Shown: positions 1 through 64,000 of the stretch, piece by piece
Layout: each line of letters begins with the position of its first letter
Position numbering within the stretch: the stretch's first letter is position 1
Assembly: GCA_035221665.1 (NCBI GenBank)
Contig: CM069166.1
Span: forward strand, 3,968,001-4,032,000
DNA length: 64,000 nucleotides
Source: Okamejei kenojei
Lineage: Eukaryota
Direction: 5' to 3'
Notes under the pieces: generated by a model
Database searches by the model: none
Seen by the model: the letters and a program-made list of their open reading frames with translations, nothing else
What the model was told of the DNA's origin: nothing
Translations under genes and position numbers: made by a program

Positions 1-250
1 GTAGTGAATGAGGAGGTGACGTTGGAATGTGAGGTCCATAATGTCTATCCAGCTGAGAACTTGACTGTAACATGGTTTCACAATGGTGAAGAACTGAAGT
101 CAGTTACAAAGACGTCAGCGTCCCACGATATCTGGGCAACAACATGGACACCACAAGACACGGGATTGACTGAACTTGCCTGCAGAGCAGATTTTGAGGA
201 TTATCCATTAAATCTAACAAGGAGTGACAACATTTCCATTGAGGTGTACG
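1..250 (+). CDS. ICAM/VCAM-like Ig-superfamily receptor, Ig-domain exon (5' end outside the window)
   Basis: Frame 1 reads VVNEEVTLECEVHNVYPAENLTVTWFHNGEEL...ELACRADF...ISIEVY, an Ig C-W-C pattern with the ICAM-like 'VxPxxNLTVxW' motif. Donor G|GTAAGC at 250/251 is phase 1. Confidence 0.85.
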
Positions 251-286
251 GTAAGCATGCTGGATAACCGGAGATTATGATTGATA

Positions 287-475
287 TCATAGAGTCATAG
301 TCATACAGCGTGGAAACAAGCCCTTCGACCCAACTTGCCCCCACCGGCTACACTAGTCCCACCTGCTTGCATTTGGCCCATATCCCTCTAAACCTGTCCT
401 ATCCATGTAACTGTGTAACTAGTTTCTTAAACGTTGGGATAGTCCCTGCCTCAGCTACCTCCTCAGGAAGCTGTT
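287..475 (-). mobile_element. CR1-type LINE 3' end fragment
   Basis: (CATAGAGT)n tail and the same 3'UTR recur at ~7770-8130, 12420-12772, 13474-13725, 18540-18672, 19320-19535 and 36740-36985; related to the 3' end of the CR1 ending near 34227. Confidence 0.75.
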
Positions 476-1019
476 AAAGATCCCTATCTACCTGTGGGCA
501 CTCATTGCATGGGGACATTTTGTACAGGAGAGTCACAAAACTTTAATCGGTCCGCACAGAAACCACAGTAATTAAGGGGAAAAAAGGCAACATGATGTCA
601 CCTAGATGGTGTTATTCACCCACATTCTTACTAATGGAAGATAGACACAAAATGCTGGAGTAACTCAGCAGGACAGGCCACATCTCTGGATAAAAGGAAT
701 GGGTGGTGTTTAGGGTCGAGACCCTTCTTCATTCAAGAGCTGCCTCAATGGAGCATGTGACTGAGCCCTGCTCTTATTTCGTCTGTTTTTAATATACACC
801 TCGTTACAGAGGCAGCTACCAGCAACTGAATTTATCCAAGATAAAAACTGAATGTAGATGCATAACATTTACATCAGGGAGAAATATTGTAGTACCTTCC
901 CTACGCCCAGGAATTAAATCAGTGGACTATTTACCATTGTTTTGAAAGCAAAGAGTTCCCTGCAGTGACGTAGAAGCCTCTGGCTTGTTACCGGCCAGGA
1001 TGGAGATGCTAAACACTAT

Positions 1020-1552
1020 AAATCCCCTTCCCATTCCCACACCAACCTTTCTGTCCTGGGCCTCCACCATTGTCATAGTGAGGCCCAACACAAATTGGAG
1101 GAACAGCTCCTCATATTTGGCTTGGGCAGCTTACACCCCAGTGGTATGAACATTGACTTCTCTAACTTCAAGTAACCCTTGCTCTCCCTCTCTCTCCATC
1201 CCTCCCCCTTCCCAGTTCTCCGACCAGTCTCCCCGATTACATTTTGTCTCTGTTTGCTTTGTGGTCACCTTCTCCTATTCTACATTCTGATCGATTCTAC
1301 ATTTTTCTTGATCCTCATCTTGTCTCATGTCAAGATATTGTCCTGACCTCACCTATTATATTGTCTCGGGTCTCAGTTTGACACCTTCCTTATCACTGTA
1401 TCTCCCTCTCCCCTGACCTTCAGTTTGAAAAAGGGTCTCGACCCGAAATGTCTCCTATTCCTTCTCTCCAGAGATGCTGCCTGTCCTGCTGAGTTACTCC
1501 AGCATTCTGTGCTTATCTCCGGTATGAACCAGCATCTGCAGTTCCTTCCTGC
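1020..1552 (+). mobile_element. Penelope-like element 3' end (GIY-YIG C-terminus, UTR, pseudo-LTR)
   Basis: Translates to SHSHTNLSVLGLHHCHSEAQHKLEEQLLIFGLGSLHPSGMNIDFSNFK*, a typical PLE endonuclease C-terminus. Followed by a pyrimidine-rich UTR and a degenerate terminal repeat (AAGGGTCTCGACCCGAAATGTC...). Confidence 0.8.
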
Positions 1553-1814
1553 ACCTGGTGTTCAATGGGAGTTTTGCCAGTGTTGCCCAAACATTGAGGA
1601 CATTGCAAATTCCACTCATCAGGATGCGTTCAACCAACATGTCACTAGGTTTCATGAGATTGGTATAGGGGGTGAATGATGCCGGGAATAATGGGGTGAC
1701 GTTTGGTGATTGCCTCCGATCCTTGTCCAACTACAGTTGGATGTAGAGCCATAGATGGTCTTCTGAGTTGCATTCGCCACATTAGTCCAGTCATGTAGAG
1801 CGGCTGCATCATTC

Positions 1815-2135
1815 ATTCAGTTTAGTTTAGTGATACAGCGCGGAAACAGACACTTCGGCCCACCGAGTCCATGCTGACCAGCAATCCCGCACACTAACAT
1901 TACTATCCTACACACACTGGGGACAATTTACAATCTCTACCAAAGCCAGTTAACCTACAAACCTGTACGTCTTTGGAATGTGGGAGGAAACTGGAGCACC
2001 CGGAGAAAACCCACACAAGTCACAGGGAGAATGTACAAACTCCGCACAGACAGCACCCATAGTCAAGATCGAATGTAGGTTTCTGACGCTATCAGGTGAT
2101 TACATTTAAATCTACCGCTGCGTCACCCTGCTGCC
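1815..2135 (-). mobile_element. tRNA-derived V-SINE (HE1-like)
   Basis: Reverse complement of the SINE at 3249-3563, with an (AAACT)n tail. Confidence 0.75.
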
Positions 2136-2156
2136 CCAAGCTTTGACACGGTTTCT

Positions 2157-2872
2157 TTTTTTTAATATAATATTTTTATTAGAAGTCATATACAATAGGG
2201 TACATTAGGAATAACATAATACATTTCAATACAACTTCTGTTTTTGAATTTAATAATAAAAAAGTAATATAAACAAAAAGAGAGAAAAAGAAAGTCAGGT
2301 AAGGTGGTGAAAGTGATAGTTCGTGAAAAGTATAAGAAAAAGAGAGAAAAGAGGAGAGGTATAATTAAAAAAAGGATAATAAAAGGAAGCTAAAATGGAA
2401 GGGATATACCTACTTCGTATCTTTGCGCACCCCTCACCCGGTTCTGAAAGTTTATTTTCCGGATTATGTTGCACCATATGCTTGTAATAAATCGATAAAG
2501 GGAGACCAGATCTTTAAGAATTGGTCTGATTTGCCTGCTACGACGAATCTCATATCTTCTAGGTGCAACAATTCAGACAAGTTTGAAATCCACATTTTAA
2601 GCATTGGTGTTAGTGCATTTTTCCAGAATTTAAAAAAAAAAAATTGCCGTTATTAAGCTAATTAAGAGTTATTAAGAGTTTTAAGGAAACTCTCTTAGAA
2701 CAAAGTCAGCTCACAGTCGGTCTCCATTGTTCCAAAGACAATCAATTCTGCATTGGGGTTCATTTCTGTTTTAAATACTTTTGTAAAAATTTCAAAAATT
2801 TCATTTATGTTTTATGCAAAAGACAAAAGAGTGTGCTATAGTTGCATCTTGAGATAAGCATTTATCACACGG
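2157..2872 (-). mobile_element. 5'-truncated L1-clade LINE with 15-bp TSD
   Basis: The minus strand encodes the CCHC region CDKCLSQDATIAHSFVFCIK, a 3'UTR and poly(A). TSD TTTGACACGGTTTCT at 2142-2156 and 2873-2887. Confidence 0.85.
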
Positions 2873-2908
2873 TTTGACACGGTTTCTAACAATATTTTTC
2901 TGTTGCAG

Positions 2909-3193
2909 TTTTCTCCGAACCTGTAATCCAAGAACTCCCACCCATCGTTGTGGGAAAACCGGTGAATATTACCTGCAGTGTGTCTAATGTCACGGGAAAA
3001 CTTCAACTTGCACTGAAGAACGGAAATACGACTTTAGCAAACGATTCATCCAGTACTAAGCTCACTATCTACCACACTTTGCATCCAACGATGGAGATGA
3101 ATGGACAGCAGTTGACTTGTGAGGCTGAGCTGACACTCCAACATCACTCTGAAACCATTCATAAGCAATGGAATATCACACTCAATGTGCAAA
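2909..3193 (+). CDS. ICAM/VCAM-like receptor, membrane-proximal Ig-domain exon
   Basis: Branch-like CTAAC, pyrimidine tract and TTGCAG acceptor ending at 2908. Encodes (V)FSEPVIQELPPIVVGKPVNITCSV...NGQQLTCEAELTL...NITLNVQ. Donor A|GTAAGT at 3193/3194; phase 1-1. Confidence 0.85.
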
Positions 3194-3248
3194 GTAAGTA
3201 ACTTTACATTGGTGCCATTGAGTCTGCTCTGCCAGTCATTCATGAATG

Positions 3249-3563
3249 GGGTGGCACGGTGGCGCAGTGGTAGAGTTGCTGCCTTACAGCCCCAGAGACC
3301 CGGGTTCGACCCTGTCTACGGGGTGCTTGTCTAAATGCAGTTTTACATTCTCCCCGTGACCTGCATGTGTTTTCTCGGGGATCTCCGGTTTCCTCCCACG
3401 CTCCCAATGACGTAGTTTTGTAGGTTAATTGGCTTGGTATAATTGTAAATTGTATCTAGTGTGTGTAGGATAGTGTTAGTGTGGGGAACTGCTGGTCAGT
3501 ACAGTCTCGGTGGGCCAAAGGACACGTTTCCGCGCTGTATCTCTAAACTAAACTAAACTAAAC
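3249..3563 (+). mobile_element. tRNA-derived V-SINE (HE1-like), full length
   Basis: A-box TGGCGCAGTGG, B-box GGTTCGACCC, V-domain-like core, CR1-like 3' tail ending (CTAAA)n. Confidence 0.8.
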
Positions 3564-5010
3564 TGAGATATAAAGATGGTTTTCTAGAACCATTGCAACT
3601 GTAACTTGTAGACTCTCTGTTCAAATCTACCTGTTCAGGCTGGGAATATTGGGAATGCAGAATTACAATTAATCTTGAAGGGAATAATGTACATCTTCTA
3701 TGAGGTGAGGATCACCGGGCAGAAAAGGCCTCAGTACAAGGATTGAAAAGGCAGTTTCCTGAATGCAACAAAGACCGCTGTAATCAATGGGTGTAGGAAC
3801 GTATTGCATTGCCGCCTAGTGGATCTGCTCTGAACTGCATGCTTTCTCGTGGTTCTCTTCAAAAAACAGGATGCTTCCAATGTAGAAACAAGGAGTGTGT
3901 AGGAAGGAACTGTAGATGCTGGTTTAAACCGAAGATAGACACAAAATGCTGGAGTAATTCAGCGGGACAAGCAACAGATCTGGAGCGAAGGAATGGGTGA
4001 TGTTTCGGGTCGAGACCCTTCAACAAGGATCTGGTTGCAGATGAAGACACGGAGTGCCGGAGCAACTCAGCGGGTCAGGCAGCATCTCAGGAGACCATGG
4101 ATAAGCCGCTCCTGAAATACTGCCTGACCCGCTGAGTTACTGCAATACTCTGTCTCTTCTCCAGGGTGCATGCAATGCAGACTAGGCATTAATATTGCAC
4201 AACGCATCATTTACTGTTCTAAATACAACTCACAATGCCAACCACAGACATGAAGGATACAGCCATTAACCTTCAAAGGTTCAAATGTCTGTTTATTGCC
4301 ACGTGTACCAATTAAGGTACAGTGATAGGCAAATTACCATACAGCCATACTAAAAAAAATGTGGCACCTCTGAGATTCTTTGCCAGTGTTTCCCTGGAAT
4401 ACCTTTGTGTCCCTGAAATATCCTGGTGTTCGGTACTTGAACCACTAGCCTCCTGACTCCAGGCAAGAGTACCAGCCGTACGACTTTATGTTAGACTGAC
4501 CACTCTCAGTCTAATGTAAAGGAGACCGTTTGTCCACCAATGCCTTTGTTGAAGCAATCTTGGCCATGTCACAACCCTCAGCATCCCCAGTGTCTACACC
4601 AAACATGCTTAGCGGACAATTAACACAAGGAAACTTCCGGTAGTCCACAATTCTGAGAACTGTTGAGAATATTCTGTGACTTCACTCCTCTTGTTTCTGA
4701 TTAACACTTTAATAGTAACACCAAAATAATGAAATAACGACAGGTAGAAAAATGAGCCTTGGTCAATTTCTGTACACTCAAATGTATGCCACTGTCTGAA
4801 GAAGGGTCCCGACCCATAACGTCACCTCTCCATGTTCTCCAGGGATGCTGCCTGGGATGGAGAACTGTAGTGACAGGATACCAAAAGTTCAGAGTTGCCC
4901 TCCTGGGTTGAACAGATGTGCTCTACAAGGCATCACCCAATTCACTTTTGGTGAATACTGGCAAAGAGTCTCTGAGGTGCCACCTTTCAGACACGGCATT
5001 AGAACATGTG

Positions 5011-5241
5011 GGTGGCACGGTGGCGCAGCTGCCTTACACCACCAAACACCCAGGGTTGATCCTGACTACGGGTGCTATCAGTACAGAGTTTGTACATTCT
5101 TCCCGTGAGCTGTGTACTTTTTCTCTGGTATCTCCAGTTAGTGGGATAACATTGAACTAATGTGAATGGGTTATTGATGGTTGGCATGGACTCGGTGGGC
5201 CGAAGAGCCTGTTTCCACACTCTATTACTAAACTAAGCTAA
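5011..5241 (+). mobile_element. V-SINE (HE1-like), internally deleted
   Basis: Same head and tail as 3249-3563. Confidence 0.7.
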
Positions 5242-5344
5242 ATGAAAATGGACTTTATTCTCCAAAAAATATTTCATTGGCCATCGAGTAGCATGCCATG
5301 CCTTTTGTAAGCACAATGTGTTTATAAATATAATGAGAAAACAT

Positions 5345-5560
5345 AGGTTTAGTTCAGTTTATTGTCACATGTACTGAGGTACATGAAAAGCTTTTGTTGC
5401 GTGGAAACCAGCCAGTGGAAAGACAATTCATGATCACAATCGAGCCGTTCACAGTGTACAGATACGTGATAAGGGAATAAAGTTTAGTGCAAGTTCAACC
5501 AGTAAAGTCCGATCAAAGATAGTCCGAGGGTCTCCGATGATGTAGATAGTAGTTCGGGAA
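5345..5560 (-). mobile_element. Rex1/Babar-type LINE 3' tail repeat
   Basis: The same sequence recurs at ~9055-9245 (-) and ~20130-20330 (+); the family label is inferred from the tail. Confidence 0.55.
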
Positions 5561-5698
5561 ATTAAAAGTAAATTATACCTGCAAATGAGTGCAGGCAAAA
5601 TTCATGGATTTTGAAAAGAAAGGACCTGTAGTTTTCAGTAGATATATTTGCTCGGTATGTATGATGATTGTGTAATGGTTTTTGTGATTTTTCCACAG

Positions 5699-5973
5699 GT
5701 GAAAAATTGCCATGGGGTATCATCATAATTATAATAGTTGTGGCGTTATTAGTATTAATGCCAATAGCAATAATATGCTATAGGCGGATTGACAGTGCTC
5801 GGAAATCAGGAAAATATAATCTACTGAATCCAATACCCAGCAAAAAACAAGAAATCCCTTATGTGAATGAACCTCTGGATACTATTCATTTGCAAGAAGC
5901 GATTTCAAACGGCAATGACAATAACTCACAGACTGGTCCAAATAATAAAATTTGTATTACACCTGTGAGTTAG
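5699..5973 (+). CDS. ICAM/VCAM-like receptor, terminal exon (TM helix plus cytoplasmic tail)
   Basis: Acceptor TTCCACAG ending at 5698, phase 1. Encodes (S)EKLPWGIIIIIIVVALLVLMPIAIICYRR (TM plus basic stop-transfer), then RKSGKYNL, resembling the ICAM/VCAM juxtamembrane motif. Stop TAG at 5971-5973. Confidence 0.85.
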
Positions 5974-6351
5974 ACGGACATATCACAATAATTGTCTGAA
6001 TATTGTTACTGAGGTGGCTCCTGATTGCAAAGTTACAGTCGACTGATGGCACTTACTCTAGGAAATGTCACAACAGTTCATTCTCAGAAATGTTCTGAAT
6101 TTTGGGTCGTTTTTGAGTCCATTTGTCAAACTCTGAACTATTACCAGAACGCTGGCATCAAAGCCAGCTCAGCACCGAGAACATCAGAGCCATGTGACCT
6201 TTCTTCCCAATGATTGGAATGGACATTGGATCACACACTTGGTGAAATAATCCTTCCAATGTGAACTACTTGCTTAAATTACGTGAATGTTGTCTGATAA
6301 ATGGATAAAATGTGAGTCGATGCCTTTTCCAGTATTCTCACCCTCTTGTCT

Positions 6352-6575
6352 AGGGAGGAACTGCAGATGCTGGTTTAAACCAAAGACAGACACAAAAGGC
6401 TGGAGTAACTCAGCGGGTCAGGCAACATCTCTGAAGAAATGGAATAGGTGATGTTATGGGTCGAGACCCTTCTTCAGTTTGAAGAAGGATTTCAAGCTGA
6501 AACGTCACCTATTTCCTTTCTCCAGAGATGCTGCCTGACCCTCTGAGTTACTCCAGCCTTTTGTGCCTGTCTTCT
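6352..6575. mobile_element. Fold-back (inverted) Penelope pseudo-LTR element
   Basis: Two inverted copies of the PLE terminal repeat meeting at CTTCTTCAG/TTTGAAGAAG. Similar fold-backs at ~3897-4165, 11684-11800, 13767-13930 (TSD GCCAGTAAGACT), 16300-16605, 17495-17700 and 52895-53080. Confidence 0.7.
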
Positions 6576-6771
6576 CATCCTGTTGTTTAATTATTGCTGT
6601 ACTCTCATCCCTCCCTATCCCTGTAACCTCCTCCAACTACACAATGCTCAGTATTCATTCATGTTCATTTACAAACTCTTATTCATCCTGATTTCCACTC
6701 GCCGGAGGGAGAGTAAGTCAAATGATCTCTCTGCTAGAGTAATCAGTGGAATTGCACTTAGTGCTCTAGAA

Positions 6772-7175
6772 GACTGTATCCCAGTGTTATACATGACAGG
6801 TTTGCACCCCAGTGTTACACAGTGACGGACCTGTCCCCATCAGTACTGTACCCCAGTGTTACATGGTGACTGACCCATCCCCACCGGTACTGTACCCCAG
6901 TGTTGTACAGGTACAGGCCTGTCCCCACCATTACATTACCCCCGTGTTATATAGTGACAAGAGATATCCCCACAGTATTGTACCCCAGTGTTACACAGTG
7001 ACAGAGTTATCCTCACCAGTACTGTACCCCAGTGTTACATGGCGACAGACGTGTCCCCACCAGTACTGTACCCCAGTGTTATACAGTTACAGACGTGTCC
7101 CCTCCGTTACAGTACCCCAGTGTCACACAGTGACTGACGTGTCCTCACCAGTACCATACCCAAGTTACACAGGGA
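6772..7175 (+). repeat. 44-bp minisatellite, ~9 degenerate copies
   Basis: Consensus close to CAGTACTGTACCCCAGTGTTACACAGTGACAGACCTGTCCCCAC; period 44 (6841 to 6885). Confidence 0.9.
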
Positions 7176-7653
7176 TAGTCTCTTGTCTATTTGCAGAGTT
7201 GTAGTGTTTATTTTTTTCTCTTTCTTACTTACTTTTCATGCTAATTCAATTCTAACTCCTCGATCCATTTTTGACTCGCCCCATTTCAGCAATACCCCGA
7301 TCATCAGGCTCACACTTTTCACAGCGTTGGGCCTCCTGATGTTAATGCCACTGTAGACTCTATCAAGCAAATTGTATATTTTGTATTATATTGTGCTTGT
7401 TATAGCATTAATTTCACAGTCATATATTAGGCTTTTGTTGCCACTGCTTCCTGAATACATACTGTGTATTTCACTGCATGTTCAGCCTTAAGCCATTTCT
7501 TGTCAAGACAATTTTTCCAACGATGCTACTCATATTTGTAACCACTAAGTGAAGATCTAGGTAATGATATAACAAGGGCTGTTTCTAATGATACATTTGT
7601 ACAAGTTAACAGAATATATTTTTGAAGAAACTGTAGCTTATTGGTGAAGCAAT

Positions 7654-7659
7654 ATTAAA
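7654..7659 (+). terminator. Candidate polyadenylation signal (ATTAAA) of the ICAM-like gene
   Basis: ATTAAA at the end of an AT-rich, largely unique 3'UTR-like stretch; no transcript evidence. Confidence 0.3.
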
Positions 7660-8253
7660 CACAAATGTTGGAAAAAAGAACCTATTCGCACCAGTGTTGG
7701 CTTTGACAGTAACTACAGCTGTTTTCTCACTTCAACATGGTTGATCTCACAGCATTGGCCACAGTCAAAGAGTCATAGAGTGATACAGTGTGGAAACAGG
7801 CCCTTCGGCCCAACTTGCCCACATCGGCCAACAATGTCCCAGCTACACTAGTCCCACTAGCCTCCGCTTGGTCCATATCCCTCCAAACCTGTCCTGTCTA
7901 ACTGTTTCTTAAACAATGGGATAGTCCCAGCCTAACTACCTCCTCTGGCAGCTTGTTCCATACACCCACCACACTTTGAGTGAAAAAGTCACCCCTTGGA
8001 TTCCTATTAAATCCTTACCCCTTCACCTTGAACCTATGTCCTCTGGTCCTCGATTCCCCTACTCTGGGCAAGAGACTCTGTGCATCTACCCAATCTATTC
8101 CTCTCATGATTTTGTACACCTCTATAAGATCTATTGTACACCTCTAGAAGTCTCCGCACATACTGTTCCTTGCTAACATTTTCCTACATCTCAGGATTGT
8201 ATATTTGACATTGCAACAGAACCAGCCACTCATTGTTTCTGTGCTCAATCAGC

Positions 8254-8288
8254 CATGGGCGGAAATCTCGGGGGTGGGGGGGGGGGGT

Positions 8289-8330
<42 letters not shown>

Positions 8331-8373
8331 GGAACACCTCCCTCTCATGTTTTGATAGCGATTTCCGCCCCTG
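8254..8373. mobile_element. 120-bp hAT-type MITE with poly-G core
   Basis: 14-bp TIR CATGGGCGGAAATC / GATTTCCGCCCCTG (1 mismatch); 8-bp TSD CAATCAGC (8246-8253) / TAATCAGC (8374-8381). Confidence 0.8.
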
Positions 8374-11349
8374 TAATCAGCTCAACCACATCAAGTTCCT
8401 ACAGTTAAAACCTATGACCCCTACGCCTACAAAAGCTGTGATTCCAGGCATAGACGATGACTCCCTAAAAGGTATAAAAGCTCAACCCATCTACATCATC
8501 CTGCAGCCTATTCAACAACACCATCAGCGTTAGCCTCAACTGCAAGCTTACTCCTCAGACTTCCTACATTCATATCCAAGTTGTTCATGGATAGAATGTC
8601 AGCACTAGTCACTGTGGTACATCACTGGTCATGTGCTTCCAACCACAAAGCCCACACTCTTCATCACCCATGTATCTCCTCATACCAAGTCACTTTTGGA
8701 TCTAATTTGGCAGCTTGCCCTCGACCCCGTGGACAGGTCCTTCACCCACGCGCTTGTCATTTACATCTACATTTAGGGGCGGCATGGTGGCGCAGCGGTA
8801 GAGTTGCTACCTCACAGCCCAGTGATCCGAGATCGATCCTGATTACGGGTGATGTCTGTACGGAGTTTGTACCTTCTCCCTGTGACCTCCACGTCTCAGC
8901 CAGTGCATTGTGTGAGTGTCCAACACAAACACCACACATTGCGCTGGTTCAGCGATCTCACTATTGGTAGAGGTGGCCTAACTTTAATGGGATGAAAATT
9001 CAACCGAAGTGTATAGACGTTTAAACACAGGCTGGCTACATTCTATCCAGGCTGGAGTTTAGTCCAATGTCACTTGTACCGAGGTACCGAGAAAAGCTTT
9101 TCTTGTGTGCTAACCAGTTAGTGAAAAGACAATACATGATTACAATCGAGCCGTCCACAGTGTACAGATACACGATGAAGGGAATAACGTGAATAAAGTT
9201 TAGTGCAAGATAAAGCCAGTAAAGTCCGCTCAAAGATAGTCTGATAATGAACTAAACACACTCAAAAAAGCAGCATTTATTGAGAGGATTCAAATGTGGC
9301 ATTTAAGTTTATTTTATACCTTCTGAGTTGTCAATATGTTTCTATCTATTAGTGTTTAACATTGAATTAAATAACGGAAATTACATGCTGAACCTTCCCT
9401 TTCAATCACAAAAGTAAAACTCCTTCCCCTTAGGCAAGAATACTTGCAGCAACATGCGAGTCAGGTCAGCTGGGCATGAGAGAGTTGAGATATTACGTCA
9501 CAATATAAGGATAACTGAAGAGGTCAGAGGTTCGATCATCCCGACTAGAGAGCCTGTACATCGGACCGTCTGTAGAGGCAACTGCGGAGGGTTCAAGGCC
9601 CCGACCACGGATGAACAAATAAGGAGGACCGGCTGAATGTTATTGCCTTCCACCACAGTGAAGAATGTTGATTCCACTGTGGTGGATGTTCATGTTATAT
9701 TTTATTGTGTATTGAGCTCATTTTTATTGTGTGGCTGCATGGTAAATCAAATTCCACTGTACCTTAACTGGTGCATGTGGCAATAAATGTGAACTTGAAC
9801 TTGAACTCTCGCTGAAAGGTGTGTAGTAATGGTTTTTAGTTCCCAAACCATACACGAATGATGACCAATGTAGGCGTTAGGCTTGTCTACCAGAAATGTT
9901 TGAACAATTTCCAACTAAAATATACTGGCCAGAAATTGTTCCATATGATATAATGTTTTTGTGGGCTACCTGATAAAACGTAACCAAAAATTAAATCATG
10001 TGGTTTCCAAAGTATAGAGTGTTTCTTCCAGATTCTCCATGTATAAATGTGGTAACCCACAGAGATGCCTGGACATTTGGAGTGGGATTTAGCTGGGAAC
10101 TGACATTAACTGATGACCTTTAAGCCAAACCTGACCTGACCTATTAGTCTCTTGCACTCTAAGGAATAAGAAGGCCCTAGTTTTCTCAACATCAGCTCAG
10201 ACGCTTCAATCCTGGCAACATCTTTGTAAGTCTTCTCTGCATCTTTTCAGCTTCATGCCATCTTTTGTTAGCAGGGCCAACACGGAACACAATAAGGGTG
10301 GCAAGACTAATATCTTGTACAACTGTAACATAACATCCCAACTTTTGTACTCAATTCTCTGACACAGGCCAATGTGTCCAAAGCTTTCTTCACCACCCTA
10401 TCTTTAGTCAGAGGGTGGTGAATCTGTGGAATTCAATGCCACAGAAGGCTGTGGTGGCCATCAATATATATTTTTAAGTCAGAGATAGATAGATTCTTGA
10501 TTAGTGCGGGTGTCACGTGTTATGGGGAGAAGGCGGGGGAATGCGGTAGATAGATCTGCCATGATTGAATGGCAGAATAGAGCTGATGGGCCGAATGGCC
10601 TTATTCTGCTCCTATCGCTTATGAACTCATATGTTACACTGCTGTCGGAGAACAAAGCACTTGTACTCCTAGATCTCTCTGCTCTAGAACACTTCACAGG
10701 ACCCCAACATTCGCTGCAAAGATCCTGCCATGGGTTGAATTCCCAAATTGCATCACCTCACAGTTATCTGGATTATTTTTATTCGTCATTCCTCAGCCCA
10801 CTTGCCCAGTTTGCCAAGATCCTGCTGTAATTCTCAAAGAACATCTTCATACGTTTACTATCCCAACTATGTTAGTGTCATCTGCAAACATACAAATCAT
10901 ACCTTGCACATTCTCATTCACATCCAATAATGTGAGAGGGAGGTTTTATGTGGATTCACAACCTCAATGGTGGCAGAACCAGCTCTTGAAAGTTTAAGGC
11001 GGCAACATAAAAGTGTTACAAATGACTATCAAAGTCAAAGAGCCTTTATCAGAACTGAGAATGATAGAAAACAAGTTAATCAATAGGCAGATTTGTAGGT
11101 GAATTGGTAAATTTACAAAAAAAAAGTGCGGGAGTAACTCAGTGGGTTAGGCAGCACCTCAATTCCATGATTCATTAAACATTTACCAACTTCCAGTCTA
11201 CAGGAGTGGCCTCACCACAGCCCAGTACAATTGAAACAATTGTTCCCTATTTCTGAACTCCAGCTCGATGCTATTATTGCCAATATGCCATTTGCCTTCC
11301 AAACCATTTGCCAGCTGACTTTGTGCAATTCATACAAGGACAATTCATC

Positions 11350-11635
11350 GGGTGGCAGAGTGGCGCAGCAGTAGAGTTGCTGCCTTACAGGGCCAGAGCC
11401 CCAGGTTCGATCCTGACTATGGGTGCTTGTTGTGCGGAGTTTGTGCGTTCTACCTGTGACCTTCTTGAGTTTCTGCCGTATCTCCGGTTTCCTCCCACAT
11501 TCCAAAGATGTACAGGTTTGTATAATTGTAAATTATCCCAAGTGTGTGTAGGATAGTGTTGGTGCATGGGGATCGCTGGTCGGCACTAACTCAGTGGGCC
11601 GAAGGGCCTGTTTCCGCATTTTATCTCTAAACTAC
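11350..11635 (+). mobile_element. V-SINE (HE1-like)
   Basis: A/B boxes and body as at 3249-3563. Other partial copies at ~8777-8890 (+), 14815-14965 (-) and 19060-19320 (-). Confidence 0.75.
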
Positions 11636-12899
11636 AGCTCTCTCTACACCACTCATCTCCTAACGTGCACCATGCAGATAATATGTGTAGGAAGGAACCG
11701 CAGATGCTGGTTTAAACCAGAGTCCCGAAACACCACCTCTTCCTTTTCTCCAGAGATGCTGTCAGATCCATTGCTTGCTCCAGCTTTTGTGTCATGTAGA
11801 TAATAATCTGCTTTTAGATTCCTTTTGCTGAAGTGCTTAAATTCTATTTGCCAAGGTTTTGCTCAGGCACTCAACCTATCTACTGTATATCCCTTTGCAG
11901 ACCCCAAATATCATCAATGTCACGTGACCTCCAACCTATTTTCTTGTCCTCACCTTGTCCAGGTCAACCAGCATTTGTGAACGGTCAAGTATCTTAGATT
12001 GATTATATGTTAAGTAACAGTCCTGACAAAAGTTACACCGAGCATGATAATGGGAATGAGAGAAAAAAAATAAGGAAGGAGAAAGCGTGTGAATAGGTTT
12101 AGAATATGAGGAAGAAGAATAAAATAAGATTATAAATTCATGAAATGCAGTGAATTGAGACATTCAGCAGAGTCAATGCTTAGGGACAAGGAAGGAAAAT
12201 AGGTGACATCATTAAAAGTGGTTCTTGTCCATCAACGTTAGGGACACTTGATTGTGACATGCTTTATTGTCTTATGTACTGGGGGCGAGCGTAGCTCATC
12301 ACAGCTGCATCCTTAATCAGGAAGAACATATCCTTTTCAATTTGTCACCCCGGAGCAATAATGACTCCTGCAGTAAATGTATTTGAGACGTTTCCTGTTC
12401 ATTAGCATTGGAGCAGAGATTCTCACATGCCAAGAGGAATAGATCGGGTAGATGCACAGTCTCTTGCCCAGAATAGGTGTGTCGAGAGCCAGAGGACATT
12501 GGTTTAAGGTGAAGGGGAAAAGATTTAATAGGAATCTGAGGAGTAACTTTTTCACACAAAGGATGTTGGGTGTATGGAATGAGCTGCCAGGGAGCTAATT
12601 GAGGCAGGGACTATCCCAAAATTTAAGAAACAGTTAAACAGTTGCATGGATAGGACAGGTTTGGAGGTATATGGACCAAACGCGAGCAGGTGGGCCTAGT
12701 GTAGCTGGGTCATGTTGGTCGGCATGGGCAAGTTGGGCCAAAGGGCCTGTTTCCATGCTGTATCATTCTATGAACCGTGCAGGCTCCAGGGAAACTAATC
12801 TGTAAATCTCAATTCATTGTCATGGCTTACTCACAATTCACTCAAAAACTCTAATTTGATAAACATAATTAGTCAAGCAAGGATTGACAGAAATATGGT

Positions 12900-13001
12900 A
12901 AATGAAAGAGTGAAAATTGAATGAAACGTAAACTTTCATTTACTTTCGATTTTCCTGTTGCTCATTTCCTGACATCAAGCCCATGTGGTTGCCATGGTTA
13001 C
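12900..13001. promoter_or_regulatory. Candidate immune enhancer: IRF-like GAAA repeats, ETS/NFAT cores, RUNX site, RFX X-box
   Basis: AAATGAAAGAGTGAAAATTGAATGAAAC and ACTTTCATTTACTTTCGATTTTC; TTTCCTG twice; TGTGGTT at 12984-12990; GTTGCCATGGTTAC at 12988-13001. All lie in non-repeat DNA. Confidence 0.4.
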
Positions 13002-15380
13002 TACACAAAGAATTGATGGAAGTTACAATAGCATGGGGTGGGCAGAATTTCTATTTCTCTGTGGCTTTCAGCATTTGAATCTGTTTGCTGCTTTACATAT
13101 GTTCTGATGTAGTTATCAGATATAAAGCCAGTGTGATTCTCTCACCATGGCCTCTATTTCTAACTAACAAATGCAATATTAAAAATTACCCACGTATGGA
13201 TATATTTGTGTAGGACGGAACTGCGGATGCTGGTTTACACCGAGTCTACTTAATCAATCCTCATGTAACAAACTCCAGGAAAAAAATGCTATTTGACCCA
13301 ATTATTCCTTGCAGAAGCAAGTTCCAAATACTCATCATGCTTTAGATTTTTTTATTAATCACTTGAATTGCTTTTTGGATTTATTAGTCTTCTATTTATG
13401 GCCAATATTTTTGATGTCTCCCATGTGCAAACATCTTTTCTATATCTACCCTACCAACTCTTGTCATGAAGCACTCATAGACTCATAGACTATTACAGCG
13501 TGTAAACAGGCCCTTCGACCCAACTTGCCCACACCAGCCAACATGTCCCAGTTACACTGCCTTCGTTTGGCCCATAGCCCTCCAAACCTGTCCTATCCAT
13601 GCACCTGTATAACTGTTTCTTAAATGTTGGGATAGTACTACCTTCTCTGGCAGCTTGTTCCGTACGCTCACCACTCTTTTTGTGAAAAAGCTACCCCTCA
13701 GATTCCTATTAAATCTTTTCCCTTTTACTATTGTGCTGGTGCCAAAGAGAGCAAGCCAGTAAGACTGCTGATGCTGGGTTAAACCAAAGATAGACACAAA
13801 ATTCTGGAGTAACGCAGTGGGTCAGGCAGCGTCTCTGGAGAGAAGGAATGGAAATCATGAAACGTCACCTATTCGTTCTCTCCGGAGATGCTGCCTGTCC
13901 CGCTGAGTTACTCCACCATTTTGTGTCTATGCCAGTAAGACTAATGGCTAACGCGTTGTGGCTCTGATGTCCACGATCGTGATGTGCTTTGTGAGGCTGC
14001 TCATGCACGCACATTCACTCCAGCGTTCCAGACAGCCTCAATCCACTGCAATTCACCTACAGTTGCAACAGGTCCGCAGCAGATAGCATCTCCCTGGCCC
14101 TAACACTCATCCCTGAAACATCTGAATACCGACGGCACCTAAATCTCAGCCCCCCCCCCCCCCCCCACCCCTATTTATAGACTATAGCTCCAACAACCAA
14201 TCTCTGGACCTATATCTCAGCAACCTCCTCTGCAATTTAATGCTTGATTCCAACCTTGGGATCACCACCTCTCGTAAAGACTCTTCCCCAGACTCTCGGA
14301 GGGATCTTGGGGTCAGTTGGTACAAAACCTTGCAGATTCTCCTTATAAATTCACATCAAGAGTGAGTAAATCCTATCTCTGGGATTTTCTCCAGAGATGT
14401 TCCTACACAACATGCTCAACACTGGTGTGGCATAAGGTTGTGGTCTCAGCCGCTTTCTATACTCCCTTTGCACTCGTGACTGGGTGGCCACACTCTGCTC
14501 TGACACCACAATGGGCCAGGTTGCAATCGACTCTGGGAACAAGAGGATGCCAACAACCTCTCCCTCAGTGTCAGCAAAGCAAGGAAGCTGGTTATCGACT
14601 TCAGGGAATGGGCACTCCAGTCCGAGCATCAAGTCCGTGCCATCAATGCTGAGAGGAGGTGGCCAAGAGCTATCGGGATGTAAACATCACCGACCACTTG
14701 TCCTGGTCTGATCACTTGATGCAACAGCCAACAAATCATGTGGTTTCCATTCTCCGATGCCTGGACATTTGGAGTGGGATTTAGCCATTAACTGATGACC
14801 TTTAAGCCAAACCTGTAGACTTTACTTTGCGGAAACAGGCCCTTCAGCCATCGGCTGGAGGAAACTGTACAGGGAGAACGCTGTACAGACACGCACCCAT
14901 GGTCAGGATTGAACCCGGTTTCTGATGCTGTAAGGCAGCAACTCTACCACTGCGCCACTCGGCACCTCATGGCAACTCTATCCCAGTCACCCCCCCATAG
15001 TCAGCAGCTAATTACAGCCATCTAGCCCCAGCAGCAAACATGACCTACCCTTCCTGTAGACACTAATGATTCAACCCTATCATCTCTCCATTGTTACCCT
15101 GATCTAAGCTTCAGGGTCCCAATCCATCCAACTACCACGATGGGACTTGTTCAAAATAGAACACACAGACGCTTCTACTTCCTGTGAAGGCCAAGGAATG
15201 TTGGCATATCTCCATTGGCTCTTACTCATTTCTGTAGACGTAGCACATAAAGCATCCTAATCAGACGCATGGCATCTGCTCTGCCCAAGTTTGCAAGGAA
15301 CTGCCGAGATGTGAATACAGCTCTGTGCCTCTCACAAACCGGCCTCTCCCCACCTCGCCCACCCACCAGTGACTGCACAT

Positions 15381-16229
15381 AAGATAAGATAAGATGCATT
15401 TATTTGTCACATGTGCCAATTGGCACAGCAAAATTAAATCACCATACAGCCATACAGTAAAAATAAAGAACACAACGTGGAGTAGATAGAATTCAACATA
15501 AAACATCCCCCCACAGCAGGATCAAAATTTCCCACTGTGAGGGAAGGCACCAAAGTCAGTCTCTTCCCAATGTTCCCCACTGTTCCCCCGTGGTCAGGGC
15601 CTCCCTGAGCCCCCTGCAGTCGCCGCTACGGGCAGCCCGATGTTCAGACCCGCTCCCCGGGGTGATGTAAGTCCGACGTCGGGGCTGGGGGACGTCCTCA
15701 GCGGGCTGGACCCTGTCGGCCCCCTCCTACCGGAGTCTGCGAGTCCCAAAGTCCACTGGCCACGCCGGGTGGAGATGCAACGCTGGAGGCCCTCGACAAA
15801 GGGCCCCAGGACTCCAGGGAGTTGTTCAGCGCCTCCCGCTTTGTGAGCTCTCTAAACCAGAGCTCCACAATGTTGGAGCAGCGGCCCAACGCTCCGGCGC
15901 TCCAATGGCGACCCAGGTAGGCATCGCCAGCTCCATGGTGACTCCAGCGCCGCGCCGCCGCTGTTGCAGCTCTGGTCCGGTTCCCGGTCCCCGGCAGGAA
16001 AGGCCGCTCCGATCCAGGAGGTCGGCCGCAAGGTGGGGGCAAGGACGCGACTCGGAGAAATAGTCGCGTCCCCGCCAGGAAGCGACTGGGAGTTCGTTTC
16101 CCCCTTACCCTGCCCCCTCCCCCACATAGAAAAGTTAAAGACTCCCCCAAAAACAAACTCCCCCAAAAACTGGCTAAAAATTTTTTAAAAGATGGAAAAA
16201 CAAACGGGCTGCAGGCAGAGGCTGCTGGC
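15381..16229 (-). mobile_element. GC-rich non-autonomous retroposon with a Rex1/L2-like 3' tail
   Basis: Minus-strand tail ...GTGACAAATAAATGCATCTTATCTTATCTT; CpG-rich body with no credible ORF. It interrupts a decayed Rex1-like RT fragment. A related 3' end lies at ~9540-9805. Confidence 0.55.
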
Positions 16230-17168
16230 AGTCCACACATAAACACACTGCCTTGGGAAACCTGCCAATATAATCTAAGACCAGCGCGACCATCGGGTCC
16301 AGCACAAAATGATGGAGTAACTCAGTGGGACAGGCAGCAACTCTGGAGGAAAGGAATAGGTGATGTTTCAGGTCATCGAAGCAGGGGACTTGGTAGATTC
16401 AACATTTATTTCCTCGTTAATAGGAGGAGAAAGTGATGGCTGAGACTTGTTTTCGGTTGTTGGTTGAGAGTTGTCTGAAGAAGGGTCTCGTCCCGAAACG
16501 TCACCCATTCCTTCTCTCCAGAGATGCTGCCTGTCCCTCTGAGTTACTCCAGGATTTTGTGTCTATATTTGGTTTAAACCAGCATCTACAGTTCCTTCCT
16601 ACACATGCAATGCATTGAGCTTGCTGGGGACGGAGGGGACGTGTTGTGATCAGCGATTCTGCCAATTCCACTGTGTAGCTGTTTACAGTGTGCAAGGCTT
16701 GCAACGATCGACGTGAGCCTGTGTGAATAAGCTGCGACTATGGCTTGGTATGGAGTGGAGATGTGCAGGCAAAACTGCTTTATTTTTAAACAAATACTCT
16801 CATAATACTCTCATTTGTCTTCCTAATTGTTCGCCATGTCTGCAAGGTGATGTGTACATGGACATGTACGTGCTTGTGAACATCCAAAATACCCTCCTTT
16901 TACATTTTGTGCTCTAAAGTGGATGACCTCATATTTTTCACTGCACATCCCATTTGGGAATACTCCTCCCAATTCTTGCATCTTTACTTTTTGTGAAGAG
17001 GGAAGAATGAGTCCATTCAAGCATTTTGATGAAAATCAGTCAGAACAACATGACATTCTTTCAATTCAAGATAATTTAGACTGTTAAATTATCCTGTTTA
17101 CAGTTAAGTTCAAAGCCACTGGCTATCTCCCAGTGTAATCAAATGGCTCAAGGATTATTGGTTTAGAC

Positions 17169-17427
17169 ACAGAGTGCTGGAGTAACTCAGTGGGTCAGGC
17201 AGCATCTGTGGAGAACATGGATAGGTGACGTTTCACAGAGTGCTGGAGTAATTCAGTGGGTCAGGCAGCATCTGTGGAGAACATGGATAGGTGACGTTTC
17301 ACAGAGTGCTGGAGTAACTCAGTGGGTCAGGCAGCATCTGTGGAGAACATGGATAGGTGACGTTTCACAAAGTGCTGGAGTAGCTCAGCGGGTCAGGCAC
17401 ATCTGCGGAGAACATGGATAGGTGACA
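17169..17427. repeat. 66-bp tandem repeat x4 derived from the Penelope terminal repeat
   Basis: Units start at 17169, 17235, 17301 and 17367: ACAGAGTGCTGGAGTAACTCAGTGGGTCAGGCAGCATCTGTGGAGAACATGGATAGGTGACGTTTC. Confidence 0.9.
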
Positions 17428-18274
17428 GTCCCAAATCTTCTGGCACTTTGTGGCCAAAGAGGAAACAAAGAATCTCTGTCATGGCGTAGAGACAATGAAC
17501 TGCAGATGCTGGTTAATGTACAACATGACACAAAGTGCTGGAGTAACTCAGCAGGTGTGGCAACATCTCTGGAGAACATTGTTAGGTGACACTTTGGGTC
17601 GAGACACGAGAAGGAGCCTGATGGAAAAGGCCACCTATCCATGTTCTCCAGACATGCTGCCCGACCCGCTGAGTTACTCCAACACTCTGTGTCCATCTCT
17701 GTCATGACCCCAGCAATCTCCTCACTTGCTTCCCTCAGGCTCAACAGATAGATCCTATCAGACTCCAAGAACTTATCCACATTAATGTTTTTCAAAAGAC
17801 CCAACATATTTTTCTTAATATAAATATACTGGATGAGTACCTGAATATGGAAAGTTTAGTGGATTGTGTGCCAAACGTGGACAAATAGGACTAGCTTTGA
17901 TGGGGAATCTTGGTTGTCATGCATTAGTTGGACAAAGAGCCTGTTTCCATGTTGTATGACTGGAGATGCAACATGGAAATAGGCTCTTTGGCCCTGCAGC
18001 CCATGCTGACCATTGATCACCCGCACACTATATCTTTTGGCTAATGGATTTGAAGTCTATCTGCAAGGCAGTGGCATGTTAACAAGCTGCATGTCTCTAT
18101 AAAGATTCCCCACCCTAATCTCACTATCATCCATATCCTTCTGCTTGGTGAAATGCTGTTGCAAAATACTCCTAAATAACCTCACCCACTTCCTCTGGCT
18201 CCACATGTACATTTCTTCCTTTGTACTTGAGTGAACCTACCTTTCCCCTGCCAACCCTCTGCTTTGGGATACTC

Positions 18275-18431
18275 CTGGGGGCTGTGTTCATCAGCAGCCT
18301 GCATGTGTGGAGCAGACCAGCAAACAGCGCAGCACGTCATTTTCGACTGCGCTGTCCTCCGCCCCCCTGGTGGAGGGGTAGACCTCACGGCCCTCGACAA
18401 CAGCACATTGAACTGGCTACAGCGGCTCTAG
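18275..18431 (+). mobile_element. Ingi/Vingi (I-group) non-LTR retrotransposon C-terminal fragment
   Basis: WGLCSSAACMCGADQQTAQHVIFDCAVLRPP...LDNSTLNWLQRL*: a CxC...H...C zinc knuckle and C-terminus typical of Ingi/Vingi ORFs. Confidence 0.65.
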
Positions 18432-21400
18432 GGCGTTTCATTTTAACTAAATATGTAATGTCTCATCATCCCAAGTTCCCTAACTGTGTCACAGCTGGTG
18501 TACTAGATACAGTTCTGGTCACCAGACTAAAGGAAGGATTTAGAGTCATAGAGTGATACAGTGGGGAAACAGGCCCTTCGGCCCAACTTGCCCACACCGG
18601 CCAACATATCCCAGCTACACTCGTCCCACCTGCCTGCATTTTGCCCATAACCCTTCAAACTTGTCCTATCCATCCAGTTAGGAGAGAGGTCCTAATGTCG
18701 GAGGCAGGAGGATCATCAGAGACACCACGTGGGAAGAATCAGGCAAGAGTTAGTTTCAATTGTTTCCTCCTGGTGTAAGAATAAGAGATATGTCAGAGTT
18801 AGTTGCCCACAGCTGACAAAAATGGTAGTGAACCATCTCAATAAATGGAACAGCGACTCGATTATTGTCAGTCCGAAGCAGCAGCCTGCTCCGAATCACC
18901 TATCCATGTTCTCCAAAAATGTTGCTTGACCCTCTGAGTTACTCCAGCACCGTGTCTTTTTGTACAAACCAGCATCTGCAGTTCCTTGTGTCTCCATTTT
19001 TAAAAAGCCATTGAGTCTCCACCCACTTCCCGGCTCTTGGTTTGTAGCCTTGTAGTTCGTAGTTCACTTTAGTTTAGCTTAGAAATACAGTGCGGAAACA
19101 GGCCCTTCGGCCTACTGAATCTGCACCGACCAGCGATCCCCGTACATTGACATTATCCCACACACACACACACGAGGGACAATTTTACATTCATACCAAG
19201 CCAATTAACATACAAACCTATCCATCTTTGGTGTGTGGGAGGAAACCGAATGCGGTGATGGGGCAGAACATACAAACCGTATAGACAGCACCCGTAGTCA
19301 GGATCGAACCGGGGTCTCCGTTACAAAGGGTGGTATGTACGGAACGAGCTGCCAGAGGAGGTAGTTGAGGACGGGACGAATGGAACATTTAAAGAGGTAC
19401 ATGGATAGGACAGATTTAGTGGAATATACTGTAGGCCAAACGCAGTCAGGTGGGACTAGGGTACATGGGACGTGTTGGCCAGTGTGGGCAAGTTGGGCTG
19501 AATGGCCTGTTTCCACGCTGTAAGCCTCTATGACTATTTCTCCAGGCTATTTATACTGATGGCCCAGAGCTGACCTCCCAGTCATTTCTCATCCTCCGGA
19601 GGGGAAGTCACTCACGGTGTCTCTGTGTTTGCCCAGATACAACGTGTGCAGGAGGGGGAGATGAGGCTGTGAATCTGCTCACTACCACTCTGTGGTGGGG
19701 GCCGTGGGCAGAGGATTGCAGGAACTTCTCTACCACTGTGTCAGCCCTGAATCGGCGGAGAATGTGGAAGGGACATGCCCTGGGCTGCAAAATGAAAGAA
19801 CAGAAACCAATAGAATTAGCAGCAACGTGGGAACAACCAATAGAGAGGAAGTATTAAGTCTCAGTCATTTACAAAATGGGGAATTAGTGAATAGTGTTCA
19901 TTAAAATCATCATGAACAGCTGATGCTGGATATCTGGAATTAAACAGAATGCTGGAAACACTCAGCGGTCAGGTAGGGAGAAACAGATTGATGTTATTTT
20001 ATTCGTACCAAAGGTTACTCTGATTCCTTCTCCACACATTCTGCCTGTCCTGCTAAATATCCCCAACTTCGACAGATGCACCGTATAAAGCATTTTCACA
20101 GCATAGTTTGGGAACAGCTCCATCCAAGACTTTTACTGGACTTTATCCTGCGCTAAACATTATTCACGTTATTCCCTTATGTCATGTATCTGTACACTGT
20201 GGGAAGCTCGATTGTAATCATGTATTGTCTTTCCGCTGACTGGATAGCACGCAACAAAAGTTCTTCTCTGTACCTCGGTACACGTGACAATAAACTAAAT
20301 TAAATTAAACTAAACTAAATCAAAACTAAACATCCCATGTTTTGTTTAAGAAGGAACTGCAGATGCTGGACAATTGAAGGTAGACAAAAATGCTGGAGAA
20401 ACTAAGCGGGTGAGGCAGCAGCTATGGAGCGAAGGAAATAGGCGACATTTCTGGTCGAGGCCCTTCTTCAGACTGATGTGAGGGTGGGGAGGGCGGGAAG
20501 AAGAAAGGAAGAGGCGGAGACATGGGCTGAGGGAGAGCTGGGAAGGGGAGGGGAAAGAGGGAGAAAGCAGGAACCAATGTGTTGTATCTCATGTTTTGTA
20601 TACCCTTATATCAATCACCATTTGCAGTTCTGTATTAAATCCATTCAAAGGTCATTCACAAGCACAACCATCAAGGTAGTTTGTCACTGAGTCATTCAGG
20701 AAAGGATGTGGGTAGGTAACGCAAAATATACTTGAAAGAACTGTAGGATTTAAGAAAAGCTTAAGAAGTAAAAAGAGGTTGTTAATTCTAAGGGGAGGAA
20801 GATTCAGAGCCAACAGCTGCCATTGAGTCAAATCCTGAAAGATCAAGTAGCCAGAATTAGCAATGCGGAAATGGAAGACAGCGGAACTGCGAGAGGTTAC
20901 CAATAAAGGAGCACGAGGCAATTAGAGGGAACCAAAAATGCACAAGAGCATTTTTAAATGAACAAAATTGCCAAACTGACAACTCATTAAGTGTGGTCAC
21001 CTGAACCAGTATAATGAGTGAATGGGGTTTGGGGCAAGAACACCAGGGTTGTGGAGGAGCTCTGGTTTATGGAGAGTGAAAGGGGTGAGATTGACTTAGT
21101 ACGTAGTGGAATTATTGAGTTTCTGGGAAAGAGGGGCAAGGGTGAGGGTCTCAGCAGCAGAGTGGTGATGTTACTAAGGAGGAAACACGTTACTGGTGAT
21201 GGGGAAGATATGGTGTCAGAAGGTCTATCCTGGGTTAATGGTTCATCATAAGAATGTCTATTTTAAACAACTGTAGTCCCAGAGGTAATGTTGGGAAAGG
21301 CAGCAGTCAATTTTCACAAGCTAATCTGCCACAATCTATCATATAATGTTATGAGAGGCATAGATACGGCAGACAATCAAAACCTTTCTCCCAGCATGGA

Positions 21401-21524
21401 AAAGTCCAACACTGGAGGGCATATCTATAAGGTGAGTGGGGAAAAGATAAATGGAGAAGTGCAGGACAGGGGCAAGTTATTTACACAGTGAGTGGTGGGA
21501 GCCTGGAACATAATGCCAGGGGTT

Positions 21525-21830
21525 ATTTTAGTTTAATTTAGTTTAGAGATACAGCGTGGAACAAGACCCTTCAGCCCACCAAGTCTGTGCGACCAGCAAT
21601 CCTCGTACACTGACACTATCCTACGCGCACTGGGGACAATTTACAATTTTAACAAAGCCAATTGGCCTACAAACCTGTATTAACGTGGGAGAAAACCGGA
21701 GATCCCAGAGAAACCCCACACAGATCCCGGGGAGAACATGCAATCTCCGTACAGACAGCAGCACCCCTAGTTAGGATCGTACCTGGGTCTCTGGCGCTGT
21801 AAGGCAGCAACTCTACCACTGTGTCACCAC
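21525..21830 (-). mobile_element. V-SINE (HE1-like) inserted in a CR1 3' fragment (~21335-22000)
   Basis: Full SINE on the minus strand; CR1 sequence resumes after it. Confidence 0.75.
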
Positions 21831-24520
21831 CAGTGGTGGAGAGAGATATGATAGTGGTGTTCATGAGGCTTTTAGATAGGCACGGAGGTACAGGAAATAG
21901 AGGGATATGGATCATGTGCAGGCAGATGGGATCAGTTTAACTTGGCATCACAGACATTGTAGGCTGAAAGGCCCCGTCCTATACTGTACTGTTCTACAAA
22001 CTTCGTTTTGGTTACAACTAGATGATCTTTGTTTAAGATGTTGATTGAAGGATAAACATTAGTCAGGACACAGTTAATAACTTCTCATCTTCATCGTTCT
22101 ATGGAATCTTTAACATCCACGTAGGAGAGCAGACAAGAGCTCAGCTTAACGTGCAGTGTGAGAGATGGGCTTCTTCTTAATGTTTCCTCCTGATACTCCT
22201 TCAGTGTTGCACCAGAGGAACAGTGTGGGTGTCTCTCTGCTCAAACCCCTGGCTTGGGACTTGAACTCAGACCATTTTGACTATCGGATCCACTGACGGC
22301 CTCTGCAGTCTTCTGTGGCAAACCATTGGTTCACAGCTGATGGACATCATTGTTCCAGATGCTGGCTGGGAATAGGGATGGGGAGAGTGTATAAACTGTG
22401 TGCCAGGGTCCAGGATAATGGCTTTAGAACAGAACAATACAGCACAGAAACAGACCCTTCAGCCCATAATGTCTGTCCCGGACATAATGCCAACAAGCTC
22501 TTATCTGCCTGCACATATCACATATCCCTCCATTCCCTGCACATCCATGTGCCAATCCACAAATCTCTTAAATGCCATTATCATATCTGCCTCAACCATA
22601 AGGTCACAAGGAATAGGAGTAGAATTAGGCCATTCGGCCCATCAAGTCTGCACCATTCAATCATGGTTGATCTAACCCCATTCTCCTGCCTTCTCCCCAT
22701 AACCTCTGACACCTGTGCTAATCAAGAATCTATCTATTTCTGCCTTAAAAAATCCACTGACAGCCTCTACAGCCTTCTGTGGCAAAGAATTCCACAGATT
22801 CACCACCCACTGGCTAAAGAAATTCCTCCTCAACTCCTTCCTAAAAGAATGTCCTTTAACTCTGAGGCTGTGATCTCTAGTTCTAGATTCTCCCACTAAT
22901 GGAAACATCCTCTCCACATCCACTCTATCCAAGCCTTTCACTATTCTGTATGTTTCAATGAGGTCCCTCCTCATTCTTCTAAACTCCAGCCCAGTGCCGA
23001 CAAACGCTCATCATAGGTTAACCTACTAATTCCTGGGATCATTCTTGTAAGCCTCCTCTGGACCCTCTCCAGAGCTAGCATATCCTTCCTCAGATATGGT
23101 GCCCAAAATTGTTCACAATATTCCAAATGCGGCCTTACCAGTGCCTTTTTTTGTTTACAAGCTCTCTTGAAATAAAGGCTAGCATTGAGTTTGCTTTCTT
23201 TAGTTTAGAGATACGGCGTGGAAACCGATTTACTACCGATTCGACTTGCAGAATAAGTTTTTGCCGACCCTGCAAAGATGAAAAGTTTTCTTAAGAATTG
23301 CAATCTCCCATCCTTTAACGAGGAGGAACGGGATGAATTAGGTGCTCAGATAACAACTGAAAAGTGGAAAAACGCCAGGTCTGGACGGGTTTAGTAATGA
23401 ATTTTACAAAAGATTCAATGATTCAATTTCCCCACGCTTACGAGGCCTTTATATTCAAGCATTTAAAGAACAGACTTTACCACAAACCCTTGCCGAATCA
23501 ACCATTACATTGATTCCAAAAAAAGATAAAAACCTTGAAGAGCCTGGATCATATAGGGCAATAGCTCTTTCAAATACAGACCAGAAGATATTAGCCAAGA
23601 CTTTGGCACGTAGATTAAGCCTGCTTATTAGTAAATTAATACATTCAGATCAAACTGGGTTTATGCCTAATCGACATTCGTTTTATAATTTGTTTAATAT
23701 AATATACTCGCATAGAACGACAAACAAAGACTTAACAATTATTTCTCTAGACGCAGAAAAAGCTTTCGACCAAATGGAATGGGCTTATCTTTTCATAGTC
23801 TTGGATAAATTCCAATTAGGAAAAAACTTGAAAAAAAATTCACTTATCCAGGGGTAACAGACAAGGTGCACCCTTTCACCAATGTTATTTGCTTTAGCCA
23901 TAGAACCCCTTGCAGAGAGTATTAGATTACATTCGGGCATTCCTGGATATAACACTAAATATACCAGCAATAAGATTTTGTTATATGCAGACAATGTATT
24001 TTTATACATTACTAATTCCCAAGTTAGTATCCCAAATCTATTAAACGTTACAGATCAATTTGGTGCCTTTTCAGATTATAGAGAAAATTGGAATAAATGT
24101 GAAATTATATCAATACAAGCTCAAGATCCTTCTCAACTCCAAAAATTTCGCTTCAGAATTGTTACCGAAAAATTTAGATATCTCGGAGTTTACGTGACTA
24201 GAAAATACACCTCTCTATTTAAAACAAATTTCCCACCACTAATTACTAAACTAAATGCCTACATTCAATTCTGGTAAACACTCCCTATTTCCTTTATAGG
24301 TAGAGTAAATGCCATAAAGATGATCTCCCTTCCACAACCTATATTTATTTCAATCAATACCGATATATCTCCCCAAAAGTTAAAAAAAAATTGATTCTAC
24401 TATGACTAACTTCATGTGGGACCACAAAACCCACAGAATACACAAAATACATTTGCGCAAATCCAAAGAAAACAGAGGATTAGCTCTTCTTAATTTTCTT
24501 TTCTATCACTGGGCGACTAA

Positions 24521-27500
24521 CACGTGAGTGACTACGTGAAAAAGCACCGCCTGGAGCATGATCGGCATTACGTCGACGCTGACGGCAGAGGAAGAGCTGC
24601 AAAGCGCAGCTCCACCAGCGGTAAGGAACAGGCCCGCAGGTAAGTACATTGAATTACTTACAGGGCATGTTTAAACTCCGTGGCGCTGGTGTGCAGAGCC
24701 AGCAGGAGTTAAAAGGAAAAAAAGATGCGTCCCGAGTAAAAGCTCAGCGATCGGGACGGCAGATTAGTGCGGAGCCAGTTCCGATACCGGTGGCCGTTGA
24801 AATTAACCGTTAGGGAGACTAGTCGCTCCACAAAATTTAGCCATGGGAAAAAACTCCAGTGGGGAGGAATATTAAGAAGTCTGAGAGGCCATGGTTTTAA
24901 ATGTTTCTAATAAGAAAAGGCCTCCAGACAAGAAAGCTTTATGGCTCAAAATAAATTAAATGGAGAAATGCTCCAGATTAAAAATCTCAACCAAAAGGGT
25001 TTACAAGACCCAGAATATTCCCAAAACAGACCCTGAGGGGTTTCCATATACAAATATATGGTGTTTTTACCAATGTGGGAATGTCTACCTCAGATTAGCC
25101 TGGAGGTAGTCTCCTTGAGCAAAATCTCAGGAGTACCAGGGCAGTAAAAGAAAAGGAAAAACTGACCCTGAAAGTTGTGGCTGGTCATAAGTACCCACCA
25201 CAGCACAAATATAAATACAGGTGTACTAAGTACGATACCTGAATGAAGGGGTGAGGCCATGGAAGGTAACCATGGTGGCCAACATTAATTGGTTTCTCAA
25301 CAGCTTCATGAGGCTGTTATGATTGAAACAGCAGATTTATAGATAAAACATTTGTGTTTTACTAGGGTGCCAACGGAGAATCCGATTTAGGTACTCATGT
25401 CTTCAATTATATGGAGGCACAAGGGAATACGATTTCAAAGAAATTCAAGTTGGTGTGTGGCATCACTGCTTGTGCGAAGCAAGTGAAAGATTGTGCAATG
25501 ACCAACTTGTTGATAACAAGTTGGCATTGTTTTGGAGCTCATATGTTGAGCTCAATGGTATAAGAAATAATTGCTATTGGGACCATTTTGCACTTTAGAT
25601 TTGCAGGTCAATACAGATCAAGCTATGTTTAAACCTGATTATTTATGGAGTAAACCTGCCTAAAAAATAAACCAAAGACATTGATAACAAGAAAACTCTA
25701 TCGGTCATTAAACTTTGGCAAAATTGTGGTCCAATGTAAAGATTTGATATTGGATCAAACAGAGGCAGGAGTATGGTAAGAAAGTATTTTATCCAGCACA
25801 GCCGTTTGTTAACCCATATGGTTGGGGAGAGAAGGCCTTCATGTGCATTTGAAGAGGTGCAAAAACCTGTTACAGAGGAAGTTGATGAAATCTCCAATTG
25901 TGGGAGATTACAGGTGTGTTATGATAAATGATATTGCATAACAACTGATTGATTTATTTTACTGTGTAAGGATCTACAAAAAAAAATTGTAGAAAGAGTT
26001 GATCCACCTGTACAGAATAAACCTAAATCTTATTTTAGGTTTGCACCTGAAATATCTCAAATAAAGAAGAGGTAAGAAAATTTGTATCAAATAATTTCCC
26101 CAGGAAGAAGGAAGATGTGGTTGTAAAGCTATGCTAGACATCACTTTAAATATACTTATATAGTGTAAAACATTTTTTTCAAAATGGACATCTTCAACAC
26201 TGCAAGACAGTTGTTATCAACAAGTTGTTACTATAAGACTTGAAGGATGGTATATTTTAGTACCAATTTATTATCATGTTCACGGGTACTTGAAATTAAT
26301 TAGATGGGTCAGCTGTTGCAAGTTAGGGCATTATCTAATGGATTAAGCTCAGATTCTAGGATGTTCACACAATTATTGGAACCAGCACTTGCACTGATAA
26401 AGACACCAGCACTTGCACTGATAATGACACATGGTCATGGTTTATCTTGATCACAGTTTAAATTGGCAATGTTGATCAGGAGTCAGCTGAAAATTAGTGC
26501 AGCAATTACAAGCCTGTTGAGGGGCAAGGGTCCTGACCCATCCAATAAAAACTAAGTTTTAGGCAATTCCTAAACAAATTACTATTCCAGGTTTGTGAGT
26601 GATTCAGTACCATGTGGGGGAAAAAAATTACCAAGAGACAAAGTGTCAATATTACAAATGTGTGTCATTGCTTTGTTGACAAAGCTTATCCCACCATCCG
26701 AGAAGGAGCTTAGGTAAGTTAGTAACAATATTCAGCAATGGAGTTGGTTCACTGCATTACCAAAAAAGCTCCAAAAAAGATAAAAACACAAGCATTATAA
26801 GAGTGTGCAGGCATTTTTTGACAGGCTTATGCAATTGCCAAAGGATGCTTTATCAGAATTACAGTGGTGGATAGAGAATGTTCCACACACTGCTTTTAAA
26901 CATATTAGCTCAGCAGCCATTGCAAACTGAAGCAAGTATTCTCGGATGGTGGATAGCTTCTGTGGTTATTTGGGCAAAATTAGTACAATATCTGTTCTTA
27001 TCAGGTTAATATCTGACACGTCCCTCGTTCAGGGGACTACGGACAATTACAGCAGGGAGTGGCAAATGGATTGTCCAAGAAAACTTATTTCTCCAAGCAT
27101 TTGTATTAATTATTTGGAGTGTCAGGAGCTTTTATGGATTAAAAGCTTGTTGTTCTACTATGAAAGATTTGCATGTCCAATCAGGTGGACAATACCACAG
27201 CTGTGGCATATATCAATGACATGGGTCAAGGAAGATCATTATCATGTGATTATCTGGGTAACCAGATGTGGCATTGGTGTATCTCTAAGAATATTTGAGT
27301 TCAGCTGTTTATCTCCAAGGGAGAGACAATGTTGTGGCAGACAGCAAATCACAGGAAAAAATTGAAAGACAATATAGAATAGATGTGAAATTCACAAGTT
27401 TGGAAAAACATTGTCAGTGGTATGGATTACCTAACATTGATCTGTTTGTGTCTAGATTAAATCACTAATTGCCCAAATGTTTCTTGTAGGAGCCCAACCC

Positions 27501-29071
27501 AGGAGCAGTAGCGGTGGATGCATTATCGCTAAATTGGATGGGGAAAGATGTTCTTTTATGTTCCCCATTCTGTCTGATAGGGCAGTGTCTGATGAAAATG
27601 TAGCAGGACGCTGCCAGGGGCACTTTGGTGGCCCAAACCGGACTGTCATGGTTCTCATTAATGTTGAGAGTGATGTTTGAACCAGTTATGATGACTCATA
27701 GGTGCAGTAATTTATTGTCGTACAAATTCATCCATGGCATGACAATATGAATTTGGCTATCTGCAGGTTTGACCAGACCATTATAACAGTTTGACGGTCA
27801 AAGAGGTCTATGAATGTTTTAACAATATAACAATTATGTACAAAAAAAATGTTATACCTGCAATTTGGAGAAATAGCATTAAAAAACAATATTTTGTTTT
27901 ATAAGAAATTGGAAGTCTTTTGTAGATAGTAAAAGTTATTTTATCATATTAGATATATGGGAGTTCCTTGTGGATTGCATTTTTTCTCAGCATCTAAGTG
28001 ACAGGGCCAATAATAGGGCTCATAGTGTTTATCGTCCTATTTAGGACAAATTGCTGACCAAGAATTTATCGGGCTCATCCGTAATATCCCGTTATGTAAA
28101 AGAATATATATATTCTGTCCAAAGTTGAAATACAGAAGTTGGGAGGTCAGCATAGTCCTGACTTGCCTTAGGCGAATTCTATCAATGATTCAAAAAATTA
28201 ACATTGAAAGTAATAATGCTCACAGCGCTACTTATTACACATAAAAACCACATAAAGTATCAGTACAAACCGATGGTTCTAGATAGTTACATTCTAGATG
28301 GTTAAAACAGGTTTGAGACTCAGCAGGCGTAGACATTGAGATGTGAAAAATCACTCCATTAGGGAGGTAGATACATCCACAGTAAAGGCACAGGATGGGC
28401 CGCTCGATCAATAATTAGAGGCCTTAGGAGGATGGAAAAGAAATTTTCAAAGTTACGAGGAACCAGTCATGGTGTAAGGGTTGGACACGCAGTGTTGGTT
28501 TCTCTGTGATTGTTGCTTTGTTTATATTATCAATTTATATTATCAATTGATATCTTTGGTTATAAATTTTGCCTTTTGATAGAAGGGGTATTACTTTCAT
28601 TCTTCTATAATGAAAAGATATTACATAAACTGAAGCAATGTTTGAAAAATGTATTATTTACTCACTACTGTGTTTACTGAGCCAGAGTGTCGTATGGAAT
28701 GAGTCTACGACATAAAAACACAGAGCTACAAAATCTTCACGTAGTCACTCACGTGACTCCGAAGTAAAATAGTAAGATTAAACGAGAACTTACCATTTCG
28801 AAGTTTGATCGTTATTTTATGAGGAGTAACTATGAGGGATTACATGCCCTCCACTCCCGACCCTCATAAAATAAATGATCATCTGGTAGTTCTAAATCTA
28901 TGTTGAGCCTTACTATCTTACTCCGGCTATTACGTTCTGTGTTTTTCATGCCGCTGCTTTGAAGTATGCCGATCATGCACCAGGCAGGGCTTCACATAAT
29001 CCCTCATCGTTACTCCTCATAAAATAACGATCAAATTTCGAACTGGTAAGTTCTCATTTAATCTCACTATT
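24521..29071 (+). mobile_element. DIRS1-type tyrosine-recombinase retrotransposon, full length but decayed
   Basis: Inverted termini (24536-24571 vs 28964-28995) and an internal complementary region at 28735-28846 that pairs with both ends. Degenerate RT (ALSNGLSS..RMFTQLLEP, YLDH), RNase H (QTEAS..GW, INYLE, VDNTTAVAYIN) and DLFVSRLN motifs. Confidence 0.85.
26953..27038 (+). pseudogene. U2: 3'-truncated U2 snRNA retrocopy (about nt 1-85)
   Basis: ATAGCTTCT...TATCTGTTCTTATCAGGTTAATATCTGACACGTCCC...GGGAC aligns to the U2 5' end (ATCGCTTCT...TATCTGTTCTTATCAGTTTAATATCTGATACGTCC). No Sm site; the branch-recognition GTAGTA is mutated. Confidence 0.8.
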
Positions 29072-29695
29072 AAAATATAATTTTCTGGAAAGACGATACA
29101 TGTCAACAGGTAAATTGGTTAAAAATGGAGAGGGAAGATTGTTTGCCTTTTAACACAGGCTCGATTCTTCTATCTCTAATACATCTGAATAAATCAACGT
29201 ATGAGCAAAATCTGATAATACACAGTACCCTACGTTTATGGAAACAGTTGAAATTAAGTCTTAAACTGAGAAATTTGTCTCTCCCTCTGCCTATTGCTAA
29301 CAATCCCTCGTTTAAACTGTCTACTTTAGATAAGGTGTTTGTTCAATGAAAAAACCTAGGAATTAATACTGTGGGAAACCTCTATAAGAAGGGGACTCTC
29401 CTCTCTTTTCAAGAACTACAGGAGAAATATCATTTGAAAGCAAGCAATCTTTTTAGATATCTTTAAATCCGAGATTATGTGAAAACATACACAAGACTGT
29501 CCTTTTATGGGTCCAGATACATTAGACGATTGTCTGAATAGACATGCCCACACAAGTAAGTTGATATCTTACATTTATAACGCTCTCTTAAATGTTGATA
29601 CTCCACCTTCTGAGATGTATAGGCGAGCATGGGAAGACGTGTTGGGTTTATCAATTTCAAAAGATATATGGGAAGAAAGCCTACTATACATACAT

Positions 29696-29790
29696 GAGGG
29701 GTCTGAAGAAGGGTTTCGGCCTGAAACGTTGCCTATCTCCTTCGCTCCATAGATGCTGCTGCACCCGCTGAGTTTCTCCAGCATTTTGTG
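29696..29790 (+). mobile_element. 95-bp Penelope terminal fragment with hammerhead core, inserted in the L1
   Basis: TSD TACTATACATACAT (29682-29695, 29791-29804); contains CTGAAGA-A-GGGTT-TC-GGCCT-GAAA-CGTT. Confidence 0.8.
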
Positions 29791-30399
29791 TACTATACAT
29801 ACATTACTGTTCTTTCAATGTCAGGCATTCCCTGATACAATTCAAAATATTGCATAGGCTATACTATTCAAAGACAAAATTGAATAAGATCTTCCCAACT
29901 GTCTCCCCTATCTGTGATAAATGTCTCCTCCATGAAGCTACCTTAACCCATTCCTTTGCATCCTGTATAAAGATACAAAACTTCTGGATGGGAATATTCA
30001 ATATCTTCTCTAAAACACTTAAAATTAAACTGGAATCAGATACAAAACTAATAATTTTAGGAATGTCAGAGGCCTGTTCTAAATTAACGATATTTCAAAG
30101 ACGTTTCCTTGAGAAAATTAGGCTTGTTTTGGCTGATAAAGTAGACCAATTTTCCAAAATATGGTCTCCTTTCACTGAATTTCTTCAACAACAGAATGGT
30201 TGAACACAAATTTAAAACCGATGCTTGGGATGGGGAAGGACAGTGGGGAATACTTCCATTTTTTTTTTCTTTCTCTTTTTTCTTCTTGCACTTCTTTGGT
30301 AGTTCAGGGGTCTTTTCTTCTCTCTCTTTTGCATCTTTTCTTCATTCTTTCCTTTTTTCTATTTTTCTCGATTTATGTATCAATTCCTAACACGATCCT

Positions 30400-31204
30400 A
30401 AAGGATCGTGTTAGGAACCTGGAGCAGCAGCTCGATGACCTCCGTCTGGTCAGGGAGAGTGAGGAGGTCATAGAGAGGAGCTACAGGGAGGCAGTCACTC
30501 CCAGACCACAGGAGGCAGACAAGTGGGTCACGGTTAGGAAGGGCAAGAGGCAGGGGCTAGAGAGTACCCCTGTGACTGTACAACTGGAAAATAGGTACTC
30601 GGGTTTGAGTACAATTGGAGGGGACAGTCTACCTGGGGGCAGCAACAGCGGCCGGGCCTCCAGCACAGAGACCGGCCCTGATGCTCGGAAGGGTAGCAAA
30701 AAGAGGAGGGCAATTGTAATAGGGGACTCTATAGTTAGGGGGTCGGGTGGACGCATTCGGGAAACCCGGATGGTAGTTTGCCTCCCTGGTGCCAGGGTCT
30801 CGCACGTGTCGGAACGTGTCCAAAAGATTCTGAAAAGGGAGGGAGAGGAGCCTGATGTTGTGGTACACATAGGTACCAATGACATAGGCAGAAAAAGAGA
30901 TGAGGTCCTGAAGGGAGAATTTAGGGAGTTGGGGGGAAAGTTAAGGAGAAGGACCAAAAGGGTAACGATTTCAGGATTACTGCCTGTGCCGCGTGACAGT
31001 GAGAGTAGGAATGGAATGAGGTGGAGGACAAATGCATGGCTGAGGGACTGGTGCAGTGGGCAGGGATTCAAGTTTCTTGATCACTGGGACCTCGTTTGGG
31101 GAAGGCATGATCTGTACAAAAAGGACGGGTTGCACTTGAACCCGAGGGGGACCAATATCCTGGCAGGGAGATTTGCAAAGGCTACTGGGGAGACTTTAAA
31201 CTAG
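30400..31204 (+). CDS. CR1 ORF1 (coiled coil plus SGNH/GDSL esterase), 5'-truncated
   Basis: VIGDSIVR, CLPGA, VVVHIGTNDIG and DGLHLN catalytic blocks; the ORF-track N-terminus (30200-30399) is L1 3'UTR read-through. Confidence 0.85.
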
Positions 31205-31250
31205 AAGGCTGGGGGGAGGGACTCTGGTAGAGGGGGCTAGGGGACAGGGT

Positions 31251-34156
31251 GTGGGGCAAGAGGCAGAGAAGGGAAGCACTCGGACCCAAAATGTAGGCGA
31301 GAAAGAGGAAAAAGATAATAGACAGAGAATAAGGGATGGTGGGTTTATAAAATGTGTATATTTTAATGCTAGGAGCATTGTAAGAAAGGTGGATGAACTT
31401 AGAGCCTGGATTGACACCTGGAAATATGATGTTGTGGCAATCAGTGAAACATGGTTGCAGGAGGGCTGTGATTGGAAACTAAATATTCCAGGATTTCGTT
31501 GCTTCAGGTGTGATAGAATTGGAGGGACCAGAGGTGGAGGTGTTGCATTGCTTATCAGAGAGGATATTACAGCAGTGCTTTGGCAGGATAGATTAGATGG
31601 CTCGTCTAGGGAGGCTATTTGGGTGGAACTGAGAAGTGGGAACGGTGTAGCAACACTTTTAGGGGTGTATTATAGACCGCCAAATGGGGAGCGAGAATTG
31701 GAAGAGCAAATATGTAAGGAGATAGCAGATATTAGTAGTAAGCACAAGGTAGTGATTGTGAGAGATTTCAATTTTCCAAAAATAGACTGGGAAACACATT
31801 CTGTAAATGGGCTGGATGGTTTGGAGTTTGTAAAATGTGTGCAGGATAGTTTTTTGCAGCAGTACATAGAGGTATCGACCAGAGAACGGGCAGTGCTGGA
31901 CCTCCTGTTAGGAAATGAGACAGGTCAGGTGACGGAGGTATACGTTGGTGAGTACTTCGGGACCAGTGATCACAATACCATTAGTTTCAATATAATTATG
32001 GAGAGAGTCAGAACTGGACCTAGGGTGGAGATTTTTGATTGGAGAAAGGCTAACTTTGAGGGAATGCGTAAGGATTTAAAAGGAGTGAATTGGGACACTC
32101 TGTTTTATGGGAAGGATGTAGAAGAGAAATGGAGGACATTTAAATGGGAAATTGTAAGAGTACAGAATCTTTATGTCCCTGTTAGGGTGAAAGGAAATAG
32201 TAAAAATTGGAAAGAGCCATGGTTTTCAAGGGAAATTGGACACTTGTTTCGAAAAAAAGAGAGATATCTACAATAATTATAGGAGATATGGAGTAAATGA
32301 GGTGCTAGAGGAGTATAAAGAATGTAAAAATAATCTTAAGAAAGAAATTAGGAAGGCTAAAAGAAGATATGAGGTTGCTTTGGCAAGAAAGGTGAAAGTA
32401 AATCCAAAGGGTTTCTACAGCTATATTAATAGCAAAAGGATAACGAGGGATAAAATTGGACCATTAGAGAGACAGAATGGACAGCTATCTGCAGAGCCAA
32501 AAGAGATGGGGGAGATATTGAACAATTTCTTTTCTTCGGTATTCACCAAGGAGAAGGATATTGAACTCTGTGAGGTAAGGGAAAAAAGTAGAGTAGCTAT
32601 GGAAACTATGAGATTTAAAGAGGAGGAAGTACTGACACTTTTGAAAAATATAAAAGTGGATAAGTCTCCAGGTCCTGACAGGATATTCCCTAGGACATTG
32701 AGGGAAGTTAGTGTAGAAATAGCAGGAGCTATGACAGAAATATTTCAAATGTCATTAGAAACGGGAATAGTGCCGGAGGATTGGCGTACTGCGCATGTTG
32801 TTCCATTGTTTAAAAAGGGTTCAAAGAATAAACCTAGCAATTATAGACCTATTAGTTTGACGTCAGTGGTGGGCAAATTAATGGAAAGGATACTTAGAGA
32901 TAATATATATAAGCATCTGGATAAACAGGGTCTGATCAGGAACAGTCAACATGGATTTGTGCTTGGAAGGTCATGTTTGACAAACCTTCTTGAATTTTTT
33001 GAAGCGGTAACTAGGGAAATTGATGAGCGTAAAGCAGTGGCTGTTGTCTATATGGATTTCAGCAAGGCCTTTGACAAGGTTCCCCATGGAAGGTTGGTTA
33101 AGAAGGTTCAATCTTTGGGTGTTAATGGCGGAGTAGCAAGATGGATTCAACAGTGACTGAATGGGAGATGTCAGAGTAATGGTGGATGGCTGTTTGTCAG
33201 GTTGGAAGCTGGTGACCAGTGGGGTGCCTCAGGGATCTGTGTTGGGTCCACTGTTGTTTGTCATGTACATCAATGATCTGGATGATGGGGTGGAAAATTG
33301 GATAAGTAAGTATGCAGATGATACTAAGATAGGTGGTGTTGTGGATAATGAAGTGGATTTTCAAAGTCTACAGAGAGATTTGGGCCATATGGAAAATTGG
33401 GCTGAAAGATGGCAGATGGAGTTTAATGCTGATAAGTGTGAAGTGCTACATCTTGGCAGGACAAATCAAAATAGGACGTACATGGTAAATGGTAGGGAAT
33501 TGAGGAATGTTGTGGAACAGAGAGATCTAGGAATAACTGTGCATAGTTCCCTGAAGGTGGAATCACATGTAGATGGGGTGGTAAAGAAAGCCTTTGGTGT
33601 GCTGGCCTTTATAAATCAGAGCATTGAATATAGGAGCAGGGAAGTAATGTTAAAATTGTACAAGGCATTGGTGAGACCAATTCTGGGGTATGGTGTACAA
33701 TTTTGGTCGCCTAATTATAGGAAGGATGTCAACAAAATAGAGAGAGAACAGAGGAGATTTACTAGAATGTTGCCTGGGATCCAGCGACTATGTTACAGAG
33801 AAAGGTTGAACAAGTTAGGTCTTTATTCTTTGGAGCGCAGAAGGTTAAGGGGAGACTTGATTGTGGTCTTTAAAATGATGAAAGGGATAGACAGAGTTGA
33901 CGTGGATAAGCTTTTCCCATTAAGGGTAGGGAAGATTCAAACAAGAGGGCATGACATGCGAATTAAGGGACGGAGGTTTAGGGGTAATGTGAGGGAGAGC
34001 TTCTTTACTCAGAGGGTGGTGGCTGTGTGGAATGAGCTTCCAGCAGAAGTGGTGGAGGCAGGATCGATTTTAACATTTAAAAGTAAAGTGGATAGGTATA
34101 TGGACGTGAAGGGAATGGAGGGAATGGAGCAGGTAGATGGGACTAGGGGAAAATAA
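31251..34156 (+). pseudogene. CR1 ORF2 (APE endonuclease plus reverse transcriptase), disrupted
   Basis: YFNARS, ISETW, YYRPP, DFN and SDH (EN); NYRPISL, QHGF, DFSKAFD, GVPQGSVLGP and YADD (RT). Frameshift near 32250; TGA plus frameshift near 33155. Confidence 0.9.
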
Positions 34157-34300
34157 ATGGTCGGCACGGACTGGAAGGGCCGAGAGGGCCTGTTTCCGTG
34201 CTGTAATTGTTATATGGTTATATGGTTAATTTATAGAATGTTAAAAATGAAGCTGTACGAAAATTGTACAACTCTCATGCCGATTGCTTTATTCTTGTAT

Positions 34301-34448
34301 NNNNNNNNNNNNNNNNNNNNNNNNNNNNNNNNNNNNNNNNNNNNNNNNNNNNNNNNNNNNNNNNNNNNNNNNNNNNNNNNNNNNNNNNNNNNNNNNNNNN
34401 NNNNNNNNNNNNNNNNNNNNNNNNNNNNNNNNNNNNNNNNNNNNNNNN
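34301..34448. other. Assembly gap (148 N)
   Basis: Run of N. Confidence 1.
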
Positions 34449-34914
34449 CACCAGCACTCCCAAGTCTCTTGGCATCTCTGATTTTTTTGATTCTCACCCC
34501 ATTTAGAAAATGGTCTGCGCATCAACCACCAACCCTGGCAGTGCTTTCCAGGTACCCACCACCCTCTAAGTAAAATAGTTGCCCTACACATCTCCATTAA
34601 AGTTTGCTCCTCTCACCTTAAGGCTATGCCTTCTTGTATTTGATTTTTCCATCCTGGGAAAAAGTGAGTGTCTATCCCCTCTATTCCTCTCATAATTACA
34701 TACACTCCTATCAGGTCTCCCAGCGTTCCAGGGAAAACAATCCAAGCCTGCCCAACCTCATCCTGTAGCTAATGCCCCCAAATCCAGGCATCATTCTGAT
34801 AAACCTCCTCTGCACCTTTTCCAACGCTTTGCCCTTCCCGATATTCGGACATCGTTGGATGTCGGGAAAACACTGACAAATCCAAGGGAGGGAAGGAAAA
34901 TGAAAAGAAGCAGT

Positions 34915-35237
34915 ACCTACCTGCCATCAGGTAGAATGTACAGAAGCCTGAAATCTGGTACATCAAGGTTCAGGAACAGCTTCTTCTCCACAGCCATCAG
35001 GCTATTAAACTCGCCATCAAACAAAATCTGAACTATAATAGCCTATTGCATTTTATCTGTTTATTTCTGTATTGTAAACATAAATACAGAACAGTTCACT
35101 GTATCTATATAGCAGAGACCATATATATATATGAACTGTTCTGTATTTATGTTTACAATACTCTGTTGTGCTGCGGCAAGCAAGAATTTCATTGTCCCAT
35201 CTGGGACACATGATAATAAACTCCCTTGACTTGACTT
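34915..35237 (+). mobile_element. Rex1/Babar LINE 3' fragment
   Basis: LPSGRMYRSLK...FRNSFFSTAIRLLN C-terminal motif and (TTGAC)n tail. Confidence 0.75.
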
Positions 35238-36345
35238 AAATTAATTTCTGTTGCTAGAGAGACAATGAGAAAATAAATAGATTGTCAGGGAGTGTCTATG
35301 ATGTGGGGAAAATGAAAAGAGGTGGTGAACTGAGAGAATGTGGAGTGCAGCAGCATCATGATCAGAACACATGGTTACAGACAATAAAGATAGAAAATCT
35401 GGAACATTAGCCATTAATTTTTCTATTAAATCACCAATATTTTGTTTGGGACGGAATGACTTTATGACCTTATGGATAACAGCTTTTCCACAAAACACGA
35501 CATGGACATTATTCCAGATTGTCAGATTATTCCCATTGCCCTGACTGAAGGAAATGAGTAAACGGAGCCCAAAGTCAAAGTGTGTACACCTTATTCTAAA
35601 CTTATCTTGACAGTTACTTTCACATATGTGCTCAACTGCCAAGGAAATCCTATGAATCATGGTCAACGTTAATTTGCTGTTCACATGGTGGAAAGTGTTC
35701 TGGATTCTTGGAAGTTTTATTAAACAAACAGGGCGAGTATGCCCTCAGTTATTGCTGATCAAATCTGTTTATCTGCCTCTAACCATTTGTTCCCTGAGTA
35801 ATAAATGGGTGGGGAGAGATGAGGTGTGATGGGGTGGGGATGGGGGGAATAGAGCAGTTAGCTGTCTGAATAGAATGTAGCTGCCTGAAGAAGGGTCTCA
35901 ACACAAAACGTCACCCATTCCTTCTCTCTAGAGATGCTGCCTGGCCCGCTGAGTTACTCCAGCATTTTGTGTCTAACTTCGCTGTAAACCAGCATCTGCA
36001 GTTTGTTCCTACACAGAACAGTTAGCAAGCTTGTCTCACAGCTCCAACGACCTCCGTTCCATCCCGCCCTCTGGTGCTGTCTGTATGGAGTTAGCATTCT
36101 CTCCCTATCATTGCTTCCTGGGAGCCCTGGTTACCACTCACATCCCGGTAAACAGGTTTAACAGGATACTGTAAATTACTGGGAGGGCAGGAGGGTGGAA
36201 AGGGAATCAGAGGCATTGATAGTTGTGTGAAAGCAAATGGGTTATGATGAAATAAATGGGGAATTTAGACAGATGGCACTGCTCTGAGATCTGGTATATA
36301 GTCAATGGGCTGAATGACCTTTTTTTTCGTAATGAAATATATTAA

Positions 36346-36657
36346 GGGTGGCACAGTGGCTCAGCGGTAGAGTTGCTGCCTTACAGCGCCAGTGACCCGG
36401 GTTCGATCCTGACTACAGGTGCTGTCTGAACGGAGTTAGTACGTTCTCCCCGTGACCCATGTGGGTTTTCTCCAGTTGCTCCGATTTCCACCCACACTCC
36501 AAAGATGTACAGGTTTGCAAATTAATAGGCTTGGTTTAATTGTAAATTGTCCCAATTAAGTGAGTGTAGGATAGTGTTAGTGTGCAGGTATCGCTGGTCG
36601 GCATTGACTCGGTGGGCCAAAGGGCCTGTTTCCATGCTGTATCTCTAAACTAAACTA
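36346..36657 (+). mobile_element. V-SINE (HE1-like), full length
   Basis: A-box TGGCTCAGCGG, B-box GGTTCGATCC, body and tail as in the other copies. Confidence 0.8.
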
Positions 36658-37875
36658 GAATGGATAAAATAGGAAATATTTCAACTGACCTCCAGTACTC
36701 ACTGACTTCTTCCCTTCCTGCATGGTGGAGGTATAATGTGGTCATAGAGTGATACAGTGTGAAAACAGGCCCTTCAGAACAACTTGTCCCCACCCGCCAA
36801 CATGTCCCAGCTACGCTAACTGCTTTTGGTCCATAACTCCAAACCTGTTCTATCCATGTATCAGTCTAAGTGTTTCTTAAATGTTGGGATGGTCCCTGCC
36901 TCAACTACCTCCTCTGGCAGCTTGTTCCAAACACCCACCACCCTTTGTGTGGATAAAATTACCCCTTAAAAAGTTACCTCTTAAATATACTTCATACAAA
37001 AAACATTGAAATCATATTTCTACAATGCACTAAAACATGATTTTAATACATCAAATTTAAAAAAGTTCCTACCCTGGGAGGGGGACACCCCCCTTCCACA
37101 CCCTCTCCCCACTCGGTTGCTCCACTCCCTCACTGGGTCCCCCAAGGCCAGTGATCAGTGATCGCTCAGCCTCCCCACTTTCAAAAACGCTCCGTGGCCT
37201 CTGATTCAGATGGAGAACACTGCCAGATGTGAGCGGGGAACTGAGGCTAGTTGTCTATGATGTTTGGATCCCAATGCTCAGCGCTTCATGTTTCGGAGTT
37301 GGCTAATGTTATTGATTTGTAATTAGCCTGATGTCTTCAGGATAGTTTGTTATGAAAATGAAAGAAATGGTATCAGACACTTATACAGCTGAGTGAGTAT
37401 AATTTTATGGATGGGAATTGTGTTCAACCAATTGATGACTTCTTTGACAAAGTGACTAGCATGTTAGATAACAAGGAAGCCAATGAATGTAGCAATTTTT
37501 GTTACCCATAATTTGGTCTGTGAAGTGCCCCATAAAGGATTACTGCATTAGCTAAGCACCTGTGGACTTGAACGTAATAGGTTAAGTCCAGGGGGTCAGA
37601 TATGGGGCTTTATGTGTGGGCCAGGTATATTGTCAGTGCAAAGGGGCTAGGAGCAAGGCCAAGTGTGCATCCAGAGTCAAGGTCTGGAATAGTACTAGGT
37701 GTGCAGTCAAAGCTGGGACCAGGGGTGTGTTCAGCACTGGGAACCTAAGCAGGTAAGCAGCTATGTTCAGGGTAGAATAGGGGGCCAGGTGTAGGGCTGG
37801 ACTCAGGGACAGGAATGAGAGAAGGTATGCAACTGGAGTCAGGGCCAGGAGTAGTACCAGGTGTGCAGTGAGACC

Positions 37876-38240
37876 CAGGTTGGCCAACATGGGCAAAGTG
37901 TTTGATTATAATCTGATTTACATACATTAATACATTAAGATCTTTCATGTGCTGCACGTATGGATCAGAGCCTGGGCTCTTTTGTGGAATGTAATTTACT
38001 CTAACCTTATTCATAGCTAATCCAATTTAAAGCATACATATTGCATTCAAGTGTAAGTTAAAAGACTTGCTACAGTATGCACCATATTGCACAATTTCAA
38101 GCTGAAAAATGCAAAAGTTCATTACTAATGGGAGGGGGGGACACCCTCCTCCCCCCCCCCCCCCCCCCCCACCGGTCGCTCCCTCGGGCTTGGTCTCGCA
38201 ATTTCTCACTCCCAACTCTTACCCAATGTTGGCAGCCCTG
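37876..38240. mobile_element. MITE-like DNA element
   Basis: Imperfect 15-bp TIR CAGGTTGGCCAACAT / ATGTTGGCAGCCCTG; no clear TSD. Shares an internal motif with ~36990-37203. Confidence 0.55.
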
Positions 38241-39047
38241 CGCATATGCTATATTGCAAGAGGATATTGTGGTTAGTTGTGACAAAGACTTGTTTCAATC
38301 TTTGCCACAGCCTGAACGAACATCATTAGTGGCTTTGGTGAAAGGCTTTGCGATACTGTAAAGGCCCCAAAATCCAAAAGTTTAGTTTTAGTTTAGTTTA
38401 AATTAGTTGGAAGCTCCTCAAACTGCAGAGCATTTTGGACAATACAGCTCACTCCCTCCATGACATATCTTGGGATAATGAACAGCTATGGTCGCTAACC
38501 GCAGATGATAGTGTTTTGTGTGTTCACGACAGTAACTAAAACAAAGGTTTGCCCTTTCAATCTGCTTTGTTTGCTCTGGCAGCATAGTCACGAGGGCTGT
38601 GCCAGGACTAGAAACAGTGAAGGGCAATCAGGAAGTCACAGTTGGAGGTGAAGTTTTACTGACTGAACTCAATATTTCCTCTGAAATATTATAATATGAT
38701 TCTACTCTCTGCTTACAAACACAAACTGAAGCGGAAGATAGACACAAAATGCTGGAGTCTCAGCGGGACAGGCAGCATCTCTGGAGAGAAGGGATGGGTG
38801 ACATTTCTGGTTGAGACCCTTCTTCAGACTCATCCAGCATCTTCAGTTCCTTCCTACTGAAGCGGAATGATTACTTCCAGAAAGTGGCTATCCTAGATTA
38901 ATATGCCATTGTCGTCACAGAATTCACAGAAAGAGCGTAGAGGACTGTGTACCAAAGGAGATGATATGTGTGTTCCCTGTGGATGAACCATGAAGGCTAA
39001 TCCCAGGTGATGTCCAAGTCTTCAGCATTTGTCAAGCGGTTCAAGAA

Positions 39048-39243
39048 GGCACCGCAGATGCTGGAAAAATCGAAGGTAGATAAAAATGCTGGAGAAACTC
39101 AGTGTGTGAGGCAGCATCTATGGAGCGAAGGACTAGGTGACGTTTCGGGTCTGAAGAAGGATCTCGACCCGAAACGTCACCTAATCCTTCGCTCCATAGA
39201 TGCTGCCTCACCCGCTGAGTTTCTCCAGCATTTTTATCTACCT
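39048..39243. mobile_element. Young fold-back Penelope-derived element with hammerhead core
   Basis: ~80-bp inverted arms (39072-39151 / 39166-39245); direct repeat TCAAGCGGTTCAAGAA at 39032-39047 and 39244-39259; CTGAAGA...GAAACGTC at 39151-39178. Confidence 0.8.
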
Positions 39244-39931
39244 TCAAGCGGTTCAAGAAACCTATCTATGACTTTTGCAGAGCCTGGATAGTGTGGATGT
39301 GGAGAGGATGTTTCCACTAGTGGGAGAAGTCTAGGATCAGAGGCCATAGCCTCAGAATAAAAGGACGTACCTTTAAAAAGGAGATGAGGAATTTCTTCAG
39401 TCAGTGGGTGGTGAAACTGCGAAATTCATTACTGTGGAGGGTAAGTCGATGGATATTTCTAAGGAGGAGAATGACAGATTCTCGATTCGTACGGGTGTCA
39501 GGGGTTATGAGAAGAAGGCAGGAGAATGGAGTTGAGAGGGTGATAGATCAGCAAAGATTGATTGGCGGAGTAGACTTGATGGGTCCAATTCTGCTCCTAG
39601 ACCTTATGAAGGTATGAACTATGATGGGGAACAGCGGGTGGCGGGGGGGTTGTTACTGTGACGGGAGACTAGGTAGGGAGGGTGTTACAGTGATGGGAAT
39701 GTGGGAGGTTTACTATGATGAGAGGCAGGAGTAGAGGAGTGGGGTACTGTGAAGGAAGGAACTGCCGATGATGTTTTTTTATGATCGGAATGAAGGCGAG
39801 GGTGAGAAGGGTGGGGAGTCACACCCATTGCGCTGATTATCAGAGCCAGTGCGTATTTACCACTGATGGTAAGGGCAGTCTACAGCAAAGATACGAGTAT
39901 CTTTGGTCTACAGTCTTTTTTTTGGAACTCT

Positions 39932-39979
39932 GGGGCTTTCTCAGCATTTAGTTTCCGGGAAATCAGAGAGATTGTTTAC
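39932..39979 (+). promoter_or_regulatory. Candidate cytokine-inducible promoter: kB-like, palindromic GAS and FOX sites
   Basis: GGGGCTTTCT (39932-39941), TTTCCGGGAAA (39952-39962) and TGTTTAC (39973-39979) in CpG-enriched unique DNA ~100 bp upstream of a leader-like ATG. Confidence 0.6.
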
Positions 39980-40056
39980 ATCAATTGCGAGTGTGTGGGC
40001 TGCGGGAGCGCTGTGTTCATTTGGACGGGTGGTGATCAGAGAGGCAGCGGGCGCCG

Positions 40057-40135
40057 ATGATCGCAGTCATGGTCTCTACACTCACTTCAAGCGGGAGATA
40101 CCTTCACCTCATCTTGTTCCTATTCACGTTAACAA
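40057..40135 (+). CDS. Probable exon 1 (signal peptide) of a second secreted or membrane gene, possibly an ICAM paralogue
   Basis: MIAVMVSTLTSSGRYLHLILFLFTLT (alternative ATG at 40069), with a basic residue then a hydrophobic core. Donor A|GTTAGT is phase 1; read-through meets a stop at once. Confidence 0.6.
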
Positions 40136-40199
40136 GTTAGTGCAATCCTCGTATCAATCGCGTTTCTCCCATGGCATGTCCCATTTTTATTTCAAAGCC

Positions 40200-42690
40200 A
40201 AACCGCTTGGAGGTAGTTTTAATCTGCAATTTGAGAAGGAGAACGTTAAATCGGAAGTGTCAGTGATGCAGTTTAACAAAGGGGACGATGAAGGCATGAG
40301 AGGGGAGCTGGCCTAAGTAGACTGGAAAGGTATCCTAGCAGGAATGACGGTGGAACAGCAATGGCAGGAATTTCTGGGCATAATCCGGAAGACGCAGGAT
40401 CATTTCATTCCAAAAAGGAAGAAAGATTCTAAGGGGAGTAGGAGGCAACCATGGCTGACAAGAGAAGTTGGGGATAGAATAAAACTAAAAGAAAAGATGT
40501 ATAACACAGCAAAGAGTAGCCGGAAACCAGAGGATTGGGAAACTTTCATAAGACAACAGAAGGAAACAAAATGGGCAATACGGGCTGAAAAGATGAATAC
40601 GAGGGGAAGCTGGCCAGGAATATAAAGGACAGTAAAAGCTTCTTTAGATATGTTAAGGGGAAAAGAGTAGCAAAGTCAAATGTGGGTCACTTGAAGGCAG
40701 ACACGGGTGAAATTATGTTAACGAAGAAACTGCAGATGCTGGAGAATTGAGGGTTACACAAAAAGCTGGAGAAACTCAGCGGGTGCAGCAGCATCTAAGG
40801 AGCGAAGGAGATAGGCGACGTTTCGGTCGAACACAGACCCTTCTTTCAGACTCTGGTCAGGGATCCAAGGAAACAGAGATATAGACGGTGATGTGGAGAG
40901 ATAAAGAACAATGAATGAAAGCAATATAGCAAAAAAGTATCGATGATAAAGGGAACAAGTCCATTGTAAGCTGTTTTTGTGGTGTGAAAATGAGAAGCTA
41001 GAGCGACTAGGGTGGGGGAGGGAGATAGAGATAGAGGGAATGCCAGGGCCCCATGGCTTGAGACACAGGTGGGAATGGGAGGAGACAGCCGGTTAACAGA
41101 ATTGCAAGAAAATATCAAATGTTTCAGCACAAAGGCACAGCAGACTCCCAAAGCGGAATAGGTTCCTCCAAATATGCGGTGTTGCTCAACTCTGGCCATG
41201 GAGGAACCCAGGACCGAGAGGTAGGATACCGGCATGGGAGGGGAGTTGAGGCTGAGGGACCGGGAGCGCGTCGGGTTGGTTTTTGCGGACCGAGAGGTGG
41301 GAACGTGTTACGGCGAAAACGATCGAGCCCTCCGCTTGTTCTCAAAACCGATATAATCATCTGGCATCTGAGCAGGGATGCAGTATAATGTAAGGTTGGA
41401 CGCACGGAGTCATAGAGCCAACCCTAAAATTAAGTTCACAGTAACATTCAACCCATTTATGTCGTCAAGCCAACAAATGGGGTTTAAATGCATTTCTCTT
41501 CTCCGTTAAAAACAATACACTCACTTCACATGCAGAGTTGTCCGTCCGGCGCTCAGCCCATCGCGCCGCCAAGCGGACATATGACTGGTGCAGATCAGCG
41601 GGCTGCCGCGCGGCGGGTGCGGCCACTGCGCACTTGCACGGTTGCCCCGGCGGGTCTGCCACCCATGCGCACTTGGTGCAAGACCAGACGGCTGCCGGCG
41701 GGCGGGTGCGGCACATGCGCAGGTGCAAGTTGCCGCGTTCGGGTCTGCACCTGCGACACTGGGCCAGGGTGGCGGGGGAGGCCCGGTGCGATGGACGGCA
41801 GCCGCGAGCGCGGATGCCTACGGCTGCTGGCACAGACACAATGCCGCTGATCGCCCAAAGCGGCAAGCCGCGCCCGCCCGGCCTCTGCGCGGCCAACCCC
41901 CCCCCCGAGCTGCCGGGCTGCGCAACCGGTGGCACACTGCGCGCCCAGGTTCACCCGGGAGGAACACCGAGCGCGCGGAGTTCCGTAACAGTTAGGTTTG
42001 AGACTGCCGAACACCGTAAAAAGGTTTTATTTCCGCCGGACAAAATAACGGGGGACAATAAATCATTAACATTCGGGACCACTTGAAGTGCAGGCTGACC
42101 TCTGCGAAGACCGGGAAGGACTTCTATGGGTCCCTGAAAGGAGTGGAGGGGGGGGTGACAAGGGACAAGGTGCGCAATTTATTGCGTGCAAGGGAAAGTG
42201 CGCCCGGGGAAGGAGTAGAGCGGAGGGGAGGGAAAGAATTGAGACAAGCGGAGCGTCACGGAGGGAGCGGAATTCTTTGCAGGAAGGCAGACGGGGGGAG
42301 ATGAGGAAGACAGGGGCGGTGGAGGGGTCAGGACGTTGGAGGTGGCGAAACTGGCGGAGGGACTATCAGTTGTATTTGTTTTCCGGCTGGTGCGGGGTGA
42401 AAGGTGAGGACCAGGGGACTCTGCCCTGTTTGCGAGCGAATAGGTGAATGGGGAGAGAGGGCAGTGTTTGCGGGGTATGGAGGAGACCCTGGTGCGAGCC
42501 TCATCAATAAGTCGGGGGGAGGGGAATCCCCACACTTTCTCTGAAGAATGAGGCCATTTGTTCTAGATGACCTGTGTGAAACCACCTCATCCTGGAGCGA
42601 TGCGGCGTAGACGGGTGAAATTATTATGGGCAACAAGGAAATGCAGAAGAGTTGAATAGGTTCTTCGGATCTGTCTTCACTAGGGCCGAA
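40200..42690 (+). mobile_element. CR1 ORF2 internal fragment interrupted by Penelope
   Basis: TVEQQWQEFLGII...QPWLTREV linker; continues (GEIIMGNKE..) after the Penelope insertion. Confidence 0.7.
40717..42610 (-). mobile_element. Penelope-like element (5'-truncated), duplication copy 1
   Basis: TSD ACGGGTGAAATTAT (40703-40716, 42611-42624); same as 53585-54662 but indel-rich and with an unexplained insert at ~41400-42080. Confidence 0.75.
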
Positions 42691-43339
42691 TGGCCTCCTC
42701 CTGCACCTATTTTCTATGTTTCAATGTTTCTATGAGCTATTAAGCGGAGCTCTATGATCAGCGGGGGGATTTCCTGTCATTTATTAATGTCCAAACAAAA
42801 AGTAGGAATGTTACAAAATTTTGAGATTTTAAAAATCAAGCATGTAATTTATCCCATCAGATAAAGCATAAAAAGAAGTTTAATTTGACACCTAATTCAC
42901 TTTCATATCTTCAATATTAAAAAAGATGGCCATTTTCATGCTCGGAAATTAGCATCTTGTTCCCTATTGGTTTTTCATTGACAACACAAAAGCTGTGATC
43001 GAGGACAGTCAGAAGCCCCATCAAAACTTTCTTAAACACACAATGAAGAGAACAGAATTAAAAATTTCATCATTATAGTATAGATTGAAGCATTCTGAAA
43101 CAAATATGAAACATCTTACTTGGATGACCTGAAATTAAAGCATATAATTAGTTAGTTACTTAATTGTAGCTAATTACAAAATTGACCATTGTGATGGAAA
43201 AAAGTAATAAACACCCATGACTGCCTTGAAAATCCCAAAATGTGATATTTTCAATAGATCAAACTTTAATATTATTAGTATTATATGCTGTAAAGTCCGT
43301 AAAAAGATAGTGTAAAAAAGCGAAATTACAATTTCTACT

Positions 43340-46300
43340 ACAATAGAACAAGTCTCGAGGTAGAGAAGATCCTCTACCCCACATCCCCCTCCCCTAGCGA
43401 AAGAGAAGGGAAGGGGAGAGAGGGGGGGAGGGGTGGCAAGAGGGGGAGAGGGCCCTTCCTCTCTGTCCCCGACTATCTTCCCCCCTTCCCTCTCTTACAC
43501 ACCTCTATTTCTGACCCGTATCCTCTCTTCATTCCCCCTCCCCCTCTGCCCCCTCCCTCTCTAGGCGAGGAAATCCCCACCCCACCTTCCCTCTCCTCCT
43601 CTTTCCCCCATCCTCTTTCCCCCATTCTTCTATCTCCCCCCCCATCTCTCCCCCTCCCTCATCCCCTGCCCTCCCACCCCTCCTAACCCTCCTCCGCATG
43701 CCATCCACCATAACAACCTCCACTCTCCCCCTCCCCCCCTCGCATCCCACTTTTCACATTCCGCCCCCTGTGTTTGGGGGGACGGACCCTCGGTCTAGTA
43801 ACATTATCTATCCTATCTATCTATTTTTAAAACTGTGCGTGTGTGTGTCATTATTTTCGCCTTTAAACGTATCTCTATTTTGCGAAAACCGGAGGCATTA
43901 ACGGGAAGATTTTTTAACGTATTTCTGTAGGGATTTACCTTAATGCAAGTCAGAAGCTTTTATCGCTGACGTCACAATGCCCCACAATGCGCCACACCAA
44001 TCGAGGCCCATCAGACTCCCGCCCCCCACCCCCCAACCCCCCACCCCCCGCTGTGGGCTAAAGCATTCTTTATTTCTTTTTTACATAGCATTAAATTTTT
44101 TTTGTGTCTCTGTGTCCCATCTCCGTGTCCCGCACCCCCCCCCCCCCCGCCCCCCCCCGGGGCCTGGCCTCTCCGATTAACAACATCACTGCTGTTTTGC
44201 ATGCGTGTATAAGAATCTCTTCCCCCGTCTTTAAAAAGCGTAGAAAGAACGAGCAGGTTCTTCAGATCCCGAGGACACCTGGTTATTTTGTGAAGTCACG
44301 CTCTTCCCGCAGCTGGACTCCCACGCCTGCTCGCCACTCCACCAAGAAAATCAGCCCCCCCCCCCCTCCGTTCTTCAAGATGTATTTATTTATATTTATT
44401 TGTCTATTGTTCCCGAAACCAGATAAAGACCATAAATAGGAACTAAAATGAATCAACAAACAAAATCGAAATAGTCAAACAATTGGACATTCCAGGGCAT
44501 ATCTTTGGTACAAAGCAAAGCACTGAAAGGTATAAAGATAAGAATTTTAAAATGAGCAACAGACTTTTTCTTTTACCAAGCTCGAAATGGAAAGAAATAA
44601 CATAACATGTGCACCTTCCACACCTTTACAATGGCTCATACTTAAAGGAGTTAATTAATAACAATATATTATTCACCTTTAGCAATAACATTGCTTAGCT
44701 ATAATCACCCAATAATGATACACATATTCAATACGTAATATAATGTAACACATAATAGACCATGACTCCACGGTTATACAAACATACATTGCGAAGCTGC
44801 CGTTTGAATATTCTATAATTTCAGAAGACGAACTTGCCAAGAATTGAGCAATATATCGCTCTACTTAACACCATACATTAATAACACTCTGCTTATTTGA
44901 AAACCAGTATTTAGTCACGTTACAACAAGAAAGGGGAATATAAGAGCAAACACAACACAATCCATATCACAGAACACAGTCTCTGCTGGCAGTAAAAACG
45001 AAGGAATACAATTTTGTGAAAGTCATACACTCAGATGTGTGATATGGGTAATAATATACAATAAATAATCTACAATAGCTAATTATTCATTTGAAATACA
45101 ATTTAACCGTAGCACGTAACCCACATACAACAATTTTTAGAGATGCATACAGACATATATCATCAATACATACAAACTGATAAACACATACAGTAAAATG
45201 TATGAAGTAACACAAAAAAAAACATATACAATAAATAATAAATAAATAAACATTAATAAACACTCTAGCGCCCCCTGTTTGTCAACCATCCCCATCATCC
45301 CTGTACCTTGTGAAAAAAAGTTTTTTGTATGTCATTTTGAACTGTTCATGTTTGGGACATTGCTTTAACTCCACATTCAAACTGTTCCACAATCCCACTC
45401 CACAGACCGAAATACAAAAAGTTTTTTTCTAGTCGTGCGGACTCTTTGTACCATTAAAATTAAATATTCGCTATCATTGAATAATTTTTGTATATTTCCA
45501 GGTAAGTTTTTATTTTTTGGCCCTAAACATTATCTGTCCGCCTGTTTTCAAATGCAACCAAATCTGCCTAATTTTAAAAATAATTTTGAGTTTGTAAGAA
45601 TAATGAATTAGTGTGATCCAGATACCTGATACAATGCGTATTGCTCTCTTTTTTGCAGAAATAGTTAATGAATCATAGCGAACTTTTATAGTTATTGCCC
45701 CAGACACATCTGCACACAGTAATTTAAGTAGGGTAAGATTAGTGCGAACAGTAGAGAATGCGACGAGTGATTTGTGATCCCAGAACCTGATTACAACTTT
45801 GTGTTAATAAACAGAAATGCTTTTTGACAATTTGGATTGTACTTATGTTTAATGTGTGATTTCCAGCTGATTTCTATCATCCATTATAACCCAAAGGAGA
45901 AATTTATGCTTTCATGAACTCTTTCAACTTCAACCCCATTTATCTTTATACCTTCGCTCACACGTGTATTTGTTCAGCAATTACCAAATAACATTATTTT
46001 GCGGTTTTGCTCAAGTTTAATGAAATTTTGTTCCTAGACAAACCACATGTTTTCAGTTTGCCCTGACATTCCTTTTGTTATTTTGTCCAGTCTCCGTTAG
46101 TTTTTAAAATTCTCCCCAGAACAAAAAATATGTTTGTGTCGCATCTGCGAACAAGACAATCCTCAAGGCATTGGAAAACACATTACAAATGTTCGATTTA
46201 ATATATACATGATGAATAGTTTTTTTGGACCCAACACTGAGACCCCTGGAGGGACACCACAAGCAATTGTCCCAAAATGTAAACTGAGCTGCCCAGCTTC

Positions 46301-49300
46301 ACAAACTGTTGCGTGTTACTTAAATAGCTTTTTATCCAATCCAGTACTAAGACCATCTGATGCCATACCTTTCTAATTTTTTAAAATTGCAGAAAAAACG
46401 AGCGTTCTGCAGATCGGGAGGTCACCGGTGGTCACAGTCAGTCACCTGAGGCCACCGACTTCTTTCTGAATCCTCTCCTTCTCCTCCACCCCCAATGGTA
46501 GAACATGGCGGCCGACAGCGGCCGTTAAGTCGCGCGGGAACACGCGATGAGAAGGTGGCCCTCGCGGCCATGACTCCCTCTGGGAAACCAGTCCCCGGCG
46601 CAGCGAGTCAAGTCACGCCCCTCCCTCCCTCGCGCTGCCAGTCGCGCGCCGCTCAATGCCTTTGATAAAAAACCTTGCGACCCCCCCCCACTCTCTCTCC
46701 CCTCTCATCTCTCCTCTCTCCTCCCTCGCCCCCCTCGCTCTCCCTCTCCCCCCCCCTCGCTCTCCCCTCTCTCCCCCTCGCTCTCTCTCTCCCCCCCTCG
46801 CTCTCTCTCTCCCCCTCGCTCTCTCTCTCCCCCACGCCCTCTCTCTCCCCTCTCTCCCCCCACCTCGCCCTCTCTCTCCCCCACCTCTCTCTCCCCTCCC
46901 CCCACTTTCTCTCACCTCCTCCCTCTCTCTCCCCCCCCTCTCTCCTCCCCTCTCCCCCTCTCCACCCCCCCCCAACCCCTCTCTCCCCCCCTCCCCCTCT
47001 CATCCACCCCACCCCCCCTCCCCCTCCTCATCCCCCCCCTCCTCCCCTCATCCCCCCCCCTCAAGTACCCCACCCCCCTCCCACCTCTCATCCCCCCTCC
47101 CCCTCTCATCCCCCCTCCCCCTCTCATCCCCCCTCCCCCCTCTCATCCCCCTTTCCCTTTTCCCCTCCTCTCATCCCCCCCCCCCCTCTCTCCCCACCCT
47201 TCCCCCTCACCCTCCCTATTCCCCCCTCTCCCAACATTCCCTCCCCCTCCCACTTCTCTCTCTGCCCTCACTCCTCTACCCCCCCCCCCCCCCCACCTCT
47301 CTAACGCGCCAGCGAGTTGGGGGCGTATGCGTCAGTAGATAGGACGGATTATGGGGTAAAAGGAGCAAATTAATAATTAATAATAAAATAACAAAGGGGG
47401 TAGTTAAAATGTGTGTGCGGGGGGCTAGTTAGTGTGAGTGTGTGTGTGGGTGGTTAATGTGTTTGACGCCGCATGCCCATGCCCCCCCCCACCCCCCCCC
47501 CCCCCCCCCGCAACCTAATGTTGGAGGAACAGAACCCAACGAGTCTGCACTTGGTCTTGTATATATTTAAAACTCTCGTGTTGGTTTTGTCCGGGTACTA
47601 TTCGCTAATATTCGTTTTAAGACGTTTGTGAAATCTCCTCCTCCAAAATGTGCAAAAATGGAATAACATATCCTTACCCTGCCTTTTCAGTAAAAAACAT
47701 TAAACATTTCAAAATGTTAAAAAAATCTAACTGCTTCTCACCCCATAGTACGTTGATGAACATTCCATCGTGTTAATGTTTTTTTCACAATGCCCAATGT
47801 TCACAGATGTCCAATCGGAATGGATCTCATTTACATATTCCTTTGCTCCAGCCGTAGCCCCGCCCCCCGCCGCCTGAAGTTTGCCAGCACATTCCATTGT
47901 GTGATGTCACAATTCCATCCCTCACAGATGGTCAATCGCAACGGATCTCATTTACATATGCCCCAGCTCCGCCCTCCCGCCGCCTGTGTCGAAGCGCGTG
48001 ATCACGTGATCAACATAACGGCCGTTGCGACTCTCTCCGCCCACAACCCGCCCCAAAACACAGGTTTTATAAGCTTGGTAAATTATCCCCTCTCTAAACC
48101 CCCTCTCATACTACTCTCCTCCTCCTGCTCTATCCCCCCCCCTCCTCTCTCCACCACCCCTTCTCTCCTCCCCCCCCCGCCCCCCTTCTCTTTACCCACC
48201 TCCCCCCATCCTCTCCTCTCACCGAGAACAGAAAATACCATGTTCAGGACAGAATAATATCGACAGAAAACAATATTTCTTCACCTTTCTTTGTTATTGG
48301 GGAACCTGAAGAAAGACAGATAGGGTCGGCCACATTGTCGATTACAGCAATTTATAGCAGAACAGTGAGCTGTAGATGTAGTGGACCCATGACGGTATCA
48401 AGGCAGTCCTTCAAAATGCGGAGAACAATCGACCCCCGCACGCGCGCGTTCTCATCCGCCGCCCGACTTGGCGGGAAGAGGCAGCGCGGGGTAAACCGGC
48501 GGCAGCCAATGGGATGCATGGGGGTGGGGGGGAAGGTGACAGCACGCGAGGCCCCGCCTCCCCAAGCATGCGCTCTGGCGGCAGCTGTCGTCGCTCCCCC
48601 GCATGCCTCCAGCTTTCGACGCAGGTTAACCTCCTGCCTACCCAACTCTCCAGCTGTTAACATCCCACCTCCTCCCCCGCCGTAGACGTCCGTTAAACTC
48701 CCACCGACCCAACAATCAACGCTCGTACGCTCACGGCCTTCAGCTGTTGACACTCACTTCCCGCCCAACCACCCCGCCTTCACCCTCTCAAATGTCAGCG
48801 CACCATCAATCGCCGTACCGCCACCCATCCCCAGCTGTGTCTGGCCCGTTAACCGCACAGTCGTCGAACTTTTTGCCGACCCTTCTCGCCCGTACACTCA
48901 ATCAATTGTTTCAATGCCCATAAACCGCCCGATCCCCCCCACCCCCCCCCTTACTGTCGACGCTTGGAGGCCGTCCAACTGTTTGACTCCTCGCTCATTC
49001 ACGGTACCCCCAATAGTTGACTATCGCTCCTGGGTGGCCCGAAACCAACTGTCAACACCCGTTCCCACCCAAAACACCCCTCTCCCTCTTCTCCCCTCTC
49101 ACCTCTCCTCCCTCTCTCCGTCCGCCCTCTCTCTTCTCTCCCCCCTCCCCCCCCCCCCTCTTCTCCCCCCCTTTCCCCCCCCTCTCCCTCTCACCTTTCA
49201 ATCCTCTTTCCTCCTCCCCTCCTCCCCACCCCGTCTCTCCCTCTCCTCCCTCTCTCCGGCCCACCCCTCTCTCCCCCCCCTCCTCTCCCTCTCACCCTTT

Positions 49301-52012
49301 CTCATCCCCTCTCCCCACCCCACCCGTCTCCCCTCCCCCTCCCCGTGTGTGTGGGGGTGGTTAGGGTGTGAGGCCGAATGCCGCCCCCACGCCCCTCAAC
49401 TGTGCATTGGGGGAACCCGTTTATTTCCCCCCCCCCCCCAGCTGTTAATTCCCGCTTAATCCGCAGCTGTTGACCCCATTAAGTCCAGCTGTTGACGCTA
49501 AGCCACATCTGCAGCCGATCCGCTCTCCCGCAACATGAGCATCCTCAGGCTCCACACCCCGGTGTGTCGACATTATATAACCTTGTGGCTATAAACAGTC
49601 CATGTATATATAACAAACACCCTTTAATTATTCCCTGTAGAAATACCAGAATGTTCCATTTTATAATTCTTTTCTCAATGCACCTGTTAACCTTATTGCT
49701 AAGTTCAAGTGTATTGTTTATAGACAATAGGTGCAGGAGTAGGCCATTCAGCACTTTGAGCCAGCATCGCCATTCAATGTGATTCATGCTGATCATCATA
49801 CCAATCCTCTATATTTATAAAATTTCTGATCTTGGGTTATGTGTGTATTTATGCAATGTTTCGTGTGCGTATTCCCCGTTTGTTACATCCTGTATTTTTT
49901 CCAGGTACTAATTTCTTTACTCTTTAAATTTACCGAATCAATTAAAATCTCTATCTTTCCTGAAAGCCTACTGTTTCCATCTACAAGTACAGAGGAAACT
50001 ACAACAGCTTCAGCACCACCACATCAGTTTCCCAACATCAACGACAGTAAAACAACTAATGGCAGCAAAAGTGCATCTACACAACAGAAGCTACAAACCA
50101 CCTTCAGTGAGGACCACTATGCACCACTTACAAACACCTACACTGGTGAGTCCGGTATGCAAGAGTAATGCAAAATCAAATTATATTCCTTACACATCCA
50201 GTGAGAATAATGTTAAAATGGATTGGTCATGTGTGTTCCATGCATATACTGTTGGCCTATCTTCTGTCAAAAAAACTACAGGTTTTTGTTTTCCAAACTC
50301 TTTGGTCCCTCTCTAGCCACTCCCTTGCAGTTGAAGCTATGCGTGAGTGGATATGGGACGGGGATGGGTAAAAGGAGCGAATGAATAACATTAAATATAA
50401 TATCAAGGGGGGTGGTTAGTGTGCGTGTGAAACCGCAGCACCCCCTCCCCCAAATGCACGTAGGGGAAACAGACCCAACGGGTCAGCACTTGGTCTAGTA
50501 AATATTTAATATTTAATAAACTCTCGTGTTGGATTGTCCGGGTTCTATTTCGCGAATATTCGTTTCAGGCGTTTGTGAATCACCTCCTCCGAAATTTGCA
50601 AAAACTGGACAATTTTTACATATTCCCGGGGGGTTTTTCCACCTCCACTTAATGTTTGAAAATTATTCATCCTTTCCCTGCTTTTTCGGTAAAAAATTTC
50701 AAAATGTTAAAAAAAAATCAAACTGCTTCTCAACCATAGAACGTTGATGAACGTTCCATCGTGTGATATCACAATGCCCAATGCTCACAGATGTCCAATC
50801 GGAATGGATCTCATTTACATATGCCTATGCTCCAGCCCCAGCCACGCCCCCCCCCCCGATGTTGCAGCACGTACCCAACCAATCATTGTGTGATGTCACA
50901 ATGCCATCCCTCACAGATGGGCAATCGCAATGGATCTCATTTACATAAGCCTTTGCTCGAGCCTCAGCCCCGCCCCCCGCCGCCTGTGTCGAAGCGCGTG
51001 ATCACGTGATCAACGTAATAACGGCACGTTGAGATTCCTCACCGCCCACAACCCGCCCCAAAACATAGGTTTTTTAAACATATAAGTATCCCCTCTCTAC
51101 ACCCACCCTATCTACTCAATCCTCCTACTCTACCCCCTCTCTTCTCTCCAACCCCACTTCTCTCCCCCCCGCTCTCGCTCTCTCAACCCTCTCTCTCCCT
51201 CTCCCTCTCTGCCCTCCTCTCACCCTCTCCCCTCTCCGTCTCCCCCTCGCCCCTTTCCCCACGTGTGTGTGGGGGTGGTTAGTGTGCGTGTGACGCCGAA
51301 TGCCGCCCCCCCCCGCAACCGCGCATTGAGGGAATCCGTTATTTCCAGCTGTTGATGCCCGCTATTTTCCAGCTTATTGATGCCCGCTATTTCCCCAGCT
51401 GTTGATGCCCGTTATTCCAGCTGGTTGATGCCAGTTTCACCCGCCCCCAACCATCCAATGTGATCATGGCTGATCATCCCCATTCAGTACCAATCTCTAT
51501 ACTTATAAAACTCTTGGATGTGTGTGTATTTGTGCAATGTTTTCGTGTGCGTTTTTTCCCTGTTTGTTACTTACCTCCCGTTTTTTTTTTCTGGTACTAA
51601 ATTTCTTACAATTTTAAAAGTTTGGAGTCATTTAATCTTTAAATTTACCTGAATCAAAAATCTCTACCTTTCCAGAAACCACTATTCCATCTAACAGGTT
51701 CAGAGTAGGCAACTACAACAGCTTCAAGCACCACATCGGTTCCCCATACAACGACAAAAATAGAAACAACTAAGGGCAGCAACAACAGAAGCTACCACCA
51801 CCTCACGATCACACCACTTACACCCACTGGTGAGTCCGGTATGCAAGTGTAATGCAAAATAAAATATATTCCTTATAAATACAGTGAATAAGAATCATTA
51901 CAGTAGAAACAAGTTAACATGGATTGGCCATGTGTGTTTTCCATGGCATATACTGTTGGCCTATCTTCTGTCAAACACACCACAGACTTTGTTTCCAAAT
52001 TCTTTGGTCCCC
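43340..52012 (+). mobile_element. Non-autonomous Helitron tandem array, copy 1 (error-rich)
   Basis: 3' ends at ~43798 (CTAG), ~47559 (CTTG) and ~50498 (hairpin plus CTAG); same layout as copy 2. Confidence 0.6.
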
Positions 52013-52747
52013 CTTGGTAGAGCTAATAGGACTTGTTGTTTCAATCTCTGTAATAAGTCGGCACTCTGTGCTATATTGCAGTGGGATTGGAGTGGTTGAA
52101 AGGTAGGGTAGGTACGTCATCGGGGTCCATCAGGTTGGGCACTCTCTCCTTCTTTGAGGTTTCACTGATAAGCCCACAACATCTCCAGAGGGCTCAACGG
52201 TGATACCTGTGTCCCAGTTACACCCCCCTCAATTCCATTCATACCCTCCTGTATTCAATCTTGCAGCCCCAATTGTTGTTTGCTTCTCCTTTTGATCCAG
52301 ATCCAATTGCTGTTTTTTCCTCCTTCCCGCAGAATTTGATAATGATTTGATTGCTTGTTGCACCCCCATTTTCTTTCATAGCCCGGTACATAGATGTAAA
52401 CAACAAATCCACCCCTGCATGCCCCACTTCAACAGGGAAAAGCTTGGTCTTCCAGCCATTCAGGGAACCTTTCAGTTACCAGTTCAGAGTACTCATTTGT
52501 TTTTTATTTTCCTCTCATAAGCTTTTTTCAACACCATCTTCCCATGGAACTGTCAATTCCACAACATATTCCAACTTGGCTGTTGTGGCCCCACAGACCA
52601 ATGTCTGGCCGGAGTGTTGTAACCACAATGTCTGGGGGAAACACAAGCCTTTTTTCTAAGTAACTGCAGATCTGGAGAATCGAGTTACACAAAAAGCTGG
52701 AGAAACTCAGCGGTGCAGTCCCAGCAGGCTAAGAGCGAAGGATAACG

Positions 52748-53584
52748 CATACCTGCCAACTTGTGAGATTGAAAAATGCGGAATCCTATAGTCTGACGTC
52801 AGTGAGGGCGGGCACGTGACGTCAGTAAGGGGCGGGGCAGGTGTCAGTAAGGGGCGGGTACGTGACGTCATGAGGGCGGGAAAGAGACCTCAGGGGGGTT
52901 ACACAAAATGCTGGAGAAAACTCAGCGGGTGCAGTACAATGTCGGTGATCTCAGTCTGAAGAAGGGTCTCACCCAAAACGTCGCCTATCTCCGCTCCTTA
53001 GATGCTGCTGCACCCGCTGATTTCTCCAGCATTTTGCGTAACCCTCGATTCTCCAGCATCTGCAGTTTTCTTCGTCATACTCTCAGGTTTGTGAGTGTTG
53101 GTGAGGCGGGAACGGGCTGGCCCCGAACCCGACCTGAAACAGCGCTTCTGCGGTCAACTCACCGGCTGACAGCCCGGCGGCGGCGGCATGCGGCGCTGAG
53201 GTGAGGTACCGAGAGTGTAATGCCCGTCTGGGCCGGACCGACCATCTCTCCCTGCCCCCTCATCGCCTCTTCCCTGCCCCTGAAGTGGATAATGAACGTA
53301 TTTGCTTACTACCCCACGGGATGATCGTTGATTTCCCCCTCTCCACCCTCCTCCCCGGTGCCCAGACTCGCACCTATTCTTTCTCCCCTGCGCTTCAGAG
53401 TCTAGAGCTCCAGCCGTTCCATCCAATTCCGATTTTTTTGTCTCATATTTCCAAGAAAAAAAATCGGAAAAAAAACACTAGAAAGTTTCTGTGTTTTATT
53501 TTCCCCTCGGAATATTGAGACAAAAAATCTGGAATTCGGAATTGGGATGGAAAAATCGGAAGAATTCCGAATCGGGGAGGTATG
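52748..53584. mobile_element. Short-TIR (CATACCT..) DNA element carrying a CRE/GC-box array
   Basis: Starts CATACCTGCC and ends GGGGAGGTATG. 23-bp repeat x4 with TGACGTCA at 52794, 52817 and 52863 plus GGGCGG boxes. Present only in copy 2. Confidence 0.5.
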
Positions 53585-54662
53585 TAGACGGTGATGTAGG
53601 AGAGATAAAGAACAACGAGATATAGACGGTGATGTGGAGAGATAAAGAACAATGAATGAAAGATATGCAAAAAAGTATCGAGTGATAAAGGGAACAAGCC
53701 ATTGTAAGCTGTTTGTGGTGTGAAAATGAGAAGCTAGTGCGACTAGGGTGGGGGAGGGAGTTAGAGATAGAGGGAATGCCAGGGCCCGAGGGCTGAGGGA
53801 GAAGTGGGGACGGGAGGAGACAGCAGGGGTTAACAGAATTGAGAAAATTCAATGTTTCAAGCCCAAAGGATGCAGACTCCCCAAGCGGAATATGAGGTGC
53901 TGTTCCTCCAACTTGCGGTGTTTGCTCACTCTGGCCATGGAGGAGGGCCCCCAGGACCGAGAGGTCGGATACGGAATGTGGGGAGGGGGATTGAAGTGCT
54001 GAAGCGACCGGGAGGTCGGGTTGGAGTTTTTTGCGGACCGAGCGGCAAAGGTGTTCGGCTAAACGATCGCCAAGCCTCCGCTTGGTCTCACCGCCCCACC
54101 CCCCCCCTCAACGTTATAGATCATCTGGCATCTGGAGCAGCGGATGCAGTAGAGGAGGTTGGAGGAGGTGCAGGTGAACCCTCTGTCGGACCTGGAAGGA
54201 CTGCTTTGGGTCCCTGAAAGGATGGAGGGGGAGGTGAAGGGACAATTGGTTGCATTTCTTGCGGTTGCAAGGGAAAGTGCCCGGGAAGGAGTAGAGGCGG
54301 AGGGGAGGGAAGAATTGACAATGGAGTCACTGGAGGGAGCGTCCTTTGCGGAAGGCAGAGACGGGGGAGAATGGGAAAGATGAGGGTGGCGGTGAGAGGG
54401 GTCCACGTTGGAGGTGGCGAAACTGGCGGAGGACTATCTGTTGTATTTGCCGGCTGGTGGGGTGAAAGGTGAGGACCAGGGGGACTCTGCCCTGTTTGCG
54501 AGTGGGGGAATGGGGAGAGAGGGCAGTGTTGCGGGGTATGGAGGAGACCCTGGTGCGAGCCTCATCAATAGTGGGGGAGGGGAATCCCCATTCTCTGAAG
54601 AATGAGGCCATTTGTGATGACCTGGTGTGAAACACCTCATCCTGGGAGCAGATGCGGCGTAG
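53585..54662 (-). mobile_element. Penelope-like element fragment (RT C-terminus, linker, GIY-YIG), copy 2
   Basis: FHTRSSQMASFFREWGFP...RVPLVLTFHP...FRHLQR and FTCTSSNLLYCIRCSRCQMIY motifs. Confidence 0.85.
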
Positions 54663-56282
54663 ACGGGTGAAATTATTATGGGCAACAAGGAAATGCAGAA
54701 GAGTTGAATAGGTTCTTCGGATCTGTCTTCACTAGGGCCGAATGGCCTCCTCCTGCACCTATTTTCTATGTTTCAATGTTTCTATGAGCTATTAAGCGGA
54801 GCTCTATGATCAGCGGGGGGATTTCCTGTCATTTATTAATGTCCAAACAAAAAGTAGGAATGTTACAAAATTTTGAGATTTTAAAAATCAAGCATGTAAT
54901 TTATCCCATCAGATAAAGCATAAAAAGAAGTTTAATTTGACACCTAATTCACTTTCATATCTTCAATATTAAAAAAGATGGCCATTTTCATTCTGCCATT
55001 TTCATGCTCGGAAATTAGCATCTTGTTCCCTATTGGTTTTTCATTGACAACACAAAAGCTGTGATCGAGGACAGTCAGAAGCCCATAACTTTCTTAAAAA
55101 TGAAGAGAACTGAATTAAAATTTCATTTATTATAGATTGAAGCATTCTGAAACAAATATGAAACATCTTACTTGGATGACCTGAAATTAAAGCATATAAT
55201 TAGTTAGTTACTTAATTGTAGCTAATTACAAAATTGACCATTGTGATGGAAATAGTAATAAACACCCAGACTGCCTTGAAAATCCCAAAATGTGATATTT
55301 TCAAGATCAGAACTTTAATATTATTGTATTATATGCTGTAAGTCCGTAAAAAGATAGGTAAAGAAATTACAATTTCTAACAATAGAACAAGTCTCAAGGT
55401 AGAGAAGATCCTCTACCCCCTCCCCTAGGCGAAAGAGAAGGGAAGGGGAGAGAGGGAGAGGGGTGGAGGGGGAGAGGGCCCTTCCTCTCTGTCCCCGACT
55501 ATCTTCCCCCTTCCCTCTTACCACCTCTATTTCTGCCCCGTTCCTCTCTTCCCCCTCCCCCTCTGCCCCCTCCCTCTCTAGGAAATCCCTCACTTCCCTC
55601 TCCCCCTTCTTTCCCCCATCCTCTTTCTCCCCCCCCTCTCTCTCCCCCTGCCCTCCCACCCCTCTCTCCCTCCGCATCCACCATACCTCCACTCTCTCCC
55701 CCCCCTCTCATCCCACTTCACATTCCCCCCCTGTGTTTGGGGGGACGGGACCCTCGGTCTAGTAACTTATCTATCTATTTTTAAAACTGTGCGTGTGTGT
55801 GTCATTTTGCCTTTGAAACGTATCTCTTCGAAAACCAGAGGCATAAACGGGAAGATTTTTACATATTTCTGTAGGGATTTACCTTATGAGTCAGAAGCTG
55901 CTGCTGACGTCACAATGCCCACATGCCCACCAATCGAGGCCCATCTGCCTCCTGCCCCCCCTCCCCCCCCCCCCCCCCGCTGTGGGCTAAAGCATTCTTT
56001 ATTTCTTTTTTACATAGCATTGAAATTTTTTGTGTCTCTGTGTCCCTCTCCGTGTCCCGCACCCCCCCCCCCCCCCCCCGGGGCCTGGCTCTCGATTAAA
56101 CATCTGCTGTTTTGCATGCGTTAAGTCTCTTCCCCCGTTCTTTAAAAAGCGTAGAAAGAACGAGCAGGTTCTTCAGATCCCGAGGACACCTGGTTTATTT
56201 TGTGAAGTCACGCTTCCCGCAGCTGGACTCCCACGCCTGCCCGCCCACTCCAGCCCCCCCCCCCCCACCGTTCTTCAAGATG

Positions 56283-57843
56283 TATTTATTTATTTATTTG
56301 TTTATTTGTTCCGAACCAGTAAAGACCTAAATAGGAATAAATAACAACAACAAAATCGAAATAGTCAAACAATTGGACATTCCAGGCAATATTTGCAAAG
56401 CAATGAAAGGTATAAAGAAAATTTTAAATGTGCAACACTTTTTCTTTACAAGCTCGAAAAGGAGTGAGAAGAATAACATTTAATCTCACCCCTTCTCCCT
56501 AAACCTTGCTTCCATATTTAATAATTAATTAATAACAATAATTATCACCATTATTAATAACATTGCTTATAATCATAATAACAATAATGATAACATATCA
56601 ATAGTAATATAATATGTAACACAATATACAATATATAATCTACAATAGCTAATTATTCATTTGAAATACAATTTAACCGTAGACGTACCCCAGACAATTT
56701 TTAGAGATGCATACAGACATATATATACATACAACTGATAAACACATACAAGTAATATGTATGAAGTAACCAAAAAACATAAATAAATAATAAATAAATA
56801 AACATTAATAAACATTAACCCCTGTTTGTCAACCATCCCCTTCATCCCTGTACCTTGTGAAAAAAAGTTTTTTGTATGTCATTTTGAACTGGTTCATGTT
56901 TGGACATTGCTTTAACTCCACATTCAAACTGTTCCACAATCCCACTCCACAGACCGAAATACAAAAAGTTTTTCTAGTCGTGCGGACTCTTTGTACCTTA
57001 AAATTAAATATTCGCTCATTGAATAATTTTTGTATATTTCCAGGTAAGTTTTTATTTTTGGCCCTAAACATTATCTGTGCTGTTTTAAATGCAACCAAAT
57101 CTGCTAATTTTAATAATTTTGATTGTAAGAATAATGAATTAGTGTGATCCAGATACCTGATAATGCGTATTGCTCTTTTTTGCAGAATAGTTAATGAATA
57201 TAGCGAACTTTTATAGTTATTGCCCCAGACTTCTGCACAGTAATTTAAGTAGGGTAAGATTAGTGAACAGTAGAGAATGCGGAGTGATTTGTGATCCAGA
57301 ACCTGCTTAACTTTGTGTAATACAGAAATGCTTTTTGACAATTTGGATTGTACATGTTTAATGTGTGATTTCCAGCTGATTCTATCATCCATTATAACCC
57401 CAAGAAATTTATTTTCATGAACTCGTTCAACTTCAACCCCATTTATCTTTATATTCGCTTGTGTATTTGTTCTGCAATTACCAAATAACATTATTTTGGT
57501 TTTGCTCAAGTTTTAATGATATTTTGTCCTGTCAAAACCATGTTTTCAGTTTTGCCCATTTCTTTTGTTATTTTGTCCAGTAGTTGTTTTAAATTCTCCC
57601 CAGAACAAAAAATATTTGTGGTGTCTGCGAACAAGACCAGCCTCAAGGCATTGGACACATTACAAATGTCGTTTATATACATGATGAATAGTTTTGGACC
57701 CAACACTGACCCCTGGGGGACACCACAAGCAATGTCCAAAAATGTAGAACTGTAGCTGCCCAGCTTCACAAACTGTTGCGTGTTACTTAAATAGCTTTTT
57801 ATCCAATCCAGTACTAGACCTCTGATGCCATACCTTTCTAATT
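56283..57843 (-). mobile_element. Crack/L2-group LINE, 5'-truncated (copy 1 at ~44383-46378)
   Basis: CGVPQGSVLGPKLFIMYINDI, LFADT, KFLGVIMD, LILPYLNYCAEVWG and LQKRAIRII; 3'UTR stem-loop and (AAAT)n tail. Confidence 0.8.
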
Positions 57844-57921
57844 TTTTAAAATGCGCAGAAAAAACGAGCGTTCTGCAGATCGGGAGGTCACCGGTGGTCA
57901 CAGCAGGTCACAGCCAGTCAC

Positions 57922-57980
57922 CTGAGGCCACCGACTTGTTTCTGAATCCTCTCCTTCTCCTCCACCCGATGGTAGAACAT
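57922..57980 (-). pseudogene. Helitron-embedded first-exon-like fragment with a strong Kozak context
   Basis: Minus strand: GCCGCC-ATG MFYHRVEEKERIQKQVGGL, then AG|GTGACT, in CpG-rich DNA; donor gene not recognised. Confidence 0.4.
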
Positions 57981-58151
57981 GGCGGCGACAGCGGCCGTTA
58001 TAGTCGCGCGGGACACGCGATGAGAAGGTGGCCCTCGCGGCCATGACTCCCTCTGGGAAACCAGTCCCCGGCGCAGCGAGTCAAGTCACGCCCCTCCCTC
58101 CGTCCCTCGCGCTGCCAGTCGCGCCGCTCAAGGCCTTTGATAAAAACCTTG

Positions 58152-58295
58152 NNNNNNNNNNNNNNNNNNNNNNNNNNNNNNNNNNNNNNNNNNNNNNNNN
58201 NNNNNNNNNNNNNNNNNNNNNNNNNNNNNNNNNNNNNNNNNNNNNNNNNNNNNNNNNNNNNNNNNNNNNNNNNNNNNNNNNNNNNNNNNNNNNNN
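58152..58295. other. Assembly gap (144 N)
   Basis: Run of N inside a CT-rich low-complexity tract. Confidence 1.
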
Positions 58296-58828
58296 CCTCC
58301 CTCTCTCAGCTCCCTCGCCCTCCTCTCACCCCACCCTCTCGTCATCACCCCTCCCTCTCTCATCCACCCCCCTCCCTCTCTCATCACCCCCTCTCTCCTC
58401 CCACCCTCTCTTCATCACCCCCTCCCTCTCTCACGTCACCCCCTCCCTCTCACCCCCCCCTCTCATCACCCTCTCTCTCATCACCCCCTCTCTCACCCTC
58501 CCCCTCTCATCACCCCCTCCCCCTCTCATCACCCTCCTCCCCCCTCTCATCCCCCCTCCGTCTCTCTCCCCCCCTTTCCCCTTCCCTCTCCCCATTCCCT
58601 CCCTCCCCCTCCCACCCCCACTTCTCTCTCTGCCCTCACTCTCTACCCCCCCCCCCACCTCTCTAGACGCGCCTGCGAGTTGGGGGCTATGCGTCAGTAG
58701 ATAGGACGGTTATGGGGTAAAAGGAGCAAATTAATATTAATAAAATAACAAAGGGGGTAGTTAATGTGTGTGCGGGGGGCTAGTTAGTGTGTGTGTGTGT
58801 GTGGGTGGTTAATGTGTTTGACGCCGCA

Positions 58829-58863
<35 letters not shown>

Positions 58864-59640
58864 CAACCGTATGTTGGAGGAACAGACCCAACGAGTCTGC
58901 ACTTGGTCTTGTATATATTTAAAACTCTCGTGTTGGTTTGTCCGGGTACTATTTCGCTAATATTCGTTTAAGACGTTTGTGAATCTCCTCCTCCAAAATG
59001 TGCAAAAATGGAATAACATATCCTTTCCCTGCTTTTTCAGTAAAAAACATTAAACATTTCAAAATGTTAAAAAAATCTAACTGCTTCTCACCCATAGAAC
59101 GTTGATGAACATTCCATCGTGTAATGTCACAATGCCCAATGCTCACAGATGTCCAATCGGAATGGATCTCATTTACATATTCCTTTGCTCCAGCCGTAGC
59201 CCCGCCCCCCGCCGCCTGAAGTTGCAGCACATTCCATTGTGTGATGTCACAATTCCATCCCTCACAGATGGTCAATCGCAACGGATCTCATTTACATATG
59301 CCCCAGCCCCGCCCTCCCGCCGCCTGTGTCGAAGCGCGTGATCACGTGATCAACATAACGGCCGTTGCGACTCTCTCCGCCCACAACCCGCCCCAAAACA
59401 CAGGTTTTATAAGCGTGTAAGTATCCCCTCTCTACCCCCTCTCCCTCCTCCTCCTGCTCATCGCCCTCCCCCCCTCCTCTCCTCCACCACCCCCCCCCCT
59501 CGCCCCCCCCTCCTCCCCCACCCCCCTCTTTACCCACCTCCCCCCCCGTCCTCTGCCCCCCCCCCCCCATCCTCTCCGTGAAACAGAAAATACCGATGTT
59601 CAGGACAGAATAATATCGACAGAAAACAATATTTCTTCAC

Positions 59641-59747
59641 CTTTTCTTTGTTATTGGGGAACCTGAAGAAAGACAGATAGGGTCGTCCACATTGTCGATT
59701 ACAGCAATTTATAGCAGAACAGTGAGCTGTAGATGTAGTGGACCCAT
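59641..59747 (-). pseudogene. Helitron-embedded THAP-domain exon 1 fragment (copy 1 at 48285-48390)
   Basis: STTSTAHCSAINCCNRQCGRPYLSFFRFPNNKE(K/R) then donor GTGAAG: the THAP CxxxxC...FFRFP signature. The ATG at 59747 is out of frame by 1 nt. Confidence 0.75.
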
Positions 59748-61232
59748 GACGGTATCAAGGCAGTCCTTCAAAATGCGGAGAACAATCGACCCCCGCACGC
59801 GCGCGTTCTCAATCGCCGCCCGCCCGACTTGGCGGGAAGAGGCAGCGCTGGGGTAAAACCGGCGGCAGCCATGGGATGTCATGGGGGGGGGGGGGGGGAA
59901 GGTGACAGCACGCGAGGCCCCGCCTCCCTAAGCATGCGCTCTGGCGGCAGCTGTCGTCGCTCCCCCGCATGCCTCCAGCTTTCGACGCAGGTTAACCTCC
60001 TGCCTACCCAACTCTCCAGCTGTTAACATCCCACCTCCTCCCCCGCCGTAGACGTCCGTTAAACTCCCACCGACCCAACAATCAACGCTCGTACGCTCAC
60101 GGCCTTCAGCTGTTGACACTCCCGCCCACCCGCCTTCACCCTCTCAAATGTCAGCGCCCATCAATCGCCCGTACCGCCACCCATCCCCAGCTGTGTCTGC
60201 CCGTTAACCGCACAGTCGAACTTTTGCCGACCCTTCTCGCCCGTACACTCAATCAATTGTTCAATGCCCATAAACCGCCCGATCCCCCCCCCCCCCACTG
60301 TCGACGCTTGGCCGTCCAACTGTTGACCCTCGCTCATTCACGTACCCCAATAGTTGACTATCGCTCCTGGGTGGCCCGACCAACTGTCAACACTCGTTCC
60401 CACCCAAAACACCCCTCTCCCTCTTCTCCCCTCTCCCTCTCCTCCCTCTCTCCGCCCCTCTCTCTCCCCCCCTCTCTTTTCTCCCCCCCTTTCCCCCTCC
60501 TCTACCTCTCACCTTTCTCTCCCCTCTCCCCACCCCGTCTCTCCCTCTCCTCCCTCTCTCCGGCCCTCCCTCTCTCCCCCCTCCTCTCCCTCTCACCCTT
60601 CTCTCCCCTCTCCCCACCCCGTCTCCCCCTCTCCCCGTGTGTGTGGGGGGTGGTTAGTGGGTGTGAGGCCGAATGCCGCCCCCACCCCCGCAACTGTGCA
60701 TTGGGGGAACCCGTTATTTCCAGCTGTTAATTCCCGCTAATCCAGCTGTTGACCCCATTATGTCCAGCTGTTGACGCTAGCCACATCTGCAGCCGATCCG
60801 CTCTCCCGCAACATGAGCATCCTCAGGCTCCACACGCCGGTGTGTCGACATTATATAACCTTGTGGCTATAAACACGTCATGTATATATAACAAACACCT
60901 TTAATTATTTCCCTGTATGAAATACCAGATGTTCCATTTTATAATTCTATTCTCAATGCACCTGTTAACCTTATTGCTAAGTTCAAGTGTATTGTTTATA
61001 GACAATAGGTGCAGGAGTAGGCCATTCAGCACTTTGAGCCAGCATCGCCATTCAATGTGATCATGGCTGATCATCAGTACCAATCTCTATATTTATAAAA
61101 TTCTGATCTTGGATATGTGTGTATTTATGCAATGTTCGTGTGCGTTTCCCCGTTTGTTACTTCCTGTATTTTTCCGGTACTAATTTCTTTACTCTTTAAA
61201 TTTACCTGAATCAAAAATCTCTATCTTTCCAG

Positions 61233-61391
61233 AAACCACTGTTCCATCTACAAGTACAGAGGAAACTACAACAGCTTCAAGCACCACATCAGTTCCCACA
61301 TCAACGACAGTAGAAACAACTAAGGGCAGCAAAAGTGCATCTACAACAGAAGCTACAACCACCTTCAGGACCACACCACTTACACCCACTG
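61233..61391 (+). CDS. Ser/Thr-rich mucin-type exon (phase 1-1, 159 nt) inside a Helitron
   Basis: Acceptor CTATCTTTCCAG and donor G|GTGAGT; TTVPSTSTEETTTASSTTSVPTSTTVETTKGSKSASTTEATTTFRTTPLTPT with no stops. Garbled copy at ~49963-50145. Confidence 0.6.
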
Positions 61392-62829
61392 GTGAGTCCG
61401 GTATGCAAGAGTAATGCAAAATAAATATGTTCCTTACACATCCAGTGAATAATGTTAAAATGGATTGGTCATGTGTGTTCCATGGCATATACTGTTGGCC
61501 TATCTTCTGTCAAAAAAACTACAGGTTTTGTTTCCAAACTCTTTGGTCCCTCTCTAGCCACTCCTGCGCGTTGGAGGCTATGCGTGAGTGGATAGGGCGG
61601 GGGATGGGGTAAAAGGAGCGAATGAATAACATAAATATAATATCAAGGGGGGTGGTAGGGGAAACAGACCCAACGGGTCAGCACTTGGTCTAGTAAATAT
61701 TTAATATTTAATAAACTCTCGTGTTGGATTGTCCGGGTTCTATTTCGCGAATATTCGTTTCAGGCGTTTGTGAATCACCTCCTCCGAAATTTGCAAAAAC
61801 TGGACAATTTTTACATATTCCCGGGGGGTTTTTCCACCTCCACTTAATGTTTGAAAATTATTCATCCTTTCCCTGCTTTTTCGGTAAAAAATTTCAAAAT
61901 GTTAAAAAAAAATCAAACTGCTTCTCAACCATAGAACGTTGATGAACGTTCCATCGTGTGATATCACAATGCCCAATGCTCACAGATGTCCAATCGGAAT
62001 GGATCTCATTTACATATGCCTATGCTCCAGCCCCTGCCACGCCCCCCGATGTTGCAGCACGTTCCATTGTGTGATGTCACAATGCCATCCCTCACAGATG
62101 GGCAATCGCAATGGATCTCATTTACATAAGCCTTTGCTCGAGCCTCAGCCCCGCCCCCGCCGCCTGTGTCGAAGCGCGTGATCACGTGATCAACATAACG
62201 GCCGTTGAGATTCTCACCGCCCACAACCCGCCCCAAAACACAGGTTTTTTAAACATATAAGTATCCCCTCTCTACACCCACCCTATCTACTCAATCCTCC
62301 TACTCTACCCCCTCTCTTCTCTCCAACCCCACTTCTCTCTCCCCCCCTCTCGCTCTCTCAACCCTCTCTCTCCCTCTCCCTCTCTGCCCTCCTCTCACCC
62401 TCTCCCCTCTCCGTCTCCCCCTCGCCCCTTTCCCCACGTGTGTGTGGGGGTGGTTAGTGTGCGTGTGACGCCGAATGCCGCCCCCCCCCGCAACCGCGCA
62501 TTGAGGGAACCCGTTATTTCCAGCTGTTGATGCCCGCTATTCCAGCTGTTGATGCCCGCTATTCCAGCTGTTGATTCCCGTTATTCCAGCTGTTGATGCC
62601 CGTTCACTGCCCCAACCATCCAATGTGATCATGGCTGATCATCCCCATTCAGTACCAATCTCTATACTTATAAAACTCTTGGATGTGTGTGTATTTGTGC
62701 AATGTTCGTGTGCGTTTCCCTGTTTGTTACTTCCCGTTTTTTTTCTGGTACTAATTTCTTTACAATTTTAAAAGTTTGGAGTCATTTAATCTTTAAATTT
62801 ACCTGAATCAAAAATCTCTACCTTTCCAG

Positions 62830-62976
62830 AAACCACTATTCCATCTACAGGTTCAGAGGCAACTACAACAGCTTCAAGCACCACATCGGTTCCCATATCA
62901 ACGACAATAGAAACAACTAAGGGCAGCACAACAGAAGCTACCACCACCTTCACGATCACACCACTTACACCCACTG
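62830..62976 (+). CDS. Second Ser/Thr-rich mucin-type exon (phase 1-1, 147 nt) inside a Helitron
   Basis: Acceptor CTACCTTTCCAG and donor G|GTGAGT; TTIPSTGSEATTTASSTTSVPISTTIETTKGSTTEATTTFTITPLTPT, differing from the first by an in-frame 12-nt indel plus substitutions. Frameshifted copy at 51676-51829. Confidence 0.6.
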
Positions 62977-63152
62977 GTGAGTCCGGTATGCAAGTGTAAT
63001 GCAAAATAAATATATTCCTTATATACAGTGAATAAGAATCATTACAGTAGAACAAGTTAACATGGATTGGCCATGTGTGTTCCATGGCATATACTGTTGG
63101 CCTATCTTCTGTCAAACACACCACAGACTTTGTTTCCAAATTCTTTGGTCCC

Positions 63153-64000
63153 TTGGTAGAGCTAATAGGACTTGTTGTTTCAATCTCTGTAATAAGTCGG
63201 CACTCTTGCTATTTGCAGTGGGATTGGAGTGGTGAAAGGTAGGGTAGGTACGTCATCGGGGTCATCAGGTGGGCACTCTCCTTCTTTGACGTTTCACTGA
63301 TAAGCCCACAACATCTCCAGAGGGCTCAACGGTGATACCTGGTGTCCCAGTTACACCCCCCTCAATTCCATACCCTCCTGTATTCATCTTGCAGCCCAAT
63401 TGTCTCTCCTTTTGATCCAGATCCAATTGCTGTTTTTTTCCGCAGAATTTGATAATGATTTGATTGCTTGTTGCACCCCCATTTTCTTTCATAGCCCGGT
63501 CATAGATGTAACAACAAATCCCCTGCATCCCACTTCAACAGGGAAAATCTTGGTCTTCCAGCCATTCTGGGAAGCTTTAGTTACCAGTTCAGAGTACTTG
63601 GTTTTTATTTTCCTCTCATAAGCTTTTTCAACACCATCTTCCCATGGAACTGTCAATTCCACAACATATGCCAACTTGGCTGTTGTGGACCACAGGACCA
63701 TGTCTGGCCGGAGTGTTGTAACCACAATGTCTGGGGGAAACACAAGCCTTTTTTCTAAGTCCACTTCCATTTTCCAGTCCCGAGCAGGCTGCAGAATGCT
63801 TGCATCCATTGATGTTATCTGGTGCTCTGGGGGTTGGCCTCCTGGTACAAATGTTGTGAAGTGGACATTTCCTGCCGATGTTGGTGGGGAAGCATTTGTG
63901 ATCGTTCGCCTCTGTTCAAGGATTGATGACAGCTGTCTAAGAACTTGGTTATGCCGCCAAGTGTAACGCCCTTGGCCGAGGCTCAAAGTGCATCCTGTTA
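63153..64000 (-). mobile_element. HERO-type (restriction-like endonuclease) non-LTR retrotransposon 3' part (partial copy at ~52013-52661)
   Basis: GRYTWRHNQVL, LRPDMVLWS, VELTVPWE, ERK..KY and PVEVGCRGF motifs of the RLE domain. Confidence 0.85.

Follow-up and report, generated by a model that had tools for sequence, protein, structure and literature searches.

Does a short open reading frame behind a STAT-type palindrome in the genome of the skate Okamejei kenojei open a second, tandem ICAM-like gene? The stretch of DNA analyzed here, 64,000 nucleotides in full and referred to below as the window, was initially annotated as carrying, near 40 kb, a signal-peptide-like exon under ICAM1-style STAT and NF-kB control that might date to the jawed-vertebrate ancestor. 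The reading favored here, with a probability of roughly 0.65, is that a second tandem skate ICAM-like gene begins at this point, that it would be STAT-inducible, and that its transcript would run through mucin cassettes to ICAM domains beyond the window. The features around the candidate first exon are the following.

39780..40213, no strand: non-repetitive island of ~430 bp, putative promoter plus leader exon, limits approximate, flanked by repeats
39932..39941, plus strand: kB-like 10-mer GGGGCTTTCT, one mismatch to the strict consensus, weak
39952..39962, no strand: GAS palindrome TTTCCGGGAAA, STAT1-optimal form, -117 to -107 from the ATG at 40069
39973..39979, plus strand: TGTTTAC, forkhead-like by motif match, 10 bp downstream of the GAS
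40057..40059, plus strand: in-frame upstream ATG, weak start context with C at -3, unlikely to be the main start
40069..40135, plus strand: coding part of the putative leader exon, 22 codons plus 1 nt, MVSTLTSSGRYLHLILFLFTLT, by homology to skate ICAM-like leaders
40136..40141, plus strand: predicted phase-1 splice donor GTTAGT, fitting the leader/domain-1 junction of relatives

Judged by homology, the segment 40069-40135 is almost certainly a real leader exon. The encoded peptide, MVSTLTSSGRYLHLILFLFTLT, comprises the n- and h-regions of a signal peptide, with hydropathy climbing to 2.3-2.7 in its last windows. It is identical at 20 of 22 positions to six skate proteins (P0003 and its five cluster mates P0005, P0009, P0012, P0014, and P0015, from Leucoraja, Amblyraja, and Logan) and at 16 of 22 to the Rhinoraja protein P0178. 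When the leader was compared with 201 N-termini, the six skate proteins reached a local score of 103 and Rhinoraja 72, and the remaining 194 scored 37 or less, with a median of 15. A tblastn search with five family proteins recovered it at an E value of 3e-7 as the sole leader match within the 64-kb window.

The boundaries of the exon are consistent with this assignment. An open reading frame of 22 to 26 codons ending at A|GTTAGT had been proposed, and it is present: in-frame ATGs lie at 40057 and 40069, and the exon end at 40135, in phase 1, leaves 26 or 22 whole codons. Because all seven skate relatives with the leader begin at the equivalent Met, the start was corrected to the ATG at 40069, which also has a better context than that at 40057; the exon stands in its 22-codon form, and the longer 26-codon form was dropped. 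The donor after 40135 is the best consensus match (7/9) among the eight GT sites in 40075-40215, and reading through it meets a stop one codon on. In the relatives, a single Thr stands between the leader and domain 1, which is what a leader exon with a final A in phase 1, such as that ending at 40135, would give. Furthermore, contigs of ~2 kb encode the leader continuous with domain 1 in the Logan proteins P0003, P0012, and P0015, an arrangement suggestive of spliced transcripts in these relatives. Exon and donor are supported here through homology, in line with the proposed phase-1 leader exon of an ICAM-like gene. Three read runs from the same species, two of which are probably DNA, were mapped to 39620-40330; they gave no coverage of the leader and 0 joints. 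A 147-aa open reading frame that overlaps the leader in another frame (39873-40316) was rejected; it matches nothing in Pfam and extends into a LINE.

The family behind this leader was placed through P0003, which carries it. The ICAM_N profile (PF03921) matches P0003 at 28.1 bits, against a cut-off of 21; its best solved relatives are human ICAM-5, ICAM-1, and ICAM-2 (E values of 1.6e-16 to 2.3e-12); and its domain-1 Cys pairs and Glu align with those of ICAM-1, the Glu of ICAM domain 1 being the integrin-binding residue. VCAM-1 identity was rejected, given an E value of 4.8e-6 against ~1e-16 for ICAM-5 and ICAM-1. A quick, midpoint-rooted tree with SH-aLRT support only was built from domain 1-2 stretches of 139 of 157 proteins, with 21 near-duplicate isoforms omitted; the stretch taken from a multi-repeat protein may differ from the N-terminal one. 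All 17 named cartilaginous-fish rows fall into one 24-row clade (SH-aLRT 99), within which the skates form a 7-row subclade (100); Callorhinchus is one of the 7 further rows. This clade is drawn beside a teleost VCAM-1 group (support 87) and not with the tetrapod ICAMs, the deep branching being weak, and marsupial ICAM1 (P0076) lies outside it. An ICAM1 orthologue was accordingly rejected as the identity of the skate genes: the kinship to ICAM1 suggested at the outset is not one of one-to-one orthologues, and by this placement the skate genes are a lineage-specific ICAM-like expansion rather than ICAM1 itself.

The ICAM-like family and its leader are already part of the automatic annotations of other skates. 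The RefSeq models of Leucoraja (XP_055520211.1 and XP_055520215.1) and Amblyraja (XP_032906714.1) share with the window the leader at 20/22, the phase-1 junction, and a tandem cluster, and Rhinoraja P0178 shares the leader at 16/22 and the phase-1 junction. Two of the models are longer: in P0005 (Amblyraja XP_032906714.1) and P0001 (Mobula), a four-domain unit is repeated two to three times, so that they represent either long ICAM-like proteins or fused neighboring genes. The end of P0005 reads into the same intron sequence that follows position 250 of the window, from 251 on.

That position belongs to another gene, here called gene 1, the last three exons of which lie at the window start.

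1..250, plus strand: Ig domain 3 exon of gene 1, cut by the window start; PF21146 above cut-off; 77/82 to Amblyraja P0005
2909..3193, plus strand: Ig domain 4 exon of gene 1, phase 1-1
5699..5973, plus strand: transmembrane and tail exon of gene 1 with the stop codon; 62/90 to P0003

A database search with Ig domain 4 returned four skate and ray proteins, P0003 among them, and the type I membrane anchor with its tail is present both in gene 1 and in the relatives. The leader lies 34 kb downstream of the gene 1 stop (5973) on the same strand, which makes a tandem paralogue likely. In Leucoraja and in Amblyraja, several ICAM-like models share one contig, indicating that tandem arrays are normal in these skates. 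Compared with the Leucoraja and Amblyraja proteins, Ig domain 4 of gene 1 matches at 69-72 of 94 positions, versus 72-77 of 82 for Ig domain 3, and the tail is also more diverged, as would be expected of an older paralogue with partial homogenization. Gene 1 has a mosaic look, with Ig domain 3 at 94% to Amblyraja, Ig domain 4 at 77%, and the tail lower, a pattern that hints at gene conversion among tandem copies. The end of gene 1 at 5973 on the leader's strand and the clusters in two skates leave the tandem ICAM-like paralogue of the initial annotation as the most likely arrangement, and very probably the leader belongs to a gene separate from gene 1. The Ig exons expected downstream were not recovered: tblastn with five family proteins found no Ig exon between 6 and 64 kb, no Ig, transmembrane, or tail exon of the second gene lies within the window after 40135, and the exon-like pieces that do follow the leader are mucin repeats.

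The same arrangement could arise from a single gene in a mis-ordered assembly, in which gene 1 would begin with the leader and the mucin exons, the contigs flanking the N gap at 34301-34448 having been swapped. This gap lies between gene 1 and the leader and leaves room for mis-ordering; it is one of two N gaps in the window (lengths 148 and 144), the window contains only one 3' half and one 5' half, and the block at 42-52.7 kb bears a raw-read error signature (see below). Nevertheless, a tandem array would likewise present a 3' half and then a 5' half, such arrays occur in Leucoraja and Amblyraja, and the sized gaps would suggest linked scaffolding; a swap is very unlikely.

Turning from the separate paralogue to its control, the island at 39780..40213 is free of self-matches in the window, and high-copy reads cover 39746-39777 and the sequence from 40214 on. 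Within it, GGGGCTTTCT (39932-39941) and TTTCCGGGAAA (39952-39962) are separated by 10 bp, exactly as first described. The optimal STAT1 site is given as TTCC(C/G)GGAA in PMC5737217. The palindrome TTTCCGGGAAA matches this optimal sequence near the gene start and is the only such site in the 64 kb, so that the earlier claim of a GAS palindrome holds, the site being a perfect STAT1 match close upstream of the leader. Across the window as a whole, such sites are not enriched: TTCCNGGAA occurs once versus 1.87 expected, and the loose GAS TTCNNNGAA occurs 19 times versus 22.5 expected. For the 290 bp upstream of the leader, a window model puts the chance of a STAT1-optimal site at 0.0034 and a local model at 0.0018, values that are partly post hoc because the spot was initially chosen for the motif; for a loose GAS in a 290-bp stretch the chance is 0.09. 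The palindrome matters only because it lies 107 bp upstream of an independently verified leader. On this basis it is probably functional, and the predicted STAT site would likely make the gene interferon-inducible. Some 0.7 kb upstream of the GAS, a head-to-head pair of tRNA-type SINE-like repeats forms a 174-bp near-palindrome (39072-39245).

The adjacent kB-like site did not withstand the same scrutiny. The strict kB consensus is GGGRNNYYCC, which GGGGCTTTCT fails at the last base; it is not among the 17 strict matches of the window, a total that is itself below chance. The window has 203 sites with one mismatch; 13% of its positions have the start of such a site within 40 bp, and 57-69% of simulated 290-bp stretches contain one. 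The kB-like site is at chance level, its function is doubtful, and the proposal that it serves as a regulatory partner beside the GAS is not upheld. Repeats contain or adjoin three strict kB matches (42521-42531, 42765-42774, and 43569-43578) at 2.4-3.4 kb from the start of the first intron, two of which are duplicated at 54579 and 54817. CpG islands are defined by a GC content of >50%, an observed/expected ratio of >0.6, and a length of at least 200 bp. The CpG enrichment noted initially is present (11 CpG over 210 bp, observed/expected ratio of 0.84, GC content of 50.5%) but mild, an equal level being reached by 11-15% of windows of the same size. Apart from TGTTTAC at 39973..39979, which we take to be a forkhead-like motif, a search of the ~430-bp island for TATA, C/EBP, AP-1, and ISRE motifs found none.

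Does this layout resemble that of human ICAM1? In the human gene, the IFN-gamma element falls between -116 and -36 relative to the translation start, a kB site is placed at -187/-178 (PMC10215618), the STAT site spans 11 bp at -76 to -66 (PMC4074809), maximal ICAM-1 transcription requires STAT1 and NF-kB (PMC3670280), and a STAT1/STAT3 element close to the start is accompanied by NF-kB/STAT1 cooperation (PMC10215618 and PMC3670280). Gene clustering and a STAT element near the start are common to the human and skate genes, and the Cys pairs and Glu in domain 1 of a skate relative align with those of human ICAM-1. The two differ in that the human kB site stands beside a C/EBP site, far from the STAT site, whereas the skate one-mismatch 10-mer is 10 bp from the GAS in an island that has neither a C/EBP nor a TATA motif; human ICAM1 also has no mucin, whereas mucin-like exons are present in the skate window. 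An ICAM1-like STAT/NF-kB layout is not supported, with the human kB site at -187/-178 and STAT site at -76/-66 against a skate pair 10 bp apart. The human STAT element is presumably identical to the skate 11-mer TTTCCGGGAAA, and we take the human figures combined to place it at approximately -116 to -106 from the ATG. If that position is right, the skate GAS (-117) would be within 1 bp of the human STAT site, which is suggestive; there is no known mechanical reason for an equal distance between GAS and ATG in skate and human. Common descent of the two sites is conceivable, though it stays tentative.

It is also possible, with about the same modest likelihood, that the leader is real and the motifs are due to chance or convergence, the palindrome being unused or independent of the human ICAM1 element. 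A single TTCCNGGAA in 64 kb agrees with expectation, and the kB-like site is at chance level, as this would have it. Against it stand the probability of 0.002-0.003 for an optimal site within 290 bp of a verified ICAM-type leader and the agreement of -117 with -116, where the human IFN-gamma response region has its upstream end according to PMC10215618.

A tblastn search after 40135 detected four Thr-rich segments, M1 to M4, matching 61-residue repeats that precede domain 1 in the Leucoraja proteins P0004 and P0013.

49963..50145, plus strand: M1, error-laden, neither acceptor nor frame intact, likely an uncorrected duplicate of M3
51676..51829, plus strand: M2, frameshifted, likely an uncorrected duplicate of M4
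61233..61391, plus strand: M3, 159 nt, phase 1-1, AG/GT, open frame, Ser/Thr 32/52; 40/52 to a P0013 repeat
62830..62976, plus strand: M4, 147 nt, phase 1-1, AG/GT, open frame, Ser/Thr 28/48; 36/48 to P0013

M3 and M4 are 67-70% identical to the P0013 repeats over 61 residues (E values of 1e-17 to 5e-20). The four segments lie in a tandem duplicate of ~11 kb, M1 and M2 in the first copy (40876-52661) and M3 and M4 in the second (53617-63760). Over four stretches of the alignment of 42-52.7 kb with 54-63.8 kb, 135 versus 29 insertion events were counted, along with 5 transitions versus 31 transversions; an older paralogous control gave 22 versus 9 events, and a second aligner showed the same direction of insertion bias. 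The pattern is typical of an uncorrected long read, and the first copy probably either arose as an artefact of assembly or was left unpolished. The breaks in M1 and M2 look like sequencing error, and given this raw-read error pattern the true number of mucin exons may be two.

Mobile elements occupy much of the surrounding sequence. The AG-preceded segments at 52.3 and 63.4-63.96 kb were discarded as exon candidates. Their minus strand resembles the endonuclease end of a non-LTR retrotransposon, presumably with a restriction-like, HERO/R2-like endonuclease motif (52300-52660 and 63400-64000); the one frame tested has no Pfam match. This retrotransposon end is inside the presumed intron after M4. 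Upstream of the leader, 30179-34156 is a near full-length CR1/L2-type LINE, probably young, whose few long frames encode an esterase ORF1, an endonuclease, and a reverse transcriptase. An L1-like retrotransposon (23260-24520 and 29070-30200, with an RVT_1 match at 23354) is apparently split by ~4.5 kb that may hold a further mobile element.

Splicing of M3 and M4 after the leader is less certain than the leader itself. All exons of the family are in phase 1, so any phase 1-1 exon can follow the leader in frame. The Leucoraja locus LOC129714544 (XP_055520209.1, "zonadhesin-like," and XP_055520210.1, "uncharacterized") encodes Thr-rich 61-residue repeats like M3 and M4, followed by ICAM-type domains and a transmembrane segment; its models lack a leader, beginning instead at an internal Met, and the repeat is 8 residues longer at the front than M3 and M4. 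The difference between two Leucoraja isoforms amounts to exactly one 61-residue repeat. A screen of 165 proteins found mucin before domain 1 only in P0004 and P0013, which come from a single Leucoraja locus and are automatic RefSeq predictions that have no leader; a search with their mucin-domain 1 region yielded no further mucin-bearing protein, and a mucin exon alone gave 0 matches among 802 candidates, a weak test with a low-complexity query. Directly upstream of M3 and M4, the first eight residues of the Leucoraja repeat can still be recognized, the Leucoraja acceptor position reads TG here, and the first AG follows 24 nt downstream, after a pyrimidine tract; a 24-nt acceptor shift must therefore be assumed. 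At 61208-61232 and 62805-62829, sequence that is coding in Leucoraja appears here as that pyrimidine tract. Between M3 and M4, there are 3 synonymous and 8 nonsynonymous codon differences, that is, no purifying selection. Their single indel is 12 nt, and none of five indels in the flanking introns is a multiple of 3. Taken together, splicing of the mucin exons after the leader is slightly favored, and the existence of a mucin-tipped ICAM-type protein is close to an even bet.

An ordinary ICAM-like paralogue, in which the leader would be joined to a domain 1 beyond the window and the Thr-rich segments would be skipped, rare, or decaying cassettes, is rather unlikely. It is favored by the seven leader-bearing skate proteins (P0003, P0005, P0009, P0012, P0014, P0015, and P0178), all of which, RefSeq models and P0178 included, go directly from leader to domain 1 where the window has mucin exons next, and by the absence of purifying selection between M3 and M4, a Leucoraja-type acceptor that is not AG here, and searches that gave no Logan protein with mucin. 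Conversely, the open frames of M3 and M4, their AG/GT borders, their identities of 40/52 and 36/48, and the Leucoraja isoforms that differ by one repeat count against this reading. Still less probable, and indeed highly unlikely, is a pseudogene remnant consisting of a duplicated promoter and leader with no working gene downstream. No Ig exon follows within 24 kb and M1 and M2 are broken, as would be expected of a remnant; yet the leader differs from its closest relatives by two conservative changes, its frame is intact, its donor is good, the breaks in M1 and M2 look like sequencing error, and M3 and M4 are intact.

If the second gene is indeed STAT-inducible and mucin-bearing, IFN-gamma or IL-6-type signals would bring STAT1/STAT3 dimers to the palindrome 107 bp before the start codon and turn the gene on, with doubtful help of NF-kB from the neighboring 10-mer. 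By homology, the leader exon supplies the n- and h-regions of the signal peptide and ends in phase 1. Joining of the leader to M3 and M4 and then to domain 1 would place an O-glycosylated rod at the membrane-distal tip of an ICAM-type integrin ligand, as in P0004 and P0013, whereas skipping of the mucin exons would produce the ordinary leader-domain 1 form of the relatives. Since the signal cleavage site of the relatives likely lies in the domain-1 exon and not in the leader exon, the mucin form would need, and presumably use, a new one. More speculatively, the mucin tip would most likely carry selectin-binding glycans for rolling, ahead of an LFA-1-type binding domain; alternatively, it might shield domain 1.

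Two known layouts invite comparison. MAdCAM-1 carries mucin between its Ig domains and the membrane and binds both integrin and selectin, and it combines ICAM/VCAM-type Ig domains and mucin in one chain, as proposed for the skate protein. However, the MAdCAM-1 mucin is on the membrane side of the Ig domains, whereas the skate mucin is N-terminal (before domain 1 in P0004 and P0013, after the leader in the window), and domain 1 of the skate relatives has the ICAM-type Glu, unlike MAdCAM-1. In N-terminal mucins of the CD45 and CD34 type, the leader is followed by Ser/Thr-rich, alternatively spliced exons, which resembles the skate layout, but no ICAM-type Ig domains come after them. The fullest version of the proposal, an interferon-inducible, mucin-tipped skate ICAM that would bind both selectin and integrin like MAdCAM but in reversed domain order, with a mucin length set by alternative splicing and a STAT site inherited from the jawed-vertebrate ancestor at an unchanged distance from the start codon, is unlikely to be correct in all its parts.

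A literature search limited to titles and the beginnings of abstracts, with few subscription papers, returned nothing on a skate ICAM-like family, promoter element, or mucin-tipped layout. The leader absent from a mislabelled skate gene model is likely provided by the window, which also points to an ICAM layout with mucin at the tip that was found in 2 of the 165 proteins screened. The leukocyte integrin alphaL, the partner of ICAM-1, is reported to appear with the cartilaginous fish (PMC8359198). A perfect STAT site at the start of an elasmobranch ICAM-like gene bears on whether leukocyte adhesion induced by cytokines goes back as far as adaptive immunity.

Follow-up and report, generated by a model that had tools for sequence, protein, structure and literature searches.

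Two Ser/Thr-rich exons in the window, the whole 64,000-nucleotide stretch of Okamejei kenojei DNA analyzed here, belong, intact and in frame, to a family of repeated, spliced mucin exons. We consider there to be about an even chance that they open an array with one exon per mucin repeat, likely joined by splicing to the leader on one side and to the Ig domains on the other in a skate ICAM/VCAM-like paralog. The gene product would be a membrane protein with a long N-terminal mucin that is predicted to be O-glycosylated. Judged by homology, the mucin module is a skate gain, likely an old one, at the phase-1 intron between the leader and Ig domain 1 and is common to more than one genus.

The leader at positions 40057 to 40135 belongs, on sequence similarity, to a skate ICAM/VCAM-like gene. 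The coding part of this signal peptide exon (79 nt, plus strand) begins with the ATG at 40057 and ends in phase 1 at the donor A|GTTAGT, and 20 of 22 residues were identical to the leaders of six ICAM/VCAM-like skate proteins from L. erinacea and A. radiata. The homologs start at the second ATG, at 40069, which is probably the conserved start and, under the Kozak context rule, has a better context than the ATG at 40057. The 3' half of an upstream tandem ICAM/VCAM-like paralog occupies positions 1 to 5973 of the same strand, with Ig exons at about 1-250 and 2909-3193, a transmembrane segment and tail at about 5699-5973, and a match to PF21146 of 30.7 bits (cut-off, 27.5).

Ser/Thr exon 1 (61233-61391; 159 nt, 53 codons) and Ser/Thr exon 2 (62830-62976; 147 nt, 49 codons) lie on the plus strand, are phase 1-1 with lengths that are multiples of 3, and are bounded by the acceptor TTTCCAG| and the donor CTG|GTGAGT. 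The original prediction had placed a phase-1 leader before two same-strand, stop-free, phase 1-1 Ser/Thr exons differing by an in-frame indel, and its coordinates were exact. It also called the splice sites of both Ser/Thr exons strong; the leader donor falls short of a strong consensus, by visual judgment, which was also the basis for assessing signal-peptide cleavage. The leader reading frame could be carried through exons 1 and 2 with no stops; this and the leader identity upheld the proposal that the mucin segments are frame-compatible with the leader exon of an Ig adhesion gene.

A single 12-nt indel and 10 substitutions distinguish the two exons; eight of the codon changes were nonsynonymous and two were synonymous, so there was no sign of purifying selection. 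Ser and Thr make up 32 of 52 residues in exon 1 and 28 of 48 in exon 2, Cys is absent from both, and with Pro included the counts are 36 of 52 and 32 of 48, the Pro/Thr/Ser-rich composition of a mucin (PTS) domain. Among the six symmetric, stop-free segments bounded by an acceptor and a donor in 40136-64000, three (exon 1, exon 2 and a shorter form of exon 2) had an S+T fraction of at least 0.5, versus none in 60 block shuffles. A Pfam search of the leader and exon 1 gave no match, and a tblastn search with four homologs found no Ig exon between the leader and the mucin exons in 40135-64000. The search of the exon 1 peptide against the protein collection (0 of 802 candidates matched) was uninformative owing to composition filters, the 75%-identical repeats being present in that collection; an atlas search with the repeats alone gave no usable match.

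Among the elasmobranch homologs, the mucin module was carried by 2 of 34 sequences, both models of one L. erinacea gene (LOC129714544). These automatic RefSeq predictions, made without a leader, place three (XP_055520209.1) or two (XP_055520210.1) repeats immediately N-terminal of Ig domain 1. The Ig-linked repeats are 61 aa long and near-identical to one another (repeats 1 and 2 are identical), and they showed 70% identity over 61 aa when exon 1 was extended by its 24 upstream bases; exon 1 itself was 75 to 77% identical to them over 52 aa, and exon 2 was 67 to 69% identical. The residue at the Ig domain 1 junction is A in the mucin models and T in the leader-to-domain 1 forms, as expected if the G-ending mucin exon, and not the A-ending leader, gives the first base. 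The domain order in the window and in P0007 and P0016 (the latter with a weak ICAM_N match, E = 0.004) is the same, with the mucin before Ig domain 1. Residues just before the start of domain 1 are encoded by the domain 1 exon in the mucin-less homologs, so the mucin form would need a new signal-peptidase site.

In ten other elasmobranch species, the leader was joined straight to Ig domain 1 or no mucin was seen; the four A. radiata proteins and the single Rhinoraja protein had none. The ten species without the mucin and the one L. erinacea paralog with the repeats suggested a gain shared across skate genera. It had been proposed that exon shuffling was in progress, and this part of the prediction was not supported, given the homologous repeats before Ig domain 1 in another genus and a second organism that shares three of the local junctions. 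Our literature search, which covered few subscription papers, found no mention of accessions XP_055520209.1 and XP_055520210.1 and no account of either a skate ICAM/VCAM with a mucin or a skate Helitron capture; the available text of PMC10707392, PMC4948705 and PMC10450919 held nothing on this gene.

In public sequencing contigs, the exons and their flanking introns are members of a high-depth family. Contig depth came from four runs: DNA runs X2 and X6, and RNA-like runs X19 and X20, which are from the same study and were graded "RNA? (probably DNA)" in run type. The exon bins of X19 had a depth of 20,457 to 196,127, versus 19 to 39 in the adjoining intron bins. The joints 61390>62829 (GT..AG), 61390>61232 and 62975>61232 were present in X19 and in neither DNA run, and all three of these exon-exon joints were absent from X20. 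Before 61232, the listed loose end proved to be the end of another mucin exon. A joint in X6 from 63155 back to 61195 indicated that the family is tandem. The mucin-exon family is tandem in DNA and is spliced exon to exon in one RNA-like run, and one exon per PTS repeat is found in both the window exons and the family.

The RNA junction 61391-62830 that had been called for was seen as 61390>62829, at the level of the family. At 61323, 61332 and 61357, virtually all of the RNA contig depth has letters other than those of exon 1, which makes these family junctions that cannot be traced to this locus. The run search returned no carrier recorded as RNA, which is evidence in neither direction. Among the rows listed for the stretch, which excludes the leader and has a further 1,892 loose ends and 177 joints, there was no leader-to-mucin or mucin-to-Ig junction. 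The DNA depth suggests hundreds of family copies, depth being not the same as copy number. It was 4,706 to 26,352 on exon 1, compared with 422 to 492 in the bin of the Helitron-like 5' end (61120-61213) and 24 to 73 for window-specific letters, which suggests that window-type copies are few and not amplified. Most family copies have an upstream flank other than that of the window.

The flanks of the two exons are made of Helitron-like, SINE and retrotransposon parts. Upstream of unit 1, a Helitron-like 3' end (58656-58912, plus strand; imperfect hairpin, CTTG|T), 84% identical to 61547-61693, is followed by a non-autonomous Helitron-like element C (58913-60774, plus strand), 91 to 93% identical to 61694-62574, whose subterminal part ends short of the hairpin and continues into CCAGCTG repeats. 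Then come a truncated piece that we take to be a SINE (60998-61082, plus strand; very high depth in all four runs) and a moderately repeated Helitron-like 5' end (A|TC; 61084-61192, plus strand), which supplies a putative branch point. Mucin-family unit 1 (61193-61551, plus strand), delimited by depth, loose ends and joints, comprises about 40 nt of upstream intron, exon 1 and 160 nt of downstream intron. A Helitron-like 3' fragment (61549-61693, plus strand) carries a hairpin with a 5-bp stem at 61667-61679 (-3.9 kcal/mol), 10 nt before the CTAG at 61690-61693, which is followed by T at 61694. A duplicate of element C, the CCAGCTG repeats, the SINE piece and the 5'-like end (TC at 62659) occupies 61694-62789 (plus strand), and the downstream intron of unit 2 spans 62977-63155 (plus strand). 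The end of the window (63156-64000, minus strand) is a high-copy fragment of a non-LTR retrotransposon, recognized by its depth and by a translation with restriction-like endonuclease motifs and presumably HERO-like; a Pfam search of the translation gave no match. Being a high-depth repeat, 63156-63230 was ruled out as native intron. There was no RepHel ORF in 40136-64000, where the longest frames were at most 263 aa and seven of the eight frames of at least 200 aa gave no Pfam match (53496-54107 was left out); non-autonomous Helitron copies do not require a RepHel ORF.

A less likely account of these flanks is an old Helitron capture, in which a non-autonomous Helitron took the 360-bp unit from a separate exon-per-repeat mucin gene (e.g., a skate Muc13-like gene) and landed in intron 1, where the unit was exonized and duplicated locally; this is the mechanism first put forward, except that the event would be ancient and fixed. 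Exon 1 sits in a 610-bp segment (61084-61693) with A|TC at one end and a hairpin, CTAG and |T at the other, which are hallmarks of Helraiser (PMC4778049, available text). TC after A is found at both 61083/61084 and 62658/62659, and the hairpin lies close to the usual distance of about 11 nt from the 3' end. The family likeness begins and stops sharply at the Helitron-like parts, and in the introns of both units it ends at nearly the same base (61551; 63153-63155), which would be a coincidence under the array reading. Divergence between the 3' fragment after exon 1 and the upstream one is 16%, versus 7.5% for the rest of the duplicated unit (Fisher P = 0.001), so we ruled out that this 3' end is only a by-product of tandem duplication. 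In addition, the hairpin is missing from element C, as would follow from read-through capture, and compound capture between two Helitrons is described for bats in the available text of PMC4224331.

On the other hand, no empty site was found: the SINE is cut at 61082/62656, its continuation was not found to the right of 61693, and the sequence there is the start of another Helitron-like 5' part. A CTRR-then-T 3' end is present for unit 1 only, with none downstream of exon 2 up to the window end. The window-type junction appears not to be amplified, judged by the depths above, and a joint that both DNA runs share (61691 to 63073), which places the Helitron 3' end elsewhere in family introns, indicates that Helitron insertions recur in those introns. 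The capture would also require that, in L. erinacea, the acceptor shifted and the repeat was newly triplicated. The ends around exon 1 agree with the original description of the exons as Helitron-borne, but the missing empty site, the lack of a 3' end after exon 2 in the window and the other upstream flanks of most copies leave that description unproven.

It is also rather improbable that both exons are silent passengers, that is, stranded copies of mucin units in intron 1 that are skipped while an ordinary leader-Ig protein is made. Skates do have leader-to-domain 1 forms, including three Logan-derived proteins (P0006, P0015 and P0018), but these proteins resemble the mucin-less sister gene. 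No RNA contig with exon 1-specific letters was seen; however, DNA run X2 also lacked the window letters at 61323 and 61332, and contigs drop rare variants, so the absence of these letters from RNA contigs is uninformative and not evidence of silence. The 8:2 ratio of codon changes looks neutral. Against this, about 7% divergence has broken neither frame and none of the four splice sites, while the neighboring noncoding indels are 1, 5 and 26 nt; this argument is weak, with a chance of about 1 in 10 by a rough estimate. Homologous repeats are, moreover, spliced to Ig domain 1 in the L. erinacea models.

The region from 40.7 to 52.7 kb looks like a noisy long-read false duplication of about 12 kb, and the true leader intron would then be about 9 kb. 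Positions 40724-52657 (plus strand) repeat 52658-63760 with 59 extra-base events against 7 in 3.1 kb and few substitutions, and they hold frameshifted copies of both Ser/Thr exons, near 49943-50146 and 51677-51830, that the original prediction did not mention. With two of the four copies in the window lying in this duplicate, we ruled out that the four reflect Helitron amplification. It is very improbable that the leader and the mucin exons come from different genes or haplotypes fused across 40.7-58.3 kb, an interval that contains the 11.9-kb noisy duplication and a 144-base assembly gap (58152-58295), since the noisy copy runs continuously from 40724, 600 bp past the leader, through both exons, so that a long read or read consensus links them, and the L. 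erinacea models independently tie the repeats to the same gene family.

In the exon-per-repeat array that we prefer, a symmetric phase-1 exon would have entered the phase-1 leader intron before the split from Leucoraja, been amplified by tandem duplication and been homogenized within each lineage. The window exons share the 53-codon acceptor with the family expressed in organism A, and this, together with the near-identical 61-aa repeats of L. erinacea, is most simply explained by one Ig-linked array homogenized in each lineage. The window would be the diverged 5' edge of the array, into which Helitron, SINE and LINE pieces inserted and where one unit, at about 7.5% divergence, was probably duplicated along with the Helitron parts that flank it. 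This local duplication may have been the work of a Helitron, although the origin of the exon can be explained without one. Several points count against the array: the rows listed hold no junction with the window leader or an Ig domain, the spliced junctions are those of the family, X20 lacks the exon-exon joints, the L. erinacea models are automatic and have no leader, the A. radiata and Rhinoraja proteins have no mucin, the codon changes give no sign of purifying selection, the mucin form would need a new signal-peptidase site, and the family copies may be too many for one gene. The mucin is predicted to act as a glycocalyx spacer, a lubricant or a selectin-type ligand above the ICAM-like domains, with a length possibly varied by splicing. 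The prediction of a stalk of about 100 aa may fall far short of the added mucin. A bolder proposal, which we regard as doubtful, is a giant membrane mucin with a leader, hundreds of intron-separated exons of 53 to 61 codons (>10,000 residues) and ICAM-like Ig domains, seeded by a Helitron-borne phase-1 exon whose ends still frame unit 1 and tunable in length by splicing.

If the array is real, it would show, in a vertebrate and at a point that can be dated, how an adhesion receptor turned into a mucin when it gained a whole symmetric exon. The ancestral leader-to-Ig state would survive in sister paralogs and in outgroup species, and the domain order would be the reverse of that in MAdCAM-1; whether the exon came by Helitron capture or by local duplication thereby becomes testable. 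There are also two warnings: current skate annotations collapse or misname mucin arrays of this kind, and the apparent 12-kb noisy duplicate in this assembly doubles the exon count.

The closest known system is L. erinacea LOC129714544, annotated as "zonadhesin-like" (XP_055520209.1) and "uncharacterized" (XP_055520210.1), which has homologous Ser/Thr repeats before ICAM-like Ig domains, a transmembrane segment and a tail; it differs in its 61-aa repeat, the acceptor of which lies 24 nt further upstream, where the window has TG. The other systems are compared here as described in the available text of each source. Helitron gene-fragment captures resemble the window in their TC/CTAG ends at an AT site, the subterminal hairpin, the lost upstream terminator and the host exon with intron flanks between the ends (PMC4778049 and PMC4224331), but no empty site was found for the window segment, dispersed amplified copies with both ends seem to be lacking by contig depth, and its hairpin (13 nt) is shorter and weaker than that of Helraiser (19 nt) (PMC4778049). 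MAdCAM-1 likewise combines ICAM/VCAM-family Ig domains and a mucin region in one type I membrane protein, but its two Ig domains are distal and its mucin is proximal (PMC12649877), whereas in the skate protein the mucin would lie at the N terminus, above domain 1. The parallel with MAdCAM-1 that had been drawn for a stalk therefore fails: the mucin here would be the distal tip and not a membrane-proximal stalk. In mucinization by exonic repeats, a nonmucin precursor gains PTS repeats in one lineage; those repeats are exonic and lie on mammalian proline-rich secreted precursors (PMC9417175), whereas the skate gene would gain whole intron-bounded exons on an Ig adhesion receptor. The PTS region of chicken MUC2 is multi-exon (PMC3549977). 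Chicken Muc13 has a signal sequence, a PTS domain in which each repeat is encoded by its own, nearly identical exon, membrane-proximal domains and a transmembrane segment, and length variation by splicing has been proposed for it (PMC1552070). The skate model shares the one-exon-per-repeat layout after the signal sequence, for which Muc13 is a precedent; Muc13, however, has SEA and EGF domains, whereas the skate model has ICAM-like Ig domains, and P0016 gave no match to a SEA domain. Chicken Muc13 is an old mucin, whereas the skate case would be a lineage-specific gain on an adhesion molecule.

The original prediction placed the coding part of a signal-peptide exon, the leader, at 40057-40135 (79 nt) and two Ser/Thr-rich, mucin-type exons 3' of it at 61233-61391 (exon 1, 159 nt) and 62830-62976 (exon 2, 147 nt). 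When rechecked on the window sequence, these coordinates were exact, the leader was phase 1, and both exons, each with acceptor TTTCCAG and donor CTG/GTGAGT, were open and stop-free in the leader frame. Of the leader's two ATG codons, the second, at 40069, is where homologs start and has the better Kozak context. The predicted in-frame indel between the exons was found to be 12 nt long, alongside 10 substitutions; the ratio of nonsynonymous to synonymous codon changes (8:2) gives no support for selection. A scan of 40136-64000 returned six symmetric, stop-free, splice-site-bounded segments, and three of these (exon 1, exon 2, and a shortened version of exon 2) had an S+T content of at least 0.5, compared with 0 in 60 shuffles.

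We then analyzed the gene to which the leader belongs. By Pfam, the first 6 kb of the window is the 3' half of an ICAM/VCAM-like gene, the last Ig exon of which is 62-77% identical to skate and ray proteins. A 44-bp minisatellite of 8.4 copies (6806-7172) lies 0.8 kb 3' of its stop codon, and a nearly complete LINE occupies 30179-34156 on the plus strand, with long frames of 341, 358, 321, and 331 aa, among them a presumably esterase-like ORF1. Since the leader, at 40069, matches the leaders of six skate ICAM/VCAM-like proteins at 20 of 22 residues, the source is probably a skate, and a tandem paralog appears to start here. A tblastn search with four homologs found no Ig exon from the leader to the window end.

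In a screen of 34 elasmobranch proteins of this family (from 11 named species, plus six Logan proteins), Ig domain 1 (D1) started within 52 residues of the N terminus in 23, and the D1 start motif was absent in 9. A long S/T/P region preceded D1 in 2, both isoforms of Leucoraja erinacea LOC129714544, which are automatic models with two and three repeats of 61 aa each. These repeats matched exon 1 plus the 24 nt upstream at 70% in alignment. The repeat-to-D1 junction residue was A in the models and T in leader-to-D1 forms; A is expected when the first base comes from a G-ending mucin exon and not from the A-ending leader. The 24 nt 5' of each window acceptor (61200-61232 and 62797-62829) encode a peptide homologous to repeat residues 1 to 8, and the window has TG where the longer L. 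erinacea-type exon would require AG, which indicates an acceptor shift between genera. The module was not seen in rays, sharks, one Rhinoraja protein, or four A. radiata proteins. On these alignments, it sits in the leader-D1 intron of two skate genera, and hence is older than the shuffling "in progress" that had been proposed. The models P0008 (A. radiata) and P0004 (M. birostris) contain internally repeated four-Ig-domain blocks, which could reflect genuine multiplication of domains or tandem paralogs that were fused.

The exons were also thought to be Helitron-borne. A Helitron-like segment (61084-61693) does frame exon 1: it opens at A/TC and contains, in order, a moderately repeated 5'-like stretch of about 110 nt, 360 nt belonging to the mucin family, and a 145-nt 3' fragment closing with a 5-bp hairpin and CTAG/T. 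These ends agree with the hallmarks described for Helraiser (PMC4778049). Units 1 and 2 (each exon with its stretch of mucin-family intron) are preceded by matching copies of a Helitron-like element, a SINE piece, and a 5'-like end, and each part of one unit is 91-93% identical to its counterpart in the other. Identity falls to 84% between the two 3' fragments, with 23/142 mismatches compared with 81/1,085 in the rest of the duplicated unit (p=0.001). This suggests that the exon had a Helitron 3' end behind it irrespective of the duplication, a point in favour of some Helitron involvement. Against mobilized cargo we counted that no empty site was found for the exon 1 segment, that a HERO-like retrotransposon and not a Helitron 3' end follows exon 2 to the window end, that window-specific letters had a low DNA depth (24-73), and that a joint at 61691>63073 in both public DNA runs (X2 and X6) attaches a Helitron end elsewhere in the family intron, so that insertions into such introns recur. 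Family-intron likeness breaks off at almost matching positions in the two units (61551; 63153-63155), no more than 2-4 bases apart, with different elements after. The vehicle is unproven, and it is rather unlikely that a Helitron long ago captured the exon from a mucin gene distinct from this one. Three Helitron-like 3' ends (55748-55790, 58885-58930, and 61667-61720) are each followed immediately by another element's 5'-like end in a head-to-tail chain, and a minus-strand reverse-transcriptase fragment (PF00078, 56829-57907) is flanked by a Helitron-like 5' end near 55770 and the 3' end at 58912.

Contigs of 4 of 24 listed public runs were placed on 60650-63450 at a likeness of 80%. Depth in four exon bins of X19 was 196,127, 96,597, 20,457, and 97,939, compared with 19-39 in four adjacent intron bins; in X20, from the same study, the values were 14,951, 10,308, 0, and 8,282, compared with 0.2-14. 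Family depth in exon bins thus differs about tenfold between these samples, contig depth being a poor gauge of expression. Joints at 61390>62829 (GT..AG), 61390>61232, and 62975>61232 occurred in X19 only among the four runs, and the loose end listed for X19 ahead of 61232 is another mucin exon's end. From the depth contrast, joints, and loose end we read X19 as RNA, the run's label being uncertain. At 61323, 61332, and 61357, essentially all of the depth in the expressed copies carries letters other than those of exon 1, which assigns these joints to the family and not demonstrably to this locus. Neither a leader nor an Ig junction appeared in the minority of rows listed for 60650-63450, a stretch that begins 3' of the leader. 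That the mucin exons are skipped passengers we consider unlikely.

In DNA, depth on the exons and downstream intron was 24,925-26,352 and 8,463 in X2 and 4,706-8,578 and 1,493 in X6, summed contig depth not being a copy number; the bin upstream of the exon had no pile-up (422 and 492), and locus-matching contigs had depths of 14-28. With a single X2 contig on the family intron reaching 1,612, the unit is present in many copies, on the order of hundreds. Seven X2 contigs diverge at 62790 into a different upstream flank and one X6 contig runs from 63155 back to 61195, indicating a tandem family.

X6 contigs also span 62486-62644, 62689-62849, and 63083-63241 with 6, 16, and 3 differing letters, which shows that a second organism has this local arrangement too, including the retrotransposon junction. 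Upstream, 52658-63760 is repeated in 40724-52657 as an 11.9-kb near-duplicate. Over 49500-52661, the first copy carries 59 extra-base events versus 7 and 58 transversions versus 36 transitions (p=2e-11), and several 600-column blocks of the alignment have 2-5 substitutions, yet 6-17 insertions. Raw PacBio error is described as "skewed toward insertions," and overfilled gaps are reported, in PMC3504050; 40724-52657 is therefore likely an overfilled long-read gap, doubling exon count and intron length (leader to exon 1, 9,163 bp without it versus 21,097 with it). A false join of leader and mucin exons is very improbable. A segment of about 870 bp in the second copy only (about 52750-53610), with similar inverted ends and 22-bp repeats containing TGACGTCA, is perhaps a MITE differing between haplotypes.

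The observation on the mucin exons is real, and the module is older than assumed. Because the leader donor and D1 acceptor are both phase 1, a symmetric phase-1 exon of any kind can be placed between them and multiplied without frameshift. A single such mucin exon may have been gained in the skate lineage, expanded into an array, and then been homogenized in each lineage: the window exons share a 53-codon acceptor with the expressed family of one of the organisms behind the public runs (organism A), whereas the Ig-linked L. erinacea repeats, of 61 aa, are almost identical mutually. There is an even chance that the window is the diverged 5' edge of this array. The product would be a type I membrane protein with distal mucin above 3-4 ICAM-like domains, its glycosylation and function being predicted.

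Our literature search found no description of a skate mucin-bearing ICAM/VCAM-like gene. The suggested parallel, MAdCAM-1, has the opposite domain order: its Ig domains are distal (PMC12649877), whereas the skate mucin would be distal. Chicken Muc13 (PMC1552070) has one exon per repeat behind a signal sequence, as proposed here, but the skate form has Ig domains and no SEA match. "Mucinization" by exonic repeats, as outlined in PMC9417175, would be extended here to an adhesion receptor that gained whole exons.
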